64,000 bases of DNA from Bdellovibrionales bacterium. Its GTDB lineage: Bacteria > Bdellovibrionota > Bdellovibrionia > Bdellovibrionales > JAUICD01. The DNA is taken from assembly GCA_965203275.1 (NCBI GenBank), contig OZ241865.1, positions 2,240,001 to 2,304,000 of the forward strand, in the 5' to 3' direction. Positions within the stretch are counted from its first letter, which is position 1, and every line of letters begins with the position of its first letter. The position numbers and the translations under genes are program-made. Shown in pieces: positions 1 through 64,000 of this stretch. The notes under the pieces were generated by a model. The model was not told the origin of the DNA. It worked only from the letters and a program-made list of their open reading frames with translations, and did no database searches.

Positions 1-959
1 ACTCAGTGATCGTGTTTTAAAACATGCCATGAGTGGAGTTTCATCACGGAATTACAATCATCTTTTAGATGATATTTCAGGAGGGCTTAAACTTTCTAGG
101 AGTAGTGTGAGTAGAGTTTTTAATAAGTCATCTAAACAAGCCCTTGAGTCGATTAACAATCGTGATTTAAGTAAGTACAGGTTTCCAGCGATAATGATAG
201 ATGGAGTGGGTATTGGTTCTACGCTGGTTATAGTGGCCTTAGGAATCACAGATCAAGGTAAGAAGGTTATATTAGGTCTTAAAGAAGGCAATACAGAGAG
301 TTGGGAAGTTTGCCGTGATCTTCTGGAGGGACTTATAGGTCGTGGTCTTGATAAAGAGAAGGGTTATCTTTTTGTGATTGATGGTAGCAAAGCATTAAGG
401 AAGGGAATAGATAGAGTATTTTCAGGTCGTTCAGTAGTTCAGCGTTGTATTCAGCATAAAGAGAGAAATATTCTGAGTTGCTTACCTCCAAGTCGTCACA
501 TAGAGTTTAAGAGTCGTTGGAAGAAGTTACATGGTATGCCAGATGAGTTGTCATCGAAGTTAGAGCATGAGTCTTTATTAAGCTGGTTAAAGCGGGTCAA
601 TCATTCAGCATTCACATCTTTAAAAGAGGCAGAGATGGAGACACTGACAACGATCAAGCTTGGAGTTTCATTACTTTTAAGGAGGTCATTATCATCGACA
701 AATCCTATTGAGTCTGTTTTTTCAGTTGTGAGGGAAAAAGTTCGGAGGGTAAAGAATTGGAGTTCTTCTTCAGATCAAGTTTTAAGATGGTCTGCTGTGA
801 GTCTATTGGAAGCAGAAAAACATTTCAAAAGCATTAAAGGATTTAAAGATTTAGAACAATTAGAACAAAGTTTAAAAAAAATTATTATTGACAAAAAGAA
901 AAAACAATTAAAAACTAATTTATGAGCCGTCTATTTTCACCGATATCAGGGACAAGCTC
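1..959 (+). mobile_element. IS256-family insertion sequence, transposase 5'-truncated by the window edge (ORF 29..925)
   Basis: Mutator/IS256 DDE motifs (IMIDG, LFVIDGSKAL, VQRCIQHKERN, STNPIES). Probable right end at about 930-959 (TATTTTCACCGATATCAGGGACAAGCTC). Confidence 0.85.
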
Positions 960-1561
960 GACATTATCCATTGTCTACCTGATTTACGATAATAATCAAC
1001 ATAAGTTCTCGCAGTTTCCTCTATATCATTATACACTACTCTTTGATGGATTCTAATACGATGGGTTCCTCTAGAATTATCTCCAATTAAAGCGGTTACG
1101 TATTCAGACGACCATTCTACCTTCGAATCAGGTACGCTTCTTAAATAATTTCTTAAAAATTTATTTGTTTTTTCGTTTATGGCGAGGTCTCTATATGCCT
1201 CCTCTGCTTCTGAAGCTTCTGAAGCAGCTTTCCAAAAAATATCAGATTCTATTTGCTGTATGGCATACGGAGATAGTCCCGCTCCTAGTATTCCAGCACC
1301 TAGGCCCGCACTTAAAATGTTTTTAGGAAAACTCACTTGATATGTACCATCCGATAAAACTTCAAGGTTTTCTGATAAGCTATGTTCAACAGACGTGTAG
1401 AATTCCTTTATTTCTTGAGCTTGTTGAAGTGTAAGAGGTGCTTCATCTTTGCTTGAATCACCGCATCCTTCAAATTGACAATAGGCTTGCAATTTTATAG
1501 GACTTATGAAAGATAAACAAAATACAACTAACAATATGGTTTTATAAAATTTAATACTCAT
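920..1561 (-). CDS. Secreted hypothetical protein, 3' end probably interrupted by IS256
   Basis: Signal-peptide-like MSIKFYKTILLVVFCLSFISPIKLQA after a GGAG RBS. The last codons run into the IS end. Confidence 0.6.
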   Translation of the reverse strand: MSIKFYKTILLVVFCLSFISPIKLQAYCQFEGCGDSSKDEAPLTLQQAQEIKEFYTSVEHSLSENLEVLSDGTYQVSFPKNILSAGLGAGILGAGLSPYAIQQIESDIFWKAASEASEAEEAYRDLAINEKTNKFLRNYLRSVPDSKVEWSSEYVTALIGDNSRGTHRIRIHQRVVYNDIEETARTYVDYYRKSGRQWIMSSLSLISVKIDGS

Positions 1562-1882
1562 TTTAGCTCCTTGTTTTTTAGTTTTATAGAATAAAAAAAA
1601 TAATATTAAAATATATACCTGCAAAGTATAGGCCATAATTAATTTTTCGTCTAATAGACTAAAAGCCTTGTAAATACTAAAGTGAAGTAAAATAGATTTT
1701 CTGATGGGAGACAAAAATGGTCAATGTAGACAAATTTTGACAGTTGATTTTCGAATGTGGAAAGACTCTTAAGAAGTTATGAAACTTAAATATATAAGTG
1801 GATTTTATTTAAACTGGTGGGTTTAGCATGTGATCAGGCCACACACCATGCACTTTTTATAAGCCATACTTATAAAGGAAAA

Positions 1883-2113
1883 TCAGTAAGTCCCTAGAGA
1901 CGGGTCATGGCATTGAATATTTATTATATTCTCTTTGACTACAATCTCTGTCTTACCTTTATTATTAAGAGGTGATTTAAGATTATCAGTCTCAATAGCC
2001 ATTGGAATACTCAAAACCAATCCCATAAAAAGTGAAAGAAACAGAAAAAGTATATCTTTCTCTAAAGATTTTCTTTCCTTTAACCTCTTTCTTACTTTTC
2101 TGAATACAATCAT
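1883..2113 (-). CDS. Small single-TM hypothetical protein
   Basis: 76-aa ORF with GGAG RBS and one hydrophobic helix. Confidence 0.45.
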   Translation of the reverse strand: MIVFRKVRKRLKERKSLEKDILFLFLSLFMGLVLSIPMAIETDNLKSPLNNKGKTEIVVKENIINIQCHDPSLGTY

Positions 2114-2322
2114 AATTAAAGTCTCCCATGAATTAATAAATATAGTTAAAATGTACTATTGCTTGATTGCACCACTGCCATTTTAGGTAGATCAACCTTT
2201 ATCTCTAAGAATCCATAAGAAAAACTGACACCCTGCATGCAAAAACTTTATGTAAAAAAAAGAGGCCACAAGGGCCTCTCTTAGCATCATGGAAAACTTT
2301 ACTTTTCATATCCTCTTATTAA

Positions 2323-3018
2323 TTAATCCTTTTTGTCTTCTCGTATTTTCTTAATATCTTCAGCAATCTGTTTTATATCTGCTTTGATTTCCTTATTATC
2401 TGCTTTAATTTCCTTATTATCTGCTTTAATTTCCTTATTATCTGCTTTAATTTCCTTATTATCTGCTTTAATTTCCTTATTATCTGCTTTGATTTCCTTA
2501 TTATCTGCTTTAATTTCCTTATTATTTGCTTTAATTTCCTTATTATCTGCTTTAATTTCCTTATTATTTGCTTTGATTTCCTTATTATCTGCTTTAATTT
2601 CCTTATTATTTGCTTTAATTTCCTTATTATTTGCTTTGATTTCCTTATTATCCTCTTTAAGCTCTTTAATAGCTGTAGTGATGTGGTTATCTATTTGCTC
2701 TTTCATAGAAGCCATCTTTTTTTTAACTGGTGAAATTAATGTTCCCACTACAAAAAATAAAGCTATTATATCCCACAGTCTATCTCCTGCTTTATCAGCA
2801 GAATAAAAAGTTTGCCATCCCAATAAACCTAAAACAAACAAAACAAACAAAATAAGTAAATAAACTGGTATTATAAACTGACTATATCGCATTATGTATG
2901 CAATAAGGTCCATGACTTTATCTGTCCATGTCTTTTTTTTATCTTCTGATGTTTCATTATCCTCTGATGTTCCATTATTTTCTATAGGTTGACCATTTGG
3001 AATATCTTCCAAAGTCAT
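2323..3018 (-). CDS. Membrane-anchored coiled-coil protein with heptad tandem repeat (EIKADNK)n
   Basis: GGAGG RBS, two TM segments, about 13 x 21-bp repeats at about 2375-2650. Confidence 0.8.
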   Translation of the reverse strand: MTLEDIPNGQPIENNGTSEDNETSEDKKKTWTDKVMDLIAYIMRYSQFIIPVYLLILFVLFVLGLLGWQTFYSADKAGDRLWDIIALFFVVGTLISPVKKKMASMKEQIDNHITTAIKELKEDNKEIKANNKEIKANNKEIKADNKEIKANNKEIKADNKEIKANNKEIKADNKEIKADNKEIKADNKEIKADNKEIKADNKEIKADNKEIKADIKQIAEDIKKIREDKKD

Positions 3019-3499
3019 AATATCCTCCTAGGTTGGTTTTATTTTCATGCACCCATGACTTTGGATAAGAATCAAAAAGAGCTGTGAATTTAAGGCATGG
3101 ACTAGACTGCTAGAATATCTATCGGTATGTTTGGTAGATAAGTTTAGTAGATAGAAATAATGGAATAATTAAAGGAAAGAAATAAGTTATGAGAGTCCTC
3201 TCTAACTTATCAAACATTGATTGTTTAGTGCCATCGAATGTGACTTGAGGACAGGACCATAGAATAAATGTCTCATTAGATAGAAAAAATACTAAAATAA
3301 CCCTTATTTTCTTTTTCATACGCTCACCATATATATATTCTTTAAAAAAATCAATAAAAACTTTAACCCTCTGCATAAACTTATATTTATCTTATCATGT
3401 AGACCAAAGTATGTCAAACCATCGTGAAAATGAAGTCTTGATGAGCTTTAGCATTAAAAAATCTATGATATAATTTATTACAACAAAAAAGGACATCCC

Positions 3500-4318
3500 A
3501 TGAAAAAAACAATTTTTATTGTATCTGATGGAACAGGGGAAACAGCTAGCATTATGACCCAAGCTGCTCTTGTGCAGTATATTAACATAGACGTACATAT
3601 TGTCAGGTGTAAGAATATCAGAAATACCAATCAAATTAGTCATTTAATCAAGGAAGCACAAGAAACCTCTGGCTTTATTGTTTATACAATTGTCAACCCT
3701 GCTCTCAAGGAACAAATAGAAAGCGAAGCAAAAGCTCAAAATATACCTACTATTGATTTATTAGGTGATCTACTTAGTGCATTAGGTGAATATTTAGGAA
3801 GTCATGCTGTACCACAAGCTGGACTTCTTCGCAGTATAGATGATCGCTATTTTAAACGTATTGAAGCTATGGAATACACTGTCAAACATGATGATGGTAA
3901 AAATTTAAGTGATATTCACGAAGCAGATATTGTACTTTTAGGCATTAGTCGTACGAGCAAAACACCTCTTTCTATCTTTTTAAGCCATAAAGGTTGGAAG
4001 GTGGCCAATGTACCACTCATTTTAAATCATCCTCTACCTAAAGAACTGAACAAAGTTGATGAGCGTCGCATCATTGGTTTAATTATTGATCCTTTTAAAT
4101 TAGCTTCCATTCGCACAGCTAGACTAAATAAGCTAGGTCAACCTAGTAAAGAATATGCTAGCATGGATTATATTATCAAAGAAATAGAATATGTCACATC
4201 GGTTTTTAAAAAACACCGTCGTTGGCCTGTCTTTGACATTACAGAAAAGGCCTTAGAAGAAACAGCTACAGAAATTATTAAAGTGATCTCTCATCGTTTA
4301 GGTGACCCTATAAATTAA
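3500..4318 (+). CDS. ppsR: PEP synthase/pyruvate phosphate dikinase regulatory kinase-pyrophosphorylase (DUF299)
   Basis: VSDGTGETA, HDDG, ADIVLLGISRTSKTPLS and ANVPL motifs. Confidence 0.93.
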   Translation: MKKTIFIVSDGTGETASIMTQAALVQYINIDVHIVRCKNIRNTNQISHLIKEAQETSGFIVYTIVNPALKEQIESEAKAQNIPTIDLLGDLLSALGEYLGSHAVPQAGLLRSIDDRYFKRIEAMEYTVKHDDGKNLSDIHEADIVLLGISRTSKTPLSIFLSHKGWKVANVPLILNHPLPKELNKVDERRIIGLIIDPFKLASIRTARLNKLGQPSKEYASMDYIIKEIEYVTSVFKKHRRWPVFDITEKALEETATEIIKVISHRLGDPIN

Positions 4319-4498
4319 TCAAAAATAAACATTTTCTGATACCTGTATTTTATCTTGAAGAATATATTGTTTTAGATGGTCAATGATTTCAAAGCTAGAA
4401 AGCTAGTTATATAATAGGTTTAATAAAACAGCGAAAATAAAACATAAGTCCTAAAATATAGAATAAAATCTAAATATTCCCTTTATTAGAATATATGA

Positions 4499-4963
4499 TC
4501 ATGAGCATTCCCTTACGCAACATACTCCATCACCATCACTTTCTACAACTTCGTATGGGGTGATATCAAGGTGAAAGTCTTTTTGTATCCAATCTTCTCT
4601 CACAACACCATCAGGATAAGTAACAGAAAGCCCAGCACAAGAGTTAGCTATTTTATAAATATGACAATCATCAGAAGTATCTCGCTTATTATCTGCTCCA
4701 TAGCCTCCATAACCTAAAAGAAGAGCTGCATATCCACAGGAAGGGCGACATATACCATCAATATCTCTTACATGACATGCATCTGCTGTTTTACAATTTT
4801 CTGCACAAAATGGAGATTTACATTCTCCTCTACCACATGCTCCAAAAGGAAATGAGGGCGAAGGATAAGGTTCAAAATTCAATTGAGTTTCTTTATCACA
4901 GTTCATAAATAAAGTAATGACAATAAGAGTACAAGCAAATATAAGTAACCGAAATATCATCAT
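4499..4963 (-). CDS. Cys-rich lipoprotein, paralog 1
   Basis: Lipobox-like FMNC. Shares CAENCKTADxCHVRDxDGICRPSCGYAA with its neighbour. Confidence 0.75.
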   Translation of the reverse strand: MMIFRLLIFACTLIVITLFMNCDKETQLNFEPYPSPSFPFGACGRGECKSPFCAENCKTADACHVRDIDGICRPSCGYAALLLGYGGYGADNKRDTSDDCHIYKIANSCAGLSVTYPDGVVREDWIQKDFHLDITPYEVVESDGDGVCCVRECS

Positions 4964-5040
4964 ACAAGTCCTTAATGGTTATTTATTTCTATCTTGTTAA
5001 ACTTTCTAAAAGCTATTGCTTAATCAAAACTATAAGATAA

Positions 5041-5586
5041 TTATTGAAAGTTACTAATATTCAATCCTTCAGGAGATATTTCATCACGCAGGCCTCGCAT
5101 GCAACATACTCCACCACCTTCTATGACTTCGTATGGAGTCATATCAAGATAAAAGTCTTTTTGTATCCAGTCATCTCTGACAACACCATCAGGATAAGTG
5201 AAAGAAAGTTCGTCACAAGATGTAGCTGATTTATACGTATGACGATCATCAGAAGTAGAAGGCTCACGATCATCGCCATAGCCTCCATAACCTAAAAGGT
5301 GGGCTGCATATCCACAGGAAGGGCGACATATACCATCAACATCTCTTACATGACATGTATCTGCTGTTTTACAATTTTCTGCACAGAAAGGAGGTGTGCA
5401 TTCCTCCTTGCCACAAACTCCAAATGATGGTGCAGGTGAAGGCTCTGGAGGTATATCTGGAAGATTTATCCTCGGAGGTTGAGCTTTAGGTAAAAAGTGC
5501 AGTTGAGGATCCTTATCACAGCCAATCTGTAGGGCAATCAAAATAAAAAGAAAACTATAGTGTAATAAAAAATGACGAATAACCAT
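5041..5586 (-). CDS. Cys-rich lipoprotein, paralog 2
   Basis: Lipobox-like QIGC, Pro-rich linker, same Cys-rich domain. Confidence 0.75.
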   Translation of the reverse strand: MVIRHFLLHYSFLFILIALQIGCDKDPQLHFLPKAQPPRINLPDIPPEPSPAPSFGVCGKEECTPPFCAENCKTADTCHVRDVDGICRPSCGYAAHLLGYGGYGDDREPSTSDDRHTYKSATSCDELSFTYPDGVVRDDWIQKDFYLDMTPYEVIEGGGVCCMRGLRDEISPEGLNISNFQ

Positions 5587-5745
5587 TATTATATCAATCC
5601 TTAATATTTAATAATTTATCGGTTATTTTATTTCAATACTTGTATATAGAATTCAAAAACTAGACTTTAAATGATTAAGTATCTTGCATAACCCATAAGA
5701 TAGTGGTATCTTCAAAAAATGTAGTGTTTATGAGGAGGGGATATC

Positions 5746-6453
5746 ATGTCACGTCACTTAAGTCTTGAAATGAAAGAAGTCCAAAGTCAACTTATTCAGC
5801 TAAGTGTTTTAACTGAAGATAGTTTAGATAAAGCTCTTAAAGCTATTAAAGAAAACAGCTTAGAAATTGCCGATCAAGTTATACTACAAGATCGTAAGAT
5901 TGACCTGATGGAAGTTCGCCTTGAAGAAGAATGCCTCAAAACATTAGCTCTCTATCAACCTGTAGCCACTGATCTAAGATTTATTGTTGCAGTTCTTAAG
6001 ATCAATAACGATTTAGAGAGAATAGGAGACCTTGCCGTCAATATTGCAAAGCGAACGCACACTTTAAAAACTGTGCAGGTTAATGATCTTCCCTTTGACT
6101 TTCAGAATATAACTGGTCTTATCAAGTTTATGCTCAGAGCTTCACTGGATGCTTTTATCCGCTCAGATGCCAGTTTAGCAGAAGAGGTTTGCAAAACCGA
6201 TAACGAAGTAGATAAACTTCACAGAAATACTTATAAAAGTGTTATTGAAAAAATTAAACAACAACCAGAACAAGCAGAAGTTTTAATTCAATGTTTATCT
6301 ATATCTCGTCACTTAGAACGAATTGCTGACTACACAACCAACATTGCAGAGGATGTGATCTATTTGACCGATGGTAAAATTGTTCGCCATGAACATGGTT
6401 CTTTACCCACGTCTGAATCAGGTTCTTCTCAAACTCAATCTAAAAATGTTTAG
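5746..6453 (+). CDS. phoU: Phosphate signalling protein PhoU
   Basis: QPVATDLR, DLERIGDLAVNIA and HLERIADYTTNIAE repeats. Confidence 0.95.
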   Translation: MSRHLSLEMKEVQSQLIQLSVLTEDSLDKALKAIKENSLEIADQVILQDRKIDLMEVRLEEECLKTLALYQPVATDLRFIVAVLKINNDLERIGDLAVNIAKRTHTLKTVQVNDLPFDFQNITGLIKFMLRASLDAFIRSDASLAEEVCKTDNEVDKLHRNTYKSVIEKIKQQPEQAEVLIQCLSISRHLERIADYTTNIAEDVIYLTDGKIVRHEHGSLPTSESGSSQTQSKNV

Positions 6454-6504
6454 AATTTGTCAACAGTTTCAATTCGAAGTGAGATAATGATAAATTTAAG
6501 GGAA

Positions 6505-7145
6505 ACAACCCGGCAAGCTGGCAACCCGGTACCAGAAGGAAATTAAGAAAGAACTCAGAAAAAATTGTTTCCTTAACATGGTGTTAAAAGACGAGAGGAT
6601 CCTCCCTACTAAAAGTGGTCAGACAGCAAGCTTCTCTGAAGCTTGCCATGTAACAACACTAGGCGATGACCATTTTATCGACGGGAAATAAATATCTTGT
6701 TTCCTTAACATCGTGTAAAGAGACAAGAGGATTCTTCCTACTAAAAATAAACGGATTTTTGAGGCAATCAGCCTTTGATCGACGGCGACAGCCGTCGGGC
6801 TGATTGCCCAAAAACAGCTAGAAGCTGGTTTATTTTTAGTGAGACAAACGTGGTCATCGCCAGAAAGTAGCCAGAGGCTAGACCACTTTTAGTGAGCCAA
6901 CGGCATTGCTCTTTTTAGACAGCGTAAGCTGTCAGAGCAAACGTCAGAAGGAAATCTTTTTCCTTAACATTGTGTTAAGAAATGAGGACATCCTCCTTCC
7001 TAAAATTGAACAGGCTTTTGAGACAGTTAGCCTTTGATCGACGGCGAGAGCCGTCGGGCTAACTGTCCAAAAGTAGCCAGAGGCTAGTTCAATTTTAGGG
7101 AAACAGAGGCTGGTTTATTTTTAGTGAAACAACTCATTTTGAGTG
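6505..7145 (+). repeat. Cluster of dispersed ~142-bp structured elements (full and partial copies)
   Basis: TTCCTTAACAT..GTTAA / GAGGAGATCCTC / CTACTAAAAGT...ACTTTTAGTGAA modules. Full copy at 6960..7102. Confidence 0.9.
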
Positions 7146-7164
7146 AAAAACAAAGGAGTAATCA

Positions 7165-8133
7165 TTGGCACCTACTGAAGAACAAATCAAACAAAGTGCA
7201 AAGCTTATACAGAATGCATTAAATGAAACAAATAAAATCATTGTTGGTCAAAGGCAGATGCTTGAATCCATTATGATAGGTATGCTTACGGGAGGTCATA
7301 TCCTGCTAGAAGGTGTTCCTGGATTAGCAAAAACTTTAGCTATCTCAACCTTTTCAAAAATTATTTCATTGGATTTTCAAAGAGTTCAATTTACTCCTGA
7401 CTTGTTACCTTCAGACCTTATTGGTACCATGATCTTTAATCAGAAAACAGGAGATTTTGTAGCAAAAAAAGGCCCTATCTTTACCAATCTTGTTTTAGCA
7501 GATGAAATCAACAGAGCTCCAGCAAAAGTTCAATCGGCTCTATTAGAAGCTATGGCTGAAAAGCAAATCACTATTGGAGAATATTCATATACCCTTGCTC
7601 ACCCTTTTCTAGTTTTAGCCACACAAAATCCTATAGAACAAGAAGGTACTTATCCTCTGCCGGAAGCTCAAATGGATCGTTTTATGTTTAAGGTTTTAGT
7701 CAACTATCCTAATAAACAGGAAGAAAGACAAATTTTAGAAAATATGTCCTACGACCAAAATATCCAACCTGATATTATAATGACAAGGGAAGACCTTTTA
7801 AACACTGCTCAAATGCTACAACATATTTATATGGATGAAAAGGTCAAGGATTATATTGTAGATTTAGTGATGTGTACTCGTGTGCCTAAAGAATATGGGT
7901 TGAACTTAGAAAGATTTCTTCAAATAGGGGTCTCACCAAGGGCAACCATTCATTTGACAAGAGCAAGTCGTGCGTATGCCTACCTTCATAATAGAAACTA
8001 TGTTACGATTGATGATGTTAAGAGCATGGCTTATCCTGTTTTACGTCACCGGCTCTTATTGACATACGAAGCAGAAGCAGAAGAATATACCAGTGACGAA
8101 GTGATTAAAAAACTCTTATCTCATATCAATTGA
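7165..8133 (+). CDS. moxR: MoxR-family AAA+ ATPase
   Basis: LEGVPGLAKT, RVQFTPDLLPSD, LADEINRAPAKVQSALLE, QNPIEQEGTYPLPEAQMDRF. Confidence 0.93.
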   Translation: MAPTEEQIKQSAKLIQNALNETNKIIVGQRQMLESIMIGMLTGGHILLEGVPGLAKTLAISTFSKIISLDFQRVQFTPDLLPSDLIGTMIFNQKTGDFVAKKGPIFTNLVLADEINRAPAKVQSALLEAMAEKQITIGEYSYTLAHPFLVLATQNPIEQEGTYPLPEAQMDRFMFKVLVNYPNKQEERQILENMSYDQNIQPDIIMTREDLLNTAQMLQHIYMDEKVKDYIVDLVMCTRVPKEYGLNLERFLQIGVSPRATIHLTRASRAYAYLHNRNYVTIDDVKSMAYPVLRHRLLLTYEAEAEEYTSDEVIKKLLSHIN

Positions 8134-8176
8134 AGGCAGGCGAGCTTGATGATGATGGAGCAGGAAATGAAAAGAA

Positions 8177-8390
8177 TTACAAATTTAAGTTCACTTGCTT
8201 GGGTTTGAAAGTTTGAGGTGAATTCACAAGTTTAGCACTGTCACCGACTGCCTTAATCACAAATAATCCTTGTCCCTCTGCATATTTGATAAGGAGCTTC
8301 TCATTGTCTGCTTTCAAATAACCTATAGCAATGTAAACTTTTTTATTAGAAAATTCATTGTCTTTGACAGCTAAAAAACTTTGTACTTCC
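8177..8390 (-). pseudogene. C-terminal fragment of a DUF3782-like PD-(D/E)XK protein
   Basis: The tail YAEGQGLFVIKAVGDSAKLVN..FKPK resembles that family. The 5' part is replaced by CCTGAGTTTGACAG repeat ends. Confidence 0.45.
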
Positions 8391-8736
8391 TGAGTTTGAC
8401 AGTTGGCCTGAGTTTGACAGTTGATTTGCAAATGTGGATATCTTTTTTTTGAGAATGCTTTATTTATAGGTGTTAATGTTTGATTTTCGCCCCTAAAAAG
8501 ATATGTTGATCATATCAACGGCCATTTCAACAGATCACAACTTTTTAAGAGATAATGAAGGCAAGTCAAAATATTGATGAAATTTCTATCATAATTTTCC
8601 AACTTTGAAAACTAGCCTTTAGAACTCAAATGGACCTTCCGATTTTTATTTCACGGCGTTTATAAATGCTCAAAAATCACACAATCAAAAAATAAACAAC
8701 GGAGAGCCAGATTATGAAAAAATAACTACAATAAAT

Positions 8737-9600
8737 ATGGAAAGGCTACTTTCAAATAATAAAAATGTTCGCATGCAAACGCTTATATTTAAAACCGCAG
8801 TGAATGTGTACAATCAAATGGATTATAATGATTGGAAAAAGAAAGTCAATCAAGAGTTTATTTTCTCTCAGTTGATTCACATCATAGAGAAGTTTTTAAA
8901 CTCTAATAAATTTCAAATAAATCCTCAATCTTTTTTAAAAGATGAAACTAAGAAAAAAATTGCGACTATGATGGGGATGGAACAAATCGTAAGAAAAGTC
9001 TTTGATACTATCACTTATCAAAATACAGAAAAAATTACTCCTCTTTATAAAAATCCAAAGTATATGTCTACAAAAGAAGCCTGTCATTGGAGGACAGGAA
9101 AGGACACTTGCATACCAGAAAAAAGCCATATCAATAGATGTGTTGTAGATAGTTCATGGGAGTTAGCTCATGCTGAAAACCTAGATCAAAACCCTCATGT
9201 AGAGGCATGGGTCAAAAACGATCACTTAGGTTTTGAAGTGCCGTATATTCATAATGGAAATCGGTGTCGTTATTTACCGGACTTTATTATAAGGCTTAAA
9301 GATAAAAGTCATTTGATTCTTGAAGTGAAAGGTGTGAAAAAAGACAGAGATGAATCCAAATGGGAATATATGAAACAATGGATTCAAGCTGTCAATCAAG
9401 ATACAGAAAACAATTGGCATTTTAAAGTCTCTTATGATCCAACAGGACAGGAAGTGCATCAAATCATAGATAAGATTTTAAATTTTAAGAAAAAAGCAGT
9501 ATCTTTCCACCAAAAACTTAAATTAAAAAAAGAAACTCAAGAGGTTGAAAAAGAAATTGTGGCCAGTACAAGTGCAGAAGAAAAAAAGAGTATATCTTGA
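8737..9600 (+). pseudogene. C-terminal part of a type III restriction (Res-like) endonuclease
   Basis: KSHIN..VVDSSWE, WVKNDHLGFEVPY, YLPDFIIRL and LILEVKG nuclease motifs. No helicase domain and no mod gene. Confidence 0.75.
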
Positions 9601-9730
9601 TTAAAAATTAACTCATCTTAACTGACTAAAATTAAACAGCTTTTTGATATAAACTTTGTTGATTTACTAACTACCTCAAGAATCTATACATTTTAAGCAA
9701 ACAGAGTCTTTTTGGACTTGTAGTATAAGA

Positions 9731-9997
9731 TTAAGTGGAACGTTTGGATAGTAGCTCAAATATCTTATCAAGGCGTCGATTGACGTGGTCAATCTTCTGA
9801 TCAAGTGCCTTAATGTCGTCCTTCATCTCTTTAATCTGTGAGGGTATATGATTACTGACTTGTTCTTTAATATCCTTCTTAAAATCCTTGAATTGTTCCT
9901 TGAACTGTTCTTTAAAAGGTTCAACATAAAACCTCACTATGCCGATCAAGCTACCAAAAAAAACTATGAAAGTTACAATTATTTGTAATAATTCCAT
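9731..9997 (-). CDS. Small TM-anchored coiled-coil protein, copy 1
   Basis: GGAGG RBS before MELLQ, one TM helix, VSNHIPSQI, coiled coil. Confidence 0.75.
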   Translation of the reverse strand: MELLQIIVTFIVFFGSLIGIVRFYVEPFKEQFKEQFKDFKKDIKEQVSNHIPSQIKEMKDDIKALDQKIDHVNRRLDKIFELLSKRST

Positions 9998-10020
9998 ATT
10001 CAAAACCTCCATTTTATATC

Positions 10021-10070
10021 ATTATACCCTATTAACATCAAAAGTCAACCGCCCACATTAAACTGTGGGC
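10021..10070 (-). promoter_or_regulatory. Sigma70-like promoter with adjacent hairpin (second copy at 10541..10590)
   Basis: Minus strand TTGACT-16bp-TATAAT. GCCCACA-TTAAAC-TGTGGGC inverted repeat next to the -35. Confidence 0.6.
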
Positions 10071-10196
10071 AACATGCAACATCCTAACTGGCTAAAATTA
10101 AACAGCTTTTTGATATAAACTTTGTTGATTTACTAACTACCTCAAGAATCTATACATTTTAAGCAAACAGAGTCTTTTTGGACTTGTAGTATAAGA

Positions 10197-10517
10197 TTAA
10201 GTGGAACGTTTAGATAGTAGCTCAAATATCTTATCAAGGCGTCGATTGACGTGGTCAATCTTCTGATCAAGTGCCTTAATATTATTATCAACTTTCTGAT
10301 CAAGTTTATCAATTTTCTGATCAAGTGCCTTAATGTCGTCCTTCATCTCTTTAATCTGTGAGGGTATATGATTACTGACTTGTTCTTTAATATCCTTCTT
10401 AAAATCCTTGAATTGTTCCTTGAACTGTTCTTTAAAAGGTTCAACATAAAACCTCACTATGCCAATTAAGCTACCAAAAAAAACTATGAAAGTTACAATT
10501 ATTTGTAATAATTCCAT
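10197..10517 (-). CDS. Small TM-anchored coiled-coil protein, copy 2 (+18 aa)
   Basis: Identical to copy 1 plus the insert KLDQKVDNNIKALDQKID. Confidence 0.75.
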   Translation of the reverse strand: MELLQIIVTFIVFFGSLIGIVRFYVEPFKEQFKEQFKDFKKDIKEQVSNHIPSQIKEMKDDIKALDQKIDKLDQKVDNNIKALDQKIDHVNRRLDKIFELLSKRST

Positions 10518-10707
10518 ATTCAAAACCTCCATTTTATATCATTATACCCTATTAACATCAAAAGTCAACCGCCCACATTAAACTGTGGGCAACATGCAAC
10601 ATCCAATTTCACACTCCCCATCCATTTAGTTAGTCAAGATTAAACTTTATGAATTGTTAGATGCAATAGACACTTGAATATTTTTACAATATTTGTTACT
10701 AAAATAA

Positions 10708-11640
10708 GTGACATGGTGAAAAAAATGAGTTTTCTCGACATGTACTTGGTGATATGGTGAAAAAAACGGGTTTTCTCGACATGTACTTGGTGACATGGTG
10801 AAAAAAACGGGTTTTCTCGACATGTACTTGGTGACATGGTGAAAAAAGTGAGTTTTCTCGACATGTACTTGGTGATATGGTGAAAAAAATGAGTTTTCTC
10901 GACATGTACTTGGTGACATGGTGAAAAAAGTGAGTTTTCTCGACATATACTAGGTGATATGGTGAAAAAAGTGAGTTTTCTCGACATATACTTGGTGACA
11001 TGGTGAAAAAAGTGAGTTTTCTCGACATATACTAGGTGTGAAAAAAATGAGTTTTCTCGACATGTACTTGGTGATATGGTGAAAAAAGTGAGTTTTCTCG
11101 ACATATACTAGGTGACATGGTGAAAAAAGTGAGTTTTCTCGACATGTACTTGGTGATATGGTGAAAAAAATGAGTTTTCTCGACATATACTAGGTGACAT
11201 GGTGAAAAAAGTGAGTTTTCTCGACATGTACTTGGTGACATGGTGAAAAAAATGAGTTTTCTCGACATGTACTTGGTGACATGGTGAAAAAAGTGAGTTT
11301 TCTCGACATGTACTTGGTGACATGGTGAAAAAAATGAGTTTTCTCGACATGTACTTGGTGACATGGTGAAAAAAGTGAGTTTTCTCGACATATACTAGGT
11401 GACATGGTGAAAAAAGTGAGTTTTCTCGACATGTACTTGGTGATATGGTGAAAAAAGTGAGTTTTCTCGACATATACTAGGTGACATGGTGAAAAAAGTG
11501 AGTTTTCTCGACATGTACTTGGTGATATGGTGAAAAAAATGAGTTTTCTCGACATGTACTTGGTGATATGGTGAAAAAAATGAGTTTTCTCGACATGTAC
11601 TTGGTGATATGGTGAAAAAAACGGGTTTTCTCGACATATA
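10708..11640 (+). repeat. Tandem array of 23 x 41-bp units
   Basis: Consensus GTGACATGGTGAAAAAAGTGAGTTTTCTCGACATGTACTTG. No spacers. One unit has a 6-bp deletion near 11038. Confidence 0.97.
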
Positions 11641-11654
11641 TTAAGGTGTATAAA

Positions 11655-12794
11655 ATGAATAAGCAATCACAGCAATTATTTGATCCAAAAGTTCCCTTTG
11701 CACTTACAAAGTTGCCTCCTCCTATCATCAATGTTCAAAATAATGCAGATATTATGACAGCCTATCTTGAAGCTCAAAAAAATATTTCTGAACTTAACGG
11801 AAGATTAAGAGAGGTAGAAAATCCTGATCTCTTATTGAGTTTTTTTTATTTGAATGAATCCATACAAAGTTCAGCAGTGGAAAATATCTATACGACTATT
11901 GATTCTGCCTTAGAAGATGAAATAAAACCTGAAGAAGAAAGAAGTAGTATAAATAAAGAAGTCATAAGATATCGTGAAGCCATTTCGATAGGTTCTAATT
12001 GTATGAAAGAGCATGGTTTATCTTCTAGAACGATTAAAGAAATTCATAAAAAATTAAATATTCAAAAAGGAGTCCCAGGAGAATTTAGACGACAACAAAA
12101 TAAAATTGCTAATAAAAAAACAAATGATGAAATCATCATTGTTTATACACCTCCTGAAATAATGGCTTTAGATGGACTCTTAGGTAATTGGGAAAATTTT
12201 GTACACCAAAATCAAGACTTCTTTCCATTAATTAAAACAGCTATTTGTCATTATCAATTTGAAGCTATACATCCTTTTGTTGATGGTAATGGTCGAACAG
12301 GAAGGATTCTACTTGTTTTACAGCTTGTATTAGAGAAAATGTTAGATATTCCTGTCTTATTTATTAGTGGGTATCTGAATAAATATGATCAAAAATATAA
12401 AGAGTTGCTTTTGAAGATCACCAAAGATGGAGACTGGTATAGTTTCATTCAATTTATGTTGCAAGGATATACAATACAAGCTAAACAAACACAAGAATCT
12501 CTTTTGAAATTAAAAGATGCACAGAAAGAATTAAAAAAAACCTTATATAATACAGACAGTTTAGGTATAAGAAAAAGTAATATTTCAGATATTGTTAAGC
12601 ATGTTATTTATTATCCTATCACACATGTTTTACACATGGAAGAAAAAACAGAAATTCATCGGCAAACATGTTCTAAATATTTATCTGCTATGGCTGAGGC
12701 AGGGCTATTAAGATCTAAAAAAGCAGGAAAATATAAACATTATATCAATTTTAAAGTCTTAGATTCACTTAAATTAGATTCTGAAGATTCTTAA
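11655..12794 (+). CDS. Class II Fic-domain protein (AMPylase) with C-terminal winged HTH
   Basis: HPFVDGNGRTGR Fic motif, N-terminal inhibitory SSAVEN motif, C-terminal RQTCSKYLSAMAEAGLL HTH. Confidence 0.92.
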   Translation: MNKQSQQLFDPKVPFALTKLPPPIINVQNNADIMTAYLEAQKNISELNGRLREVENPDLLLSFFYLNESIQSSAVENIYTTIDSALEDEIKPEEERSSINKEVIRYREAISIGSNCMKEHGLSSRTIKEIHKKLNIQKGVPGEFRRQQNKIANKKTNDEIIIVYTPPEIMALDGLLGNWENFVHQNQDFFPLIKTAICHYQFEAIHPFVDGNGRTGRILLVLQLVLEKMLDIPVLFISGYLNKYDQKYKELLLKITKDGDWYSFIQFMLQGYTIQAKQTQESLLKLKDAQKELKKTLYNTDSLGIRKSNISDIVKHVIYYPITHVLHMEEKTEIHRQTCSKYLSAMAEAGLLRSKKAGKYKHYINFKVLDSLKLDSEDS

Positions 12795-12956
12795 ACTCTA
12801 TTAGTCTTTTATGAAGCAACATGTCTTATGAGAATTAATGCAATTGCGGTGGCTCAAAAAAAGATTTGACAAAAGTATGGCTTTGTTCTTTACTAATCAA
12901 AAACTTATACCTCAAACACAGTTCAAACACCTAGTAAAAATAAAAGGATTTACAAA

Positions 12957-13283
12957 ATGCATTTTGTTTATGCTCAAGCTGTTTCAGGGCCTAGCTTTTT
13001 AGAAAGCCTCATACCGTGGATTTTAATCTTTGGAGTGTTTTACTTTATTCTCATTCGCCCTCAAGTCAAACAAAGAAAAGAGCATACAGCGTTTCTATCT
13101 CAACTTAAAAAAGGAGATGAAGTCATTACAATGAGTGGCTTTTTAGGACGAGTAGAAGGGTTGACAGATCAATTTATCACTTTAGAAATTGCTTCTGGCA
13201 CAAAAGTTAAAATTTTAAGAAGTCAAATTGCAAGCCCCGTACAAAAAGAAAATCAAAAAGAAAATAAGGAGACTAAAAAATGA
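12957..13283 (+). CDS. yajC: Preprotein translocase subunit YajC
   Basis: FYFILIRPQ, LKKGDEVIT; lies upstream of secD. Confidence 0.95.
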   Translation: MHFVYAQAVSGPSFLESLIPWILIFGVFYFILIRPQVKQRKEHTAFLSQLKKGDEVITMSGFLGRVEGLTDQFITLEIASGTKVKILRSQIASPVQKENQKENKETKK

Positions 13284-14989
13284 TTCCACTTAAATGGCGG
13301 TTTCTTATTATAGGTGCAGTGATCTTACTTGCTGCTTTATCTGTAGCCCCTAATTTTGTGCAACTACCTAGCTTTATGTCTTCAAAAAAGATTGTCTTAG
13401 GTTTGGATATACAGGGAGGATTGCATTTAGTCATGCGAGCTAACATTGAAGATGTCCTCTCAGAACAAATGGCTCGTCTTTCTGCCACTTTAAAAACTGA
13501 TCTCGCAACACAAAATATTTCTGTCAAAGCCATTCAAAACCTCAAACAAGATAATAAGAACACTATTCGCATTCAGGTCACCAACTCAAATAAACAACGG
13601 GTAAGAACTCTTTTAGAAAACAACCTAACAGACAGCTGGACAGGGCAGTTAGGTTACTTCATCACAGAGGATATTGCCGAAAGTGATACTTCTCATTTGA
13701 TGATCTGGCAAAATGAATTAATGCTCAAAAAATCAAGAGAAAATATTGTAGAGCAATCTATCGAAACTTTACGTAATAGAATTGACGCCCTTGGAGTAGC
13801 AGAACCTTTCATTACATCTCAAGGTAATAATCGCATTTTGATTCAAATTCCTGGTGTCAAAGACGAAGATTATCAAAGAGCTAAAGACCTCATCCATCAA
13901 ACAGCTAGATTAGAATTTATGCTAGTCAAAGACGCTAATGAGTTAAGTCAATGGATTGAAGAGGCTGAGAAAAAAGGCTCTTATGATATGAAATCTCTTA
14001 CTTATCCTCAATATATCAATAGGCTCAATGAAGATATTAAAAATAGATTAGAAAACAATCAAAAAGTGCTTTTTCAAAAAGCAGAAAATGTTGAAAGCAT
14101 TGAAACATCAGGCATCCCTTATCTTTTAGAAATAACAGACTTAGGAGGAGATGACCTAAGAGGTGCTGACGTAGGTGTAGGACAGAGAATGGATCCTGCT
14201 GTGGATTTTGAATTTGACACTGATGGAGCAAGGAAGTTTTCTGATCTTACAGGAGCAAATGTCAATAAACAAATGGCTATTGTATTAGACGATATTGTGT
14301 ATTCAGCTCCTGTGATTCAAACAAAAATTTCAGGAGGGAGAGGACAGATCACCCTAGGAGGTGGTCGTAATATCGAAGATATGAGACAAGAAGCAAGTAT
14401 GATTGCTATGGCCCTGAGAGCTGGTGCCTTACCTGCTAGCTTGGAGCAAATTGAGGAGCGAACAGTTGGTCCTACACTAGGAGCAGACTCTATTGCAAAG
14501 GGTAAAACGGCCATTATGATTGGTGGTTTGTTGGTTTTAATTTTTATGGTTTTTTATTATAAATTCTTTGGGATGATTGCTGACTTTGCCTTAACCCTTA
14601 ATATGTTCTTAGTATTAGCTGTTCTCAGTGCATTAGAAGCTACACTCACTCTACCAGGGATTGCAGGCATTGCTCTAACTATAGGAATGGCTGTGGATGC
14701 CAATGTGATTATTTTTGAAAGAATCAAAGAAGCCCTACGTAAAGGAGGAAGTCTTCATTTGTCTGTAAATGAAGGTTACTCAAAGGGCTTATCTGCTATT
14801 TTTGATGCTAATATCACAACAGCTGCTACTTCAGTGATTTTAATGTATTTTGGAACAGGTCCTGTAAGGGGTTTTGCTGTAACTCTTTTGATTGGAATTA
14901 TGACCTCACTTTTTACAGCTATTTTTGTTACAAAAAGTATTTTAGATTTTTACACTCAACGATTTCATCATAGCAAACTCAAAATATAA
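13280..14989 (+). CDS. secD: Protein translocase subunit SecD
   Basis: LGLDIQGG, RIDALGVAEP, VGPTLG, GMAVDANVIIFERIKE. Confidence 0.97.
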   Translation: MIPLKWRFLIIGAVILLAALSVAPNFVQLPSFMSSKKIVLGLDIQGGLHLVMRANIEDVLSEQMARLSATLKTDLATQNISVKAIQNLKQDNKNTIRIQVTNSNKQRVRTLLENNLTDSWTGQLGYFITEDIAESDTSHLMIWQNELMLKKSRENIVEQSIETLRNRIDALGVAEPFITSQGNNRILIQIPGVKDEDYQRAKDLIHQTARLEFMLVKDANELSQWIEEAEKKGSYDMKSLTYPQYINRLNEDIKNRLENNQKVLFQKAENVESIETSGIPYLLEITDLGGDDLRGADVGVGQRMDPAVDFEFDTDGARKFSDLTGANVNKQMAIVLDDIVYSAPVIQTKISGGRGQITLGGGRNIEDMRQEASMIAMALRAGALPASLEQIEERTVGPTLGADSIAKGKTAIMIGGLLVLIFMVFYYKFFGMIADFALTLNMFLVLAVLSALEATLTLPGIAGIALTIGMAVDANVIIFERIKEALRKGGSLHLSVNEGYSKGLSAIFDANITTAATSVILMYFGTGPVRGFAVTLLIGIMTSLFTAIFVTKSILDFYTQRFHHSKLKI

Positions 14990-14998
14990 GGTTACATT

Positions 14999-15967
14999 AT
15001 GGAAAAAAAGCAAAAAAAAAATAATACCTCTAATAAGCCAGAGTTTATCTTAAAAGCTAAAGAAAAGCCTACTATAAATTTTATGGGTAAAAATAAATTC
15101 TTTGCTTTAGTATCTACAGGTCTAGTGATTTTTTCTATTACAATAATAATGCTACGAGGACTGAATTATGGCATTGACTTTGCTGGTGGAACAGAAGTAC
15201 AGGTACAATTTTCAGGAGGGGTAGATGTTGCAACCATAAGAAGCATGCTCAGTGAAATTGACTTAGAGTCTGTTCAAGTACAACAATTTGGAACAACTCA
15301 GGAGTTTCTTATTCGCTTTGAATCTCCGCAGGCCTCAACAGAACAAGAAGTGAATCAAAAGATTCAAGAACGTATTTTATCAGTCAGGCAAAAGATGGAA
15401 TCCACTTATCCTGATGCAGATATTCGTAGAATTGATTCTGTAGGTCCTCAGATTGGAGAACAGTTAAAACGCAATGGAGCTTTAGCAGTTTTTTATAGTT
15501 TACTATTGATATTGATTTATGTGGGTTTAAGATTTGACTACAATTTTGCACCAGGAGCTGTCGTGTGCTTGTTTCATGATTCTTTGATCACATTGGGGAT
15601 TTTTGCTGCTTTAGGTAAAGAGATCAATGTTCAAATTTTGGCAGCTATTTTAACTATTATTGGCTACTCTCTCAACGACACCATTGTTATTTTTGATCGC
15701 ATTAGAGAAAACCTTATCATCTTCAAAAATCACAAATTAATTTGGATTTTAAATCGTTCCATCAATGATGCCTTATCTCGTACATTACTCACAACGGTCA
15801 CAACACTATTAGCTGTCTTATCTTTGAATATTTTTGCAGGAGGAGTCATAGCCGACTTTGCCTTTGCTTTAGGAATCGGTGTAGTGGTGGGAACATATTC
15901 CTCTGTTTACATTGCTTCTCCTTTGGTGATTGAATTTGCTAAACTTAAAAAGAAAAGACAAAAATAA
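14999..15967 (+). CDS. secF: Protein translocase subunit SecF
   Basis: GIDFAGG, VGPQIG, GYSLNDTIVIFDRIRE. Confidence 0.97.
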   Translation: MEKKQKKNNTSNKPEFILKAKEKPTINFMGKNKFFALVSTGLVIFSITIIMLRGLNYGIDFAGGTEVQVQFSGGVDVATIRSMLSEIDLESVQVQQFGTTQEFLIRFESPQASTEQEVNQKIQERILSVRQKMESTYPDADIRRIDSVGPQIGEQLKRNGALAVFYSLLLILIYVGLRFDYNFAPGAVVCLFHDSLITLGIFAALGKEINVQILAAILTIIGYSLNDTIVIFDRIRENLIIFKNHKLIWILNRSINDALSRTLLTTVTTLLAVLSLNIFAGGVIADFAFALGIGVVVGTYSSVYIASPLVIEFAKLKKKRQK

Positions 15968-16627
15968 ATGACACCTCAAAAAAAGACCCATGCTATTGTT
16001 CTGCTTTCAGCAGGGCTTGATTCCACAGTCAACTGTTACCTCACTCGACAAGATTATCAGTCCACACAAGCTCTCTATTTTAACTATGGACAGAAGGCTA
16101 CTCTAAGAGAACTTCATAGAGCTACTCAAATTGCTAAGGAACTCAATATATCTTTTATGTCAGTGGATTTACCTTGGCTCAAAGGATTAGGACAATCTGC
16201 ACTTACTTCTTCTGTTCTTTTACCTCAAATGGTCAAATTAGATGATCTCCAACAAACGCAACAAACAGCTCAACAGGTATGGGTCCCTAATCGCAATGCT
16301 ATTTTTATACACATTGCAGTAGCTTTTGCTCAAAACAATCCTACAGATATCATTGTAGGGTTTAATAAAGAAGAAGCTCAAACTTTCCCTGATAATTCCA
16401 AAGAATTTGTAGATTCGATAAATAAAAGCTTAGAATTTTCTCTATTATCTCAAGTACAAGTTAAATCTTATACGCTCAATATGGATAAAAAAGAAATTGT
16501 CCAATTAGGTAAAAAAAATAAGGTAAACTTTGATCTCATTTGGTCTTGTTATGAAGGCTATGAAAGCCCTTGTCGTCATTGTGAATCTTGTTTGCGGCTA
16601 CAATCAGCCTTAGCCGCTCATTCCTAA
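15968..16627 (+). CDS. queC: 7-cyano-7-deazaguanine synthase
   Basis: LSAGLDS, VWVPNRN, SCY...C..CESC.LR. Confidence 0.92.
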   Translation: MTPQKKTHAIVLLSAGLDSTVNCYLTRQDYQSTQALYFNYGQKATLRELHRATQIAKELNISFMSVDLPWLKGLGQSALTSSVLLPQMVKLDDLQQTQQTAQQVWVPNRNAIFIHIAVAFAQNNPTDIIVGFNKEEAQTFPDNSKEFVDSINKSLEFSLLSQVQVKSYTLNMDKKEIVQLGKKNKVNFDLIWSCYEGYESPCRHCESCLRLQSALAAHS

Positions 16628-17254
16628 TGCATAGCCAAAAATAGCTGTCAGCATCCACCCTAATGTTGACACAATTAAAAAAATACTCCAAGTGCGAGGT
16701 GAAATATGTTGATTTTCTTCTATGATCATCCATGTAGCAAATGTACAAACAAGAGGTATTCCAAAGGGGAAAAACAATCCAAATGTTAAAGCAAAAGCTA
16801 AAACTCCAATAAGAAGTCCTGAAAATATAGGTCCTAAAATATCATCAATTAAATTAAGAGGTGCTTGTTGATCAGATGATAAGTCAAAGCCCCAACCATT
16901 TATTTGCAATACAATGAGTGAGAGTACTCCTAAAAGGAGAGATACAGCAAAGACGCTGCTTGCAGCAAGTTCAGGTATAGTATATAATTTTTGACGTACA
17001 TTTTGATGGGTTAAAACAATAAATCCAGGGATAGCAGTCATAAGCAAAAGAAGAAAACTTATAGTCATAAACACCCCACTGGCTATCTCTAAAGACTGTG
17101 GGTCGTCTGATAATGACCAGAATAGAACAGTAGCAATAAATGCAAAAACAAAAAAGCAAATCCAGACAACTAATATCCATAAGATGATCTTTTGCCAAGC
17201 AGATCTTTGAGTTAATTTTTCTAATAACCTTATATATTTTTGTTTCCAATCCAT
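16610..17254 (-). CDS. Multi-TM hypothetical protein, paralog A
   Basis: Hydrophobic. Shares RQKLYTxPE, TxGLxFPFGIP and STLGW with its neighbour. Likely start MDWKQ. Confidence 0.7.
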   Translation of the reverse strand: MDWKQKYIRLLEKLTQRSAWQKIILWILVVWICFFVFAFIATVLFWSLSDDPQSLEIASGVFMTISFLLLLMTAIPGFIVLTHQNVRQKLYTIPELAASSVFAVSLLLGVLSLIVLQINGWGFDLSSDQQAPLNLIDDILGPIFSGLLIGVLAFALTFGLFFPFGIPLVCTFATWMIIEENQHISPRTWSIFLIVSTLGWMLTAIFGYALGMSG

Positions 17255-17375
17255 AATAGATACCTCTTTTAAGTATACCATAAACTTGCAAACACAGTGG
17301 AAGAATATACTTATCTTTGAAAGAAATATTACGGACAGACAAATATCTACAAAGTTAAACAATAATGTCTCAAAC

Positions 17376-17996
17376 CTAGGCATTACCTAGGACATAACCA
17401 ACGAAAACCACTAATATCCAACCCAGTGTAGAAATACCTACAAAACGAAACCAAGATTTTGATGATATGATTTTATCTTTTTTGATAATACTTCTAATAG
17501 ACCATGCACAGAGAAAAGGAATGCCAAAAGGGAACACCAATCCCATTGTAAGAGGAAAAATCGCAACGCCAATTAAAAACTGCTCAAATAAAGGCGACAA
17601 AATAATAGCCTGAAAACTATCATCTGCCCTAACTCTATAGAAAGAAAAATCACTGACCTGATATAAAATGAAACAAAAGGCTATCACTAAAATGGTAGCT
17701 AATAAAAAAGACAAAATAAAACTACTTAAGGCAGCTGCCTCTGGCAAGGTATATAATTTTTGACGTAAAGGTGGATAAATAAGGGCTACACATCCAGGAA
17801 AACCTGTCACAAACAAAGCAGCAAGCACCGCAATACTCAATACTTGAAAGCTATTGCTTGCCCCGCCGACACTGTAAGCTTTCACACTCAATATGGCTAT
17901 AGCATAGGTTAGGATGCCTACTAAAACCCAGCTGATCACTGCTAATAAAGCTAATATACGCCATTGAACTAAAGGATTTTTAATGTTTTTTATCAC
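17376..17996 (-). CDS. Multi-TM hypothetical protein, paralog B
   Basis: Same shared motifs as paralog A. Confidence 0.7.
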   Translation of the reverse strand: MIKNIKNPLVQWRILALLAVISWVLVGILTYAIAILSVKAYSVGGASNSFQVLSIAVLAALFVTGFPGCVALIYPPLRQKLYTLPEAAALSSFILSFLLATILVIAFCFILYQVSDFSFYRVRADDSFQAIILSPLFEQFLIGVAIFPLTMGLVFPFGIPFLCAWSIRSIIKKDKIISSKSWFRFVGISTLGWILVVFVGYVLGNA

Positions 17997-18079
17997 TATT
18001 TCGACCTTATCAATTGAACCTATAGTTATATTTTAGCACAATATGATTGCATTTTAGCAACTTTAGTGAAAATCTCTGA

Positions 18080-19174
18080 TCAATCACAGTCAACAGTATC
18101 AACACAAGCAAGATCAATCAGTTCAGATAATAATTCCTTATAAGGCAACCCACTTATTTCCCATAGCTTAGGATACATACTAATGGCAGTAAACCCTGGT
18201 ATAGTGTTGATTTCATTGACAACAAGCTCCTCATTATTTTTAAGAAAAAAATCTACACGAGCCATACCTTTACATTCCAATAATAAGAAGACATCTTTTG
18301 CAAGCTGTTGAATATTTTTTACTATTTTATTTGAAAGATTTAAGTTTGAAGTTTTAAGTGTCGCTCCTTGAGGGTCTAAATATTTTGCTTCGTATGAATA
18401 AAAATCATGCTGTGGTATAATTTCCCCAGGTAAAGAAGTTTTTGGATTTTCATTACCTAAAACAGCGACTTCTAACTCTCGTCCTATAATACCTTCTTCC
18501 ACAATGGCTTTTTTGTCATATTGAAAAGTATTTTGTATAGCTTGAGTTAAATTGTTTTTGTCTTGCACTTTTTGAATGCCAATAGACGATCCCATATTGG
18601 CAGGTTTCACAAAGAGAGGAAACTTTAAGTGAGATATTTGCCTGAAGACCTCTTGCTTTTGCCAATAATGAGCAGAATCTTGCAGAGCAGATAACTCCAC
18701 AAACGGACCTACAGAAAAACCAAAAGCTGAAAGTAATTTTTTAGTAAATATTTTATCCATGGCAAGAGCAGAGGCTAAAATATCTGAACCTACAAAGGGA
18801 ATACCATAACATTTAAGAAGTCCTTGAAAGCTACCATCCTCTCCATAAGGACCATGCAAAACAGGGAAAGCTATATCTATGGACAATGGCTCTGATGGTA
18901 TGTTGGCACGAAGATCAATAAGTGATGCTGTTTGATTCTGAGGGATGAGAGTAGCAAGGTTTCCCATTTGATGAAATTTCAATTTTCGCTTTGGTTCTAA
19001 AAAAGCATCTATATCAGTAATATGATACCAAGTGCCTTTTTGAGATATCCCTATAAGAAACACTTCATATTTATTCTTGCTTAGATTCTGGAAAACACTA
19101 CGTGCTGACTGAACAGAAATAAAATGTTCCGCAGATCGACCTCCAAAAAATAAAGCTATCTTTAACTTTTTCAT
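18080..19174 (-). CDS. ddl: D-alanine--D-alanine ligase
   Basis: GGRSAEH, HGPYGEDG, VKPANMGSS, NEINTIPGFT..SMYP. Confidence 0.97.
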   Translation of the reverse strand: MKKLKIALFFGGRSAEHFISVQSARSVFQNLSKNKYEVFLIGISQKGTWYHITDIDAFLEPKRKLKFHQMGNLATLIPQNQTASLIDLRANIPSEPLSIDIAFPVLHGPYGEDGSFQGLLKCYGIPFVGSDILASALAMDKIFTKKLLSAFGFSVGPFVELSALQDSAHYWQKQEVFRQISHLKFPLFVKPANMGSSIGIQKVQDKNNLTQAIQNTFQYDKKAIVEEGIIGRELEVAVLGNENPKTSLPGEIIPQHDFYSYEAKYLDPQGATLKTSNLNLSNKIVKNIQQLAKDVFLLLECKGMARVDFFLKNNEELVVNEINTIPGFTAISMYPKLWEISGLPYKELLSELIDLACVDTVDCD

Positions 19175-19496
19175 ACCATCTTATAGCACCGTCTCCATCT
19201 CAAAGCAAATTAAAGCTGTATATAGAACTGCTGATCTTATACATTAAAATTTCATTTATATTATGGTCTACAGGTGGAAATGTTCTACCTTTGCTGAATT
19301 GTCCAGATTGTTGGGGAGCTTCTGATCTGGAGGTCTACAAAAAATGCCTTTAAAATATAAAAATCTAAGAACAGATAATATATAATAAGTTTTGAGTTTT
19401 TGAGTTTAAGATAAGCTTTACAGAATATTTATAGATTGTTATATAAGTGAGCAAAGAGGAGGTTATCAAGATAGCCCGATATTCTAAAGAACATAA

Positions 19497-20102
19497 TTAA
19501 TCAATATTAACAAGTTTCTTATTCTCTGTTATAATCCATATATCCCTGTGCATATTTCTAGCTCCAATTAAAAACTTTACATTTCGATAACCCATGTTAT
19601 CTATCCTTACGTATCTATCTGTAGCCAGGCCAGAATCAGCCCTTGAGACTTGTTGTGGTGGATAAAAGGGATTTCTTAAAACTAAAAAACAATTTGGATT
19701 TCTACCTTGCCTTATTTTACTACTGCATGCATTAAATATATTTGCCTTGTAATTAGTTGCTAGTGGACCTGTGTATGGTGGGCTTAATGAAGGCCGAGGA
19801 TCTGTATTCTTCACGTTAACGTTGTGAGGCACTCCAAATTTTCGTTGGTTATGCCATCCTGCTGTATAATGATACGTGCCTTTTGGTTCAAAGCCGAGCT
19901 GTGAAAAGCTGGCCGTACCATATCCATAATTGGTGATAAATACCTTTTCCATTGTGTAAAGTGTAGATAAGGAAAGTTTAGCCTCTCCCTGTCTAGCCTT
20001 CGCTTTGTACTTTTGATATTGTGGAATAGCCACAACACTTAAAACACCGATAATGCCTACGACTACCAATAACTCAATTAAAGAAAAGCCTGCTTGTTTC
20101 AT
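19497..20102 (-). CDS. Type IV pilin (minor/variant)
   Basis: Prepilin motif GFSLIELLVVVGIIGVL. Confidence 0.9.
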   Translation of the reverse strand: MKQAGFSLIELLVVVGIIGVLSVVAIPQYQKYKAKARQGEAKLSLSTLYTMEKVFITNYGYGTASFSQLGFEPKGTYHYTAGWHNQRKFGVPHNVNVKNTDPRPSLSPPYTGPLATNYKANIFNACSSKIRQGRNPNCFLVLRNPFYPPQQVSRADSGLATDRYVRIDNMGYRNVKFLIGARNMHRDIWIITENKKLVNID

Positions 20103-20115
20103 ATTGTGTTTCCTT

Positions 20116-20589
20116 TTAAATAACTGTTTCCTTACAAAAACTATCAAAAACTTGCCACTTTAGCTGTTGGCAATCCAATGGCTTATCATTATCCAAAGAG
20201 ACCACAAGCCCACAAATATATACCCTGTGATCATGAAACTTCTTAGATGTTGATAGTGTTTCTTTACAAGCTTGAGTCATGGCCGGAATACCTCGATAGA
20301 TATTGCATGTGCTTTCCTTACAAGCACTTAAAAGATTTGCCTTAGTTCCTTTCAATTTGTTTTTTTCAATATAATTTGTGTTTGGACTATAAAGACTATC
20401 CCATGCTTTCTGTGTGATGCGAATGTCTGTATTTATCCTTTTGTCTGTTTTTACATTAAGGCTTTCATTAATAAAAGCAATTGGAGCAATCCATGATATT
20501 GCCAAGCAAACAAAAGCACACGATAACCCTATAGGATTATCTAGTTTCTTAATCGTTATTTTTAGAAAGTTAAGTGTCTTTAAAACCAT
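20116..20589 (-). CDS. Hypothetical protein between pilins
   Basis: One TM helix and several Cys; translationally coupled to the upstream pilin. Confidence 0.55.
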   Translation of the reverse strand: MVLKTLNFLKITIKKLDNPIGLSCAFVCLAISWIAPIAFINESLNVKTDKRINTDIRITQKAWDSLYSPNTNYIEKNKLKGTKANLLSACKESTCNIYRGIPAMTQACKETLSTSKKFHDHRVYICGLVVSLDNDKPLDCQQLKWQVFDSFCKETVI

Positions 20590-21290
20590 TATCCGCCATT
20601 TATATAATGTGTTAGCTTTTTATTTGAATTAATTAGCCATTGATCAATCCTTTTGCCACCAATATTGCCAGTAGCATTAATATTAAAAATGACTTCACTT
20701 CCTCTATTATTAACACCATTAGGACTATAGCCACAGTTGCCTGTACCTCCTGGTGGTGTTTTATTACATTGTCCTCTAACCATGTTATCAAAAGTACAAG
20801 TTACTCCAGTGCCACAGTCTGGACAAGCACACGTACCAGTAATCTTCATCCTCGGAGTCATGCTATCATTTGGATGGAAGCTCAATACACCCGGAGCAAA
20901 ATCAAAGTTCATTTCTAGTGTATTAACTTCATCTATATCTGTAGCTAAAGGACCATCATAGCCACCACCTGACACCTGAGATCTGGCCGTTACGTTGACA
21001 TTTATTCCTACAGCTACTTTGTCTCTTATATGCCATCCGGCCATATAATAAGCATCTCCTATTTGGCTATATCCCATTTGTCGTAGGTTAGGTGTTCCAA
21101 CATCCCACTCGGTGATAAATGTCATTTGGGCCCCATAAATACCACTAAGTATTGTTTTAGCATTGGCTTGAATAGCCTTTCGTTTAAATTGACCATATTG
21201 TGGTACGGCAATCACAGCTAATATGCCAATAATAGCCACAGTAACCATTATCTCAATTAAAGAAAATCCTTTTTGATTTGATCTGTCCAT
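20589..21290 (-). CDS. Type IV pilin
   Basis: GFSLIEIMVTVAIIGIL; Cys-rich variable C-terminus. Confidence 0.92.
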   Translation of the reverse strand: MDRSNQKGFSLIEIMVTVAIIGILAVIAVPQYGQFKRKAIQANAKTILSGIYGAQMTFITEWDVGTPNLRQMGYSQIGDAYYMAGWHIRDKVAVGINVNVTARSQVSGGGYDGPLATDIDEVNTLEMNFDFAPGVLSFHPNDSMTPRMKITGTCACPDCGTGVTCTFDNMVRGQCNKTPPGGTGNCGYSPNGVNNRGSEVIFNINATGNIGGKRIDQWLINSNKKLTHYINGG

Positions 21291-21307
21291 AATATCATCC
21301 TTAAGAT

Positions 21308-21732
21308 TTCACTCAAAATGCATCATGCCTCTGGCATGTTTTTGGGCAGTTAGCCCGACGGCTTATCGCCGTCGGGCTAACTGTTATTAGAAGGATATTT
21401 TCCTTAACATGATGTCAAGAGGCAAGGATATCCTTTCTTACTTGAAATGAACGGATTTTTTAGGTGTTGCCTATTTTGTCAAAGGCGAAAGCCTTTGCAG
21501 GCAACACCAAAAAACACACCAGAGGTGTGGTTCATTTCAAGTGAAAATGACGGCTGGTTTATTTTTAGTGAAAATGTAAGAAGGAACTTTTTCCTTAACA
21601 TGGTGTTACAAAATGAGGAGATCCTCCCTACTAAAAGTGGTCAAGCTTTCTAGGTTGCCAGCATTTAAGAAGGCGACAGCCTTCGGCTGGCAACCAGAAA
21701 GTGACCAGAGGTCAGACCACTTTTAGTGAACC
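21308..21732 (+). repeat. Cluster of dispersed ~142-bp structured elements
   Basis: Full copies at about 21399..21545 and 21591..21730. Confidence 0.9.
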
Positions 21733-21734
21733 AT

Positions 21735-22225
21735 TTAATTTCAGGGTATTTGGTCTTTAGATAGTAGAAAAAGTACAAAGGAACAGCATGATTTTTTCAT
21801 AAAATTCTTTTCATTTGTGAAAAAGGTGTCGCAAAGTACCGATAAAAAGTATATAATGGATCTCATCACTAAAGCGATGACTTATTTTTATCAGTACAAT
21901 AATCAGTTAAGCAAAGAAGTTGTTCAATCAGCTTCAAAAGAAGTGACCCAACAATTAGGAGGAGAAGATCTTATGGAAGCATTTGACTTTACCATAGAAG
22001 GTACTATGAAAAAAGGCATTCAGATTGGCCAAGAGAAAGGCAGAGAAGAAGGTAGGCAAGAAGGTAGGCAGAAGGTAGGCAGAAGGTAGAGAAGAAGGAA
22101 AGCAAAGTATTATCTTAAAAATGCTTAAAAATAACATGGATATTTCGACTATTGCAAAAATCACAGAGTCCACAGAGAACAAAATACGAGAAATACAGAA
22201 AAAACTACAAGTTTCAAATTCCTAA
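21735..22225 (+). pseudogene. C-terminal remnant of an Rpn-family (PD-(D/E)XK putative transposase) gene, frameshifted in the EGRQ repeats
   Basis: KGIQIGQEKGREEGRQEG then KMLKNNMDISTIAKIT in another frame. Internal GGAGG-ATG at 21973. Confidence 0.75.
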
Positions 22226-22390
22226 AACATAGCTTTTCTTACTGATCATAGCTTATCTTAATCTTTTCCAGTGTGGATGATCACCAGGCTAGAGTTAAGA
22301 ATCAAGAACCTCCCAAAATATTTTATTTTGGATTACAAATATTTAGACAGTTCTCAAAGATTTTAATTTTAAGATTCTAACTTCTAGCTT

Positions 22391-23974
22391 CTAACTTCGA
22401 CTGATGTCATTAACAAAGGACCAAGACACATCAACACCTTTATTCTCTATATTTTGTATAGTTTTTAATAAGCTAATTTGTGAAAACAATGGCAACCTTT
22501 GAGTTTTTGTTTTTGCAATAATTAGATAATGTACATGAGGCTTTTCAAGTTTTTTTCTAGACAATTTTGTTGTTTTTTCAATACCTTTTATAAATGTTTC
22601 ATCTTTGCTAAGTAATAAAGATAAGGATACATCTCCTTGCTGGAACAAATGACTTAATCCTGATGAACCTTGATGTTTTATTTTGACATGTACAAAATAA
22701 GCTTTTTCATCAGAAGCACTGCATAAAAGGACATCACAAGGTTCTATTTTATCATAGCCACCCATTGGAATTAATTTCTTATCTAAACAATGTGCATTTT
22801 CCCATTTATTGGCCAATGCTTGATTGTATTCTGCTTCATTTTTGTGTTGATAGTCTATAAACTTTTTATCACTCAAATTTTCTTTTTTATATTTGCTTTC
22901 ATTAATTTTTTGTATTTTTTGAGATAATTTTTGATCTATTTTATACCAATAAGAGTTAGACAAATGATATTTTTTTTCTGATATAGAGCAGTCAAAAATC
23001 AAACACTCATAAACAGAGAATCTATTTGATTTACTGTCATTGCTATCAAATAAAATAATGTCCCATTTCTTTAAATTTTCAACATTTAAACTTTCAAGAA
23101 ATTTATCTTTTTGCAATAGTTCATAAAGCTTACTAATATCTAATTCTGTTATTGAATGTTTTTTTCGATTTTTAAAATTAATTTGATAAGAATTTACCAT
23201 TTGAAAATCAATCGGCTTTGGTATATCCAAATAGATATTATCAGATTGATCTTTCAGAAACCTAATTAGCTGATCATCGAGTTGGTTAATGATATCTTTA
23301 TCTTTTACTCTTTCGGTATAAAAAACTTCTGGAAATTCTTTTTCACAGTCTTTTTTCTCATATATTTCATAAAGTTTTTTACATAATTTATCTAAATCTT
23401 CTAGAGGTTGATCAGAATCTATTGTAATAGAATCCGATCCACTAATACTTGAAAATAGATCTTTGTATTTCTGTTTTGTTTTTCCTGTAATGCGTCTTAA
23501 AATATTGGAAAATTTATCTATATCATGTCCTGTAAGACTTGAATCTTGAGTTGTTTGAGTTCTTTTTTGCTTTGAGTGATCAGAAGGGATAAACACATCT
23601 GAACTTTTGATTTTGTCTTTATCTAAGGAGTTTAAAGCTGTCTTTAAACCAAAATCCCCGACAACTTTATTTTTATCTAGTGCGGTGCTACCATATCCAA
23701 AGCAAATAGCAAATACATATTGTGAATTGTAAGGAATGAATAAAACAGCACTTGCATTTGAGGTTTTAATCTCTATTCCTAGATATTTAGACCATAAAGG
23801 TTCAAGAGGTATATTTTTTTTAACAAATAACTTCCAGTTTTTGCCATATTTTTTTTCTTTTGGAACTTTTTCTGGTTTAAATTTGGAATCGTCTTTTAAA
23901 AATTTGGAAAGATCATGTCCTGCCTCTGTCTTTAATAAAACAATAGATAATTTTTGCTTCTTAGTCTTGTTCAT
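22391..23974 (-). CDS. TIGR04141/DUF6119-like sporadically distributed protein with C-terminal PD-(D/E)XK nuclease-like domain
   Basis: FAICFGYG, DFGLKTALN, E..YN, IEPCD...HVK, GLSHLF.QG motifs. Confidence 0.75.
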   Translation of the reverse strand: MNKTKKQKLSIVLLKTEAGHDLSKFLKDDSKFKPEKVPKEKKYGKNWKLFVKKNIPLEPLWSKYLGIEIKTSNASAVLFIPYNSQYVFAICFGYGSTALDKNKVVGDFGLKTALNSLDKDKIKSSDVFIPSDHSKQKRTQTTQDSSLTGHDIDKFSNILRRITGKTKQKYKDLFSSISGSDSITIDSDQPLEDLDKLCKKLYEIYEKKDCEKEFPEVFYTERVKDKDIINQLDDQLIRFLKDQSDNIYLDIPKPIDFQMVNSYQINFKNRKKHSITELDISKLYELLQKDKFLESLNVENLKKWDIILFDSNDSKSNRFSVYECLIFDCSISEKKYHLSNSYWYKIDQKLSQKIQKINESKYKKENLSDKKFIDYQHKNEAEYNQALANKWENAHCLDKKLIPMGGYDKIEPCDVLLCSASDEKAYFVHVKIKHQGSSGLSHLFQQGDVSLSLLLSKDETFIKGIEKTTKLSRKKLEKPHVHYLIIAKTKTQRLPLFSQISLLKTIQNIENKGVDVSWSFVNDISRS

Positions 23975-24289
23975 TCATTTATTCACTTTTATTTAAAGTA
24001 CCATTGGATTTGATCATCTAACCGAGATTTTAAGCAATATTTTTCCTTCATAATTGAAAGATGATGGTGAATTGAGGGTTGTCAAGGTTGATTCAATTAT
24101 TTTTTTCACTTTCTGTAAGACAAGGCATTTTTTCCTTAACATGGTGTTAAGAGACAAGAGGGTCCTTCTCTACTAAAAGGCCTGAGTTTGATAGCCTGCA
24201 AAAATAAAATTGAGTAAAATCAGTACGTTATAAGCCGAGAGAGATTTTATGCCACTAGGATGTAAGCTTTTCATATTGTCATCATAAAT

Positions 24290-24356
24290 AAAACAAAAGG
24301 GCCGTGAGACCCTTTTGTTAAAAAAAACATAGGGACTTAGCAATAGTCCCTATGCT
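24290..24356 (-). terminator. Double hairpin terminator downstream of pilin (second copy at 62488..62552)
   Basis: AACAAAAGGG..CCCTTTTGTT and CATAGGGACT..AGTCCCTATG inverted repeats with A/T runs. Confidence 0.75.
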
Positions 24357-24395
24357 CATCATGCTTAAACTTTAAAATTAAAGGATCGTGTTTCT

Positions 24396-25112
24396 TTATT
24401 GTGTCCCGTCTTCCTCATTTTGCATTACTTTACCACTAGACATAGTCCACTCATCAGTTACAGCACCCCCTATATCTCCAGAGGCCCCTATAATAAAAGC
24501 AATATTGCCAGCACCTCGGACAGAATTATCTATGGCACTAGCTCCAGGTGTTGCTGCAGTAACTATCTGCCCTAAACAACTTGACCTATTTCCAGCTCCA
24601 TCATGCGGATCGCATAAAGTAGTACTCCCGGTGCAGTCGTTTGTGGCAACGGTCCATCCACAATATGTATTTCCTGACGCCTCCACGATTGAAGGCGTTC
24701 CAGCTGTAATACCATAAGCTGTATCGAATGCTTCATGTGTACTTACCTTATCAACATCAGCAGCTGTTTGTGGAAGTGGTCCTCGAAAACCCGCTGGCCG
24801 GGTTATTGTATTTACGTTATTATTGGTAGTGGTTTTTTGAGCTGCCGCCCATCCAGCATTATAAGTTACAGCTCCGTCAGTATTAAAGCCTAACTGTACC
24901 AAACTCGCTGTTCCAACTCCCCATTCAGAAATAAAAGCTATTTCAGTTGCATATATACCAGAAAGAAGTGTCTTCGCTTCTGTTTGCATTGCCCTTCTTT
25001 GGAATTGAGCATATTGTGGAATAGCCACAGCGGCCAGAATTCCAATAATAGCCACGACGACCATTAATTCAATTAAACTAAAACCTTTTTGATTCTTAAT
25101 TAAACGTTCCAT
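24396..25112 (-). CDS. pilA: Major type IV pilin, cassette 1
   Basis: GGAGG RBS then [34 protein letters not shown]. Confidence 0.85.
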
Positions 25113-25131
25113 AATAACCTCCACGGTTTAA

Positions 25132-25340
25132 TTCACTAAAAGTGGTCTAGCCTCTGGCTACTTTTGGGCAATGACCGCAAAGGCTTTCGCCTTTGACAAA
25201 ATGGTCATTGCCTCAAAAGCCTGACCACTTTTAGTAGGAAGGATACTTTCGTTTCTTAACACTATGTTAAGGAAAAAGTTCCTTCTGTTGATTTCCTTTT
25301 CACTCAAAGTAAACCAGCTTCTGGTCACTTTTAGTGAAAC
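25132..25340 (-). repeat. Dispersed structured element inserted upstream of pilin RBS
   Basis: Full reverse copy at 25132..25274 plus a partial copy. Confidence 0.9.
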
Positions 25341-25352
25341 ATTCTAAACGAC

Positions 25353-25769
25353 CTAGTGATTTCAATGACTTAGTACTGTGACTTTTGTATAAAAGTCACA
25401 ATTTGAAAAAGCAAAAAACAGGCAAATTTTTGCAAGAAAATTGTTTTGAAAAATAAAACAAAGCAAAAGTTATAAAACACAAATGAAAAACCATTACTTA
25501 TTTTTCTGATCTTATGTTTTTAAGATTAGTAAAGTGTTTCAAGATGATACAAAAATTTTAAAAAGTGATTCTTTTTGATACAAAATGTCACTTTTTTTGA
25601 TTTTTTTTAACAAAAATATAAAGTTTTATGTCATAATAAACGATAAGAATTGTGTTAGACGAAAAATTAGAAATTTCTAAAGTCGACCTAAAAAAGTCTA
25701 ACAATTACAAACACTTAATACTGTGACTTTTATACAAAAGTTACAGTATTAACTTATTGAAATCACTAG
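25353..25769. promoter_or_regulatory. Pilin upstream region bracketed by 48-bp inverted repeats
   Basis: 25353..25400 versus 25722..25769, 44/48 complementary. Each contains a TGTGACTTTT-N4-AAAAGTYACA palindrome and an IHF-like site. Confidence 0.65.
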
Positions 25770-25829
25770 ATTTCCAATTTTCAAATACCCTTTTCCCTAT
25801 CTTTTAGAAAAATTCCCAAAAGACGAACA

Positions 25830-26383
25830 TCTTGTTTCCCTAACATTGTGTCAATCCGGGATCTGGGATCCGGGATCCAGCAACCCGGCATCTGGTCCTA
25901 GAAATGAACTTTTTCCTTAACATCGTGTTAAAAAACGAGGAGATCCTTTCTACTAAAAGTGGTCAGGCTTTCTAGGTTGCCAGTAGTGATGAAGGAATTT
26001 TTTCCTTAACATGATGTTAAAAAAGGAAGAGATCCTCCCTACTAAAAGTAAACGGACTTTTGAGGCAATGACCATTTTGCCAATGGCAAAAAAAGTGAAA
26101 TAAATATCTTGTTTCCTTAACATGGTGTTAAGAGACAAAGAGATCCTTCCTACTAAAAGTAAACGGACTTTTGAGGCATTGCTCTTTTAATATAATTTTG
26201 AAAGCATTGTGTTTCCTTAACATGCAGTAAAAAAATGAAGAGATCCTCCCTACTCAAAGTGAACAGGCTTTTGAGACAATGACCATTTTGTCAACGGCGA
26301 AAGCCGTTGCGGTCATTGTCCAAAAGTGGCCAGAGGCCAGTTCACTTTGAGTGAAACAGAGGCTAGTTTACTTTTAGTGAAAA
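25830..26383 (+). repeat. Cluster of dispersed structured elements abutting the CRISPR array
   Basis: Several 5' modules and a full copy at about 26213..26355. Confidence 0.9.
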
Positions 26384-28103
26384 CAGTAGGAAGGGTTTTG
26401 ACTTATGCTTATGAAAGTTCCAGGTTTAGTTGCAGGAACTGTTGGTAGAGGAGTTTCAGTAGGAAGGGTTTTGACTTATGCTTATGAAAGAGAGGCTGGA
26501 TGGGAACATTTATTGACGAATTACAGTTTCAGTAGGAAGGGTTTTGACTTATGCTTATGAAAGTTGTTAAGGGATATATTGATGGTCGCTTCTTTACAAG
26601 TTTCAGTAGGAAGGGTTTTGACTTATGCTTATGAAAGCGAATATATTATGCATTTAGATACACTTACAACAGGTTTCAGTAGGAAGGGTTTTGACTTATG
26701 CTTATGAAAGCAAAGAAAGGATGGGCATCGGCAAATCCTTTTTATAGTTTCAGTAGGAAGGGTTTTGACTTATGCTTATGAAAGTTTATACAGGCAACAA
26801 AGCACTAAGACTTAAACGCGTTTCAGTAGGAAGGGTTTTGACTTATGCTTATGAAAGCCGGAAGAGTTGATCAGTATATTTGGGATAAGTTTGTTTCAGT
26901 AGGAAGGGTTTTGACTTATGCTTATGAAAGCTTCCCGTATAGCTTTTTCTGCATTGCTTTATGTTGTGTTTCAGTAGGAAGGGTTTTGACTTATGCTTAT
27001 GAAAGCCTACACACCGCCTTTATGCGTGGTAGTGAAAGGTTTCAGTAGGAAGGGTTTTGACTTATGCTTATGAAAGCTCACAAACGCACTTTCTTTGTCT
27101 TGATCTTGAAAGGTTTCAGTAGGAAGGGTTTTGACTTATGCTTATGAAAGAGACCTTGACGATAGTGATGGCAGTGAAATTGATAGTTTCAGTAGGAAGG
27201 GTTTTGACTTATGCTTATGAAAGTCAGTTCAGTTTACTAAGTTAAATGAGATATTTAGTTTCAGTAGGAAGGGTTTTGACTTATGCTTATGAAAGTGCAC
27301 TTCAAGCGGTCTAATGACCATCTTAGTTTTAGTTTCAGTAGGAAGGGTTTTGACTTATGCTTATGAAAGGAAGAGCCTGGTGATGGTGACTTAACACTTG
27401 CAGGGTTTCAGTAGGAAGGGTTTTGACTTATGCTTATGAAAGGTGATAATTGGTGATGAGATATTGGGTAAGCAATTAGTTTCAGTAGGAAGGGTTTTGA
27501 CTTATGCTTATGAAAGGAAGAGCCTGGTGATGGTGACTTAACACTTGCAGGGTTTCAGTAGGAAGGGTTTTGACTTATGCTTATGAAAGGTGATAATTGG
27601 TGATGAGATATTGGGTAAGCAATTAGTTTCAGTAGGAAGGGTTTTGACTTATGCTTATGAAAGGGGTTTATGATTCCGCAAAAGCTCAAGCTGAAATAAG
27701 TTTCAGTAGGAAGGGTTTTGACTTATGCTTATGAAAGTTAAACCCCGAAGCCGTCGCCCCACATGCAAATAGGTTTCAGTAGGAAGGGTTTTGACTTATG
27801 CTTATGAAAGCAAGGTCAATATGGTAACCTGTTAGGTTCTTAAAAGGTTTCAGTAGGAAGGGTTTTGACTTATGCTTATGAAAGCCAAAGTTAAATAAGA
27901 GACCTAAAGGTACACAAATGTTTCAGTAGGAAGGGTTTTGACTTATGCTTATGAAAGGTTGTATCTCTTTAGTTCTCTTTCCCTCGGTTCCTGTTTCAGT
28001 AGGAAGGGTTTTGACTTATGCTTATGAAAGGTCATTACGACAGCTTTTCTTACAGCTTTACGTATGTTTCAGTAGGAAGGGTTTTGACTTATGCTTATGA
28101 AAG
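26380..28103 (+). CRISPR. Type II-B CRISPR array, 24 repeats (first degenerate) and 23 spacers of 33-37 bp
   Basis: 38-bp repeat GTTTCAGTAGGAAGGGTTTTGACTTATGCTTATGAAAG. The GTTTCAGT start resembles the F. novicida repeat. Orientation inferred from tracrRNA pairing. Confidence 0.99.
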
Positions 28104-28237
28104 GCTTAAAATATCCTACGGATTGCAATGGGTTAGGGGTGATATGATGTGTTATTTTTCGAAGAAAAGTATATTGTAAAAAATATGCTTGATTTTGCGA
28201 AGACATTTTACCACCTCCTACTCATAGCTCTAGTAGC

Positions 28238-28391
28238 CCTATAGTATAAGTTAAATCTTTTAACCACTGTAATCATCTGATGATGTGATCAAATCATATA
28301 TAAATCATATATGATTTGTCATAAACAAAAGAGAACAAAAACTTAAGGGTTTTGTGACCAAGCCACTACCAAAGGTACGCTTGGTTTTTTT
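28238..28391 (+). ncRNA. tracrRNA-like RNA, divergent scaffold, copy A
   Basis: Anti-repeat AGTATAAGTTAAATCTTTTAACCACTGTAATC, then hairpins and an ACCAAGC..GCTTGGT-T run terminator. Confidence 0.7.
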
Positions 28392-28430
28392 ATACTCCTA
28401 TACTTTTCTATCATTGCAATAGTTTAAATC

Positions 28431-28496
28431 CTGAGTTTGATAGCCTGCCTGAAAAAAAGAAAATGTCCATATTCGCAAATCAACTGTCAAACTCAG
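28431..28496. mobile_element. 66-bp MITE-like element with 13-bp terminal inverted repeats
   Basis: CTGAGTTTGATAG ... CTGTCAAACTCAG. Related ends at about 8389, 8408, 24181 and 44067. Confidence 0.55.
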
Positions 28497-28518
28497 AATT
28501 GTGTTCAAGGACATTTTG

Positions 28519-28662
28519 TTTCCTTAACATCATGTTAAAAAATGAGGAGATCCTCCTTACTAAAAGTAAACGGACTTTTGAGGCAATCAGCCTTTGATCG
28601 ACGGCAAAAGCCGTCGGGCTGATTGCCCAAAAGCAACCAGAGGTTGGTTTACTTTTAGTGAA
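28519..28662 (+). repeat. Dispersed ~142-bp structured element
   Basis: Full copy between the two tracr-like duplicates. Confidence 0.9.
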
Positions 28663-28741
28663 AATCAGAAAAGTATATTGTAAAAAATATGCTTGATTTT
28701 GCGAAGACATTTTACCACCTCCTACTCATAGCTCTAGTAGC

Positions 28742-28884
28742 CCTATAGTATAAGTTAAATCTTTTAACCACTGTAATCATCTGATGATGTGATCAAATCA
28801 TATATGATTTATCACAAACAAAAGAGAACAAAAACTCAAGGGTTTTGTGACCAAGCCACTACCAAAGGTACGCTTGGTTTTTTT
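28742..28884 (+). ncRNA. tracrRNA-like RNA, divergent scaffold, copy B
   Basis: Near-identical duplicate of copy A (28667..28884 versus 28163..28391). Confidence 0.7.
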
Positions 28885-28954
28885 ATTTCTCTATCATTGC
28901 AACTTAATTGCAATACTGAAAAAGATTGTAGGCAAGCATAGGTTTTTTATACTC

Positions 28955-29533
28955 CTATACTTCTCTGTCATTGCAATAGTTTAAATATTCACATTGTCCA
29001 CATTGATGAGCCGTAGCATCACTTGGTGGTTTGTGGTTATCAAATAGCATTTTAAATATTTTGTCCACAATTAATTTTAACTTTTCACGTTTTTCATTAT
29101 CTATTTCAACGACTTTAAGCTTTCCATCTCCTGTTAAAATAAAACCATGACTTGCTTGTTTACTAAAATGTTTTTCAGCCAACAAAGCATAAGCTAGTAA
29201 TTGCATAATATGACCAGAATTAACTTTCTTGCCTAATTTATATTCAACAGCAAAAACACGATCAGGTGTTTCAATAATCAAATCAGATATGCCATGAAGC
29301 CTTAAAGTTTTATTTTTCAAATTTATATTATGATGTTTGATACCTTCTTTCAGGTGAAATCGAGATAAATTTCTTCTTTTAAATAAAATAGTCTCACGTT
29401 GATGATATGCACCACCTTGCTTTGACCAAAGTGGCTCTAAGGCTTTCATGCCAAGCAGTTCTCTATAATAAACTACTCTAGGACAAAAACACCACTGCCT
29501 TAATAAATTAATAGGTAAATTATAGTCCTCCAT
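28955..29533 (-). CDS. cas4: CRISPR-associated Cas4
   Basis: WCFCPR, GISD..VEYK, C..CEY..YC Fe-S cluster cysteines. Confidence 0.95.
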   Translation of the reverse strand: MEDYNLPINLLRQWCFCPRVVYYRELLGMKALEPLWSKQGGAYHQRETILFKRRNLSRFHLKEGIKHHNINLKNKTLRLHGISDLIIETPDRVFAVEYKLGKKVNSGHIMQLLAYALLAEKHFSKQASHGFILTGDGKLKVVEIDNEKREKLKLIVDKIFKMLFDNHKPPSDATAHQCGQCEYLNYCNDREV

Positions 29534-29837
29534 ACTCTCTCCAGTCTTTAAAATCATTTTTCTGATAACCTACACAAGTTGTATACTTACCAAAATAATT
29601 AATAGCAATAGGTGTGATCAAACATTTATCAGATGGTTCTAACGAATCCTTAACATGCCTAGCAATGGCATTGTATTCTGCCTTTGTTAAAAAGCCCCAA
29701 AACACTGATTTTTGTATAGGGAATAAACCATAATCTCGCAATATTTGAAATAACTTTGTCCTTTTTTTGTTCTCTTCAATGTCATAAGAGATTAAAAACT
29801 CACTTCTTATAGATTTGACAGGCATAATATTCACCAC
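29520..29837 (-). CDS. cas2: CRISPR-associated Cas2
   Basis: LISYDI..NKKR, YGLFPIQKSVFWG. Confidence 0.95.
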   Translation of the reverse strand: MVNIMPVKSIRSEFLISYDIEENKKRTKLFQILRDYGLFPIQKSVFWGFLTKAEYNAIARHVKDSLEPSDKCLITPIAINYFGKYTTCVGYQKNDFKDWREYGGL

Positions 29838-30795
29838 TTAAATAAATAAGGTTTATATTTTTGTCTTTCTTGAAAATAACCGCTTAAACGATAAACCTGC
29901 CTTTGAATAATATTTTCTAATCGCACTTTTTTCTTACGATAAAGATGCCTTTTTGCTAAAACTTTTTGAACTTCATTTATAAGTTCTTTTTTAAGAGATG
30001 GCTCCAGAAACTTTTTATCAGAAGCATTTTGACGTAACTTGATCACAGCACGATCCACAACTTGAGCTCTATATTCTTCCATTAAATCTAAAACCAAAGA
30101 AGGTTTCCCTGGGCGTTGAACATGGTAAAAACCAAGGTAAGGCTCTAAGCCAGCATTCACAATAGCATTGAAAATATAACTACTTAAAATAGCATATCCA
30201 AAGTTCAACATAGCATTGGCAATCTCTTGACTACCACGCCCTTCCCTTGTTTTAAAACTTGATGGCAAAAGTTGACTTTGAACAAGAGCTTGAAAATAAC
30301 TTTTAGAAGCAAAGCCTTCTATACCTAAAAGCCTTGTTATATCTTCACTTCTACTAGCTGTATTAGCTTGCTCTTTAAGGATTTCAGAAGCATCAAATAA
30401 GGCCTGATGTTTATGATATTTGTTTAAATGATTTAAAACTGCACGTTGATTACGTATTTTCCCGTAAACAACTTGACGTGATAAAGCAAGATTTCTTTCA
30501 TCACAAGCCTTGATTTGACCTTTCTTACTGCAACCACTGCATGTTGATGACTTGCTACAAGTCCGCTGTGAGCTACACCCCTAAAATCAAGAAAGAATAA
30601 TTTAATCCCTCTTAAAGTAAAAGATTCTATAAGGTCACTCGAAAAGGTCACCCCACGTTTGGCAATAGACAAAGTCGAAAGGCGATTTAAAGGGAAGATA
30701 TATTCCGAAGGTGATTTATTTTTATTGACTACAACTAGTAAGCCACTACGAATCCCTACATAAGTTCCATAATTAAATATCACTAAATGTTTCAT
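29831..30795 (-). pseudogene. cas1: CRISPR-associated Cas1, split by a single 1-nt frameshift near 30521
   Basis: Adding one A at AGA-AAG-GTC gives a continuous frame: RKGQIKACDERNLALSRQVVYGKIRNQ...LLGIEG...NAMLNFGY...GFYH...LDLMEEYR. Confidence 0.92.
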
Positions 30796-30970
30796 TGACC
30801 TTATCTTACAATATCTTATAATAAAAAACCGGTCGTATAAACTCCCGGATGAAAATTTCGGATGAATATTTTTTAATTCTTTATTGTTCTTAGAATAGCA
30901 TATTTTTACAAATAAATCAAATAAAAAACAATTCTAAGACAAGTTTTATCATATTGAGACATTATGGATT

Positions 30971-31795
30971 TTATTTTAAGGAATTATCATTTTTAAAGAC
31001 AGCCTGCAAAAGAGCTTGTTTGACTTTTTCGTTTAAACTTGAACCTATGTATTCAATGGGTTGATTAATTTCTTTTAATTTGTCTAAATCACTGGTTGTT
31101 CTTGCCTTTGTTAAAGGATCGTTTTGAATGACCTGAATACTTTCATCATTTAATTGATCTATGGGAGTTAATTTTATTTTAGGTCTTGTGACATTATCAA
31201 TTTGATATTCTAGTTTTTTTACAAATGATTTTAACTCTTTGTGATCATCTAAGTTGATATTAATCCAGGAGTCAGGGATATGTTTTATATGATCTTTTTC
31301 AAGAAAAAAATCTTTAGTATCTTTAGTATTCAAGTTTAATTTGAATTGTTTCTTAGAGCGGAAGGGCTTATTGATAACTTTTTTCAATTCACCTTTAGTT
31401 CTATTAATAGCAAAGCTAGAGAATTTATTCCCATCTTTTTTTGAATTAGAATCACTCCATATCTGATATATTGGTTTTTTATTCCAAGAAGTTCTTTTTT
31501 GAAGTGTGTGTCCTCCCTTTGTAGGCACTGGTAAAGAAAACATTTTTCTAACTTTTTGATGTTGATGATATTTTTGATTTTTAAAAATAAGATGATCCTT
31601 TAGAAAATCTTTAAGTGATAATTTAGGGTTTTGATTTCTTTTTTCTTCCCAATCTTTATGTAACCTATACCATTGCTCTTTAACTGGCAAAGTTAATGTT
31701 TTCTTTTCTATTTTAATTTCAAAAGCTTCTTTTTTGATCATTTGAGCTTTGCAGTGTAGCTGATCAGCTATACACTGAAGCTTTTTTAAATCCAA
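30971..31795 (-). CDS. Stand-alone Cas9 C-terminal (WED/PAM-interacting) domain ORF
   Basis: TLPVKEQWYRL, HQKVRKMFSLP, KRTSWNKKPIYQI and YQIDNVTRPKIKL match the FnCas9 C-terminus (recalled). Possible ATG at 31741. Confidence 0.85.
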   Translation of the reverse strand: MDLKKLQCIADQLHCKAQMIKKEAFEIKIEKKTLTLPVKEQWYRLHKDWEEKRNQNPKLSLKDFLKDHLIFKNQKYHQHQKVRKMFSLPVPTKGGHTLQKRTSWNKKPIYQIWSDSNSKKDGNKFSSFAINRTKGELKKVINKPFRSKKQFKLNLNTKDTKDFFLEKDHIKHIPDSWININLDDHKELKSFVKKLEYQIDNVTRPKIKLTPIDQLNDESIQVIQNDPLTKARTTSDLDKLKEINQPIEYIGSSLNEKVKQALLQAVFKNDNSLK

Positions 31796-31907
31796 ATTAT
31801 TTTTTAAGCCCTTTTGATCTGTTAAAGGTATGATCTTTTGTGGGGAAAAAATAATTTATAAAAAAATAAAAAGATTGCTTGATTTTACAGGTAGAGTATT
31901 TTATCTT

Positions 31908-32045
31908 CTTTTTTCATAAGCATAGGTTAAAATTCTTAACCGCTGTAATCATCTAAAAGCATCTTGAACGGACCTCTACATCGCGTACGTCTGCCCTTCT
32001 TAAAGAAGGGATCACTTGCCACCTCTAAAAGGTGGCATTTGTTTT
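31908..32045 (+). ncRNA. tracrRNA, F. novicida-like scaffold
   Basis: Anti-repeat TTTTCATAAGCATAGGTTAAAATTCTTAACCGCTGTAATC, then CATCTAAAAGCATCTTGAACGGACCTCT..ACGTCTG and a TTGCCACC..GGTGGC terminator, as in Fn tracrRNA. TTGATT-17-TATCTT promoter upstream. Confidence 0.9.
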
Positions 32046-32099
32046 ATGAGTATTTTACAACAATGACTAGGATTATTTGTGATGACTGATTCTAGATAT

Positions 32100-32336
32100 T
32101 CAACTTGATACATTACGCCAAGCCTTTTTATGAGGTATACGTTTTTGTTTTTTTTGAGATAGACGTCGATCGGCTACCTTAGAAAAATAAAAATCTTCTT
32201 GTAATTCTAAAGCTTGATGAATTAAGTCTAAGCTCAATGTAGAAAGTTTTTGTTGTTTCTTTTGAGATAACTTATCTAATAATAAATAAGTTTGATGGTC
32301 TATTGTTAAATTGATCTTTTTTTTCATAACAGGCAT
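32100..32336 (-). CDS. RHH/CopG-type antitoxin followed by a truncated RelE-like toxin start (MYQVEYLESV at 32113)
   Basis: KINLTID, LDLIHQALELQEDFYF..A..R, IPHKKAW. The overlapping downstream ATG loses toxin-like character after about 12 codons. Confidence 0.7.
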   Translation of the reverse strand: MPVMKKKINLTIDHQTYLLLDKLSQKKQQKLSTLSLDLIHQALELQEDFYFSKVADRRLSQKKQKRIPHKKAWRNVSS

Positions 32337-32433
32337 TAAATATCCCCTATCTCCTTATTTTTTATAAAAAATTGATTTAAATATATACTTCTACAATAAC
32401 CTTAAAATCATTCACTGTCAAATCTTTTTTGTC

Positions 32434-33375
32434 TTATATTTGCTTATTAGGGATGCAAGAGTATTTAGAGGCTTCATATCTTTTAGTAATTTGTTCACAC
32501 CTTGTTTTAATAGAGCAAAATAATTCTTTATCAATTTGAAAGTTTGCTGGTGTAAATAAATCAATCCTTCGATCTTGCCTTATACGTTTTGCTTTAGTAA
32601 TAATTCTTTCTTGGGATTCTTTTGGATCAAACACGCCAATAGTCATCCCTCCTCTGGCTCTCACAAGGGAAAAGGCAGGAATATCTGTATCCCCATCGCC
32701 AATATAAATCATGTTTTCAAATGGACACCATTCTTCCCCTTTAGATACAAAGTCGTCCACCTTGTATGAAGATTGCTTTTTAAAACAGCCCTTTTGGATT
32801 TCAAATAAGGCTCTTGTTTTAGACGTTTTATCCATACAGTAGATAGGGATATTTTTTTCAATTTTTTTAGTCTTTATATCTTTAATAGCTTTATATTTAC
32901 ATCCAAAAAATTGATGAATTAGAGAAGTTTCTTTGTGACATTCAAACACAGAAGATACTAAGTCCTGAAGCCCTGCTGTTATAATAAAATGATGTATGGC
33001 CATATTGTTATCTTGATAGAGTGGTTGAGAGGATAAGTTTTTTATTTCTTTAAGTCCCTTTAAAACATCAGGGTAAAATTTTATTTTATAAGCAATAAGA
33101 CTTTCAAATGTTCCTTTATCATCTAAAGCTATTTTTTTGCCTTGCTGATCTTTAGCTATTTCTGACAAGCGATACATCCAAACAGGAGCTTCACTGGTTG
33201 AGATAGAATCCATTGGTTCTTTTGCATCTACTCCTGATATTTCTTTCACATCTATCCAAAACTGTTTTGTTGCTTTTTTTCCTATAAAAAGTTCAATTAA
33301 CTCAGTTGTAGAATCATTTGAAGTAAGGGTTTTGTCAAAGTCCCAGATTATAGCAATATTGTTTTTTTTATTCAT
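32434..33375 (-). CDS. HAD-superfamily hydrolase
   Basis: WDFDKTLT motif I, IITAGL motif II, KT..LFEI.KG, YIGDGDTDIP motif IV. Confidence 0.9.
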   Translation of the reverse strand: MNKKNNIAIIWDFDKTLTSNDSTTELIELFIGKKATKQFWIDVKEISGVDAKEPMDSISTSEAPVWMYRLSEIAKDQQGKKIALDDKGTFESLIAYKIKFYPDVLKGLKEIKNLSSQPLYQDNNMAIHHFIITAGLQDLVSSVFECHKETSLIHQFFGCKYKAIKDIKTKKIEKNIPIYCMDKTSKTRALFEIQKGCFKKQSSYKVDDFVSKGEEWCPFENMIYIGDGDTDIPAFSLVRARGGMTIGVFDPKESQERIITKAKRIRQDRRIDLFTPANFQIDKELFCSIKTRCEQITKRYEASKYSCIPNKQI

Positions 33376-33388
33376 ATTTAAAACACAT

Positions 33389-33889
33389 TTATTGAGGTGG
33401 TTGATTTGATACTTCTTGCTCTTTTTTTCTCTTTTCTTCTCGCTTGTAAAACTCTTTCCAGTTTTCTTGGACTTGTGGGTCATCCCAAGCTTTCTTATTA
33501 AGCTGTTGAATCCTTCCATAATCAAAAGGCTTTTGAGATGTGTCCATTTCTTTTTGTTTTTCAGCTTTTTCTTTTTGCTTTCTTATTTTTTCTCGCTTGT
33601 AAAACTCTTTCCAGTTTTCTTGGACTTGTGGATCAGCCCAAGCCTTCTTATTAAGTTGTTGAATCCTCTGATAATCAAAAGGCTTTTGAGATGTGTCCAT
33701 TTCTTTTTGTTTTTCAGCTTTTTCTTTTTGCTTTCTTATTCTTTCTCGCTTGTAAAACTCTTCCCAATTTTTTTTGACTTGTGGATTAGCCCGGGCCTTT
33801 TCTTTGAGTTGTTGAATGTTGCTATAATCAAAAGGCTCTTGAGATGTGTCCACTTCTTTTTGTTTTGTGATGGTTGCTACTTTACTCAT
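33389..33889 (-). CDS. Hypothetical protein of three 51-aa tandem repeats
   Basis: 3 x 153-bp repeats (DTSQxPFDY..IQQL..KA...PQV..NW.EFYKRE). GAGG RBS. Confidence 0.75.
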   Translation of the reverse strand: MSKVATITKQKEVDTSQEPFDYSNIQQLKEKARANPQVKKNWEEFYKRERIRKQKEKAEKQKEMDTSQKPFDYQRIQQLNKKAWADPQVQENWKEFYKREKIRKQKEKAEKQKEMDTSQKPFDYGRIQQLNKKAWDDPQVQENWKEFYKREEKRKKEQEVSNQPPQ

Positions 33890-34013
33890 TATAATACCTC
33901 CTTTAGATTTATATTTAGCATAGTATTATGCTATTTTGTACTTATGTTCATAATAATACATTTTTATAATAATGTCAAAAAATCTCGAGGCCATCCTATC
34001 CTCTTATTTTTTA

Positions 34014-37000
34014 TCAAGATGTTTTATTATTTAACAACCACTGTTTTACTTGTGTTGTTTTTGGAATTGTGAACTCAACTGTTACTATATCATCAAATGA
34101 TTTAATTTTAACTTCATTTCGATCTTTAGGAAATTTAAAAGGTTGAGAAAACCACTGAAAATCTGAAGACATAAGATGATAATCGCTTCTATTGGTTTCT
34201 TTTGCTTTTTTAAAATTTTCTTTATCTTCATAGAGTTTAATTTTTCCTTTCCATGAATCTCTCTTAGAAATAAAAGGAATAGAAATTTTACCAATATCGG
34301 CTATATTCATAGTGATCTTTGCATCACATCGACCTGAATCTTTATGCCTAACTTTAGCACATTGAATGCAACTATCAGTTATATCTTTTTGAGATATAGT
34401 CATCCATTCTATGGGTTCAATATTCCAGCTTTGAGGTAATCCTGAATAATGTTTTTTAGGTACAGAGTTTTGACTTAAAATAGTATGGGGCCTATCTTTT
34501 CCTTCAAGTCCATACTTTGCCAATGAATCGTCTGATACTGTTTGAATAATTGTTTTTCTATCCCATGTGTTACGTCTTAATCGAATATTTCCTATTGTTG
34601 TAAGTATAGGCAATGAATATACTTTTTTTACTTTTTGATGTGGATGTTGATGATCTTCTTCACGACGAAATAAAAGACACTGTTGAAGAAACTTTTGCAA
34701 AGATTGATTGGGATCAGTTTCATCAAGCTCTGATTTAAGTTTTTCCCAAGAACTATAAAAAGGTAACAAAATTTTATCTTTACTAATAAACTTTTGATTT
34801 TTCTTTTCTATGATGCACTTACTCCAATTGTCAATAGCATCTTTGACTGTTTGAGGCTCTTTTTTGCCATTTGGTGTGAGTGCTGTTTGGATTTTAGTTT
34901 TGATAGTTTGATAACTTAGACCATCAAGTAATTTAGCTTGCTTTTTTTCATCTTTGTCTGCTTCACGAATACCAATATCCATCAGAAATTCTTGTGCCTT
35001 TTTCTTATTTATAAACCATAATTGATAATTTTCATCTGAAAATTTTGATCTTATCAAAAACTCCTGATCTCTTAATAAGTGAAAATCTTTTTCTTGATAA
35101 GATACTGCATTTTTGGGATGAAATCCTTTTTGTATTGTACCATCATCATTTTGAATCAATGGGAAAAATCTCTCTCCTATACTATTATCTCTATGTATCT
35201 TATAACTGATTTTAATTTGTTCTTTTTTATTTTGACTTAATAATTGGCGATGATGAGTTTCTACTGTGTAAGCTTTTCTTTTTTCTAAACATTTCTCTTG
35301 CAGTTGGTTTGGTGGAACTTTGATTAGATTAAAAATAAGGTTTTTAGTCACTTCACCTGTGCCTCTATTCATAGGCTCTAAATGAATATTTTGATCTATA
35401 TTGAGTTTAAGGCTACCCTCCTTCTTATGTTGATCTACTGCAATGGCAAAAGCTAAAGTAGCGTCTATTAAATGAGAATACGGCTTTTGAGAGTTACCTT
35501 CTTTAGCATAATCTTTGAATTCTGAAATATTAGAATATTTTTCATAATCTTTTCTTAGATCATAAATGCCATCACCTCTTGTATTAGACTGAGCCTCTAC
35601 TCCAAACCAATCAAAGCAAATTTGATCTTGCCAACCAGCACGTTTAGCTTTTTTATAAAAATTATTAGCAAGTACTTGAGCAAAATGTGGTTGTGTCCCA
35701 TTAACAAATGTCTTTGAACGGCTACTAATAGCATCAATGACTTTTTGATGCAATTCATGGTCTGTTAAAAATAAAGCATGTCGAAAAGCCCTCTGCTCAT
35801 CAGAAGTTAAGTTGATCAAGTTAGTGTATTTGCCAAACTTAAAATCTTCACCTTTACCATGACCTATTTGCTCCTCAATCCACTTCATAATCTTTTGATG
35901 ATCTGTTGTACCAAATAATTTTTGTTTGTATTTATTATGTAATTTTTGTATTTGTAAAGGATTGTTTCCTTTTGTCTTTAATTTATCAATACCTTCTAAG
36001 TAATAAACGACTTTATCATCTGTTAATCTTTTTTGATTCTCTGGTTGTTTTTTATTATCTGTATTTTTTGCATTTGGATTTTGATCTTGAGAATCAATAA
36101 ATTTCTCTAACTGTTGATTTGATATTTGCAAAACAGTAGCTAAGTCTTTTAATAACTGGTAACGCTTTTGCCGAGGCTTGTGATTACAATAAGTTAAAAG
36201 ACAATCCCGATCTTCAAATCGACCTGTATCTTCATAGCCTCGCCCTTTAACCAAACGATATCGTGGGTGGATAAATAATCTGCCATCTTTTGCCCTTTGC
36301 CTTAATTTGTAATATTTGCAAAGTAAATGAAGAAATGATTTTTGCTCAAATAAATCATCTGTTTGAAAGTTTGGTGTTGTTTCTAGGTGATCTGGTAACT
36401 CACTCTTTTTGATCACATCTTCTAATTTGCTTTTGGTTTCTGAAATATCTTGGCCATCTCTTTTAAGTTGTTTGATTTTTTTAGCATGGCTAAAAATTTC
36501 ATTGAGGTTTAAAGGATCATCCTTTTTAACTCTATCAAAAATAAATTGCAAAATCCTTGCATCAAGGTTTTTTTGATTTCTCTTATAGGTATCTTTTTTC
36601 AATTGATCAGCTTTTTGATTGTTAAAATATGGCTTCTTTTGACCACTTTGTAGACCTTTTAGCTCACTTTCAAAATCTTCTAAATAATTTTGAGATAACT
36701 CTTTAAGGCTACTTAGCCACTCTTGCCATTGAGGATATTTGCTATCTAAATATACAGGATTAAGAATTAAGCTTTGACAATGAGGAGGACGACGATTGTT
36801 ATTATTTTGATAAGGAGGAATGGTCCATTTAGGGTCTTCTCTAAGCCAAAAGTCAATCACACTGCCTGTTTTGTTTTCTTTATCATAATAAGTTTTCCAG
36901 CATTTTTTTAGTTTGTTATAGTCATAAGCTTCATCTTGGCTTTTGTCTTTGTCTTTTTCTGTCACACGCCATTGTTTATCAAGCCATCTATCAAAATATT

Positions 37001-38393
37001 TATTAAGTCTTTTTTCACACCAATAGTCACCTTCTTGATGCTTGAAATCATTAAAGTATTTTCTGAGAGGTTTTAGTTCTAAATTACTGAGATGACCAAT
37101 TAAGTGGGTAAGGCTCTCAACAGTGAGAGGCTCTCTGTTTGTTGGTTTATATCTTTTTGAATGCAGATTTGAATGCAAATGATCACAAAACACTTTTAAA
37201 AATTTATTTTGCTTCTTTTGTTTTTCAGAATGATTTTTATATTCTAAAACATTTTTAACTTCTTCAAAGTATTTGCTACGATGACGACCACCTGATTTGA
37301 GTTCCTCAAGATTTTGATAGATTGCAAAAGCCAAATGATTCAAATGTGTTTTCTTCCATTCAAGTTTCTTTTTTTGATAGTCATTGTCTTTTGATTCTTC
37401 TCTTTCTGGCTCATCAAAAGCATTTTCTTCTATCTTTTTATCTAAGTCTTTAAAACTTTCTGATTTAAAATTCCAAAAAGAGTTTTTTATCTCCTGATCT
37501 TCTGTATCCGGCTCTGGAAGATGATCTTTTAATTTTTGAATGTTTTCTTTTCTATCTTCTAAATACTTAATGAAATTCATTGTGTTAGAACTAAATGCTG
37601 ACTCTTTGTTTTGCTCTGTTTCATTTTCTTCTTTCCAATGATCCCATTCTTTTAATATTGATGAAAAGAAATCTTGAGTTTGCTGATGAGAACTTTGTTT
37701 CTGCCATTCCTCTATAATCCATCTTGATACATCAGATAATTTTGATTTGTTTTTATTTTGCTTATCTTTGTAATATTTTTGAGGATCTGTACAAAGCTTT
37801 TTAATTTCTTTTGTTCTACTAATGAATACTTGCCTTGAGGCCATTCTGTTAGGTTCTTTATTTATAGCTTCATATATTTTATCTAACTTTTCTTGTCCTT
37901 CTTTAGTCCATTCTTGTATGGCTGTATCAAAATCATAGCCATCTTGATTTTTCTCAACTCCATCTGGTAATTCTTTTGGCAATTCTTCTGGTAATTCATT
38001 ATAAACCTCTGTTGGAAACTGGCTTAAAATTTCAGCATTATACTGCTCTGTCAAAAAACTAAAGCCTCTGCGGTTCAACAAAAAACTAATGGTTTGTTGT
38101 ATGTCAGAATTCCACTCTAAACCAAACCTCTCACACCAAATCAACTTAAAAAGCCTTTTGACCATTTGACGACGGTCAAATCCTCTCTTTTGATGACGTT
38201 GAGCTGTGCGATCTCTCATCAACAATGTATAAGCGTCTTTTTCTAGCTGATAAATCTTACCCTTTTGATTAAGAGAAGTTTTAGAGCTTAACTCTGTTCC
38301 TTCAACATAATGAGCCGTATAAACTCCAGTTGCTTTAGCTCCTAAATCAATAGCAATAGGATGAATTATTTTTTTCTTGCGATTTTGAGACAT
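34014..38393 (-). CDS. cas9: Type II-B Cas9 (Csx12) with internal in-frame deletion of distal REC3, RuvC-II and the HNH core
   Basis: IAIDLG, RTAQRHQKRGFDRRQMVKRL bridge helix, SGGRHRS, LSNLELKPLRKYFND, TFVNGTQ and SHLIDA present. No ITESNAF or DHIIPRS motifs. GGAGG RBS at the 38393 ATG. Confidence 0.95.
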   Translation of the reverse strand: MSQNRKKKIIHPIAIDLGAKATGVYTAHYVEGTELSSKTSLNQKGKIYQLEKDAYTLLMRDRTAQRHQKRGFDRRQMVKRLFKLIWCERFGLEWNSDIQQTISFLLNRRGFSFLTEQYNAEILSQFPTEVYNELPEELPKELPDGVEKNQDGYDFDTAIQEWTKEGQEKLDKIYEAINKEPNRMASRQVFISRTKEIKKLCTDPQKYYKDKQNKNKSKLSDVSRWIIEEWQKQSSHQQTQDFFSSILKEWDHWKEENETEQNKESAFSSNTMNFIKYLEDRKENIQKLKDHLPEPDTEDQEIKNSFWNFKSESFKDLDKKIEENAFDEPEREESKDNDYQKKKLEWKKTHLNHLAFAIYQNLEELKSGGRHRSKYFEEVKNVLEYKNHSEKQKKQNKFLKVFCDHLHSNLHSKRYKPTNREPLTVESLTHLIGHLSNLELKPLRKYFNDFKHQEGDYWCEKRLNKYFDRWLDKQWRVTEKDKDKSQDEAYDYNKLKKCWKTYYDKENKTGSVIDFWLREDPKWTIPPYQNNNNRRPPHCQSLILNPVYLDSKYPQWQEWLSSLKELSQNYLEDFESELKGLQSGQKKPYFNNQKADQLKKDTYKRNQKNLDARILQFIFDRVKKDDPLNLNEIFSHAKKIKQLKRDGQDISETKSKLEDVIKKSELPDHLETTPNFQTDDLFEQKSFLHLLCKYYKLRQRAKDGRLFIHPRYRLVKGRGYEDTGRFEDRDCLLTYCNHKPRQKRYQLLKDLATVLQISNQQLEKFIDSQDQNPNAKNTDNKKQPENQKRLTDDKVVYYLEGIDKLKTKGNNPLQIQKLHNKYKQKLFGTTDHQKIMKWIEEQIGHGKGEDFKFGKYTNLINLTSDEQRAFRHALFLTDHELHQKVIDAISSRSKTFVNGTQPHFAQVLANNFYKKAKRAGWQDQICFDWFGVEAQSNTRGDGIYDLRKDYEKYSNISEFKDYAKEGNSQKPYSHLIDATLAFAIAVDQHKKEGSLKLNIDQNIHLEPMNRGTGEVTKNLIFNLIKVPPNQLQEKCLEKRKAYTVETHHRQLLSQNKKEQIKISYKIHRDNSIGERFFPLIQNDDGTIQKGFHPKNAVSYQEKDFHLLRDQEFLIRSKFSDENYQLWFINKKKAQEFLMDIGIREADKDEKKQAKLLDGLSYQTIKTKIQTALTPNGKKEPQTVKDAIDNWSKCIIEKKNQKFISKDKILLPFYSSWEKLKSELDETDPNQSLQKFLQQCLLFRREEDHQHPHQKVKKVYSLPILTTIGNIRLRRNTWDRKTIIQTVSDDSLAKYGLEGKDRPHTILSQNSVPKKHYSGLPQSWNIEPIEWMTISQKDITDSCIQCAKVRHKDSGRCDAKITMNIADIGKISIPFISKRDSWKGKIKLYEDKENFKKAKETNRSDYHLMSSDFQWFSQPFKFPKDRNEVKIKSFDDIVTVEFTIPKTTQVKQWLLNNKTS

Positions 38394-38836
38394 AAAACCT
38401 CCATAAGGCTCAATATAAGTGCTAAAATCGCTAAGGTATAACAATCTTTATTTATTGTCAAACTCAATCGTCAGACCCATTCATTAAGAGTGACCTTTAG
38501 AGATCTCATGCGAGGGGATCGTGTTTTTCTCTATAATACATCAAATTGTCAGAGTGTTTCTTTAGGAAGTGGTATAGTGGGAGATAATATTCCGGGATCC
38601 GGCATCCGGCAACCCGGCAACAAAATGACAAAAGGAAAAGGAAATAAGGCAGAAAAAATGCGTAAAGACATTATAAATGGTTAGAAAGATTGAAAATATT
38701 TTAAACCTTTTCAAAATAAAATTTGTGGATGCTAAATTTTATAAAAAGATGTTGACAAACAAAATAAAATATGGTTTACAGACAGTTTTTAGTCTACAAA
38801 TAAAAAACAAAAATAAAGCTGTGAATTACTTACATT

Positions 38837-40129
38837 GTGAAAAAGATAATTTTATTACGTCAAGTCATTTTATTATGCATGCTATTTTTGATGGCCACAG
38901 ATGTTGCTGAAAGCCACACAGCAGATCAAATTTGTACTCATGTTCTCATTACAACCGATGATCAAAGGTTGGTTCATCTAAAGAAATATCTTGAAACTTA
39001 TAATAAGAAACCTTTTGACCAACCCAAAACCTCATTAGCAGAAGCCCTCGCAGAAATATTGTTACACATAAACCCTACTTTCAATAGAAAAATACCTTCA
39101 GATGCAACTGTAAAAAGAAATGTCTCTAATAGTACAATTGATGAGTATCAATTTTCAGATGATATTTTCAAACTCTATCGTTATCTTTCTTTTAACAGAG
39201 ATGAAGGTTCTGTACATTATGGAAGATGGCTTTTTTTCCAAATAAATCAAGAGCCTATAGAACATCCACTGGCCACAACTTACAATATACAACATACAGG
39301 TGTTGTGCTAACAATCGAATCCTTAGATAGAAATCTATATCGATATCATCTTTATTATATTGAAGATCAAGGACTTATTTTAGAAACTTTTGATCCTATA
39401 GTAGGGTTTGACTTTTATCTATCTTACAAAATAGACGATATACATATTGTTCTGCCTCATAAACAATCATATTTAAAGAGTAAAATGAAAAAACGTAATG
39501 ATTATTATATCCATTTGAATGAATATTCTATCAATCAAAATGCAAATATTTTTAGAAGAATGTTTAACCATCGAAAAATAGAGGATAACTATCAATTTAT
39601 ATCCTATGAGAATAATGAAAAAGAAATTGTTCCAGGTAAGATTCTTAATATTACAAGTCGTGTGACAGTTAAAGGTTTAATGGGCATTTTCTCCTTAGAC
39701 AACAGAGAAGAACTCAATAGTGTTTGGGTAGATGAAATATTGGGTGAAATTCTTATAACTTCTTATTTTTCAGAAGATAAAAATAAACCTTTTGACCCTT
39801 ATGCATTTATGAAGCCTCTGCCTCCTAAAAAGCCTCTTGATTATTATAGTGCTTTTAGATTTGCAAAAATTTTTCAATCAGGCCATTTAAAAGAGGATGA
39901 ACGTTTTATTTCTTATCCTATATCTCATCCAGATGGTCAAAGACGTATTGCTCAAATTATTCAGTGGGATGAATATCAAATGCAACTGATAGAATACAGA
40001 GGCAATGGAAAACCTTTTGTATTTAATCGAATTATATTATCAAGTAAACTTTTAGATAATATAACAATCAGTCGATATGCTAAAGAATATTTTACTCAAG
40101 TGGACTTTAATCGTTACTTATTTCACTAA
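38837..40129 (+). CDS. Secreted hypothetical protein
   Basis: 430-aa ORF with signal-like N-terminus. The stop codon is supplied by a dispersed element end. Confidence 0.65.
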   Translation: MKKIILLRQVILLCMLFLMATDVAESHTADQICTHVLITTDDQRLVHLKKYLETYNKKPFDQPKTSLAEALAEILLHINPTFNRKIPSDATVKRNVSNSTIDEYQFSDDIFKLYRYLSFNRDEGSVHYGRWLFFQINQEPIEHPLATTYNIQHTGVVLTIESLDRNLYRYHLYYIEDQGLILETFDPIVGFDFYLSYKIDDIHIVLPHKQSYLKSKMKKRNDYYIHLNEYSINQNANIFRRMFNHRKIEDNYQFISYENNEKEIVPGKILNITSRVTVKGLMGIFSLDNREELNSVWVDEILGEILITSYFSEDKNKPFDPYAFMKPLPPKKPLDYYSAFRFAKIFQSGHLKEDERFISYPISHPDGQRRIAQIIQWDEYQMQLIEYRGNGKPFVFNRIILSSKLLDNITISRYAKEYFTQVDFNRYLFH

Positions 40130-40485
40130 AAGTGGTCTGACCTCTGGTCACTTTCTGGTTGCCAGCCGAAGGCTTTCGCCTTCTCAAATGCTGGCAACCT
40201 AGAAAGCCTGACCACTTTTAGTAGGGAGGATCTCCTCGTTTCTTAACAGGATGTTAAGGAAACAAAATGCTTTCAAAATTATATTAAAAGAGCAATGTCT
40301 CAAAAATCCGTTTATTTTTAGTAGGGAGGATCCTCTTGTCTCTTTACACGATGTTAAGGAAACAAGGCGTTTGCTTCACCCTTGCCTGATGCCGAGTTGC
40401 CGGTTTAGCTCACTAAAAGTGGTCTAGCCTCTGGCTACTTTCTGGCAATGACCACGATGGCTCTCGCCGTCGATCAAAGGCTAAA
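40122..40485 (-). repeat. Cluster of dispersed structured elements
   Basis: Full reverse copy at 40122..40261 plus partial copies. Confidence 0.9.
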
Positions 40486-40748
40486 AACCCACTTTTTCAT
40501 GGGTTTGACAATTCTTAGCTATCATTTAATCATCGTGAAAGCCACAATAAAGCCACTTTCATAGAAAACTTTAACTTTAAAAGTTAAATAAAATTAAATA
40601 AAAGTTTACTTTTAATTTAAAAGGTTTATAATAATACTAAAGGTAGGTTGTAGGTTAAAATGACAAAAGTCTATCTTTTTTCTAAAATTTATGTATAAAG
40701 CTCCGATTAAATAAAATAAACATAGATCATAAAAACAGGGAGGCTTTT

Positions 40749-41138
40749 ATGATAGAGGATACTCCAAAGAATGGAGATTCGGCAGGACATGAACAAATCT
40801 CACAGAATAATACGAAAGGGTATTTTTGGACACCAAAAGATGTTGTAATTTTTTCTTTTGGAATCTTAGGCAGTCTTCTTTTGCTTCTTATAGTTGGTGT
40901 CGTTAGTGTTGCAGGAAGTTTGTTTTTTGTCGGTAGCATGTTAAATGAGCCTATCAAATCACAAATAAGCAGTTTCGAAGCAAAGCTTGATGAAAAATTT
41001 GATAGTCTAGCCGAGCAAAATAAAGAGTTTCAAGAAGCAATGATTGAACGAAATGAAAAGTTTGAAAAAGCAATGATTGAACGAAGTGAAAAGTTTGAAG
41101 ATACAGTTATTGACATTGTTAGAGCTTCAAATAATTGA
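40749..41138 (+). CDS. TM-anchored coiled-coil protein
   Basis: GGAGG RBS, long hydrophobic stretch, 11-aa repeats (AMIERNEKFEK). Confidence 0.7.
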   Translation: MIEDTPKNGDSAGHEQISQNNTKGYFWTPKDVVIFSFGILGSLLLLLIVGVVSVAGSLFFVGSMLNEPIKSQISSFEAKLDEKFDSLAEQNKEFQEAMIERNEKFEKAMIERSEKFEDTVIDIVRASNN

Positions 41139-41440
41139 CTTTATCTAAAGGCCTAGCAACATTCAATTAATAATATATATAGAACGTCTAAAAAGAAAGT
41201 AGCTCAACAAAAGAGCTTTACAGCCCTTTTATTTTATTTAAGTAAATCTAAAGCCTTGCTGATAAAGTATTTGGATAGCAATTTAAGCTTTATCAAGGTA
41301 TGAAAAATCTTCATAGTTGCATTAACTTCTCTTACGATCTAAATAAATCTTTTTATAGAAATTTCTTGACTATTCAATTAATAGGCTTTATAATTCATTC
41401 TATTCATTAAAACAATTATAATAAACAGGAGGATTATATT

Positions 41441-41959
41441 ATGGTGAACAAAATTCTTTTAATAGTAATAGTATGTTTTTGTTTTTCTACCAAACCCTTA
41501 TTTGCTCAAACTTTTTTTTCTGTTGAACCTATGATCATACTAAAAGGGAGTAGTTTGTTATTAGCTAGCAGGTACAATGATACAGAGACTTTAAGCTCGT
41601 TGTTGGAAAATGGTGCAGACGTCAATTATTCAAATAGATGGGGTTACCTTTCTTTAATCGTGGCTAGTAAGTTCGGTGCTTTAGAGGCTGTAAATTTATT
41701 GCTAGATGCCGGTGCAGATGTCAATGCTGTCCATGCCCCTTCTGGTTGGAATTCTTTAATGTTTGCTGTTTGGAATAGCCGTCTTAAGGTTGTGGAGTCA
41801 TTGTTAGAAGCTGGAGCCAACGTCAATTATCAAAGCCGATTTGGCTATACGGCTTTAAATTATGCTAGACAAAAAGATCATACAGCTTTCACGAGTGCTA
41901 GACGAAAAGATCATATTGAAATTTTAAAACTCTTAGAAGAGGCCGGAGCTACAGAATAA
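41441..41959 (+). CDS. Secreted ankyrin-repeat protein
   Basis: Signal peptide; LLENGADVN, LLDAGADVN and LLEAGANVN repeats. Confidence 0.9.
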   Translation: MVNKILLIVIVCFCFSTKPLFAQTFFSVEPMIILKGSSLLLASRYNDTETLSSLLENGADVNYSNRWGYLSLIVASKFGALEAVNLLLDAGADVNAVHAPSGWNSLMFAVWNSRLKVVESLLEAGANVNYQSRFGYTALNYARQKDHTAFTSARRKDHIEILKLLEEAGATE

Positions 41960-42039
41960 TACCAATTCTATAAAGCCACGTATTTTTTTGACTCTTTTAA
42001 AGCTGTGTTTGCATTTTGACATCAATAGAATGAGAGAAA

Positions 42040-42366
42040 GGAGGATCTTCTCGTTTTTTAACGTGATGTTAAGGAAACAGAGCTTTATTCGCAAACTGCT
42101 TGCTCTTGAGGCAATAAAAGAAATTTTTCCTTAACATGGTATTTATCCGGGATCTGGGATCCGGCAACCCGGCAGTCAGGCAAGGGTGAAGCAAACGCCT
42201 TGTTTCCTTAACATGGTGTTAAGAAAAGAGGAGATCCTCCTTACTAAAAATAAACGGATTTTTGAGGCAATCAGCCTTTGATCGACGGCGAGAGCCGTCG
42301 GGCTGATTGCCCAAAAACAGCCAGAGGCTGGTTTACTTTTAGTGAAATAGACCATTTTGAGTGAAA
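42040..42366. repeat. Cluster of dispersed structured elements with GC-rich CCGGGATC module
   Basis: Full copy at about 42204..42346. Confidence 0.9.
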
Positions 42367-42447
42367 AGATTTATGACCAAAAAATGGTTTAAGCAACAGG
42401 GCTTGTGATCTCTTTGTTAGTGGTAATTTGGAGTAATCAAAAATGGC

Positions 42448-43869
42448 TTAAGCAGCAGAGCTTGTGATCTGCTTAAGAACCTTGATAGATAAATTATAAG
42501 ATTCATTTAAATGCTCTGCCCGAATATCTGAACTTCCATCTATATCTGCAATAGTCCTAGCTACTTGGATAATAGATATACGTTTTCTGTGAGCATATCT
42601 GAGTTCAGGGAAATATCTACAAAAAATATCCTCAGAGACCAACTGATAAGTCTTTTCAACAGAAAGCTTACTATTCGTCTTTGTTTGCCCTCTACGCTTT
42701 AATGCAAAATCCCTAGCTTGAATAATTGTATCCCTTAAACTCAAGGCAGGAATACATGGCTTGTTTGAAAAATCATCTGCTACAATAAGTACCTGAAAAC
42801 GATCAAATAAAGGACCTGAAATTCTGTTTAAATACTTCTGTAACCTAAAAGAAGAGCAAATACACTTATCTGGATAAGATGGTAAAAAGTTTCCACAAGA
42901 ACAAAGATTGGTTGTAGCTAAACACAAAAACTCTGCCGGAAAAGTTTTCATCCCATTAGCTCTTGCTAAATGAACAACACCTGTTTCTAAAGATTCACGT
43001 AAAGCCTCTTGCACAGAGGTAGAAAATTCTAAAAGCTCATCTAAAATTAATGTTCCTCCATGAGCTTTTGTAATAGCCCCAGGCCGTATAGGATTCCCTC
43101 CTCCAATAATAGAAATATGACTGCTTGTGTGATGAGGTGTCAATATAGGCCTCCAAGAAAGACTTTCACCCATCCGCCTCCAAATAGATCGAGCAACAGT
43201 GTAAAGCTCATCAGGAGGATCAGGTAGGGACCTGGCTATAATATTTGCTGTTGTTGTTTTACCTGTACCAGGGGATCCTACAAAAATAGCATTGTGCTGG
43301 CCTGTTGCAATAATACAAGCAACTCTTGCTTGATAATTAGAAAGCTTGATTTGAGAGATATTAGGCCTTTTAATAAATGCCTTTTGATTGGTAGCTTGTA
43401 CAAAATTAGGATAACAAATAGCCTGAAGTGATTGCAACTGAAGTGAAGAAAAAGGCAACCCCTGACTCACACCAGTAAATACAGCCTCACTACTTTTAAT
43501 AGGAAGATCTAAAATATCATCAGGTGTAATGACCTCTCCTTTTAAACTTAATTCTCCATAAAACAACGGAGGATGCTCTCCTAACTGTATTTGCTTGGTT
43601 TCATACAAAATGCCAGCAGCTATAGCTAGATCTATCCCCAGGCTCTTCTTTTTAATGTGATTGGGACGAATATGCACCAAAACTTGATGCCTCTTTGGCC
43701 AAGCAAAACCAGCTGTTTTAAGAGCTGATTTGATTCGGATAGCACTCTCTTTAATAGACACATCTGGTAATCCTGTGATCTTCAAATCAGGTAGCCCTGC
43801 AAAAAGAGTAATGTCTATTTCTGCCTTTAAAAGCTCATATCCGTTATCAATAAAAGAATACACTCTCAC
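42448..43869 (-). CDS. comM: ComM/YifB Mg-chelatase-like AAA+ ATPase
   Basis: ITGLPD..IKES, DLAIAAGIL, GSPGTGKT, PHHTSS, AHGGTLILDE, ISGPLFDR. Confidence 0.9.
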   Translation of the reverse strand: MRVYSFIDNGYELLKAEIDITLFAGLPDLKITGLPDVSIKESAIRIKSALKTAGFAWPKRHQVLVHIRPNHIKKKSLGIDLAIAAGILYETKQIQLGEHPPLFYGELSLKGEVITPDDILDLPIKSSEAVFTGVSQGLPFSSLQLQSLQAICYPNFVQATNQKAFIKRPNISQIKLSNYQARVACIIATGQHNAIFVGSPGTGKTTTANIIARSLPDPPDELYTVARSIWRRMGESLSWRPILTPHHTSSHISIIGGGNPIRPGAITKAHGGTLILDELLEFSTSVQEALRESLETGVVHLARANGMKTFPAEFLCLATTNLCSCGNFLPSYPDKCICSSFRLQKYLNRISGPLFDRFQVLIVADDFSNKPCIPALSLRDTIIQARDFALKRRGQTKTNSKLSVEKTYQLVSEDIFCRYFPELRYAHRKRISIIQVARTIADIDGSSDIRAEHLNESYNLSIKVLKQITSSAA

Positions 43870-44169
43870 AATTTTATACCTTGCTTTTTAAGATAGATTA
43901 TATCAACTTGTGACTTTATTTACTTGCTATTTTAAACTTCCTGCGTGATATATATGCAAAAAGCAGGCCTATTTGAAATAGCCCTCATTTGAATATAATG
44001 GTTTTAATTTTGAATAATTGCCGGAATTTGAACAAAAAACTATAAATTAAGTGACAAAATAAACTTCCTGAGTTGGATAGCTGAAAAATAAATTTAAGAG
44101 AGCAGTCAACATAATGATGACTTTCTCTGAATAAAAACTCTGAATAAAAATAGGACCTACAAATATATT

Positions 44170-45429
44170 ATGAACTTTTCTAAAAAATCACCTCTTTTAA
44201 TTATTTTCCTCACCATTGCTATTGACCTCATTGGCTTTGGTATGATCATTCCTTTAAGTCCTTACTTGGCAAGATATTTTGATGCTACAGGTACTCAAAT
44301 AGGATTGCTAATGTTTACTTATGCTATCTTCCAGCTTTGTTTTTCACCCTTTTGGGGATACTTAAGCGATCTATTTGGACGTCGACCTATCTTACTTATT
44401 AGCCTTTTAGGTTCTGCTATCGCTCATTTCTATATGGCTTTTGCTTCAGAACTTTGGATGCTCTTTTTAGCAAGAGGTATGGCAGGATTTTTTGGAGCAA
44501 GCCTTTCTGTTGCAACAGCTTATATTGCAGATGTCACTCACTCTGCAAATAGATCCCAAAATATGGGGATTATTGGAGCTGCTTTTGGTTTAGGTTTTGT
44601 TTTAGGTCCTGCTATCTCTGGTGGACTTTCTTATTTAAGTACACAATGGGGATTTGATGGAGCCTTTCGTATTGCATTCCCTGCCTTAGGAGCTTCTTTT
44701 ATTTGTCTTGCTAATTTTGTTTTTGCTTATTTTAAATTGCCAGAACCACAAAAAATAAAAATTCATTATACAGATTCTATAGAACTTCTTACAAAAACTA
44801 AAGTTTGGAAAAAGTTTATATCTTACATCAAACACCCTCTCTTAGGTAAATTGCTTATGGCAGAAATGCTTTTGACAATAGGCATGGGACAAATGGAAGC
44901 AACCTTTGCTTTATTCCTTAAAGAAGTTTTCTTTTGGCCAGTCACTACAACAAGCTTTGCCTTTGTTTACATTGGTTTTATAATGGTCTTCACCCAAGGC
45001 TATTTGATACGTAAATTAATGCCTATCTATGGAGAAAGACTTCTTTTATTTGCAGGTATAATTATTAGTATAGTAGCTATGGCAGGGATAGCATTTTCTT
45101 TCTTTCTATCGCAATATGCTATCTGGATATTATTATTTGCAGTGACCCTATTGGCAGTAGGTAATGGTTTTTATACTCCTGCCCTCTTAGGAATTGTCAG
45201 CCTCTCTGCTAAACAATCAGAACAAGGACGTATAATGGGCATCTATCAAAGTTATATGTCCATTGGCCGTATGATAGGAGCCGTCCTGGGAGGCCGTCTT
45301 TTTGATCAGCTAGCTTCTTTGCCCTATTTAAATGCATCTCTTGTTATGTTTATGGCATTTATTCTTATTTTACCACTTTACTCTCAATTGCCAGAAAATA
45401 AAAAATCCAAAGGAGAAAACACACAATGA
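44170..45429 (+). CDS. MFS transporter (TetA/DHA1-like)
   Basis: GYLSDLFGRRP motif A; AYIADVT; GAAFGLGFVLGP. Confidence 0.92.
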   Translation: MNFSKKSPLLIIFLTIAIDLIGFGMIIPLSPYLARYFDATGTQIGLLMFTYAIFQLCFSPFWGYLSDLFGRRPILLISLLGSAIAHFYMAFASELWMLFLARGMAGFFGASLSVATAYIADVTHSANRSQNMGIIGAAFGLGFVLGPAISGGLSYLSTQWGFDGAFRIAFPALGASFICLANFVFAYFKLPEPQKIKIHYTDSIELLTKTKVWKKFISYIKHPLLGKLLMAEMLLTIGMGQMEATFALFLKEVFFWPVTTTSFAFVYIGFIMVFTQGYLIRKLMPIYGERLLLFAGIIISIVAMAGIAFSFFLSQYAIWILLFAVTLLAVGNGFYTPALLGIVSLSAKQSEQGRIMGIYQSYMSIGRMIGAVLGGRLFDQLASLPYLNASLVMFMAFILILPLYSQLPENKKSKGENTQ

Positions 45430-47963
45430 AACATCTTTATCTTGTAGATGTAAGTTCTATGTATTTTCGCTCTTATTATGCCATTAGAGATTTGAAGACC
45501 TCTCAAGGCTTGCCAACAAATGCCCTCTATGGATTTCTCAAGATGACAATCAAACTGCTCACAGAAGTTAAACCTGAATTTTTAGCTTATTGCTTTGATC
45601 GCAAAGAACCTAGCTTTCGCAAAGAACTCTATGAGCCTTATAAAGCCAATCGTGCAGAAATGCCAGAGGACCTGCAAAAACAAGTTTTTTATATTCCCAA
45701 AATAACTCAAGCACTTGGCATTAATACTTTTGACAAAGAAAATTTTGAAGCTGATGACGTAATTGGAACTCTCTGTCAGTGGGGGCAATCTCAAGGTTTT
45801 AAAATCACAATTGTCAGTAGCGATAAAGATTTTGTACAGCTTTTAAATCCTCAAGTTACATTGTGGGATACTTTTAAAGATATTAAGTATGACCCTCAAA
45901 AAGCCTTTAAAAAATGGGGAGTAAAACCTTATCAGATGGTTGATTATCTTGCACTTTGTGGGGATGCATCTGATAACATCCCTGGTGTACGTGGCATCGG
46001 ACCTAAAGGGGCTACTATTTTACTCTCTGAATATGAATCTCTAAAAGATATTTATCAAAATATAGATAAGATTAAAAATAAAAAGCAAAAAGAAAATCTT
46101 TTATCTTGTAGAAAGGAAGCTTTTTTATCTCAAGAGCTTGTCACTATAAGAAAAAATATTCCTTTTGATTTGAAAGCAGAAGACTTTTGTATTCAAAAAA
46201 CAAATACAAAAGATTTAGAAAAACTTTTGAAAGAGTTAGAATTTAAAACTTTCCAAAAGATACTTTTGCCATCCTCTATCTCTGATTCTAAAGCAAATAG
46301 TCCTTCAGAGCAGGTTTCTAATCAAAAAATAGAGAGCCTCACATTAGAAAAAGCACAAAAGTTATTAAAAAAACAAGATATGGTATGGGGTTTTATGGCA
46401 GATGAAAATACCCTTTTAGGCATAGATTCTCATTTATTTTTACTTCATCCAGAAAGCAAAGAGCTTATCTTATATTTAGAATCACTTGATCTGCAATGGA
46501 AAGGCTTTGATTTGAAAGCTTTTTGGAGGAAGTTAAAATTTCAAAAGGCACAGAAGGCTTATTGGAGTAGCCAATTGGCTGCGTATGTGATATTTTCTGA
46601 AAAGATCACTTCTTGGAAAATGCTTTATGAAAAACTTAAAGATGATATGACATTAAGTGAATCTTCTGATGAATTAACTTCTAGCTTCTCTTATCAAAAA
46701 ATTTACGAAGTGCAATTAGCTTTTGAAATTCTGCTCAAAGAAAGGCTTAAAGAGGCTGACCCATCAGATATTTATGGTACCATCGAACTTCCGCTTTTAC
46801 CTATTTTATTTGATATGGAAAAACATGGTGTTTTAATTGATACGGATAAACTTACATTGCAAAGCCAAGAGTTAAAAACAAAGATTGATGAGATAGAAAC
46901 CAGGATTCATGCTCAAGCAGGTATAGATTTTAATATTGCAAGTCCTAAGCAGTTAGCCGAAGTTTTATTTGATCAGATGGGACTGCCTATTATTAAAAAA
47001 ACCAAAACAGGCCCTTCAACAGAATCTTCTGTGCTAGAAACTCTTGCTCCTTTATACCCTATTGCTCAGGATGTGATCCAGATCAGAGAACTTCTTAAAT
47101 TAAAGTCAACGTATGTGGATGCACTGCCTCAATTAATTGACCCTCAAACTCATCGAGTGCATACACATTTTAATCAAGCCACTGTGACAACAGGTAGACT
47201 TTCAAGTTCTTCACCTAATTTACAAAATATTCCAATTAAAAACAGAACTATACGACAAGCTTTCATCTGCCCTAAAGATATGTGTTTGGTTTCAGCCGAT
47301 TACAGTCAAATAGAGCTAAGAATTTTAGCACATTTGAGTGGTGACCCGGGTTTGGTTGCTGCTTTTAAAAAAGATATAGATGTGCATCTTGCAACAGCTA
47401 GAGAAATTTTCCCAGATCATTTTGCAAGCGGAGGTAGCTTAGAGGAAAAGCGATCCATTGCCAAAGCAGTTAATTTTGGATTAGCTTACGGACAAACAGC
47501 TTTTGGTTTATCTAAGGTTTTGAAGATCACTCAAATGGAAGCCAAGGAGATCATCACTCGTTATTTTGAGAGATTTCCAAGTGTTAAAGGCTATATGCAA
47601 GAAATTATTCAATTTGCTCAAAAGCATGGTTATGTAGAGACCCTTTTTGGTAGAAGGCGTATCATCTATGAGTTACATGCAAAAAAGGCCTTAAGACAAA
47701 AGTTTGGAGAGAGGGCTGCCATTAATGCCCCTTTGCAGGGTTCTGCCAGTGACATTGTTAAAAAAGCTATGATTTGTTTATTTTGTGAGTTAAACAGCCC
47801 AATGATTTTACAGGTACATGATGAGTTAGTATTTGAGGTAGCTTGTAACAAGCTTGAGAGTGAAATGGCATTGATTAAAGACATTATGGAAAATATCATC
47901 ACATTAAATATTCCACTGAAAGTGAATATCCAATCCGGCTCTAACTGGGACGAAGCTCATTAA
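45426..47963 (+). CDS. polA: DNA polymerase I
   Basis: 5'-3' exonuclease (EADDVIG, GDASDNIPGV); polymerase motifs ADYSQIELR, KAVNFG and LQVHDE. Confidence 0.97.
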   Translation: MKHLYLVDVSSMYFRSYYAIRDLKTSQGLPTNALYGFLKMTIKLLTEVKPEFLAYCFDRKEPSFRKELYEPYKANRAEMPEDLQKQVFYIPKITQALGINTFDKENFEADDVIGTLCQWGQSQGFKITIVSSDKDFVQLLNPQVTLWDTFKDIKYDPQKAFKKWGVKPYQMVDYLALCGDASDNIPGVRGIGPKGATILLSEYESLKDIYQNIDKIKNKKQKENLLSCRKEAFLSQELVTIRKNIPFDLKAEDFCIQKTNTKDLEKLLKELEFKTFQKILLPSSISDSKANSPSEQVSNQKIESLTLEKAQKLLKKQDMVWGFMADENTLLGIDSHLFLLHPESKELILYLESLDLQWKGFDLKAFWRKLKFQKAQKAYWSSQLAAYVIFSEKITSWKMLYEKLKDDMTLSESSDELTSSFSYQKIYEVQLAFEILLKERLKEADPSDIYGTIELPLLPILFDMEKHGVLIDTDKLTLQSQELKTKIDEIETRIHAQAGIDFNIASPKQLAEVLFDQMGLPIIKKTKTGPSTESSVLETLAPLYPIAQDVIQIRELLKLKSTYVDALPQLIDPQTHRVHTHFNQATVTTGRLSSSSPNLQNIPIKNRTIRQAFICPKDMCLVSADYSQIELRILAHLSGDPGLVAAFKKDIDVHLATAREIFPDHFASGGSLEEKRSIAKAVNFGLAYGQTAFGLSKVLKITQMEAKEIITRYFERFPSVKGYMQEIIQFAQKHGYVETLFGRRRIIYELHAKKALRQKFGERAAINAPLQGSASDIVKKAMICLFCELNSPMILQVHDELVFEVACNKLESEMALIKDIMENIITLNIPLKVNIQSGSNWDEAH

Positions 47964-48386
47964 AAATTTATTTCTCCTTAAAAACATTGACAGCTAAAGG
48001 TTTCAAATTATTTTTTGATGGTATTATTTTGAGATAATAGATTTTAATGAGGCTTCACATTTGACACATTACTTTTGAACTTGAAAGATCAACAGCAATC
48101 AAATGATTTTATAGGTACATGATGCATTTGTATTTGCATGAAATATTTGCGATCAACTTGAGGATGAAATGGTATTGACAAAGATATTGTGGATGTCCCA
48201 TTGAATATTCTAAGATAATGCAGAAATACTAAACATTTTATTTTTTGATAATTCAGGCAAAATATATTTGACCTCATTGGAATAAATATTTAAAGTTTAC
48301 TTAATTTAATTTATGGCTTAGCCTGGTAAATTAAAAAATAGCTAAAAAAGAATAACAATCAAATAATAATAAGAAGGAGTATATAA

Positions 48387-49283
48387 TTGTCTATATTAGT
48401 TGATTCAAAGACAAAGGTTTTATGCCAGGGGTTTACTGGTTCACATGGAACTTTCCATTCTCAGCAAGCATTGGAATATGGTACGAAACTTGTCGGAGGG
48501 ATCACCCCTGGTAAGGGTGGTCAAAAACATCTTGGGTTGCCTGTTTTTAATACTGTCAAAGAGGCCGTGGATGCGACTGGAGCTAATGCTTCTATGATCT
48601 ATGTACCTCCAAAGTTCGCAGCTGATGCTATTATGGAAGCTGTTGATGCTCAGTTAGAATTAGTGGTTTGCATTACAGAAGGGATCCCTATTTTAGATAT
48701 GATGAAGGTTAAAGATTTTATGAAAGATCAGCCCACCAGATTAATAGGTCCGAATTGCCCAGGAGTAATTACACCTGGGCAATGCAAGATAGGTATTATG
48801 CCTGGATCCATTCATAAGCCTGGCTCTATTGGTATTTTATCGCGTTCTGGGACCCTCACTTATGAAGCTGTTTGGCAAGTTTCTCACATAGGTCTAGGTC
48901 AAAGTTCTTGTGTGGGTATTGGTGGTGACCCTATTAAAGGTACAGATTTTATAGATATTCTTAAATTATTTCAAGCTGATAGCCAAACTGAAGCTATTAT
49001 TTTAATTGGAGAAATTGGTGGGGACGGAGAAGAAAAAGCAGCTGAGTATATTCATTCAGAAGTAAGCAAACCCGTTGTAGCCTTTATTGCAGGAGCTACA
49101 GCTCCTCCTGGCAAGCGTATGGGTCATGCAGGAGCCATCATTGCAGGTTCATCAGGTCGTGCTGAAGATAAATTCAAAGCACTTGAAAAGGCCGGTTGTC
49201 ATATCAGTAAGAATCCAGCAAAGTTAGGTCATACTCTCAAGCAAACCTTAATCTCTTTGGGCAAGTTTGGGCCGAGACAATAG
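48387..49283 (+). CDS. sucD: Succinyl-CoA synthetase alpha subunit
   Basis: [27 protein letters not shown]. Confidence 0.97.
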
Positions 49284-50228
49284 CTTTTGTCTTAAATACT
49301 GCGAAACCTTATAACTTGATCCAATAGGAATACGTATGCGGTGTTGTTTAACAGAAAGAGGTATTCTTGAAAGTAACAGTTCAGGATTAAGTCTTCTCAA
49401 AAGACTAAGTGGAACATTCAAATGCCTTGCTAGATGAGATAAATACACACCCCCTGGCATCATAAAGTATTCAAAATGGTCTGGCTTTTGAGAATTGAGA
49501 TTTCTAAAGCCGTAAAGGCCTGGAGCTTTAGAGATCAGCATAGCTGCAATGATTTTTGGTACATAATGAATCGTTTCAGAATAGAGTGCTTTTTTCCTTG
49601 CTAATGTCCAAAAGTTGCGTGTGTTATGCTTTTTAATCAATCTTTTGATACGATTTTCTCCCGTGTTATAAGCAGCAGCTACAAGATACCAAGAACCAAA
49701 CATATCGTAAAGATATTTAATGTAACTACTAGCAGCTTTTGTGCTTTTATAAAGATCGCGTCGTTCATCTAACCACCAGGTTATTTGTAAACCAAAGCGT
49801 TGTCCTGTCTCTCGGATAAATTGCCATGGACCTACAGCAGAAGCTGAAGAAACAGCTTGAAAAGAAAATCCACTTTCAATCATTGCCATATATACCAAAT
49901 CTTTGGGCAAATTTTCATAAACTAAAATATTTTGTATAGGCCTTGAAACCCTTGTGTATCTTTCTAACCATAACCTAAAATGCACTTGACCTGTTGTTTG
50001 AAAATGATGAATCCAATTTTTGACTTGATTGTTGTATTCTACAGGGAGATCAAATATCAAAGAAGATTCTGTTTTCTCTATAACTTGCGTAGGCTTTATA
50101 GCTATTTGGTCAAAAGTAGGTATACTTTGCACAACAGCTATAGCTGGGGTAACAAAAATTAAAAAAAGCACGGCAAATTGCCAGCTGATCTTATAACAAA
50201 AATAAATAGATTGGGGTAAAAATCTCAT
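49248..50228 (-). CDS. Lytic transglycosylase (MltD-like SLT)
   Basis: MIESGF, AVGPWQF, DERRD, AAYNTGE, ET..YVPK. Confidence 0.9.
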
Positions 50229-50471
50229 AATACTTATTTTTAAATAAATTCCTACACCTTGTCATCCTTAAGTACTTATCAACACTAGGCTTTAGTTGAG
50301 AAAGGACTTGTTTATTGACAGTTTTAAAGTGTGATCAGCGTGAGTGTTAAAATAGAAAAGTCTTTAAATAAGATGCTGTTTTTTTAGAATTTTTATGTTA
50401 AATAAAATAGAAAGTGTGTTGGAAAAAATAACAATAACCATTATGAAAGATATATCTTAAAGCCTTAGAAC

Positions 50472-53400
50472 ATGAAGCATCCTATACGTATTATCACTGC
50501 TGCAAGCCTTTTTGACGGACACGACGTCAGTATTAATATCATCAGACGTATGCTTCAAGATGCTGGTTGTGAAGTGATCCACTTAGGACATAACCGCTCA
50601 GTCGTGGACGTAGTGCGTACATCTCTCCAAGAATCTGCTCAAGCCATTTGTATTAGCAACTATCAAGGTGGACATGTAGCTTATTTTAAATATACACGTA
50701 GTTTACTTAATGAAAATGGAGCTTCTTATGTCAAAATCTTTGGTGGAGGCGGAGGCTTGATCACACCACAAGAAAAACAAGAACTAGAAGCCTTTGGCAT
50801 TAGTCGCATTTTTCGACCAGAAGACGGCAAAAAACTTGGTCTAGAGGGTATGATTCAAGAAATCATACAAATTTCTGATTTTGATGTGTGCCAAGCTTAC
50901 CTTAAATCTAAAACGAAATCTCAAATGCAACCTTCTATTTATCTTCTAGCCGATAAAGATTTAGGACTTAAACTCAGTGGTGTTGAGTCTAAAGAGTTAT
51001 TTCATTTACCTTATGTACCTGATAAAAATACCACCGCAAAGCCTTTAGTGTTAGGAGTGACAGGAACAGGCGGAGCAGGGAAGTCTTCACTTGTAGATGA
51101 ATTGCTTTTGCGTTTTGCAAGGTATTTTAAAAATATCAAGATAGGTATTTTATGTGTTGATCCTAGTAAAAAGAAAACTGGTGGAGCCTTGCTTGGTGAT
51201 CGTATCAGAATGAATAGTTTGTCTTTCTCACATTTTTTTATGAAGTCTTTGGCTTCTGGCACTTCAGGGAGAGAAATTTCTGATAATTTAAAATTTCTTT
51301 TAGATCAAATGAAAGATCAAGGGTTTGATTTGTTGATTGTAGAAACATCTGGTATTGGTCAAGCAGGATCAGCTATCACAGAGGTTTCAGACTTAAACCT
51401 TTATGTGATGACAAGTGATTTTGGTGCATCCACACAATTAGAAAAAATTGACATGATTGACTTTGCAGATTTTATTGCTATCAACAAAGCTGATCGTCAA
51501 GGTTCTGTTGATGCTTTGAGAGATGTGAGAAAACAATATAGACGATCTAGAAAACTCTTTGACCCTCAGTTAAAGTCGGATGGAAATTTACCTATTTTTT
51601 TAACACAGGCTTCTCATTTTAATAATAAAGGGGTCACTAAGCTATTCCTTGCTATTATAAAAAAACTCAATTGGAATATATCCACTGACAAAGAATCATC
51701 TTATTTATCTCATGGGTCTATTATTCCCACAGAAAGAAAGGGTTATTTAACAGAAATTGTAAAAACCATTCATAAATACAAATCAGAGGTTCAAAGCAAA
51801 GCAAAAATAGCCTATCAAATAGGAGCTTTAGAAGAAGCTCAGAGATTATTACCTCACTTCAAGGAAGATATAAAACTTGAATTATCAAGGCTTAAAAAAG
51901 ACTTAGGTTCTAAAAATTATCGACTTTTACAATCATGGGATGACAAGCAGAGAATCTATGAGCAAGACTCTATGCCTTATTCTGTAATGGGTGTGAATAA
52001 AACCTATCCTTTAAAGTACACATCTCTTGCAGGGACAACCTTAAAACGAGTTATTTTCCCTTCTATTCAAGATAAGGGAGAGCGGTTTAAGTTTTTAAAA
52101 TTAGAGAACATACCAGGGGAGTTTCCTTTCACAGCAGGAATATGGACACTGAAACGTCAAGATGAAGATCCTCAAAGGCAGTTTGCAGGAGAAGGGACTC
52201 CTGAAAAAACAAACAAAAGATTCCACTATCTTTGTCGCAACACAAAAGCCAAAAGATTATCTACAGCTTTTGACAGTGTGACATTGTACGGGGAAGATCC
52301 CGATCTACGTCCTGATATTTATAGTAGGATTGGAGAATGTGGTGTAAGTATTTGTACTTTAGATAATATGAAAACATTGTATCAAGAGTTTGATTTATGT
52401 GACCCTTCTACAAGTGTGAGTATGACCATTAATGGACCTGCTCCAATGATCTTAGCCTTTTTTATGAATGCAGCTATCGATCAACAAATAGAGAAAAAAG
52501 CTAAAAGCTTAAAGAGAAGTTTAACACATAAAGAAATAAAAGAAATAGAAACTCAAACTTTTAAAAGTGTGCGAGGAACAGTACAAGCTGATATTTTAAA
52601 GGAGGAGCAAGCTCAAAATACTTGTATTTTTTCAACAGACTTTGCATTAAAGATGATGGGAGATATTCAAGAGTTTTTTATTTTAAAAGGTGTGAGGTAT
52701 TTTTATTCTGTGAGTATTTCTGGTTATCATATTGCAGAAGCGGGTGCCAATCCTATTACTCAAGTTGCCTTTACTTTAGCTAATGCATTTACTTATGTGG
52801 AGTATTATTTATCTAGAGGGATGAAGGTGGATGAGTTTGCACCACATCTTTCATTATTTTTTTCAAATGGTTTAGATCCTGAGTACGCTGTGATTGGTAG
52901 GGTGGCTAGGCGGATTTGGGCTATTGCTTTAAGGGATTTGTATGCTGGAAATGAACGGAGTCAAAAACTAAAATATCATATTCAAACAAGTGGACGATCT
53001 CTTCACAATGAGGAGATGCAGTTTAATGATATTAGGACCACCTTACAAGCTTTGATTGCTATTTATGACAGGTGCAATAGCTTGCATACGAATTCCTATG
53101 ATGAGGCTGTTACGACACCTACACAGGAATCTGTTAGGAGAGCTATGGCTATTCAAATGATTATTAATCGTGAGTTTGGAATGAGTAAATGTGAAAATAC
53201 CATGCAAGGTAGTTATTGGTTAGAAGAATTAACAGATTTAGTGGAAGAAGCTATTTTAAGTGAATTTGTGAGGATTAGTGAAAGGGGTGGAGTATTGACA
53301 GCGATAGAGCATGGGTATCAAAGAGGCAGAATTCAAGATGAATCTTTATACTATGAGCATCTTAAACATTCTGGTGATTTGCCTATTATTGGTGTGAATA

Positions 53401-53684
53401 CCTATCTTGATCCTGATTTGAGTACAAAAGATACTCCATCTGTAGATGTTCAAAGATTGTCTAGATCAAATAAGCAAGAGAAGGATGAGCAGCTCCAACA
53501 TCTGCAAGATTTTAAGACAAAGCATCAAAAGCAAGCACAAGATCATTTGCAGAGATTAAAGCAAAAAATTTTATCAGGTCACAATATATTTGAAGCCTTG
53601 ATGGTGGCATCTAGATATTGCAGTTTAGGGCAGATGTCTGGAGCTTTGTATGAGGTGGGTGGTGCCTACCGCCGGTCAATATAG
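50472..53684 (+). CDS. icmF: Fused isobutyryl-CoA mutase / MeaB-like GTPase
   Basis: SLFDGHD B12-binding motif, GTGGAGKSS, RLSTAFDSVTLYG, HIQTSGRSL. Confidence 0.95.
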   Translation: MKHPIRIITAASLFDGHDVSINIIRRMLQDAGCEVIHLGHNRSVVDVVRTSLQESAQAICISNYQGGHVAYFKYTRSLLNENGASYVKIFGGGGGLITPQEKQELEAFGISRIFRPEDGKKLGLEGMIQEIIQISDFDVCQAYLKSKTKSQMQPSIYLLADKDLGLKLSGVESKELFHLPYVPDKNTTAKPLVLGVTGTGGAGKSSLVDELLLRFARYFKNIKIGILCVDPSKKKTGGALLGDRIRMNSLSFSHFFMKSLASGTSGREISDNLKFLLDQMKDQGFDLLIVETSGIGQAGSAITEVSDLNLYVMTSDFGASTQLEKIDMIDFADFIAINKADRQGSVDALRDVRKQYRRSRKLFDPQLKSDGNLPIFLTQASHFNNKGVTKLFLAIIKKLNWNISTDKESSYLSHGSIIPTERKGYLTEIVKTIHKYKSEVQSKAKIAYQIGALEEAQRLLPHFKEDIKLELSRLKKDLGSKNYRLLQSWDDKQRIYEQDSMPYSVMGVNKTYPLKYTSLAGTTLKRVIFPSIQDKGERFKFLKLENIPGEFPFTAGIWTLKRQDEDPQRQFAGEGTPEKTNKRFHYLCRNTKAKRLSTAFDSVTLYGEDPDLRPDIYSRIGECGVSICTLDNMKTLYQEFDLCDPSTSVSMTINGPAPMILAFFMNAAIDQQIEKKAKSLKRSLTHKEIKEIETQTFKSVRGTVQADILKEEQAQNTCIFSTDFALKMMGDIQEFFILKGVRYFYSVSISGYHIAEAGANPITQVAFTLANAFTYVEYYLSRGMKVDEFAPHLSLFFSNGLDPEYAVIGRVARRIWAIALRDLYAGNERSQKLKYHIQTSGRSLHNEEMQFNDIRTTLQALIAIYDRCNSLHTNSYDEAVTTPTQESVRRAMAIQMIINREFGMSKCENTMQGSYWLEELTDLVEEAILSEFVRISERGGVLTAIEHGYQRGRIQDESLYYEHLKHSGDLPIIGVNTYLDPDLSTKDTPSVDVQRLSRSNKQEKDEQLQHLQDFKTKHQKQAQDHLQRLKQKILSGHNIFEALMVASRYCSLGQMSGALYEVGGAYRRSI

Positions 53685-53995
53685 CCGGTTGCCGGTTTAG
53701 CTCACTCAAAGTGGCCTGTTTCACTAAAAGTAAACCAGCCGTTTGGTTCACTCAAAGTGGTCTAGCCTCTGGCTACTTTTGGGCAATGACCGCAAAGGCT
53801 TTCGCCTTTGACAAAATGGTCATTGCCTCAAAAGCCTGACCACTTTTAGTAGGAAGGATCCTTTCCTCTTTTGACACGATGTTAAGGAAAAAGATCTCCT
53901 TCTGATGCCGGGTTGCCGGATCCCGGATCCCAGATCCCGGGATCCCAGATCCCGGGATCCCAGATCCCGGGATCCCAGATCCCGGGATCCCGGAG
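53685..53995 (-). repeat. Dispersed structured element plus 15-bp GGGATCCCAGATCCC tandem repeat
   Basis: Element at about 53742..53889; about 4-5 units at about 53917..53992. Confidence 0.9.
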
Positions 53996-54128
53996 GGAGG
54001 ATCTTTTTTTTTATATTTTCTTAGATTTTGCATAACTTTCAAAAATATATTGACAGGGAATTATTAATAGTGTAAGCCTCATAATAATTATGTATGAACA
54101 ATCATGAAACAAACAAGAAGGAGGACTT

Positions 54129-54806
54129 ATGAACCTTATAAATGTAAACATGATCACGGCATGCTTATTGAGTATGTTATTTAGTGTATTTGCTTTAGCA
54201 AACGAACCTTGTGGTGAAGGTGTTGAAGGCCGTTACCATCATGATGGTGGTGGGTTTGTAGCAAATACAGCTTGGGTAGATGATACAGCTTATGTAGGAC
54301 GGCTTGCTGCTGTTTGTAATTATGCTACAGTCTCTGGCTATGCTGAAATATCTGGCTATGCTATCGTATCCGACAATGCTGAGGTTTCTGACTATGCTTT
54401 GATCGATGGCAATGCTATGGTCTCTGACTATGCTAAAATATCTGGCAATGCTGTAGTCACTGATCGTGCTAAGGTCTCTGGTGATGCTCAGATCTCTGGC
54501 CATGCTAAGATCTCTGGCGACGCTCAGATCTCTGACTATGCTAAAATATTTGACAATGCTGATATCTCTGATGATGCTATGGTCTATGACGATGCTAGAG
54601 TCTTTGGTAATGCTATGGTCTATGGCATTGCTAAGATCTATGGCAGGGCTATGGTTTTTGAAAATGCTAGGATCTCTGGTCATGCTATGGTTTTAAGTGG
54701 AGGTATAGTCTGTGGTAATACTACGGTTAAATCTACACCTGTGAGACGGCATCTAGGTAGATGTGGGCAGGGATTAGATGGATATTTAGATGGTCTTAGG
54801 CATTAA
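54129..54806 (+). CDS. Secreted hexapeptide-repeat (left-handed beta-helix) protein
   Basis: Signal peptide; about 24 units of A-x-(V/I)-x-(G/D)-x. Confidence 0.85.
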   Translation: MNLINVNMITACLLSMLFSVFALANEPCGEGVEGRYHHDGGGFVANTAWVDDTAYVGRLAAVCNYATVSGYAEISGYAIVSDNAEVSDYALIDGNAMVSDYAKISGNAVVTDRAKVSGDAQISGHAKISGDAQISDYAKIFDNADISDDAMVYDDARVFGNAMVYGIAKIYGRAMVFENARISGHAMVLSGGIVCGNTTVKSTPVRRHLGRCGQGLDGYLDGLRH

Positions 54807-55215
54807 GTTTATACATATAAGACAGTATCTAGGTAGATACCTAAGGTTAGATTCCATATCCTAAGTCCTAGGGTAGGCAGGCAGAATTTGGCAATGAGGC
54901 AAATGCTCCTTTTTCACCGCCTATCGTTTTTTTATTCTACCTTAATTCTTTCATCCTTTGTAAGATACTTCTCATTAAATAATAAAGATGCTAAAACACC
55001 CTTCAATGTTCCCCTGGCGTTTAAATGATTTTTATCTTTTTTCAAAAATATGTGCTATCGCGTTAATATCTTTCATAACTATCTGAAATTACAATGTAAT
55101 TTTATTTCTGTATGGGCAGTGAAGGCTAAAGGCAGTAAGATTTAAGGTAAATAAAAAGCTAAGTAAAATCTAAAGGCGATAAAGTTAATAGCAATGAAAG
55201 CTAAGGTAAATAATC

Positions 55216-55662
55216 TTAAGGTATGAGATGAATAACTAGTTGTGAAATGATATTTGTGATCAGTCCAGCGACAACATCATCTAAAACGATGCCCATGCCA
55301 CCCTTGATATTTTTATCTATATAATTAATAGGGAAAGGCTTTATGCCATCAAAAAGTCGAAACAGCACAAAAACAAATAAAATCCAATGCCACTGAAAAG
55401 GCATGCCTGCAAAAGCCACCAAATATCCTACCACCTCATCAATCACAATGGTTTTGCTATCATCTTCTGCTAACGTTCCATCATGTAACTCAGAGATCAG
55501 TATAGCTAATGAAATAAACATCATAGTAGCCGCCAAATAAGTGATCGTCCCCTCCAGAAGTAACAAACAATAAGACAAGGGAATACCTAAAAGTGTACCA
55601 AAAGTTCCAGGAAATTTTGGCATATAACCTATGTAAAAACCTGTTGCTAAAAATTTAATCAT
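55216..55662 (-). CDS. pgpA: Phosphatidylglycerophosphatase A
   Basis: PGTFGT, IVIDEVVG, FRLFD..KPFPI, DDVVAG. Confidence 0.95.
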   Translation of the reverse strand: MIKFLATGFYIGYMPKFPGTFGTLLGIPLSYCLLLLEGTITYLAATMMFISLAILISELHDGTLAEDDSKTIVIDEVVGYLVAFAGMPFQWHWILFVFVLFRLFDGIKPFPINYIDKNIKGGMGIVLDDVVAGLITNIISQLVIHLIP

Positions 55663-56046
55663 ATCAATACCATTTCACTTGTATCATAGCTTAAACTTAA
55701 AAAAATAAACTCAATTAAAAAAAAGTCATGCCTCATCTCACAGATAGCTGTTTGATTTTGCTACTTTCTAATAGCTCTAGCATAATTTCTTTTTTTGATG
55801 AATAACATTGATCATTCGTAGATCATATCACCTTATATGCTAACCCTACATAGATTTATTTTTCAACTATTTTATTTTGTCTATCTTGTCTATCTTAAAA
55901 TCTATTTTAAAAACTTCAATCTATTGACAGATCAGTTAAAATGTAAGATACTAAAATGGCAAGTATTCAAATATACTTGCATTTTAAAAGTGGTTTGACC
56001 AGCCACCTGCAAACTAAAAAAAACCATTATTAAAAAGGTTTTTACA

Positions 56047-59000
56047 ATGAAGGCAATGACCAGTCAAGAAATAGAAAACAAATTTGTTGAATTTTTTGAA
56101 AACAAAGGACACAAGCATGTAAGTAGCTCCTCTTTGATCCCAGAAGGCAAAGACTTGCTGTTTACCAATGCAGGGATGAATCAATTTAAAGATATCTTTT
56201 TAGGTTTAAAGATACCTTCCTACAAAAGAGCTGTCACAGTCCAAAAATGCTTTCGAGCCAATGACCTGGACAATGTTGGCAAGACCCCTCGTCATCATAC
56301 CTTCTTTAAAATGTTGGGTAATTTTTCCTTTGGTGATTATTTTAAAAAGGAAGCTATCGAATGGGCATGGGAATTTTTAACTCATCCCGATTGGCTTGGT
56401 ATTGATAAAAGCCGATTTTATGTGACTGTTTTTGACACTGATGATGAAGCCCTTTGGGAGCAAATTTGGCAAAAAGACAAAGAGGCTATCAAACGAAACA
56501 AATATGCATTTATTAAAAAAGATAAAGATAACTTTTGGGAGATGGGATCGGTTGGCCCTTGCGGACCTTGCAGTGAGATTTTTTATAGTTATGGAGATCA
56601 CGACTCTCAGAGTCAAGACTCTCAGAGTCAAGATGTAGAAATTTGGAATTTGGTTTTTACTCAATCTGACCGGCAAAAAGATGGCTCTTTAAAAAAGCTT
56701 AAAGGTGGGCCTTTTATAGATACAGGGGCCGGATTAGAAAGACTAACAGCAGTGATGCAAGGGGTGGAAAGCAATTTTGAGACTGATATTTTTATGGATC
56801 TCTTTGGCTATTTGTTAGAGGAAAAGGTCATTGTAGCTACAATAAGAGCTTGGAGAAAAGGTATACAACAACCAAAGAATGAATCAGAAGCAAAAATACA
56901 AGATGAAAATATTAGACAAGTTTTTGATACTTTCCTTAAGGATTTATCTGATCATTTACAATTAGAGAGTGTCCCTAAAATGTCTGAAGATAGTCTTTCC
57001 AGATGGTTCTTTATGGATTATATTGGAGAATTTCAAAATATATTTGAAGGAATTCTTAAAAAACTAAATACACCTAATCAAAGAAAGGCTTTAATTAATT
57101 TTTTATGTGAATATCTTCAAAAAGACAGAACTCTTAGAGAAGATACAAAAAACTATAAACAAAATTTACTAAAACAAACAATAAATGAAGATCAGAAAAA
57201 ACAAAACCGTATTGCCCTTTTAAAAATAGCAGATCATGCCAGAGCTATAGCCTGTCTTTTAACAGATGGGGTGACTTTTCCAGATGAAGGACGTGGTTAC
57301 GTGGCAAGAGATATTTTTAAAAGAATGTGCAAATGTTTAGAGAAAATAGGTATCAGTATAATTGCTTCAACCCGTTATTATATGCCAAAGTTGCCAGCTT
57401 CCTTAGAGCGTAATTATTATACTCCCTGTTTTCTAGTCAACTATTTTATAAAACCAATAGATATTTCTTCATCATCTGAAGAAAAAAAACAATATCGTTT
57501 TATTATGGATTCAATAGTTAATGAAACTATTCGGCATGCAAATAAAGATGAAATGAAAGAAAGAGATCATCAAATATACAGCAATCGAGAGAAAATAAAA
57601 GATAAAATAAAAGAAATAAAACAAAGTGAAGAAAAAATTAAAAAATTAAAAAAAGAAATAGAAGAAAAGAAAAAAGCACTTCAAAAAACAAGCAGTCAAA
57701 AAAATAAAGATGACAGTGTGTTAATCACAGAAGAAGAAATAAAAAAGACAATTAAACAAAATAAAGATGAAATTGAAAAAGAAGAACAAAAGATAAAAAC
57801 AAATGCAGGGCCAATTCAAAAAGTAGAAAAAGAAATAGAAGAAAAGGAAAAAGAACAAACAGAGGACTTAAAAGAAGCTAAAGACGAAAAAATACAAAAA
57901 AAAGAAAATATATTCCATAAAGAGTTTGAAAAAGCATTTCAAAATCAAATACCATCACCGGAAGCACTTGGAGCATTTGCCTTTAAAATCTTTGAAACTT
58001 ATGGCATCTCTAAAGAGGGTATAAAACAGCTACTTCAAAAAAGAGATATTCAATTGAATGAAGATTTTGATAAAAGCTTCAAAGATGCAATGGAAAAAGT
58101 AAAAAAAGCAAGCTCACAAGAATATATAACTTCACAGGAAGAACATCTTAAAAAACTATGTAGACAAGCAAAAGCTAGTCTTTGTCTTTTCACCCAAAAA
58201 CATCTTGAAAAACTATGTGAAAAAATAAAAGCTAGTCTTTCCATCCAAGAACATTTTGTGGGGTATGATACTTTATCAACTCAAACACAAATTTTAAAAT
58301 TATCTGATGGCCAGCAAGAAGTTCAGCAACTACCAGCAGGGCAAAAAGGGTTTGCCTTCTTTAAACAAACACCCTTTTACGCTGAATCTGGTGAACAAAT
58401 GGCAGATCAAGGGGCAGTTAAGAACTTATCACAAGAAACTCTAGCTCAAATAACAGATTGTCAAAAATATGAGAATATTCATTATCACAAAATCCAAATC
58501 AAAAATAACATCCTCAGAGTCAACGACAAAGTTATATTACAGGTCGATTCTGAAAGACGTGCAGAAACTAAAAAGCATCACACAGCTAGTCTTTCCATTC
58601 AAAAATATTTTGTAGAACATTTTGTAGGGTATGATCAGCTATCAGCTGAAACACAAATTTTAAAATTATCTGATGGCCAGCAAGAAGTTCAGAAGTTGCC
58701 AGCAGGGCAGGAAGGCTATGCCATCTTTAAACAAACACCCTTCTACGCTGAGTCTGGCGGACAAATTGCAGATCAAGGGGAAGTTAAGAACTTATCACAA
58801 GAAACTCTAGCTCAAATAATAGATTGCCAAAAGTATGAGGATATTCATTATCACAAAATCCAAATTCAAAATAACATCCTCAAAGTCAATGACAAAGTCA
58901 TATTACAAGTCCACCCTGAAAGACGAGCAGAGACTAAAAAACATCACACAGCTACTCACCTCCTCCATGCAGCTTTAAAAGAGAAATTAGGAGATCTTGT

Positions 59001-59817
59001 CACACAGCGTGGTTCATTGGTTGCAGAGGATCATCTTCGCTTTGACTTCACTCATTCAAAGCCAGTCACCCCTCAAGAAATATCTCAAATAGAAAAACTG
59101 ATCAACAATCAAATTGCACAAGCCCTGCCTGTAACGACCACTATTGAAAAAGTAGAGGACGCAAAAGCCAAAGGGGCAGTGGCTTTTTTTGCTGAAAAAT
59201 ATCCTGAAAAGGTACGCGTATTATCGATTGGTCACAACAAAGAATCCATAGAGCTTTGCGGTGGCACACATGTTAAGAACACCAGTGAAATTCAAGCCTT
59301 TGTCATTACACTAGAAGAGAGCATCAAAGGAGGTATTCGTCGGATCAAAGCCCTAGCAGGTCAATCAGCTATCAAGTATCTTTTAGAGCAGAGCAAAAAA
59401 CTCACAGTAGCTCAACAAGAAGCTCAAACAAAAAAGCTGACTGAATGGATTCGGCAGAGTCAACAAAACAACAAAGCTCTTAATAAACAAGTACAAAAAC
59501 TCACAGTAGCTCAAATCGATATTGACGCACTTGTTGCTGGGGCTACTGCAATAGAAGGCGGTCAACAAGTCAAAGCCATTTTAGAGATTAGTGATCGAGA
59601 GGCTTTAAGGCAGATCACCGATCGCATTAAAAATAAATTGGATGCAGGGATTGTGATTGTGATGGGGCAGGGTGAAAAGGGACCTTTGATGGTGGCAGTA
59701 ACTCAAAACTTAAAAGACAAATACAATGCTGTCATAGAGCTTAAAAAATACGGACAGGGAGGTGGTCGCCCTGATTTTGCTCAAGGCTTTCACTCCGTTT
59801 CTTTTCACTCAAAATAG
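56047..59817 (+). CDS. alaS: Alanine--tRNA ligase, enlarged by insertions and duplications
   Basis: FTNAGM, RHHTFF, GPCGPCSE, DTGAGLER, HTATHLLH, ELCGGTH, GGGRPDFAQ. Confidence 0.95.
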   Translation: MKAMTSQEIENKFVEFFENKGHKHVSSSSLIPEGKDLLFTNAGMNQFKDIFLGLKIPSYKRAVTVQKCFRANDLDNVGKTPRHHTFFKMLGNFSFGDYFKKEAIEWAWEFLTHPDWLGIDKSRFYVTVFDTDDEALWEQIWQKDKEAIKRNKYAFIKKDKDNFWEMGSVGPCGPCSEIFYSYGDHDSQSQDSQSQDVEIWNLVFTQSDRQKDGSLKKLKGGPFIDTGAGLERLTAVMQGVESNFETDIFMDLFGYLLEEKVIVATIRAWRKGIQQPKNESEAKIQDENIRQVFDTFLKDLSDHLQLESVPKMSEDSLSRWFFMDYIGEFQNIFEGILKKLNTPNQRKALINFLCEYLQKDRTLREDTKNYKQNLLKQTINEDQKKQNRIALLKIADHARAIACLLTDGVTFPDEGRGYVARDIFKRMCKCLEKIGISIIASTRYYMPKLPASLERNYYTPCFLVNYFIKPIDISSSSEEKKQYRFIMDSIVNETIRHANKDEMKERDHQIYSNREKIKDKIKEIKQSEEKIKKLKKEIEEKKKALQKTSSQKNKDDSVLITEEEIKKTIKQNKDEIEKEEQKIKTNAGPIQKVEKEIEEKEKEQTEDLKEAKDEKIQKKENIFHKEFEKAFQNQIPSPEALGAFAFKIFETYGISKEGIKQLLQKRDIQLNEDFDKSFKDAMEKVKKASSQEYITSQEEHLKKLCRQAKASLCLFTQKHLEKLCEKIKASLSIQEHFVGYDTLSTQTQILKLSDGQQEVQQLPAGQKGFAFFKQTPFYAESGEQMADQGAVKNLSQETLAQITDCQKYENIHYHKIQIKNNILRVNDKVILQVDSERRAETKKHHTASLSIQKYFVEHFVGYDQLSAETQILKLSDGQQEVQKLPAGQEGYAIFKQTPFYAESGGQIADQGEVKNLSQETLAQIIDCQKYEDIHYHKIQIQNNILKVNDKVILQVHPERRAETKKHHTATHLLHAALKEKLGDLVTQRGSLVAEDHLRFDFTHSKPVTPQEISQIEKLINNQIAQALPVTTTIEKVEDAKAKGAVAFFAEKYPEKVRVLSIGHNKESIELCGGTHVKNTSEIQAFVITLEESIKGGIRRIKALAGQSAIKYLLEQSKKLTVAQQEAQTKKLTEWIRQSQQNNKALNKQVQKLTVAQIDIDALVAGATAIEGGQQVKAILEISDREALRQITDRIKNKLDAGIVIVMGQGEKGPLMVAVTQNLKDKYNAVIELKKYGQGGGRPDFAQGFHSVSFHSK

Positions 59818-60650
59818 TCTAGCCGTCTTTTGCACTAAAAGTAAACTGACCTCTGGTCACTTTTGGATAGCCAGCCCGACGGCTTTCGCCGTCGATCAAA
59901 GGCTGGCTACCTCAAAAGTCCGTTTACTTTTAGTAGGGAGGATCTCATCGTTTTTTGACATGATGTTAAGGAAAAGTTCCTTCTTACATCTTTTGCCTGC
60001 AAAGGCTTTCGCCTTTGACAAAATGGTCATTGCCTCAAAAGCCTGACCACTTTTAGTAGGAAGGATCCTTTCCTCTTTTAACATCATGTTAAGGAAACAA
60101 AATGCTTTCAAAATTATATTAAAAGAGCAATGCCTCAAAAGTCCGTTTACTTTTAGTAGGGAGGATCTCTTCGTTTTTTAACACGATGTTAAGGAAACAA
60201 GAAGTTCGTTTCTCTGGATTTCTTTGGAAAGGTAAGGAATTTAGGTTTGGAAATTAGATTTTCAGTGATTTCAGCTATTTTGGTTCACTAAAAGTAAACT
60301 AGCCTCTGTTTCACTAAAAGTAAACCAACCTCTGGTTGCTTTTGGACAGTTAGCCCGACGGCTCTCGCCGTCGATCAAAGGCTAACTGTCTCAAAAGTCC
60401 GTTTACTTTTAGTAGGGGAGGATCCTCTCGTCTCTTGACCACATGTTAAGGAAAAAGTTCCTTCTTACACCTTGAGTGTTGCCTGCAACGGCTTTCGCCG
60501 TTGACAAAATAGGCAACATCTAAAAAATCTGCTCATTTTGAGTAGGGAGGATCTCTTCGTTTTTTAACACGATGTTAAGGAAACAAGATGTTTGCTTCAC
60601 GTTGGCAAAATGGTCATTGCCTCAAAAATTTATGCATTTTGAGTGAAACA
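59803..60650 (-). repeat. Large cluster of dispersed structured elements overlapping the alaS stop
   Basis: Full copies at about 59830..59973 and 60310..60453, plus several partial copies. Confidence 0.9.
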
Positions 60651-60844
60651 ACAATCGAAGGGCGGTGGGTGGGGTTAGGGAATTAGCTGTCAAATTCAAG
60701 ACTTAATGAGAATTGATCTTTAAGATAGTTCTTGATCATTATCTCTTAAGCTTGTAAGCCAATGCTTTGTTTTAATGTTGATAACCGATAATAAACCACA
60801 TATTCTTTGATATTATCCAAACTCAAGCTCCCACATTATGGATA

Positions 60845-61303
60845 TTAAGGCTTATTTTCTAAAAAATAATCCCAGTTTTCTTTATACTTTTCAAGACTCG
60901 ATAAACTCTTGTTTTCCGGCCACTCGTTTATGTCTTCAACCGGAATTATATAACAATCTCCATTATTGCTATTTACACCAAAGATAATATCACAATCTCT
61001 TTTTGTGTATTTGTACTTTTTACTTTTTGCCTTCCTATCAATTTGTGTTCCTGATCTGCTACCACCCGTAAAATTCAAAATGCCAGTTGAAGTACCTTTT
61101 ATCTGTATTCTTAAAAGTTTTGTCTTCTTACCAGAAATATCTATAATTGCATCATACCTGGCATTTGTTATATCAACCTTAGAACATGCAAAACCTGCCT
61201 TGATCATCCGGCCTATAGCAATAAACTCGTCTGAATTGCCGTTTATAGTTCTAAATTTACCCTTATCTATATTAGTTATGTTCTTTTTCCACTTGTCAGG
61301 CAT
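60845..61303 (-). CDS. Small PD-(D/E)XK nuclease, probable type II restriction endonuclease
   Basis: E..A, RYD..ID and RIQIK motifs; overlaps the MTase stop. Confidence 0.75.
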   Translation of the reverse strand: MPDKWKKNITNIDKGKFRTINGNSDEFIAIGRMIKAGFACSKVDITNARYDAIIDISGKKTKLLRIQIKGTSTGILNFTGGSRSGTQIDRKAKSKKYKYTKRDCDIIFGVNSNNGDCYIIPVEDINEWPENKSLSSLEKYKENWDYFLENKP

Positions 61304-62286
61304 TCCTTTATTTCCTTTGCTATTTGGAAAACGACAGGAACAGACACACTATTACCTATCTGTTTATATAAATGTGAGTTGGCTATATCAGGTAAGAGAA
61401 AGTCATCAGGGAAACCCTGAAACCTTGCACACTCTCTAGGAGTTAGCTTTCTGATACCATATTTATCTTTTATGAGAGGAACGTTGTGGCCTCCCGTACC
61501 CATATTGGCCGTTAGTGTTGGACAAACGTCCGACTTATTTTCTCTTACATAGGTCCGCCTCCATTGATAAAGAATATTCGGATTTTTTATGTCTTGTTTT
61601 AGTCTTTTGTGAATAGAAAATCTGTGATAATAAAAAGACTCATCCTGTTTATTAGCTAACAAAATATCTTTTATTTTTCTTTTTAGCTTTATAGGTTGAG
61701 GGAATTTAAAGCACGATTGATGTAAAAACCCGACAATATAAATACGTTCTCTTGTTTGTGGAATATTGCCATAATCTTTTGTATTCATTATTTTATAATC
61801 AACACTGTATCCAAGGGTTTTTATGTTCTCTAACATTTGCCTTAAAATTCTTCCTTTATCTAAAGAAGCAAGCCCTTTCACATTTTCTAAAAGAAAACCA
61901 TCTGGCCTTTTTTCTTTTAATATTCTTTGTATTTCAAAAAACAAACATCCTCTTTTATCTTTTAACCCTCTTTTTTCGCCGGCATAACTGAAAGGCTGAC
62001 AGGGAAACCCGGCAAGTAAAATATTATGATCTGGTATGTCTTTAGATGGTATCTTTGTTATGTCACCGCTTGGACTTTCTTTGAAGTTAGCTTTATACGT
62101 CAGTCTAGCCTTTTTATCTATCTCACTGGAAAAAACACACTGACCACCGGCCGCTTCAAATGCTAGTCGCAAACCACCGATACCTGCGAAAAGATCAATA
62201 AACTTTAGCTTATCAGAATGAATATCTGGAGGTCCCATTTTTATACCGGATTTCCTTTTTGTTTTTATTGGATCTTTTTTGGTCAA
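61276..62286 (-). CDS. C5-cytosine DNA methyltransferase
   Basis: DLFAGIGG, GFPCQPFS, ENVKG, PQTRER, QGFP, YKQIGNSV. Confidence 0.96.
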   Translation of the reverse strand: MTKKDPIKTKRKSGIKMGPPDIHSDKLKFIDLFAGIGGLRLAFEAAGGQCVFSSEIDKKARLTYKANFKESPSGDITKIPSKDIPDHNILLAGFPCQPFSYAGEKRGLKDKRGCLFFEIQRILKEKRPDGFLLENVKGLASLDKGRILRQMLENIKTLGYSVDYKIMNTKDYGNIPQTRERIYIVGFLHQSCFKFPQPIKLKRKIKDILLANKQDESFYYHRFSIHKRLKQDIKNPNILYQWRRTYVRENKSDVCPTLTANMGTGGHNVPLIKDKYGIRKLTPRECARFQGFPDDFLLPDIANSHLYKQIGNSVSVPVVFQIAKEIKECLTSGKRT

Positions 62287-62589
62287 TATTATTAAACTAC
62301 TATCTATTTCTATATTTTATCAAGAGATTTTTTTATTTTTTTTTCTTTCTCTTAAAAATCAAGTCCCTTGTGTGTGTGGGGAGGGGGGTCTAACACTTGC
62401 GAGGTCTTAACAAAAAAATATTTGAGTTTTTTGTGATGGTTATTGGCTTACAAGCAGTTGAGCTTAAAAAATGCTATTTGCCTAAAAAAAACAAAAGGGC
62501 TACTAGGCCCTTTTGTTAAAAAAACATAGGGACTTTAGCAATAGTCCCTATGCTCATCATACTTAAACTTTAAAATTAAAGGATTATGT

Positions 62590-63285
62590 TTATTTATTTA
62601 AGCCATCTTGTGTGTTTGATACCTTCTTACCTTGATCAATTATCCATCCATCGTGATCAGTAGCAGTCGGTGAAGCCTTTAAACCAAGATAACCAACAGC
62701 TCCCACAGTGAAAGATATTTGAGTTCCACCATCTGCTATTTCTAAACCATTAGAATCGTAAGTACCACTACAAGTGCTTGTTCCTGCAGTCCAAGTGCAA
62801 GAGTTTCTTGGAGTATTAACCGCGGTTTTACATGTTGCCGCAGTGCTAGGCCCTTCACAATCTAACTTTCCTTTAAAAGCATCATTGGTATTTGTAATCG
62901 TAGCAAGCCAATCAGCACCAACGTTTGGAGTACCAGGGTTCGCTGATCTTGTCGGACCTCTATACCCATCAGGCAAATCAGCACTGGCCGCATCTTTACT
63001 ATCAGAAGTTCTAGCCTGAAAACCAACAGAATAGACTGGAGAATCTCCCTCTAAAGCAAAACCTAACTGGGCCATATCAGACGAAGCAAATCTCCATTCT
63101 GTTATGAATGACTTCTCAGCTACGTACAGACCACTTAATGCTGTTTTAGCCTCTGTTTGCATTGCTCGCTTTTGAAAACGACCATATTGTGGTATAGCAA
63201 TGGCGGCCAGTAGACCAATAATAGCCACGACGACCATTAGCTCGATTAAACTAAAACCTTTTTGATTCTTAATTAAACGTTCCAT
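62590..63285 (-). CDS. pilA: Major type IV pilin, cassette 2
   Basis: Same RBS and leader [24 protein letters not shown] as cassette 1; divergent C-terminus. Confidence 0.85.
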   Translation of the reverse strand: MERLIKNQKGFSLIELMVVVAIIGLLAAIAIPQYGRFQKRAMQTEAKTALSGLYVAEKSFITEWRFASSDMAQLGFALEGDSPVYSVGFQARTSDSKDAASADLPDGYRGPTRSANPGTPNVGADWLATITNTNDAFKGKLDCEGPSTAATCKTAVNTPRNSCTWTAGTSTCSGTYDSNGLEIADGGTQISFTVGAVGYLGLKASPTATDHDGWIIDQGKKVSNTQDGLNK

Positions 63286-63403
63286 AATAACCTCCACGGT
63301 TTAAAATAATTCAATTCAATGGACAAGCATTTTTTACTTGCCCTTCTTTACTCTTTAGTTAGGCTTGTTTGTATCTCCCAGATGCTTATTCCACCTAATC
63401 TTT

Positions 63404-63740
63404 TTCACTCAAAATGAACTGACCTCTGGTCACTTTTGGACAATGACCGCAAAGCCTTTCGCCTTTGACAAAATGGTCATTGTCTCAAAAGCCTGTTCAT
63501 TTTGAGTAGGGCGAATCTCCTTGCTTCTTACACCATGTTAAGGAAAATTTTCTTTCATTGCCTTAAAGGCAAGCATTTTGCAAATGAAACTCTTTTTCCC
63601 TAACATCCTGTCAAAAAATGAGGAGATCCTCCCTACTAAAAGTGGTCAAGCTTTCTAGGCGATGACCATTTTATCGACGGCGAGAGCCGTCGTGGTCATC
63701 GCCAGAAAGTAGCCAGAGGCTAGACCACTTTTAGTGAAAC
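63404..63740. repeat. Two divergent dispersed structured elements upstream of pilin
   Basis: Reverse copy at 63405..63545 and forward copy at 63596..63738. Confidence 0.9.
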
Positions 63741-63743
63741 AAA

Positions 63744-64000
63744 CCTAAACGACCTAGTGATTTCAATGACTTAGCACTGTAACTTTTGTATAAAAGTCAC
63801 AATTTGAAAGAGTAAAAAACAGACAAATTTTTGCAAGAAAATTGTTTTGAAAAATAAAACAAAGCAGAAGTTATAAAACACCAATGAAAAATCATTGCTC
63901 ATTTTACTGATCTTATGTTTTTAAGATTGGTCAAGTGTTTCAAGATGATACAAAAATTCAAAAAAGTGATTCTTTTTGATACAAAATGTCATTTTTTTTG
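63744..64000. promoter_or_regulatory. Second copy of the pilin upstream regulatory region
   Basis: Highly similar to 25344..25600, including the palindrome and IHF-like site. Confidence 0.8.

Follow-up and report, generated by a model that had tools for sequence, protein, structure and literature searches.

What is the ~140-base DNA unit that recurs throughout the 64-kb window analysed here (the whole stretch of 64,000 nucleotides), its letters varying from copy to copy while a three-armed hairpin fold is kept, and how does it multiply? We counted 14 full copies plus partials in 11 clusters in the window (Table 1), in agreement with an earlier note on this DNA, which had reported at least a dozen full and many partial copies in 11 clusters. 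The dispersal described there is real but is not limited to the window: the whole 2.57-Mb genome of this uncultured Bdellovibrio-like bacterium (G000; completeness 90.4%) is populated, with 733 full copies and 1356 pieces in total, or 5.8% of the genome. An assembly artefact was excluded because element k-mers far exceed single-copy read depth in four sequencing runs (∼100–250x in X1, X2 and X7, ∼20x in the low-depth run X6). In the unit, a head of 37 nt that can be exchanged precedes a folded core of 104 nt and a short tail rich in A and C; the core is a three-way junction with a GNNA-capped apex. It is non-coding, non-autonomous, multicopy and intergenic; just 3 of the 733 full copies lie inside ORFs of at least 200 aa, the four orientation classes relative to neighbouring genes are about equal, and orientation is also independent of replichore.

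Table 1. Copies, pieces and heptamer tracts in the window (model, positions in the element model).
Feature	Position	Strand
Heptamer tract 5′ of first cluster	6510..6533	+
Partial/mosaic copy, model 1-84	6571..6684	+
Full copy	6703..6842	+
Stacked internal-start pieces, model 95-141, 62-111	6849..6949	+
Full copy	6962..7101	+
3′ end re-copied twice, stacked	7102..7148	+
Partial copy; overlaps head of next copy	21309..21419	-
Full copy, then stacked 3′ end to about 21572	21402..21544	+
Full copy	21593..21729	+
Head-only piece, model 1-46	24134..24179	+
Full copy upstream of type IV pilin gene; short 3′ pieces to 25337	25133..25272	-
Heptamer tract	25856..25877	+
Three consecutive 3′-truncated copies, model 1-70, 1-86, 1-77	25915..26190	+
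Full copy and stacked 3′ end running into first type II-B CRISPR array repeat	26215..26382	+
Full copy flanked by duplicated block (28165 and 28669; 137 identical nt)	28522..28661	+
Full copy	40123..40259	-
Two partial copies; heptamer tract 40381-40403 in between	40284..40489	-
Head pieces and heptamer tract (42147-42184, +)	42036..42184	.
Full copy (42206-42345) and stacked 3′ end	42206..42366	+
Full copy (53748-53887) and two stacked 3′ ends	53701..53887	-
Heptamer tract immediately 5′ of 53748-53887 copy	53904..53993	-
Full copy (59833-59971), stacked 3′ end, two 3′-truncated copies	59804..60194	-
Full copy (60311-60451), stacked 3′ end, partial copies	60284..60646	-
Full copy	63405..63543	-
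Full copy, head-to-head with 63405..63543 copy	63598..63737	+

Covariation was analysed in an alignment of 51 copies drawn from three assemblies. Pairing in the four core helices is 96.1–98.8%, and 31 of 41 core pairs have changed on both sides; none of 500 shuffles matched the observed pairing values, slid controls were 36–50% paired, and individual copies fold with z = −9 to −12. The extensive compensatory covariation that had been claimed is thus present, and each of the seven stem pairs quoted with that claim was found within single copies in the window. In contrast, the two small 5′ hairpins did not hold up as conserved helices, with pairing of just 81.5% and 76.5%, and the apical loop, proposed as GNRA, is better described as GNNA because it is not strictly GNRA here (c-GNNA-g in 566 of 725 copies, with GNYA in 188 of the 566). 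Shared information between partner arms exceeds that of neighbours (outer arms, 0.69 vs 0.33–0.55), and 630 of 844 non-partner site pairs occur in all four combinations, indicating that modules reshuffle while partner arms stay together. Mosaicism among copies is heavy, and linkage drops sharply at position 38, the stem base. On the evidence of covariation beyond linkage, we conclude that the element fold is under selection, in support of the selected multi-stem single-strand structure proposed before. Conservation extends to 31 unpaired columns and a head motif. Only ∼1% of stem cells are G-T, with a slight excess of G-T over A-C on the + strand (254 vs 125), and rare changes per conserved column (A>N 0.43–0.78, C>T 0.83, G>A 0.91) show no A-to-N bias. 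Recurrence at dispersed loci was seen for 27, 16, 9, 0 and 0% of the haplotypes whose cores have 0, 1, 2, 3 and 4+ mismatches, respectively, a trend confounded by copy age.

Pairs of filled and empty sites showed that insertions are either clean or target-deleting. Across 565 clusters, the number of flank repeats of at least 8 nt matched that of the control (69 vs 57), there is no fixed target duplication, and added leaders and target deletions make the ends imprecise. The element 3′ end is fixed and is joined to many internal starts; 62 of 836 3′ ends are joined head-to-tail to position 1 through a 7–8-nt linker, and a circular permutation was seen at one 147-nt insertion site only. Junctions are varied, with occasional long duplications, and some insertions sit within other palindromic repeats or break genes and CRISPR arrays. 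A terminal inverted repeat (TTGTTTC/GAAACAA) was considered and rejected, as leader and tail do not covary. Rfam contained no match at gathering score in the window and none at E≤5 over 25850-28950, leaving the element without an Rfam family even below threshold; this result and the comparison of filled with empty sites bear out its earlier description as an undescribed non-autonomous mobile repeat. We conclude that the element is inserted, non-coding selfish DNA with a fixed 3′ end, heavy mosaicism, no fixed target duplication and a selected fold, and we regard its selfish, fold-selected nature, taken alone, as highly probable.

In a covariance-model survey of 151 genomes of the order, with 21 candidates scored per genome, 3 genomes matched, and among the genomes surveyed the element was found in one genus only, with ∼3x as many copies in G000 as in the sister species G001. 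Another genome, G004, was rejected as an independent carrier; its element matches lie on contigs C1, C4 and C11, of which C11, the one checked, looks mis-binned, with a second rplN region that is 94% identical to G001. Searches of phages and plasmids by blastn returned only 24–35-nt matches at E of 2–6, and a pattern scan of metagenome stretches (118) and viral contigs (7) was chance-like, with no full copy in 126 loci and a best score of 13.5 bits. The literature, searched mostly outside subscription journals, held no description of the element or of a four-helix-bundle/heptamer element.

The most consistent neighbour of the element is a small multicopy four-helix-bundle gene with heptamer tracts. 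The gene matches PF05635/TIGR02436 (S23p/Avd-related), and its predicted four-helix fold, a monomer model resembling Xcc0516 and BT_0352, likewise assigns it to the four-helix family; Avd was absent among the fold matches listed. The protein is basic (pI 9.9), we know of no chemistry for it, and there appeared to be no longer or fused forms. Copies in this genome (9 intact, 23 broken or partial) are dispersed outside rRNA. A same-strand element starts no more than 200 nt behind 25 of 28 four-helix gene ends vs 52 of 1550 other genes, although the 25 may stem from few independent events because the gene copies are 94–100% identical. Among gene fragments, 18 are C-terminal-only and 4 N-terminal-only, and 17 of 18 C-terminal fragments start behind an element 3′ end. 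The genome contains 422 heptamer tracts, compared with none when shuffled, and the tracts contact element 5′ ends far more often than 3′ ends (224 vs 28). Most of the link to these genes and tracts lies outside the window. The 28 CRISPR spacers gave only 15–16-nt chance matches to the element and the four-helix gene.

In G001, an element lies within ∼400 nt at 11 of 17 four-helix gene loci, in either orientation, vs 5 of 20 loci of Rpn (YhgA-like PD-(D/E)XK) nucleases within 2.2 kb; a same-strand downstream element occurs at only one intact gene (L048), most neighbours being on the opposite strand. In G004 there are 19–24 four-helix gene matches, and those loci that were examined lacked an element; because this genome was rejected as a carrier, the co-occurrence of gene and element rests on two genomes of one genus. 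The same protein family includes S23p of 23S rRNA intervening sequences (PMC4990558) and stand-alone PF05635/TIGR02436 genes; unlike those intervening sequences as described there, the genes here are dispersed outside rRNA and have a separate structured passenger.

One explanation for these results is that the travelling form of the element is a folded single strand, DNA being somewhat more likely than RNA, which host polymerase, by switching templates, would copy into stalled forks or breaks. Such switching would yield target deletions, occasional long duplications, leaders, stacked 3′ ends and 147-nt head-to-tail arrays, and older copies would be converted. Less firmly, the helper may be the multicopy four-helix-bundle (S23p/Avd-like) gene cassette with its heptamer tracts. 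Avd serves the reverse transcriptase (RT) of diversity-generating retroelements (DGRs) yet is non-catalytic itself; by analogy, the basic four-helix protein could attach to the folded strand and bring in a host enzyme, with the element as passenger of the cassette. The whole chain, from selfish element through folded strand and host polymerase to four-helix helper cassette, has in our judgement somewhat less than an even chance of being correct.

A travelling DNA strand would fit the GNYA loops in this genome, which resemble the DNA mini-hairpin GCGNNAGC (PMC13037366). However, this argument is weakened because apical loops in G001 are mostly GNRA (37 of 43 GNNA loops) and often T-A closed (25 of 43). 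The same source describes primase-loading hairpins of the ssDNA phages G4, St-1 and alpha3, which share the GCGAAAGC / GCGTTAGC mini-hairpin apex with the element, and the G4 origin also has the word CCCTACT, at the primer start, in common with it. Homology to the G4 origin was rejected, as the words shared outside the hairpin differ in order and are no more than chance would give, 53% of control windows scoring equally high.

An alternative, which we consider unlikely, is that the element is the REPIN-like passenger of an HUH (Y1/Y2) transposase, now lost or too divergent to detect, and leaves its site as a 147-nt circle that then re-inserts. The lack of a fixed target duplication, the head-to-tail junctions with their short linker and single circular permutation, the DNA-like loops in G000 and the one Y1 gene in G001 all agree with it, but searches of G000 (90.4% complete) gave no match to the Y1_Tnp (RAYT/HUH) profile, to Y1 proteins of relatives by phmmer or to Rep_trans (control matched in 1/14). 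For the Y2 or Rep HUH protein of an IS91 or rolling-circle element, searches of G000 with Y2_Tnp and Rep_1 were blank, but so were the controls for both. The single Y1 locus of G001 had no element flank in the loci scanned. Imprecise ends, added leaders and target deletions likewise disfavour this mechanism, as strand transfer by IS200/IS605 is precise. The sole TnpB-type zinc-ribbon match was rejected because it is Cas12a-like, its gene lying next to cas1/cas2 and an array. REP/REPIN/BIME sequences with RAYT are short, intergenic, hairpin-forming, non-autonomous, clustered and nested, with hundreds of copies (PMC3116915). The element shares its intergenic, non-autonomous, multicopy, hairpin-forming, clustered and nested character with them, but differs in being one 140-nt three-way junction rather than an inverted doublet of short palindromes, in having modular covarying alleles, added leaders, heptamer tracts and stacked 3′ ends, and in the lack of any RAYT gene found in G000. 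It differs from the MITEs of DDE insertion sequences in having neither excess flank repeats nor leader-tail covariation, and from IS110 bridge/seek RNA elements in that the PF02371 recombinase was found in 0 of 4 genomes (control matched in 6/14).

Rather unlikely, too, is a SINE-like retro-element, in which an RT would copy a transcript into breaks starting at the 3′ end, truncating copies at the 5′ end and jumping between templates, the gene and heptamers being 5′ parts of the same transcript. This would explain the fixed 3′ end with variable 5′ starts and the predominance of C-terminal-only gene fragments, and G001 has GNRA loops, three RVT_1 matches, and group II-like and retron-like RTs; Avd, moreover, acts together with an RT and a structured spacer RNA of 140 nt (10.1101/2023.10.23.563531). 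Yet neither the RVT_1 profile nor phmmer with four RTs from relatives found an RT in G000, despite its more numerous copies, and the lack of A-to-N bias, the few G-U pairs and the many GNYA loops speak against copying of this kind. The resemblance to DGRs, as that source describes them, is a basic four-helix protein beside a ∼140-nt structured unit; unlike in DGRs, we found no RT, saw no template/variable repeat pair and detected no adenine-specific mutagenesis. The earlier proposal of mobilisation by a linked HUH/RAYT, IS110 or RT gene is unsupported because no such gene was found in G000, where our searches identified no catalytic partner.

It is also possible, but quite unlikely, that there is no dedicated helper and that a stable hairpin, by stalling replication, is spread through template switching and gene conversion by ordinary repair enzymes, its links to genes and heptamers reflecting shared hot spots. 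The variety of junctions, occasional long duplications, heavy mosaicism, linkage break at the stem base and insertions in other palindromic repeats are consistent with this, but it leaves unexplained the conserved unpaired bases, the head motif, the three-way junction and the preference of heptamer tracts for the 5′ end, and MutS is present. We judge it improbable that Rpn nucleases make the breaks and act as helper. In G000 there are 14–16 Pfam matches per Rpn family, and of the 17 long Rpn genes 16 have an element piece within ∼200 nt; but no element was found in G003 despite its 16 Rpn matches, few Rpn loci of G001 have one, and elements are oriented to Rpn genes as they are to genes across the genome. 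A structured ncRNA or ribozyme that serves the host, as the earlier note had entertained, is very improbable and unsupported because, despite strong covariation and the slight + strand G-T excess, there are hundreds of intergenic copies with gene-independent orientation, insertions break genes and CRISPR arrays, and the family lacks an Rfam match and was found in one genus only.

As a bacterial repeat the element is unusually dense and elaborate, with ∼730 full copies in 2.6 Mb, fold selection visible in one genome and no recognised copying enzyme. Extending the reading of a folded strand copied by host polymerase with a four-helix helper, we tentatively propose, as a possibility more likely wrong than right, a new mobile-element class that has no catalytic gene of its own and in which stand-alone four-helix-bundle (S23p/Avd-like) genes take the helper role. 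Their protein would bind the folded strand and divert a polymerase or primase of the host, so that heptamer tracts, the cassette itself and structured passengers are written into breaks. The 140-nt unit, amplified to 6% of the genome, would then be the first such passenger. If the tie is a shared hot spot only, the element is still a good and moderately interesting natural case of a selfish hairpin that recombines. Through the tie to PF05635, a protein family of very large size (12,800 cluster representatives at E≤0.001) gains a concrete substrate on which its function can be tested, and the tie may also be relevant to how heptamer repeats arose in bacteria. Among related four-helix loci, an upstream stem of at least 12 bp was present in 43 of 57, compared with 3 of 56 in the control, and a 7–8-nt periodicity in 37 of 57, compared with 3 of 56.

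The repeat starts with CCTTAAC (position 1) and ends with AGTGA (position 141); a short A/C-rich tail comes next. Four helices lie within positions 38–140: the outer and inner stems, the apical hairpin and the side hairpin. Every stem pair quoted in an earlier note on this DNA was found inside single copies in the window, and its claim that pairing is kept despite sequence change was borne out: in 51 copies the core helices were 96.1–98.8% paired, with two-sided changes in 31 of 41 core pairs. None of 500 shuffled controls reached the observed pairing values, and slid partners were 36–50% paired. The two small 5′ hairpins that the note also described were paired at just 81.5% and 76.5% in these copies and are unsupported. 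Shared information was 0.69 between the outer arms, 0.50 between outer and middle stems and 0.33 between outer stem and apex; six middle alleles were found with one outer-stem allele, and all four combinations occurred at 630 of 844 non-partner site pairs versus 5 of 17 partner pairs. Because partner arms share more information than they do with the modules between them, and because all four combinations are commoner at non-partner than at partner site pairs, we conclude that the covariation goes beyond what relatedness of the copies alone would explain. The head (1–37), the 15–25-nt leader and the tail had almost no linkage to the core: linkage dropped abruptly at position 38.

The genome, a single contig (C1) of 2,567,810 bases (35% GC, 90.4% complete) in which the window occupies positions 2240001–2304000, was searched with a profile built from 580 distinct copies, yielding 1356 element pieces, 733 of them full, that make up 5.8% of the genome. 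In the window, the multicopy family noticed earlier forms 11 clusters that contain 14 full copies and numerous pieces. The repeats are real, since element k-mer depth was ∼100–250 times single-copy in sequencing runs X1, X2 and X7 and ∼20 times in X6, a run of low depth (the runs come from three studies). Recurrence at dispersed loci was seen for 61 of 225 core haplotypes with no mismatch, 22 of 134 with one, 4 of 44 with two, 0 of 18 with three and 0 of 55 with four or more, which suggests that well-folded copies are those that spread, a trend confounded by copy age. Taken without any mechanism, a selfish, fold-selected element is highly probable.

Paralogous empty sites (74 candidate clusters, 30 under stricter criteria, many non-independent or inside other repeats) showed clean insertion, loss of ∼4–45 target bases or tail microhomology. 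The target duplications that the note had proposed to look for did not emerge, flank repeats in 565 clusters showing no excess over a shuffled control; single long duplications exist, one in the window (see table) and one of ∼37 bases in a second CRISPR array. Among 836 element 3′ ends, a 7–8-nt linker connects 62 to position 1 of the following copy, ∼180 are joined to positions 118–125, others to 32, 59–67 or 101, and 360 enter other DNA. One site contains, in two tandem copies, a circularly permuted element of 147 nt that begins at position 108; these copies differ in core alleles, implying later conversion. Together, the junction and insertion features appear to fit polymerase template switching better than precise strand transfer.

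Self-comparison of 2046 ORFs of this genome revealed multicopy Rpn genes, IS-type transposase families (IS256 confirmed) and a 101-aa PF05635/TIGR02436 protein. The latter is predicted to form a four-helix bundle (pLDDT 92.9) whose fold matches Xcc0516 and BT_0352; Avd of diversity-generating retroelements is described as a similar pentamer needed for but outside catalysis (10.1101/2023.10.23.563531). Relatives of the four-helix gene have 7-nt (heptamer) tracts at 37 of 57 loci and an upstream hairpin at 43 of 57 (controls, 3 of 56 each), and the copies in this genome are framed by both. A same-strand element start lies ≤200 nt after 25 of 28 of their 3′ ends (8 of 9 intact), as against 52 of 1550 other genes. 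An element 3′ end precedes 17 of 18 C-terminal gene fragments, and 237 heptamer tracts make 224 contacts with element 5′ ends versus 28 with 3′ ends. The 64-kb window itself holds no four-helix gene. Judged by their 94–100% identity, the gene copies may descend from few events.

By extrapolation from 32 copies in 360 kb, the sister species (G001) would have ∼260 full copies of the element; an element lies within ∼400 nt of 11 of its 17 four-helix loci, usually on the opposite strand. In four of the loci the gene is broken at roughly the codon that is interrupted in this genome. Among the five genomes compared, the gene was found in G000 (this genome), G001 and G004 and was absent from G002 and G003, a pattern the element apparently shared. 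However, G004 copies lie on three contigs, one of which (C11) carries an additional rplN region matching G001 at 94% identity and is probably mis-binned from a G001-like organism; the element is thus secure in one genus only. In other Bdellovibrionota (loci L056, L059, L062 and L088), small branched palindromes, some with GCGAAGC, immediately precede four-helix genes and are possible analogous passengers.

We propose that host polymerases would write a folded single strand of this non-autonomous element into stalled forks or breaks, probably with help from the four-helix cassette; the whole chain is tentative, somewhat short of an even chance. Features of IS200/IS605 strand transfer, IS91 and target-primed reverse transcription were used in comparing the rivals. 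That a lost or unrecognised HUH transposase moves the element is unlikely. The HUH/RAYT, IS110 or reverse transcriptase helper anticipated in the note did not turn up in this genome, either with Y1_Tnp, RVT_1, IS110 and Rep_trans profiles or by phmmer with the reverse transcriptases and Y1 proteins of relatives; the Y2 and Rep_1 searches are uninformative, both being blank in this genome and silent in their controls.

Spread through RNA by means of a reverse transcriptase is quite unlikely, and a DNA intermediate is favoured. Apical loops here are c-GNNA-g in 566 of 725 copies (GNYA in 188 of those 566), fitting the mini-hairpin GCGNNAGC, which PMC13037366 describes as far more stable in DNA than in RNA form and as present in ssDNA phage origins. 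G-T pairs occupy ∼1% of stem cells (254 G-T versus 125 A-C, one invariant T-G pair set aside). Counting against the DNA mini-hairpin, loops in 65 sister-species copies are mostly GNRA (37 of 43 GNNA) and often T-A closed (25 of these 43).

Helper-free, hairpin-driven copying is decidedly unlikely. Rpn proteins have nuclease activity, and an Rpn helper is improbable: 16 of 17 Rpn genes here are flanked by the element, but only 5 of 20 in the sister species, and G003 has 16 Rpn matches without the element. Some 40 Rpn/YhgA-like genes and fragments occur in this genome, several of them interrupted at one shared site by heptamers together with an element. A host ncRNA is highly improbable, and the structured ncRNA or ribozyme option of the note fares no better, since copies are oriented without regard to neighbouring genes (199, 188, 184 and 159) or replichore and only 3 of 733 full copies lie inside long ORFs, which speaks against an RNA that acts in cis or serves the host.

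Searches of Rfam, phage, plasmid and metagenome sequences gave no match and a literature search no description, consistent with an undescribed element. It works like REPINs as described in PMC3116915, but this genome is without RAYT and the element without doublet structure. S23p intervening sequences (PMC4990558, in part) and msDNA-like repeats of Nannocystis (PMC6868368, in part) served as further comparisons; likeness to the phage G4 origin is confined to the mini-hairpin, and a MITE, an IS110 element and a DGR were ruled out by the features tested. The element is a real and striking selfish hairpin repeat with one testable lead, its tie to the four-helix gene.

Other repeats and loci were noted in passing. 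This genome has another abundant family of long palindromic repeats (two groups of 72 segments) besides several more repeat families, and the element is often inserted within them.

Features of the window and of contig C1 of this genome (G000)
Location	Feature	Remark
2323-3018, 9731-10532	Small membrane-anchored coiled-coil repeat proteins	From large paralogous families
10577-11772	Tandem array, 41-bp unit, ∼29 units	Upstream of Fic-family gene
20589-21290, 24396-25124, 62590-63297	Type IV pilin paralogues	Element copies just upstream of each
21817-22089	Rpn/YhgA-like	
25344-25599 / 63745-64000	Long upstream repeat shared by two pilin paralogues	Pilin variation possible
26380-38444	Type II-B CRISPR-Cas with cas2, cas4, 24-repeat array	Element tail enters terminal array repeat; another copy between duplicated blocks adjoining the array
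around 28522	Single long duplication	137 identical bases
29831-30795	cas1	Apparently split
34014-38444 (-)	Cas9/Csx12	
60845-62286	Cytosine methyltransferase adjoining unannotated 152-aa ORF	Between element clusters; possible restriction-modification pair
G000:C1:238802-246060	Cas12a-like gene, cas1/cas2 remnants, type V-A-like array	Array end interrupted by element copies, short duplication
C1:965809-966035	Second palindromic repeat	Example

Follow-up and report, generated by a model that had tools for sequence, protein, structure and literature searches.

Why should a single CRISPR array be accompanied by two structurally different tracrRNAs? This question arose from a type II-B CRISPR-Cas9 locus of a Bdellovibrionales bacterium, contained in a stretch of 64,000 nucleotides that was analysed as a whole (the window). 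A sequence-only reading had proposed that one crRNA pool could be routed to two different ribonucleoproteins (RNPs), or that the second RNA acts as a decoy or regulator. We found that the array is accompanied by three tracrRNA genes, all of them real: tr1, which is canonical, and tr2a and tr2b, two copies of a divergent type.

Organisation of the array and its flank

26380..28103, + strand: CRISPR array with 24 repeats (38 nt each) and 23 spacers (21 unique), crRNA sense on the + strand
28104..28242, + strand: leader, with inverted TTTTCG/TTTGCG motifs as in related II-B leaders, folding as a long imperfect hairpin
28394..28429: copy of the cas4 end (last cas4 codons), moved along with the duplicated tr2 unit
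28453..28663: pieces of a dispersed element found genome-wide, between tr2a and tr2b
28667..28746, + strand: duplicated leader half preceding tr2b, lacking a good -10 box at the usual distance

The repeat of this array is lineage-specific, and repeat 1 is interrupted by a dispersed repeat element. The same genome also carries V-A and II-C CRISPR loci. No spacer target suitable for PAM inference was found in the phage collection, and the search for self-targets gave only one good match, to a spacer of the V-A array; self-targeting was therefore rejected as the cause of the decay described below.

A canonical II-B tracrRNA beside a truncated cas9

31879..31907, + strand: tr1 promoter, consensus-like (TTGATT, 17 nt, TATCTT)
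31912..32046, + strand: tr1, II-B tracrRNA of the canonical Fn type; anti-repeat up to 31949, core starting at 31943, stem-loop 2 at about 31969-31993, then an extra hairpin and the terminator (32017-32046)

The gene of tr1 lies between an open reading frame encoding a Cas9 PI domain (the PI ORF) and the upstream gene block. Its score of 110 bits, with a model built from 35 II-B tracrRNA rows that include tr1 itself, bears out the earlier assignment as a near-canonical Fn-type tracrRNA. All the II-B features that were looked for are present: the anti-repeat, the core, a spacing of 21 nt between core and stem-loop 2, stem-loop 2 itself, a promoter and a terminator. Every one of the 36 complete related GTDB loci carries this scaffold type.

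Two copies of a divergent tracrRNA pair with the same repeat

28243..28391, + strand: tr2a, a divergent II-B tracrRNA with the anti-repeat at 28243-28273, the core starting at 28267, hairpins H1 (long, 28276-28332) and H2 (short, 28335-28355), stem-loop 2 at 28356-28386 and a U tract
28747..28884, + strand: tr2b; H1 28780-28825, H2 28828-28848, stem-loop 2 28849-28879, U tract

As first noticed from the sequence, tr2 exists in two copies between cas4 and the array. The duplicate units (28163-28393 and 28667-28886) are 94% alike and differ by three substitutions and an 11-nt tandem duplication in copy a; by inspection, two stem substitutions convert Watson-Crick pairs into G-U pairs and leave the structure intact in both copies. 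The invariant TGTAATCA core is present 3′ of the lower stem, and 30 of 36 nt are identical between the tr2 and tr1 cores. The anti-repeat is indeed weaker, with a predicted duplex of -22.0 kcal/mol as compared with -36.5/-37.3 kcal/mol for tr1.

The duplex with the repeat, on which the earlier claim depended, is nevertheless predicted in the same register as that of tr1: tr2 covers repeat positions 1-30 with 27 of 29 positions paired, and the only U-U mismatches are at position 4, as in tr1, and at position 17. In the upper stem, 18 of 20 positions pair with the cognate repeat, while 43 foreign repeats reached at most 16 (median 13). On energy alone the match is modest, since -22 kcal/mol was attained by 1% of 20,000 random 45-mers of the genome and one of the 43 foreign repeats gave -23.2, out of register. 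Pairing is kept by five of the seven differences between the two anti-repeats, a number that does not reach significance once transition bias is allowed for (p 0.05-0.39). A second array was rejected as the real partner of tr2 because the duplexes with the repeats of three other arrays are weaker (-11 to -19), as was a second Cas9, the repeat, the tracrRNA and this cas9 having no further copy in the genome.

The long and short hairpins described previously are real (z of -5.4 for H1 and -3.7 for H2). They are formed by 55-66 nt in excess of the canonical scaffold, and stem-loop 2 starts 76 and 87 nt after the core, against 21 nt in the canonical scaffold and 22-29 nt in outgroup types. Because of this spacing, and since the canonical model gives tr2 only 16-20 bits, we consider tr2 as a variant outside the canonical scaffold group.

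The last hairpin of tr2 is a II-B stem-loop 2

The 3′ part of tr2 had been taken to be unrelated to tr1 and to end in a terminator of its own. Neither view held: the last hairpin is a homologue of the II-B stem-loop 2 and doubles as the terminator. It retains the internal loop of the family (C-N-C-T / A-C), the C-G closing pair and the TGA in register, around which the stem has been rebuilt through compensatory pairs, so that positions conserved at 90-100% in the canonical family are altered. A pattern made from the family invariants, drawn up after tr2 had been inspected, matched exactly three sites in the 2.57-Mb genome, namely tr1, tr2a and tr2b, and 1 and 2 of 20,000 shuffled sequences. 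In an alignment of 31 rows, 8 of 8 pairs show two-sided changes and 92.7% of the cells are paired (0 of 500 shuffles). With the canonical model, the two copies are the next-best matches in 16 kb (19.6 and 15.9 bits, the following match scoring 12.3). In five outgroup II-B tracrRNAs (L067, L071, L072, L090 and L095), stem-loop 2 likewise runs into the U tract and is preceded by a hairpin. The outgroup tracrRNAs, the three-site pattern and the covariation led us to reject the idea that tr2 is a decayed canonical tracrRNA which has lost stem-loop 2.

In Rfam the window has no match at gathering scores, and none of relevance up to E 5 within 28000-32300. The scaffold was also sought elsewhere: an exact 22-nt pattern had 0 matches in metagenome_contigs, the 3′ part gave a best E of 1.4 by blastn against 133 loci, and the four other genomes of the family yielded short matches only (best 35 nt, E 9e-5, in the A-rich part). 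None of these searches revealed a second locus with the tr2 scaffold, and none of them proves its absence.

Both Cas9 genes and cas1 are broken

28955..29557, - strand: cas4, open frame
29520..29837, - strand: cas2, open frame
29831..30795, - strand: cas1, split by a frameshift; a contig of run X4 has no indel here relative to the window
30971..31795, - strand: the PI ORF, a remnant of the resident cas9 (cas9A) encoding the WED end and the PI domain
32100..33889, - strand: three genes between tr1 and cas9B, encoding a 78-aa ORF, a HAD-family protein (PADLOC PDC-S34 match) and a 166-aa repetitive ORF
34014..38444, - strand: cas9B, a II-B Cas9 (1476 aa) from which an in-frame deletion has taken RuvC-II and the greater part of HNH

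No Cas9 with RuvC-I, RuvC-II, RuvC-III and HNH is encoded at the locus, and of the three adaptation genes only cas2 and cas4 are open. A Cas4 profile search gave matches in 3 of 401 genomes of the phylum, this genome counted. The PI ORF derives from a cas9 gene that has been truncated: its near-identical relative P0121, for which no locus was found in viral_contigs or plasmids, extends further upstream, and the homology begins near residue 16-20, the first 15-19 residues being not Cas9-derived. In Cas9B, the deletion junction lies near 35973/35972, and the missing segment is present in 119 of 119 other homologues among those listed. Neither RNP can therefore be a nuclease.

Two RNPs could still be active today if Cas9B, able to bind only, worked with tr1 while the PI-only protein, by itself or as a complement to Cas9B, worked with tr2. 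Both ORFs are open, tr1 has a good promoter and the shortened Cas9B length of 1476 aa recurs in two database records one residue apart. The PI ORF, however, lacks the REC lobe and the bridge helix, the parts of Cas9 that hold the guide; it starts with residues not derived from Cas9, and the comparison with P0121 marks it as a cut gene; the Cas9B deletion is seen in 0 of the 119 other listed homologues; and the spacers gave no self-target besides the V-A spacer. We regard two active RNPs as very improbable.

The tr2 promoter and a possible regulatory role

At the usual distance, about 30 nt 5′ of the core, an ad hoc promoter score reached 11-11.7 for tr2, compared with a median of 15.5 in 44 relatives and a genome background of 12.5; about one relative in ten scores as low. 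At the 3′ end a U tract is present. A -35/-10 pair, TTGACT-17-TAAAAT, lies at the last repeat (28084-28112), directed into the leader, 155 nt 5′ of the tr2a core. The regions 5′ of tr1 and tr2 can be aligned (p 0.0002, 5000 shuffles), but against the leaders of other loci the region preceding tr2 reaches equal or higher scores (up to 46 vs 41). In run X4, one contig carries the letters of copy a at the site of copy b and is continuous from the element to cas1, implying a single tr2 copy in that sample. Judged from this contig, the duplication looks like a strain-level event, seemingly absent in another sample; coverage gaps of the runs, such as that over the 5′ half of cas9B in run X4, did not enter the evidence.

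A live regulator or decoy would be transcribed, copy a from the promoter at the last repeat or by read-through, and would compete for pre-crRNA repeats or for Cas9B, thereby damping or redirecting the system. The intact structure of both copies and the promoter pair at the last repeat are compatible with such a role, as is a predicted read-through fold in which the leader is looped out and the last repeat pairs with tr2a. Cas9-regulating RNAs are also known, among them tracr-L, vsgRNA and scaRNA, the last being a Cas9-associated RNA that mimics a crRNA through a degenerate repeat and a short guide. However, a tracr-L/vsgRNA-like 5′ extension with a guide and a repeat-like lower stem was not found on tr2 (p 0.16), candidate guides taken from its 5′ extension had no match elsewhere in the locus and no promoter target, and no clear scaRNA-like partner emerged among 7048 genome sites scanned. 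We thus rejected tr2 as a natural single guide of the tracr-L/vsgRNA kind, no guide-bearing extension targeting a cas promoter being present, and as a scaRNA, since tr2 is an anti-repeat RNA and scaRNA a crRNA mimic. With the nuclease dead and cas1 broken, little remains to be regulated; moreover, the promoter score lies below the background, even if some relatives score equally low, and copy a may be missing in X4. The decoy or regulator role proposed earlier gained no positive support from these searches, and we hold it to be quite improbable.

Origin of the two scaffolds

The Cas9 and Cas1+Cas4 phylogenies are both quick trees, and the window branch is long. Cas9B and the PI remnant fall in different Cas9 clades: cas9B groups with canonical-scaffold loci (L015, L017, L018 and L035), and the remnant joins P0121 and L050 and, less tightly, L069, a locus with a divergent tracrRNA. 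In the Cas1+Cas4 tree, the window module falls outside the 39-row canonical-scaffold group, on a long branch. In G001, a genome of the same genus, the C-terminus of Cas9 is 51% identical to the remnant and the single tracrRNA is canonical, which indicates that enzymes of the cas9A type can do without the scaffold of tr2.

Double tracrRNAs beside a single Cas9 occur (L046, L049 and L057), so two effectors are not required, and tr1 and tr2 could be old paralogues that arose within the locus. Two inherited tracrRNAs would have shared one array and one Cas9, one of them keeping the canonical form and the leader-proximal copy drifting by hairpin expansion and compensatory changes and serving any Cas9 present, and the second Cas9 piece would be unrelated. 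Two canonical tracrRNAs are indeed found in 2 of 36 complete GTDB loci (L046 and L049) and likewise in L056 and L057; in all four the inner hairpin of stem-loop 2 closes with A-U, as in tr1 and tr2, and in L049 and L057 the leader-proximal tracrRNA is the weaker partner, as at our locus. At L017, the only tracrRNA found carries an inserted hairpin of 20 nt in the place of H1, and the extra hairpin of the PsCas9 guide is described as making little protein contact and as trimmable (PMC11544209). Yet the two scaffolds of each of the four loci are nearly identical, while tr2 alters the most conserved stem positions, and Cas1+Cas4 of the window do not group with L046, L049 or L057. This makes an origin by drift within the locus rather unlikely.

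We lean instead towards tr2 being a genuine, deeply diverged II-B tracrRNA native to the resident module, with tr1 having come with or for cas9B. Two II-B systems appear to have been fused here. The resident module would have comprised the array, the leader, cas4/2/1 and cas9A, with which we pair tr2 by inference, its plan being an anti-repeat, the core, an enlarged H1, H2 and a stem-loop 2 acting also as terminator. The canonical scaffold of tr1, fitted to the resident repeat, may have been joined by the merging of two II-B systems sharing one repeat, or by recombination of the resident 5′ part (leader, anti-repeat and core) onto a canonical 3′ scaffold. By analogy with known type II biology, each tracrRNA would anneal to the pre-crRNA repeats, followed by RNase III trimming and loading of Cas9. 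A deletion would then have taken most of cas9A, cas9B would have lost its nuclease core and cas1 its frame, and tr2 would have been duplicated recently, next to the genome-wide repeat element.

Since both RNAs are II-B-built and fit one repeat, and the Cas9 pieces belong to two clades, two tracr-Cas9 pairs on one array are a fair reading of the past. The routing of one crRNA pool to two RNPs thus stands as plausible history; as a description of the present it is not supported, given the broken nuclease parts, the frameshift in cas1, the unclear promoter of tr2 and a duplication seemingly absent in X4. With both Cas9 genes and the spacer-adding gene broken, the locus is probably a relic rather than a working two-channel system.

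Relation to known systems and significance

The locus resembles the II-B system of Francisella novicida (PDB 5b2o; PMC3737331, PMC6546382), as far as described there, in the order cas9-cas1-cas2-cas4 with tracrRNA and array on the opposite strand, in the G-U closed lower stem, the core and the canonical tr1; tr2 keeps the internal loop of stem-loop 2. It differs by two scaffold types per repeat, the 76-87 nt spacing of tr2 instead of 21 nt, a nuclease-dead Cas9, a truncated second cas9 and a broken cas1. Loci with more than one tracrRNA candidate are on record: a II-A locus of Lactobacillus gasseri has two anti-repeats (PMC3737331), and Dooley et al. filtered out loci with 'multiple solutions' (10.1101/2020.09.02.279885). 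Such loci are read as intermediates of duplication, relocation or second acquisition; in the portions of these sources available, their descriptions do not include two 3′ scaffold types or two Cas9 clades per locus. Nor did the literature consulted describe two scaffold types for a single array, and the supplementary tracrRNA tables of PMC6546382, PMC3737331 and the Dooley preprint could contain similar loci. The tracr-L and vsgRNA (10.64898/2026.06.01.729453, PMC12231574) are described as extra Cas9-associated RNAs with a short guide and a repeat-like stem; like these and scaRNA, tr2 stands beside a normal tracrRNA, but it has an anti-repeat and no guide was found. The II-B guide of PsCas9 is reported to carry an extra hairpin barely touching the protein and to fail with FnCas9, so that II-B guides can be orthogonal (PMC11544209, PMC10482872); there, one tracrRNA per locus is described.

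A bolder reading is that this lineage recently ran one array through two orthogonal II-B scaffolds into Cas9s of different clades, perhaps still doing so in sister strains, and that different PI domains let one spacer memory cover more PAMs; in that case tr2 would represent a new natural class of II-B scaffold that tolerates large insertions, and tr1 would be a recombinant of the resident anti-repeat and a foreign scaffold. We put this forward as a tentative possibility only. The value of the locus is limited by its being a singleton with broken effectors and with RNAs predicted from sequence.

In the model of tracrRNA evolution by anti-repeat 'reset' and recombination between loci, put forward as a scenario for which events had yet to be observed, the anti-repeat and the 3′ part can be exchanged through recombination with repeats or among related loci (PMC6546382, as outlined there). 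Our locus is a candidate real case of this modular reshuffling, with one anti-repeat and core, two long-diverged scaffolds and the invariant core as the likely joint. The comparison of tr1 and tr2 maps the fixed letters of the II-B scaffold, such as the internal loop of stem-loop 2, and suggests that 55-66 extra nt may be tolerated, which would help in designing guides. Should both Cas9s prove intact in sister strains, these would represent a one-array, two-effector type II system, of which we found no example in print.

Organization of the locus

The genome holding the window is a single contig of 2.57 Mb (35% GC), and many related loci are named as Bdellovibrionales or other uncultured bacteria. 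The II-B locus is organized as follows.

34014-38444, minus strand: cas9B, first in the minus-strand gene order
Between cas9B and the orphan ORF, minus strand: three small genes
30971-31795, minus strand: orphan ORF (cas9 remnant), then cas1, cas2 and cas4
26380-28103, plus strand: CRISPR array of 24 repeats
28243-28391, 28747-28884 and about 31912-32046, plus strand: three tracr-like genes, tr2a, tr2b and tr1

A whole-genome search found no further copy of the II-B repeat, tracrRNA or cas9; V-A and II-C loci and one more array lie elsewhere. The V-A-like locus (G000:C1:238802-246064, effector of 1325 aa) and the II-C-like locus (G000:C1:1990534-1995534, Cas9 of 1047 aa) are candidates typed from ORFs and repeats alone, and the further array (G000:C1:369370-370461) contains runs of identical spacers. 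In the II-B array, a block of two spacers is duplicated exactly (window 27329-27622). Spacer 3 (about 26564-26599) matches the first V-A spacer (G000:C1:245324-245350) at 26 of 27 nt: the two systems acquired a spacer from the same segment of a single invader. The gene at 32434-33525 encodes a HAD protein that matches PDC-S34, which PADLOC lists as a candidate defence system (E 2e-45); distant HAD homologues are found near cas9 in the related loci L014 and L049 too.

A canonical and a divergent tracrRNA for the same repeat

The RNA tr1 is an ordinary Fn-type tracrRNA, much as the sequence-only reading had proposed for 31908-32045. Its scaffold is that of the relatives; its anti-repeat spans the entire 38-nt repeat (-36.5 to -37.3 kcal/mol). 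A consensus-like promoter (ad hoc score 15.5, as for the median of 44 relatives) and a terminator are present. A canonical tracrRNA was found in all 36 loci with cas4 and array among 39 related GTDB loci, 33 by pattern and 3 more by covariance model.

The two tr2 copies recognized in that reading differ by three substitutions and an 11-nt duplication. Their anti-repeat covers repeat positions 1-30 in the register of tr1, unpaired only at positions 4 (also in tr1) and 17; in the upper stem, 18 of 20 positions are paired, and none of 43 foreign repeats exceeds 16. Co-folding thus gives the duplex with the repeat that the same reading had suggested looking for, and the anti-repeat is weaker than that of tr1, as it had claimed: the energy of -22.0 kcal/mol, attained by 1% of random genome windows, also falls short of the II-B median of -28.9 given by PMC6546382. 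At 28929-28946, in the gap that separates tr2b from cas4, 11 nt are identical, by eye, to part of the tr1 anti-repeat; a further incomplete copy of the cas4 end adjoins them. The repeat can also pair, probably by chance, with a stretch at about 30487-30535 (plus strand, antisense to cas1) that crosses the cas1 frameshift (-29.8 kcal/mol).

The 3′ part of tr2 had been described as unrelated to the canonical scaffold. An alignment of 35 canonical rows has an invariant TGA, a stem closed by C-G, the loop C-N-C-T, and an inner hairpin with A-C after it. The last tr2 hairpin carries the same letters in register, its outer stem swapped for other pairs. The stem-loop 2 pattern is satisfied by 30 of the 35 canonical rows; it occurs at 14 genomic sites with a stem of at least 5 pairs, at three (tr1, tr2a, tr2b) once TGA in register is added, and in 1 and 2 of 20,000 shuffled tr2 3′ parts, genome and shuffle counts that are somewhat flattering because the pattern was composed after tr2 was seen. 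Among 31 hand-chosen rows (29 relatives, tr1 and tr2a), two-sided changes affect 8 of 8 pairs, and 92.7% of cells are paired versus 23-34% in slid controls. The retained letters and the covariation contradict the earlier claim: the tr2 3′ part is related to the canonical II-B scaffold.

The spacing from core to stem-loop 2 is 21 nt in canonical scaffolds, 22-29 nt in outgroup types, and 76 and 87 nt in tr2. The extra sequence is predicted to fold into one long and one short hairpin, as first described. By anatomy tr2 would be an Fn-type tracrRNA, but a variant, since the compact spacing is absent. Its elements have smaller natural counterparts: a 20-nt hairpin occupies the site of the long one in the sole tracrRNA found in L017 (L017:18357-18517; its cas1 is interrupted), L068, L071, L072, L074 and L090 have a hairpin at the second site, and in L067, L090 and L095 stem-loop 2 leads into a U tract, like tr2. 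The complete design was found in no other locus by exact-pattern, blastn and family-genome searches. The apex of the long hairpin (28293-28320, 28797-28814) resembles the host II-C repeat at 16 of 18 nt (shuffling gives p 0.001-0.003, and 0.1-0.5% of windows in the genome match as well); this likeness may be due to chance, because it was spotted post hoc and both are AT-rich palindromes.

Expression signals and duplication of tr2

The promoter score of tr2 is 11-11.7 (genome background median, 12.5), and about one tenth of relatives score equally low. A strong -35/-10 pair formed at the last repeat lies 155 nt upstream of copy a. Read-through RNA could take a single-guide-like fold for the last spacer, as the usual II-B layout already gives it. 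That tr2 acts as a live decoy has little support, and we consider it improbable.

The duplicated unit comprises half of the leader, tr2 and the last cas4 codons. The copies are separated by a dispersed repeat element, roughly 150 nt long, with 918 strong matches that cover about 120 kb of the genome; 669 of them are almost full-length. It is present at 28453-28663 and 26209-26383, and it disrupts both the first II-B repeat and the V-A array (G000 C1 near 245700), each time just 5′ of a CAGTAG stretch. In X4, a sequencing run from another study, a single unbroken contig of 2202 nt leads from the element end through tr2 to cas1, with copy-a letters. Had there been a second, nearly identical copy, a de Bruijn contig should have ended at it, so the X4 sample probably carries a single tr2. 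Most likely, then, the duplication happened recently and is incidental.

Two broken Cas9 proteins

Cas9B aligns to FnCas9 over residues 8-694 and then from 998 onward. The RuvC-II/HNH segment that it lacks is kept by all 119 other homologues in the 120 matches listed out of 195. The orphan ORF shares 36% identity with the Cas9B end and 51% with Cas9 of the same-genus genome G001, and its core is nearly identical to the database homologue P0121. The G001 cas9 sits right before cas1, and P0121 extends upstream to RuvC-III. The ORF is a truncated resident cas9. The cas1 gene is frameshifted, and an X4 contig has no indel relative to the window there.

Against P0121 (window 30971-31170), about 190 remnant residues are almost identical, about 45 PI-tip residues differ and the sequences then converge, which looks like a PI-tip exchange. 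By eye, a near-perfect palindrome (31752-31777) marks where the remnant homology stops. Contigs of X4 and of a second run, X7, both stop exactly at the Cas9B deletion junction (35973/35972), which suggests a graph branch: part of the population may keep an intact allele, or the cause is simply a SNP.

The sequence-only reading had suggested that one crRNA pool could be routed to two RNPs. Both RNAs do fit the same repeat, but both nucleases are now broken; with Cas9B devoid of RuvC-II/HNH and the PI ORF truncated, two RNPs active today have little support and are very improbable.

Origin of the paired scaffolds

Both RNAs have the architecture to pair with the same repeats of the pre-crRNA and to offer II-B stem-loops to a Cas9; known type II biology suggests RNase III processing and Cas9 loading for both. 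Some positions that 90-100% of relatives conserve are not shared by the two scaffolds, while the anti-repeats and upstream regions are still alike. The simplest account, which we somewhat favour, is that two II-B systems were joined on one repeat, tr2 having belonged to the resident module from the start and tr1 working for the Cas9B that came in, and that both nucleases were lost afterwards. Quick trees put cas9B and the remnant into separate starred clades (56 rows); with Cas1+Cas4, the window forms a long branch that lies outside the starred group of 39 canonical-scaffold rows (57 rows, 8 near-duplicate locus ids left out beforehand). We infer the direction of events from gene order.

Two findings count against this fusion: G001 pairs a cas9A-like enzyme with a canonical tracrRNA, and the tr1/tr2 differences that preserve pairing do not reach significance. 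The main rival, an old paralogous tracrRNA pair serving one Cas9, is supported by L046, L049, L056 and L057, each with two canonical tracrRNAs; we regard it as rather unlikely. These pairs (L046:7658-7947; L056:870-1150; L057:4085-4360; L049:16705-16865 and 20602-20762) have different anti-repeats, one Cas9 each where seen and an A-U closed inner hairpin of stem-loop 2; in the three with a visible array, repeats begin GTTTCAGTAA. In the remaining 34 complete GTDB loci, no double tracrRNA was seen.

Published work describes two anti-repeats in a single L. gasseri locus (PMC3737331), a pipeline that filters out multiple tracrRNA solutions (10.1101/2020.09.02.279885), a proposal of anti-repeat reset and recombination (PMC6546382) and, for PsCas9, a dispensable extra guide hairpin and guide orthogonality within II-B (PMC11544209, PMC10482872). 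By carrying a guide, tracr-L and vsgRNA (10.64898/2026.06.01.729453, PMC12231574) and scaRNA (10.1101/2020.05.21.102756) differ from tr2. Full-text searches of main texts, few of them from subscription journals, found no account of one array served by two kinds of scaffold.

The feature is real: in a locus now broken, one repeat is matched by both a canonical and a divergent II-B scaffold. A bolder reading, in which one array supplied two Cas9 proteins until recently or still does so in sister strains, is rather unlikely.

Follow-up and report, generated by a model that had tools for sequence, protein, structure and literature searches.

A C-terminal Cas9 fragment upstream of cas1 in a decaying type II-B CRISPR-Cas locus of a Bdellovibrionales bacterium: a probable relic of cas9 replacement

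Why does a type II-B CRISPR-Cas locus that already encodes a long Cas9 carry, directly upstream of cas1, a second open reading frame (ORF) that resembles only the end of a Cas9 protein? The locus lies in a 64,000-nucleotide stretch of contig OZ241865.1 (assembly GCA_965203275.1; hereafter the window). The preliminary description of this ORF had offered several answers: a recombinable store of a second PAM specificity, a PAM-interacting (PI) module acting in trans as part of a split Cas9, or the old tail left behind by a domain replacement. Our analysis indicates that the ORF is most likely a neutral relic of the in-situ replacement of an entire cas9 gene in a locus that is itself decaying.

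The type II-B locus and its cargo genes

Type II-B loci comprise a cas9 of the Csx12 family, cas1, cas2, cas4, a tracrRNA and a repeat array, a composition that 11 comparison loci match. All of these components were found here; cas1 and cas9 are broken. Along the minus strand, the long cas9 is followed by genes for a repeat protein and a HAD-like protein, by an antitoxin-like gene and the stub of a toxin gene, and then by the ORF, cas1, cas2 and cas4; a tracrRNA-like gene (tracr1) lies on the plus strand between the toxin stub and the ORF, and two tracr-like copies and the array lie beyond cas4. The adaptation genes cas2 and cas4 (28955..29837, minus strand) are of type II-B and open. The cas1 gene (29831..30795, minus strand) is frameshifted near 30518; the same frameshift is present in a contig of run X3 at depth 52, and an in-frame allele in one contig of run X7 at depth 4.

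Between the two Cas9-related genes, an antitoxin-like ORF at 32100-32336 is accompanied by what is left of its toxin partner, a stub of 33 codons (pair at 32012..32336, minus strand). No library hit gave the pair a family name, and an intact-looking paralogous pair is located elsewhere in the genome. The HAD-like protein (32434..33375, minus strand) matches the candidate defence system PDC-S34 (PADLOC, E 1e-45) and Pfam HAD. A PDC-S34-like HAD gene near a type II-B cas9 was also observed in one of the other loci examined (G011; L007 1612-2616), with 34% identity. The 166-aa protein with three 51-aa repeats (33389..33889, minus strand) has no family match; its gene is located directly downstream of the long cas9 and is preceded by a strong Shine-Dalgarno (SD) sequence. 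The genome also holds a separate, open 1052-aa type II Cas9 with an NMENI-type cas1 and a 9-repeat array; this system and a further array of 13-14 repeats lie elsewhere (L048 519-4570; genome ~369.4-370.4 kb).

The ORF encodes the end of a Francisella-like Cas9

The ORF (31795..30971, minus strand) contains 274 codons from a TTG start, or 256 from an ATG at 31741, and is free of stops, as first described. Its 3' end is 175 bp from cas1, so that it occupies the slot of cas9. Residues 33-262 match FnCas9 1393-1615 (9ehf numbering) with an E-value of 2.3e-20 in phmmer, and the top eight Foldseek matches of its AlphaFold model are all FnCas9. The model, built on 10 sequences only, is confident in the PI domain (pLDDT 81-91 over aa 171-270) and mostly at 45-62 in the severed WED part. 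The homology to Cas9 WED/PI in the preliminary description was thus borne out for aa 20-274 (30971..31738), which correspond to the C-terminal part of the WED and the complete PI of a Francisella-like type II-B Cas9, but not for the first 19 codons (31739..31795). The homology to the closest relative, P0001, begins at IKKEAF; the 19 residues ahead of it match nothing. Their codons overlap a plus-strand hairpin (~31744-31783) that has a run of T's behind it.

Counting on the phmmer alignment placed R204 of the IDNVTRPK motif (codon 31184..31186, minus strand) at the site of FnCas9 R1556 and R232 of the KAR motif at that of R1585, so the equivalences first proposed for these motifs hold. R1556 and R1585 are described as reading the two G's of the NGG PAM in FnCas9 (PMC12231574, PMC11213958). 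As a whole type II-B effector, for which RuvC, HNH and REC are needed in a single polypeptide, the ORF fails, covering 0/6 catalytic positions. No II-B Cas9 model of NCBIfam or PADLOC matched it, and Pfam Cas9_C_2 scored below threshold (19.3 bits vs a cut-off of 27). As a fragment of Cas9, it has the Francisella-like WED/PI sequence and the predicted fold with the PAM-reading arginines.

The SD sequence ahead of the TTG scores -4.6 kcal/mol, and 34% of 898 long ORFs are as weak or weaker, with cas1 and the HAD gene scoring weaker still. Promoter-like sites numbered 13 vs 8.9 +/- 2.9 in shuffled sequences, near shuffle level, and the single site at the ORF would start transcription inside it; neither scan has discriminating power here. 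In a simulation of random substitutions, the probability that the ORF shows no stop was 0.77 after 5 substitutions and 0.58 after 10. The open frame needs no selection and is expected soon after a break.

The ORF derives from a cas9 gene of normal length

Residues 20-210 of the ORF are identical at 186/191 positions to P0001, a 503-aa protein of another assembly, known as a protein sequence only, that extends 235 residues further upstream, to RuvC-III. In the WED-end tree (FastTree), the two are sisters with a support of 99. A genome of the same genus (G001) encodes a single intact 1644-aa Cas9 (P0002) directly before cas1, and its tail is of the ORF type (51-53% identical). Because P0001 extends upstream and the G001 tail sits on an intact Cas9, the ORF is the 3' sixth of a normal cas9 gene encoding ~1640 aa. 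The truncation point is at about aa 19/20 of the ORF, ~250 residues past the RuvC-III motif of P0002, a position that by FnCas9 domain boundaries we take to be in the middle of the WED.

Metagenome scans with P0001 and with the array repeat returned nothing on the DNA surroundings of P0001, and a genome scan with the ORF as query was blank. An alignment scan gave two loci, with L009, from a Bdellovibrionales genome, as the best named relative; it is not counted apart from L006 because the two may be the same locus. In a sample of the phylum, 2/401 genomes matched, the own genome among them. Type II-B loci, detected by PF21069, were found in 13/384 genomes of the order, the own genome counted. 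Among the 12 others, 11 loci have cas9 joined to cas1, with the gene of G257 split across two contigs and counted by its 3' contig alone, and G150 left out (a broken cas9 on an 8-kb contig that has no cas1); none of the 11 (0/11) has a second Cas9 tail. The preliminary description had reasoned that a lack of expression, of conservation of the orphan ORF in related genomes and of recombinants would together mark it as a neutral relic; the lack of conservation is what these loci display. The type II-B cas9 of G150 (L036 1460-3471), broken and truncated, is another instance of decay within the order.

An HMM search recovered 135 proteins, of which 36 are of at most 352 aa; 18 of these reach the C-terminal end, one of them being the ORF's own shorter call. 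The starts of the 18 are scattered over profile positions 63-287. The start of P0036 (266 aa) is no more than two profile positions away from that of the ORF; this protein resembles Cas9 right from its N-terminus and contains a frameshift-like stretch. A conserved break point, as a split Cas9 would have, is not evident from the 0/11 loci and the scattered starts, among which only P0036 comes close to the ORF. Two contigs of the collection, which may come from one source, encode the full 274-aa product with the 19 leading residues.

A separate lineage for the long Cas9

The long type II-B Cas9 (34014..38444, minus strand; 1476 aa, likely start 38393) has a complete native WED/PI and has lost, in frame, the catalytic sites of RuvC-II and HNH: the RuvC-II E and the HNH H/N are absent from it and present in all other full-length rows aligned. 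This 1476-aa protein recurs in a second assembly, where it differs by a single substitution. Its identity to the ORF is 19% in the PI region, and its WED shares 16-22% with the lineage of the ORF. Identity to P0011, by region from RuvC-I to PI, is 64/61/66/57/68/47%. In a quick version of the REC tree, P0011 is the sister of the long Cas9 (support 93) and the full-length carriers of the ORF-type tail form a separate clade (support 96); the WED-end tree (FastTree) groups the long Cas9 with P0011 and P0015 (support 93). Its tail is common to 20 other proteins, the full-length ones of 1650-1744 aa. On this evidence, the long Cas9 is of a lineage other than that of the ORF and shows no tail swap.

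The tail of the long Cas9 is indeed divergent, as first noted, but intact relatives carry the same tail. Profile alignment of the two C-termini, a check proposed at the outset, shows that they are homologous (hhalign, 99.7%) and aligns the arginine of the KDSGR motif (R1372) with R204 of the ORF and Fn R1556; this arginine is invariant in 22/22 members of the long-Cas9 family. Both tails keep the R1556-site arginine, and a difference in PAM between them is at most possible. The idea of a left-behind tail survives in part. The fragment does look like a leftover, but the item replaced would be a whole cas9 gene, as opposed to the PI domain alone of the long Cas9, because the latter is congruent with P0011 from RuvC-I to PI and the carriers of the ORF-type tail form their own REC clade.

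Proteins P0011-P0030 (L008, L030) include intact type II-B Cas9s of 1650-1740 aa with a WED/PI unlike that of FnCas9, and in L031, L037, L032 and L035 still other kinds of tail accompany a similar REC lobe. Such varied tails on similar REC lobes point to possible old shuffling of WED/PI after RuvC-III. The P0011 family is a source of type II-B enzymes, and we found no determined PAM for it.

The tracrRNA-like genes

The only complete tracrRNA-like gene, tracr1 (31910..32045, plus strand), contains the conserved type II-B core, a terminator and an anti-repeat cognate to the array. It is positioned upstream of the ORF and not in the usual place after cas4. Its predicted duplex with the repeat of its own array amounts to -37.3 kcal/mol vs -10.7 to -16.3 kcal/mol with nine foreign repeats. 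The canonical place, behind a canonical leader, is occupied by the two tracr-like copies (28231-28396 and 28735-28888, plus strand; span 28231..28888), which have a weaker anti-repeat and a duplex of -22.0 kcal/mol, a value inside the foreign-repeat range. The conserved 3' tracr core, present in 9/9 aligned relatives, is absent from both. They begin with an anti-repeat and CTGTAATCATC, followed by hairpins and a terminator unlike the type II-B core, and could represent either a tracrRNA in decay or some other small RNA. None of these tracrRNAs has a family in Rfam. The stretch at 31790-31910 was considered as the leader of a lost second array and dropped, the conserved leader motifs being absent.

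Probable replacement of a resident cas9

Taken from what is observed directly (the homology of the ORF, its truncation point, two Cas9 lineages in one locus and broken partner genes), the following course of events is the probable one. An incoming cassette, in which a type II-B cas9 of unrelated origin travelled with defence genes as cargo and with a tracrRNA, would have ended up upstream of the resident cas9, which lost its 5' ~4.1 kb in the same event or in a later deletion. The piece that remained would have come to lie in frame with 19 codons of adjoining DNA, and its frame may still be open because the break is recent. Subsequent decay would account for the loss of RuvC-II/HNH from the incoming Cas9, the frameshift in cas1 and the tracr-like copies without a core in the usual position. 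What a replacement relic should present is found here: a near-identical longer gene, a fragment in the slot of the effector, and a new effector of another lineage. The fragment most likely does nothing; we infer this lack of function, as well as the order and the recency of the events.

Several observations count against a relic: the open frame, the retention of both PAM arginines, the SD sequence, weak as it is, before the TTG, and the start of P0036 near that of the ORF. In addition, tracr1 pairs best with the array yet sits with the incoming cassette, a placement that a simple replacement story does not explain.

Possible exchange within the PI domain and the possibility of a silent donor

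Comparison with P0001 revealed a mosaic. In the segment of aa 211-243 (31067..31165, minus strand), which holds R232 at the R1585 site, only 11/33 residues are identical, vs the 186/191 upstream and 25/31 downstream (segment vs flanks, Fisher p 8e-18); both alleles retain R204 and R232. Run X3 contains a low-depth joint 31071/31166 and one depth-2 contig that replaces 31072-31165. Contig depth in this run, which may be the source sample, is 69-79 over 30797-31477 vs 46-52 on both flanks, depth being a poor measure of copies that may include other organisms. The divergence of the segment suggests a recent exchange of alleles inside the PI among close strains. The ORF/P0001 pair, 97% identical outside a 33-residue PAM-contact segment, constitutes a natural experiment that could map the PAM determinants of FnCas9-like enzymes.

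The mosaic raises the question of whether the fragment is retained, or serves, as a donor from which complete cas9 alleles of the same lineage in the population undergo gene conversion. The stored segment would then be aa 211-243, with the R1585-site helix, and the partners would be the type II-B cas9 genes of co-occurring strains and not the long Cas9. The sharp mosaic boundary around this helix is in line with such a donor, natural swapping of PI domains is on record, and the excess depth over the ORF in X3 together with the depth-2 contig fits other copies in the same sample. However, we found no recipient of the ORF's lineage and no other type II-B cas9 piece in the genome, the exchange may predate the truncation, a change of PAM is not evident when both alleles keep R204 and R232, and other organisms may contribute to the depth. 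We consider a silent donor unlikely.

Marginally less probable is an artefact in which the assembly joined the loci of two strains near 31740-31846, so that in one of these strains the ORF would be just the last part of an undamaged cas9. Among the pieces listed, no contig bridges the 5' junction at 31724-31846, and the listed X3 and X6 contigs both begin at 31846; because of this, mis-assembly keeps a small probability, to which the extra depth of X3 across the ORF adds. The junction is, however, of low complexity, and such DNA breaks short-word contigs. The genome is a single contig lacking any other II-B cas9 piece, the flank depths of X3 are alike (52 vs 46), and the 274-aa product with its 19 residues occurs on the two contigs mentioned above, with the same reservation as to their source.

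The proposal of a module in trans or split Cas9

The proposal of an in-trans or split-Cas9 component holds that the fragment is translated and, by association with either the long Cas9 or the adaptation complex, adds an NGG-type PAM reader. The open frame, the confidently modelled PI, the weak SD sequence at the TTG and the similar extent of P0036 are compatible with it. Nevertheless, the long Cas9 is nuclease-dead and has its own complete WED/PI, no complementary N-terminal Cas9 partner lacking WED/PI exists in the genome, and none of the 11 related loci has a second tail. The fragment begins mid-WED, ~250 residues past the RuvC-III position of P0002, the 18 short homologues have no common start, the one promoter-like site would start inside the ORF with counts near shuffle level, and cas1 is broken. 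These findings speak against the proposal and make it very improbable.

The proposed recombination at the HQKV block

The 12 identical nucleotides in the HQKV block (31551..31562 = 34630-34641) on which a PAM swap had been envisaged are indeed exact and in the same codon phase, but a match of this length is at chance level: 931/1000 versions of the ORF with shuffled codons also have some 12-mer in common with the long cas9, and the codon-aligned DNA identity of the two genes over their homologous stretch is 145/273 (53%). Crossing over within these 12 nucleotides would preserve the reading frame, but with the two blocks in direct orientation it is predicted to produce an irreversible 3,079-bp deletion that takes away the only complete tracrRNA, and the fused product would still lack RuvC-II/HNH. 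Joints linking ~34635 to ~31556, which the preliminary description had suggested looking for, were absent among the 14 listed joints in the contigs of four runs (0/14; contigs drop rare variants), and contigs pass straight across the ORF block in X3 and X6 and across the long-cas9 block in X3, X6 and X7. No recombinase gene was found among the neighbours scanned. A recombinable cassette of shufflon or silent-cassette kind, which would call for above-chance homology, reversibility and a recombinase, through which the long Cas9 acquires the PI of the ORF and a second PAM, is thus extremely improbable despite the exact in-phase block and the homologous tails.

Comparison with known systems

The ORF is similar to the WED-PI of FnCas9 (PDB 5b2o, 9ehf) in sequence, in the predicted fold of ~1393-1615 and in the R1556/R1585 sites; unlike FnCas9, it misses ~85% of the protein (all RuvC, BH, REC and HNH and the first part of the WED) and is a separate ORF. 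The cas9 replacement that probably lies behind it is a known process. In-situ exchange of cas9 is presented as a general trend by Makarova et al. 2025 (PMC12669027), with type II-C examples in Extended Data Fig. 9. As in the shuffling outlined there, an adaptation module and array stand beside a distantly related cas9; in contrast to the cases depicted, the present locus is of type II-B and still shows a piece of the cas9 that was displaced, while its newly arrived cas9 is itself dead and set apart by cargo genes.

Natural swapping of PI domains between full-length alleles (bioRxiv 10.1101/2021.05.01.442224) and uncoupled evolution of the PI (PMC7606464) have been reported. The ORF/P0001 mosaic in the PI, and the variation of the II-B WED/PI type among similar REC lobes, resemble these cases, although the published swaps, as summarized there, concern full-length alleles without a stored cassette, and the long Cas9 here shows no swap. 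No precedent for a stand-alone or stored recombinable PI cassette was found in open-licence papers and bioRxiv; such a cassette, if true, would be new. Degradation is common among type II CRISPR-Cas systems; in Mollicutes, at least 8/21 are described as degraded (PMC6882279), and the several independent lesions per locus are shared with our case, whereas the host and the subtype differ and two cas9 lineages are present here. As a relic, the ORF is of minor importance, and its interest is that it plainly captures a type II-B locus in which cas9 has been replaced and has decayed.

The array and repeated elements

The CRISPR array (26380..28103, plus strand) consists of 24 repeats of 38 nt and 23 spacers, two of which are duplicated, in tandem, at 27329-27622. 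Searches of the own genome for protospacers gave no self-target; the sole match joined spacer 3 with one of the spacers in a different array. The core of one spacer (1/23 tried) had 0 matches in viral contigs, and the whole array had no match in phages and chance matches only in five relatives. Spacer 3 (26564-26599) matches at 26/27 positions a spacer of a Cas12a-type array at ~245 kb of the genome (L047 ~7324-7350), which indicates that the two systems probably target the same invader site. A GC-rich, GGATCC-based tandem motif at 38589-38628 recurs many times in this AT-rich genome. An element of ~157 nt (28507-28663) occurs throughout the genome, with 1,060 hits after merging, 691 of which are of at least 120 nt, and is also present in the same-genus L006; at 26380, one copy either interrupts the array's first repeat or abuts it.

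Follow-up and report, generated by a model that had tools for sequence, protein, structure and literature searches.

Does a type II-B Cas9 that has lost both of its nuclease sites in frame still serve its host as an RNA-guided DNA binder, or is it a gene on its way out? The question is raised by Cas9A, which is encoded beside a CRISPR array in a 64,000-nucleotide window of a Bdellovibrionales genome (contig OZ241865.1), the whole stretch of DNA analyzed here. The Cas9A gene has the following features:

38346..38348, minus strand: catalytic Asp of RuvC-I, D33, kept (phmmer, homolog columns)
35972..35973, minus strand: deletion junction T824|K825 in open reading frame numbering, FnCas9 K708|K998 (alignment; bridged by X7 record 21)
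35655..35969, minus strand: orphaned HNH tail and L2 helix with F876L, R899H and R919P (0 of 148 homologs) and Y920H (1 of 148) (homolog columns)
35463..35474, minus strand: H991 and D994 of RuvC-III, kept (alignment, homolog columns)
34014..38393, minus strand: Cas9A, a type II-B Cas9 of 1459 aa with an in-frame deletion (phmmer, PF21069, TIGR03031, PADLOC, alignment)

The open reading frame (34014-38444, minus strand) encodes 1476 aa from a TTG or 1459 aa from the ATG at 38393. The protein belongs to the Cas9b/Csx12 family (PF21069, 323 bits against a threshold of 27; PADLOC Cas9b, E 1e-113); its TIGR03031 score, 379 bits, is slightly below the 399.4 cutoff. Compared with FnCas9, phmmer aligned two stretches, query residues 27-787 and 822-1309, and none between. 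When the junction was mapped from the window protein with the full-length G003 Cas9 as a bridge (FnCas9 numbering as in 9ehf), FnCas9 residues 709-997 (289 aa) were found to be absent, with K708 joined to K998 at LKT|KGNN; the deletion measures about 263 aa against P0002 and 270 aa against G003. The sequence-only reading had described just such an in-frame jump near 35972, with 280 to 290 aa gone, and the alignments bear it out. The REC3 clamp (Fn 710-801) is missing, since the deletion runs from 709 on, as are distal REC3, RuvC-II, L1 and the HNH core. With these segments go, as counted on the alignment, the zinc ligands C814 and C817 (CxxC), RuvC-II E898 (ITESNAF) and HNH H969 and N995, the same residues that had been listed as lost. 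What remains is like other type II-B Cas9s (FnCas9; PDB 5b2o, 9ehf) in its RuvC-I, bridge helix, REC up to the clamp, HNH tail, RuvC-III, WED and PI. D33, H991 and D994 are retained, as had been noted, together with the cysteines C556 and C753; each is invariant among the homologs that cover the site. The RuvC site thus lacks its second segment and the HNH active site is absent, so neither strand would be cleavable; judging from the sequence, both nuclease activities must be lost, as was originally proposed.

The sequence-only reading itself had named one way in which the claim could fail: the assembly may have collapsed or dropped the middle of the gene. One X6 contig stops exactly at 35972, an end that a full-length allele could produce; X6 breaks fall on known single-base variants too, and 35973 closes an A4 run, as the third base of its codon. 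Against an artefact, X7 record 21, from a separate sample (289 nt, depth 7.8, 35838-36126, 0 differences), reads through the junction (135 letters on one side, 154 on the other), a 61,662-bp contig of another assembly codes for the same deleted protein with T770A, and the missing middle is found nowhere in the genome. An assembly artefact is therefore already largely refuted, and we consider it highly improbable. The frame of 1459 codons is open in two haplotypes (P0121, and P0001 with T770A) and in the stretches covered by X6 and X7; X8 covers the 5' half only, short of the junction, and X11 consists of short pieces. Runs from three studies contain the allele at 0.92-0.99 of words.

A search for the same junction in relatives, which had been suggested at the outset, returned none among the fetched proteins and loci. 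Both flanks of the junction are matched by 192 of 231 fetched proteins of ≥600 aa: 189 carry 218-342 extra residues, two are the Cas9A allele, and one (P0312) has other, larger deletions. An alignment-based search gave 44 + 10 loci, and a single-protein locus search in genome contigs gave no confirmed locus; the two flanks are matched by 49 of the 54 loci, none of which has lost the middle (213-326 aa). Thus, no other II-B Cas9 among these 192 proteins and 49 loci has the junction, which is limited to one 90% cluster with two members and does not mark out a clade whose inactivated effectors are conserved by purifying selection. The closest full-length relatives are only 53-58% identical (G003 is 65% identical in DNA), and the allele is therefore known from one species.

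The surrounding locus contains the following features:

33389..33889, minus strand: 166-aa protein with three 51-aa repeats, no family (family search)
32434..33375, minus strand: HAD-like gene, PADLOC candidate defence family PDC-S34 (PADLOC, E 1e-45)
32100..32336, minus strand: 78-aa antitoxin-like open reading frame (cluster comparison)
31908..32045, plus strand: tracrRNA A, canonical II-B form with terminator (pairs with the repeat at -37.3 kcal/mol)
30971..31795, minus strand: Cas9B remnant, the C-terminal 274 aa of a different II-B Cas9 (36% to Cas9A, 51% to P0253)
29831..30795, minus strand: cas1, split by a one-base loss near 30520 (family search)
29520..29837, minus strand: cas2 (family search)
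28955..29533, minus strand: cas4 (family search)
28236..28886, plus strand: two anti-repeat copies (28236-28395 and 28740-28886, 504 bp apart) with a non-canonical structured 3' half (duplex -22 kcal/mol)
28104..28240, no strand assigned: probable leader, cas4-proximal (by analogy with G001/G003/G011)
26380..28103, plus strand: CRISPR array of 24 repeats of 38 nt (23 identical) and 23 spacers, 21 distinct (sequence)
25130..26380, no strand assigned: cluster of an abundant ~150-bp repeat element, which abuts and clips the distal CRISPR repeat

Like FnCas9 loci, this one has an adaptation module (cas1-cas2-cas4), a canonical II-B tracrRNA and an array opposite to the cas genes; unlike them, it has three cargo genes, a tracrRNA and the Cas9B remnant between Cas9A and cas1, the remnant having been overlooked in the first reading. 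That reading had called the array and tracrRNAs intact. The array does have its 24 repeats and tracrRNA A is canonical, but only one of the three anti-repeat copies is, and the distal repeat is clipped. RNase III is intact in the genome and, with tracrRNA and array, supplies what a II-B system requires for its RNA; tracrRNA A outlasted the deletion that took most of the adjoining Cas9B. The frameshift in cas1 holds up in this assembly; another contig carries an intact 99% allele (P0133). The ~150-bp element has 1,038 blastn matches across the genome; it resembles the 5' end of the CRISPR repeat, and its pairing with the tracrRNA is weak (-7 to -9 kcal/mol). Rfam matched nothing within the window. 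The 166-aa repeat protein had no meaningful match in an atlas search, and a cluster member of the 78-aa open reading frame (P0128) runs on into a RelE-like partner, so read without a family match, that is absent here.

Such a locus invites an explanation by early decay. A recent short-homology deletion, in frame by chance, would have arisen in a lineage that sheds CRISPR genes, leaving an idle protein that has yet to acquire stops; the odd residues beside the junction would be older lineage quirks or have arisen with the deletion. Both junction ends are A-rich and similar in G003. Besides the split cas1 and the clipped array, the Cas9B remnant has its own apparent in-frame deletion at an IKKE repeat, and in the type V locus of the same genome, an internal deletion has fused cas4 to cas1, and the first ~315 aa of a second Cas12a are missing. 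Damage is seen in related loci too, with cas9 split or truncated in at least 5 of 54 and cas1 broken in 3 of 54, although some of these may be sequencing errors, and P0312, which has two in-frame deletions and is without most of REC, demonstrates that such deletions do occur in junk Cas9s. Among the few single variants in X6, X7 and X8, non-synonymous ones prevail (9 of 10 with two dense clusters set aside), although most of the variants come from one low-depth contig. The dense X7 clusters (36137-36162 and 36248-36289) were left out of this count, as they probably belong to another organism's Cas9; the variant V639A is doubtful, lying on a short contig with loose ends. We regard decay as a serious possibility that nevertheless falls short of an even chance: it leaves unexplained an allele present on two haplotypes and in three studies, and also where the substitutions fall and the absence of any stop.

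We compared 200 columns that are ≥90% conserved in 148 full-length homologs. Cas9A has three residues never seen in the homologs, all in the orphaned HNH tail and L2 helix, which account for 36 of the columns, and none in the remaining 164, so that REC, RuvC-I and RuvC-III are untouched. The same letters of this segment, Y920H included, are found in X6 record 10 and X7 record 20. Compared with the 134 RuvC-I/REC columns, the excess gives a Fisher p of 0.009, a signal that consists of 3-4 residues in a test region drawn after the residues were seen. None of 104 homologs with ≤1 such residue elsewhere has three in this segment, and 2 of 148 homologs have the same clustering in any 36-column window. 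Neutral drift, scaled from 3 changes at 84 sites, would have produced about 10 nonsense and 11 conserved-REC changes (lower bounds, 2.0 and 2.4, for which the probability of zero is 0.012), and none was observed. Softer measures are weak: identity to consensus has a z of -2.2, 5 of 148 homologs are equally low, as are 18% of matched pairs, and the long terminal branch of Cas9A is seen in REC too (rank 2 of 46). A W-to-Y change left of the junction was rejected as novel because 7 of 148 homologs have it. The placement of the substitutions lends some support to the idea, raised from the sequence, of a natural dCas9.

The left break (709) falls at the start of the REC3 clamp, and the right break lies mid-HNH, with the RuvC-II strand removed between them. 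In the AlphaFold model of Cas9A, unlike in the control, the RuvC-III strand is lost, the L2 helix is broken and the RuvC sheet is disrupted, a disturbed fold that speaks for decay; R919P sits within the L2 helix, which runs unbroken in the full-length control. Only such local features were used, as global scores did not discriminate (pTM, 0.40 versus 0.42; Foldseek TM, about 0.3 for both). In FnCas9, the clamp (residues 710-801) has been termed a II-B hallmark; maps of DNA-bound non-productive states do not resolve it or HNH, nor, in one case, RuvC, and the scaRNA repressor state has it undocked (PMC12231574). These cryo-EM states, by analogy, also give the natural dCas9 proposal some support. 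The proposal is held back by the lack of a diverged relative with the deletion, by the decaying CRISPR genes nearby and by the lack of a target.

Protospacer searches, with the whole array against 50,697 phage records, one 22-mer against viral contigs and the array against 384 genomes of the order, gave nothing usable, and no PAM was therefore derived. The CRISPR repeat pattern was not found in metagenome contigs. The 3' seed matches of the 21 spacers are at chance level (18 12-mers versus 16 expected from internal words). Self-targeting as the cause of inactivation was rejected: the sole strong match (spacer 3, 26/27, G000 245324) is a type V array spacer, not a target. As for a scaRNA-like solitary degenerate repeat, no repeat copy exists outside the array at ≤6 mismatches, and 746 genome sites with a repeat-like start include no convincing half repeat.

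Alternatively, Cas9A could have been a helper or regulator in a former two-Cas9 locus, kept without nuclease activity while Cas9B cut, and selecting PAM-flanked spacers for Cas1-Cas2-Cas4 or soaking up crRNA and tracrRNA and so damping Cas9B. We think this unlikely. It presupposes that a complete Cas9B once stood next to the deleted Cas9A, and type II-B systems encode Cas4, which may select PAMs on its own. Moreover, none of the 21 distinct spacers matches the chromosome, whereas II-A adaptation without interference yields many self spacers (PMC4335292).

Our tentative preference, at slightly less than an even chance, is that the deletion left this II-B Cas9 without nuclease and clamp but still able to bind DNA under RNA guidance, and that selection then maintained Cas9A in that role for some time; the odds of binding and of decay are nearly equal. 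In sequence, tracrRNA A is able to pair with the repeat of the array, and the genome encodes RNase III. The bridge helix, REC1/REC2, proximal REC3, WED and PI would load the dual RNA and read the PAM. As extrapolated from FnCas9, the clamp-less protein would form only the short PAM-proximal R-loop of the non-productive scaRNA-repressor state and would occupy matching invader DNA, blocking transcription or replication. The locus is now eroding, and the function may thus be fading in this strain. Conceivably, although we lean somewhat against it, one deletion from the REC3-clamp hinge turned a chromosomal II-B Cas9 into a permanent repressor-state form that uses an ordinary array for cut-free, CRISPRi-like silencing of invaders.

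Cas9A would resemble the FnCas9-scaRNA repressor state (PMC12231574; PDB 9n6t) in its predicted short R-loop, unengaged clamp, inactive HNH and repression without cutting. In FnCas9, however, a special small RNA switches an otherwise active enzyme into this state, while in Cas9A the deletion would make it permanent; searches for a scaRNA and for an endogenous target found neither. In its accessible part, the 2025 classification (PMC12669027) names Cas12 subtypes as cases of binding-only interference; for type II, it has just the phage II-C2 Cas9 with a dead RuvC. Like Cas12c (V-C) and Cas12m (V-M), for which interference by binding alone is proposed there, Cas9A is a dead nuclease beside an array; these are Cas12 families with many members, whereas Cas9A is a Cas9 allele of one species with a large deletion. 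The II-C2 proteins are likewise natural Cas9s with lost nuclease activity, and possible crRNA sinks, but they are phage encoded, keep HNH and have no array (PMC12669027, PMC10910872); Cas9A is chromosomal, II-B, lacks both sites and has an array. Engineered REC3 and HNH deletions keep DNA binding (MISER, PMC8476515; SABER, 10.1101/2025.08.12.669962). In the main texts of these SpCas9/SaCas9 scans, big tolerated deletions end at domain limits in REC, HNH and RuvC-III, not across RuvC-II, which counts against the binder reading; no continuous REC3-RuvC-II-HNH deletion is among the reported regions, and II-B is not scanned. A literature search of largely open-access main texts found no report of a natural Cas9 that lacks both sites by deletion.

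If Cas9A does not bind DNA, the locus is a well-documented snapshot of in-place swapping and loss of Cas9 genes. If it does, cut-free defence extends to type II, the allele offers a direct test of the suggestion, from the cryo-EM states, that II-B binding can do without clamp, RuvC-II and HNH, and it marks a deletion that the laboratory scans, in their main texts, did not report. Should Cas9A prove to be a permanent repressor-state form, type II would have an immune effector that acts by binding alone, and nature would have supplied a blueprint for shortening a II-B dCas9 by omitting clamp, RuvC-II and HNH.

Cas9A is a type II-B Cas9 with an in-frame deletion.

34014-38444, minus strand: Cas9A reading frame, 1476 aa with a TTG start or 1459 aa with the ATG at 38393 as start
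35973/35972, minus strand: deletion junction of Cas9A, placed by sequence comparison

FnCas9, the II-B reference, aligns with Cas9A in two stretches, 27-787 and 822-1309. We counted FnCas9 positions through the full-length Cas9 of a relative (G003), which aligns through the Cas9A gap; this alignment returns Q717, K788, S792, Y794, Q798, and N812, residues named in PMC12231574, and the numbering is therefore sound. Cas9A stops at the equivalent of K708 and restarts at K998, leaving 289 FnCas9 residues (709-997) absent. This segment holds C814/C817, RuvC-II E898, H969, and N995; Cas9A retains D33, H991, D994, C556, and C753, the two cysteines presumably being the remaining half of the zinc site. 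The sequence-only reading had anticipated a skip of ∼280-290 aa, loss of the CxxC zinc ligands, the RuvC-II glutamate, and HNH H969/N995, and retention of the RuvC-I D and RuvC-III H..D, all of which the alignment reproduces; its expectation that both cuts are lost also holds, DNA cutting by Cas9A being ruled out on sequence grounds. No copy of the absent segment was found by tblastn anywhere in the 2.57-Mb single-contig genome.

The deletion is real. Its 90% cluster has two members, P0121, which equals the window protein exactly and is found on two contigs, and P0001, which differs by T770A and lies on a 61,662-bp contig. Seven sequencing runs from three studies, one of which may be the source, contain 0.73-0.99 of the Cas9A gene words, and we compared four (X6, X7, X8, and X11) with the gene. 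A 289-nt X7 contig spans the junction with zero differences, so an assembly collapse at 35950-35990, which would have refuted the deletion, was not borne out. One X6 contig stops at 35972, which is ambiguous, as single-base variants mark the other X6 breaks. X8, a run with the label sponge metagenome, gave 172- to 343-nt pieces with 0-4 differences, all short of the junction, and X11 gave short pieces only. T770A is seen in X7 and X8 too. An assembly artefact behind the gap is thus highly improbable.

A search of related genomes recovered the junction only in Cas9A's own two-member cluster. Among 121 proteins (the best 120 of 206 matches plus P0121), 95 have both flanking motifs, spaced 464-563 aa apart in 93 of them versus 237 aa in Cas9A. 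With a profile-free search of 50% representatives added (150 listed of 158 matches), 189 of the 192 proteins having both flanks carry 218-342 extra residues between them, the exceptions being the Cas9A allele (2) and P0312. Both flanks occur in 49 of 54 fetched loci, which overlap those of the genome set, and the middle is retained in 49/49. Within the class, PF21069 is present in 13 of 390 genomes; the other 12 comprise nine full long-clade frames with the HNH motif, one short-clade 1398-aa frame, one frame cut by a contig end, and one split. P0002, the closest full-length protein, shares 53% and 55% identity with the two flanks of the Cas9A gap. By these comparisons, the junction appears unique among the proteins and loci examined. 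P0312 itself is an 843-aa II-B Cas9 on a 1.82-Mb contig. It has two other large deletions, both in frame, one taking out most of REC and one running from REC3 through HNH, and it retains RuvC-I, RuvC-III, WED, and PI. Another locus (L075, 7974-12026) encodes a 1351-aa II-B Cas9 with all catalytic motifs, ∼190 aa shorter than P0002 in the REC2 region, a candidate compact long-clade form.

AlphaFold2 models of Cas9A and the G003 control were built with the same 41 homologs. The control has a RuvC-II strand (846-854), a RuvC-III strand (1056-1064), and a single long helix (1011-1049). In the Cas9A model, the helices of REC and the strands of RuvC-I are predicted with confidence, the RuvC-III strand is absent, the junction is disordered, and the long helix is predicted to break around R919P (pLDDT <50 at model 890-904), although the long alignment gap may by itself lower confidence. 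The left break falls one residue ahead of the REC3 clamp (710-801). MISER (PMC8476515) and SABER (10.1101/2025.08.12.669962) report that the large Cas9 deletions that are tolerated end at domain boundaries in REC, HNH, and RuvC-III, and these maps count against DNA binding by Cas9A. FnCas9, in the cryo-EM of PMC12231574, has DNA-bound nonproductive states without HNH density and, by state, without much of REC3 or RuvC, and a scaRNA repressor state with a 14-bp R-loop and undocked clamp.

Almost as probable as a guide-loaded DNA binder, though below even, is that Cas9A is decaying, its lineage being prone to deletions of which this one happened to stay in frame. For signs of selection after the deletion, we aligned 148 full-length homologs with both halves of Cas9A and kept 200 columns ≥90% conserved, excluding junction-adjacent 811-825. 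F876L, R899H, and R919P occur in 0/148 homologs and Y920H in 1/148; all four lie in the HNH tail and L2 helix, a region of 36 columns delimited after these few residues were seen, and none fall in 134 RuvC-I/bridge/REC, 15 RuvC-III, or 15 WED-PI columns. At least three such residues in this region are found in two of the 148 homologs, both with 6-7 elsewhere, and in none of the 104 having at most one elsewhere. Three in any 36-column window with none outside occur in 2/148, and without that condition on the rest, in 15/148. Under whole-gene neutrality, three drift changes since the deletion predict ∼10 nonsense and 11 conserved REC changes; none were seen (chance of no nonsense or REC change, 0.012 at the lower bound). 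This pattern would favor selection after the deletion, against which stand the small number of residues, the region chosen afterwards, and softer tests that are weak (z of -2.2; values as low in 18% of matched pairs; terminal branch long in REC too). Single variants in the runs, mostly on one low-depth contig each, number 9 nonsynonymous versus 1 synonymous once two dense clusters, which account for 19 of the 29 coding differences, are set aside.

The locus around Cas9A also holds the remnant of a second Cas9.

33389-33889, minus strand: gene next after cas9, encoding a 166-aa protein with three repeats of 51 aa
32434-33375, minus strand: HAD-like gene, PADLOC family PDC-S34, candidate defence (PADLOC)
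31908-32045, plus strand: tracrRNA A
30971-31795, minus strand: Cas9B remnant, 274-aa C-terminal piece of a different II-B Cas9 (sequence comparison)
28236-28395 and 28740-28886, plus strand: two anti-repeat (B) copies
26380-28103, plus strand: CRISPR array, 24 repeats

On the minus strand, Cas9A is followed by the repeat protein (no family or Atlas match), the HAD-like gene, an antitoxin-like ORF, the Cas9B remnant, cas1, cas2, and cas4; on the plus strand, tracrRNA A lies between the antitoxin-like ORF and Cas9B, and the B copies, probable leader, and array lie beyond cas4. PDC-S34 genes also neighbor II-B cas9 in 2/54 loci (L062, 4357-5355; L079, 6587-7429). The Cas9B remnant shares 36% identity with Cas9A, 51% with P0253, and 82% with P0252 (503 aa); its start resembles the helix preceding RuvC-III, and comparison with P0252 and P0254 suggests that it skips in frame some 300 aa downstream at a repeated IKKE. 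P0252, from a related contig, is nearly identical to the remnant as far as KIKLT (five differences over 191 aa); beyond that point its C-terminal tail is a different one, which suggests PAM-domain exchange between strains. The reported cas1 frameshift is there, one base being missing near 30520 (split products on two contigs), and an intact 321-aa allele (P0133) exists on a contig of 11,421 bp; the contig that carries P0252 is equally long. The simplest history would be Cas9 exchange in place, documented for II-C in PMC12669027, then Cas9B loss. A type IV pilin-like cluster with prepilin N termini was read from sequences at 19497-25124 (minus strand).

The RNase III gene is intact, and all RNA parts are present. 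The tracrRNAs had been called intact: tracrRNA A is canonical, its 3' half having the form of related loci (30 canonical copies in 54 loci), whereas the B copies have a strongly folded 3' half (z of -5.2 and -3.7), a form that departs from canonical II-B tracrRNA and is absent from all 54 loci. Pairing with the repeat is -37.3 kcal/mol for tracrRNA A and -22 for the two B copies. Spacers 14-15 recur exactly as 16-17 (27370-27625). Cas9A could have been a helper or guide sink beside a formerly active Cas9B, which we consider unlikely; 0/21 spacers are self-derived, which counts against it. Searches of the genome, of phage and viral records, and of genomes of the order yielded no scaRNA, no protospacer or PAM, and no enrichment of self-targets. 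A repeat element of ∼150 bp is abundant in the genome (1038 blastn matches), with window copies at 25130-26380, 28512-28663, 40118-40482, and 42031-42353; one copy clips the distal CRISPR repeat, and another separates the two anti-repeat copies.

The same genome carries a type V locus (L042).

G000:C1:235349-246070: two back-to-back Cas12a-family genes, cas4/cas1, short array

One gene encodes an intact 1325-aa protein with RuvC D/E/D motifs, the other a 982-aa Cas12a without its N terminus, and cas4/cas1 are joined by a deletion. The first type V spacer overlaps II-B spacer 3 at 26/27, both spacers falling in a single coding region of related invaders. In other assemblies, two members of the 1325-aa gene's cluster are split.

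The literature searched gave no natural Cas9 with both nuclease sites deleted, and, by comparison with PMC12669027 and PMC10910872, Cas9A is not a II-C2 Cas9. It descends from a type II-B nuclease but lacks three features that define that enzyme, RuvC-II, HNH, and clamp. Of the proposed natural dCas9, the loss of cutting stands on sequence; for function, the odds between DNA binder and decay are near even. The likeliest reading, at somewhat less than an even chance in our estimate, is that Cas9A would load guides and bind PAM plus seed without cutting, by analogy with the FnCas9 repressor state or with Cas12c/Cas12m, and would silence invaders by occupancy.
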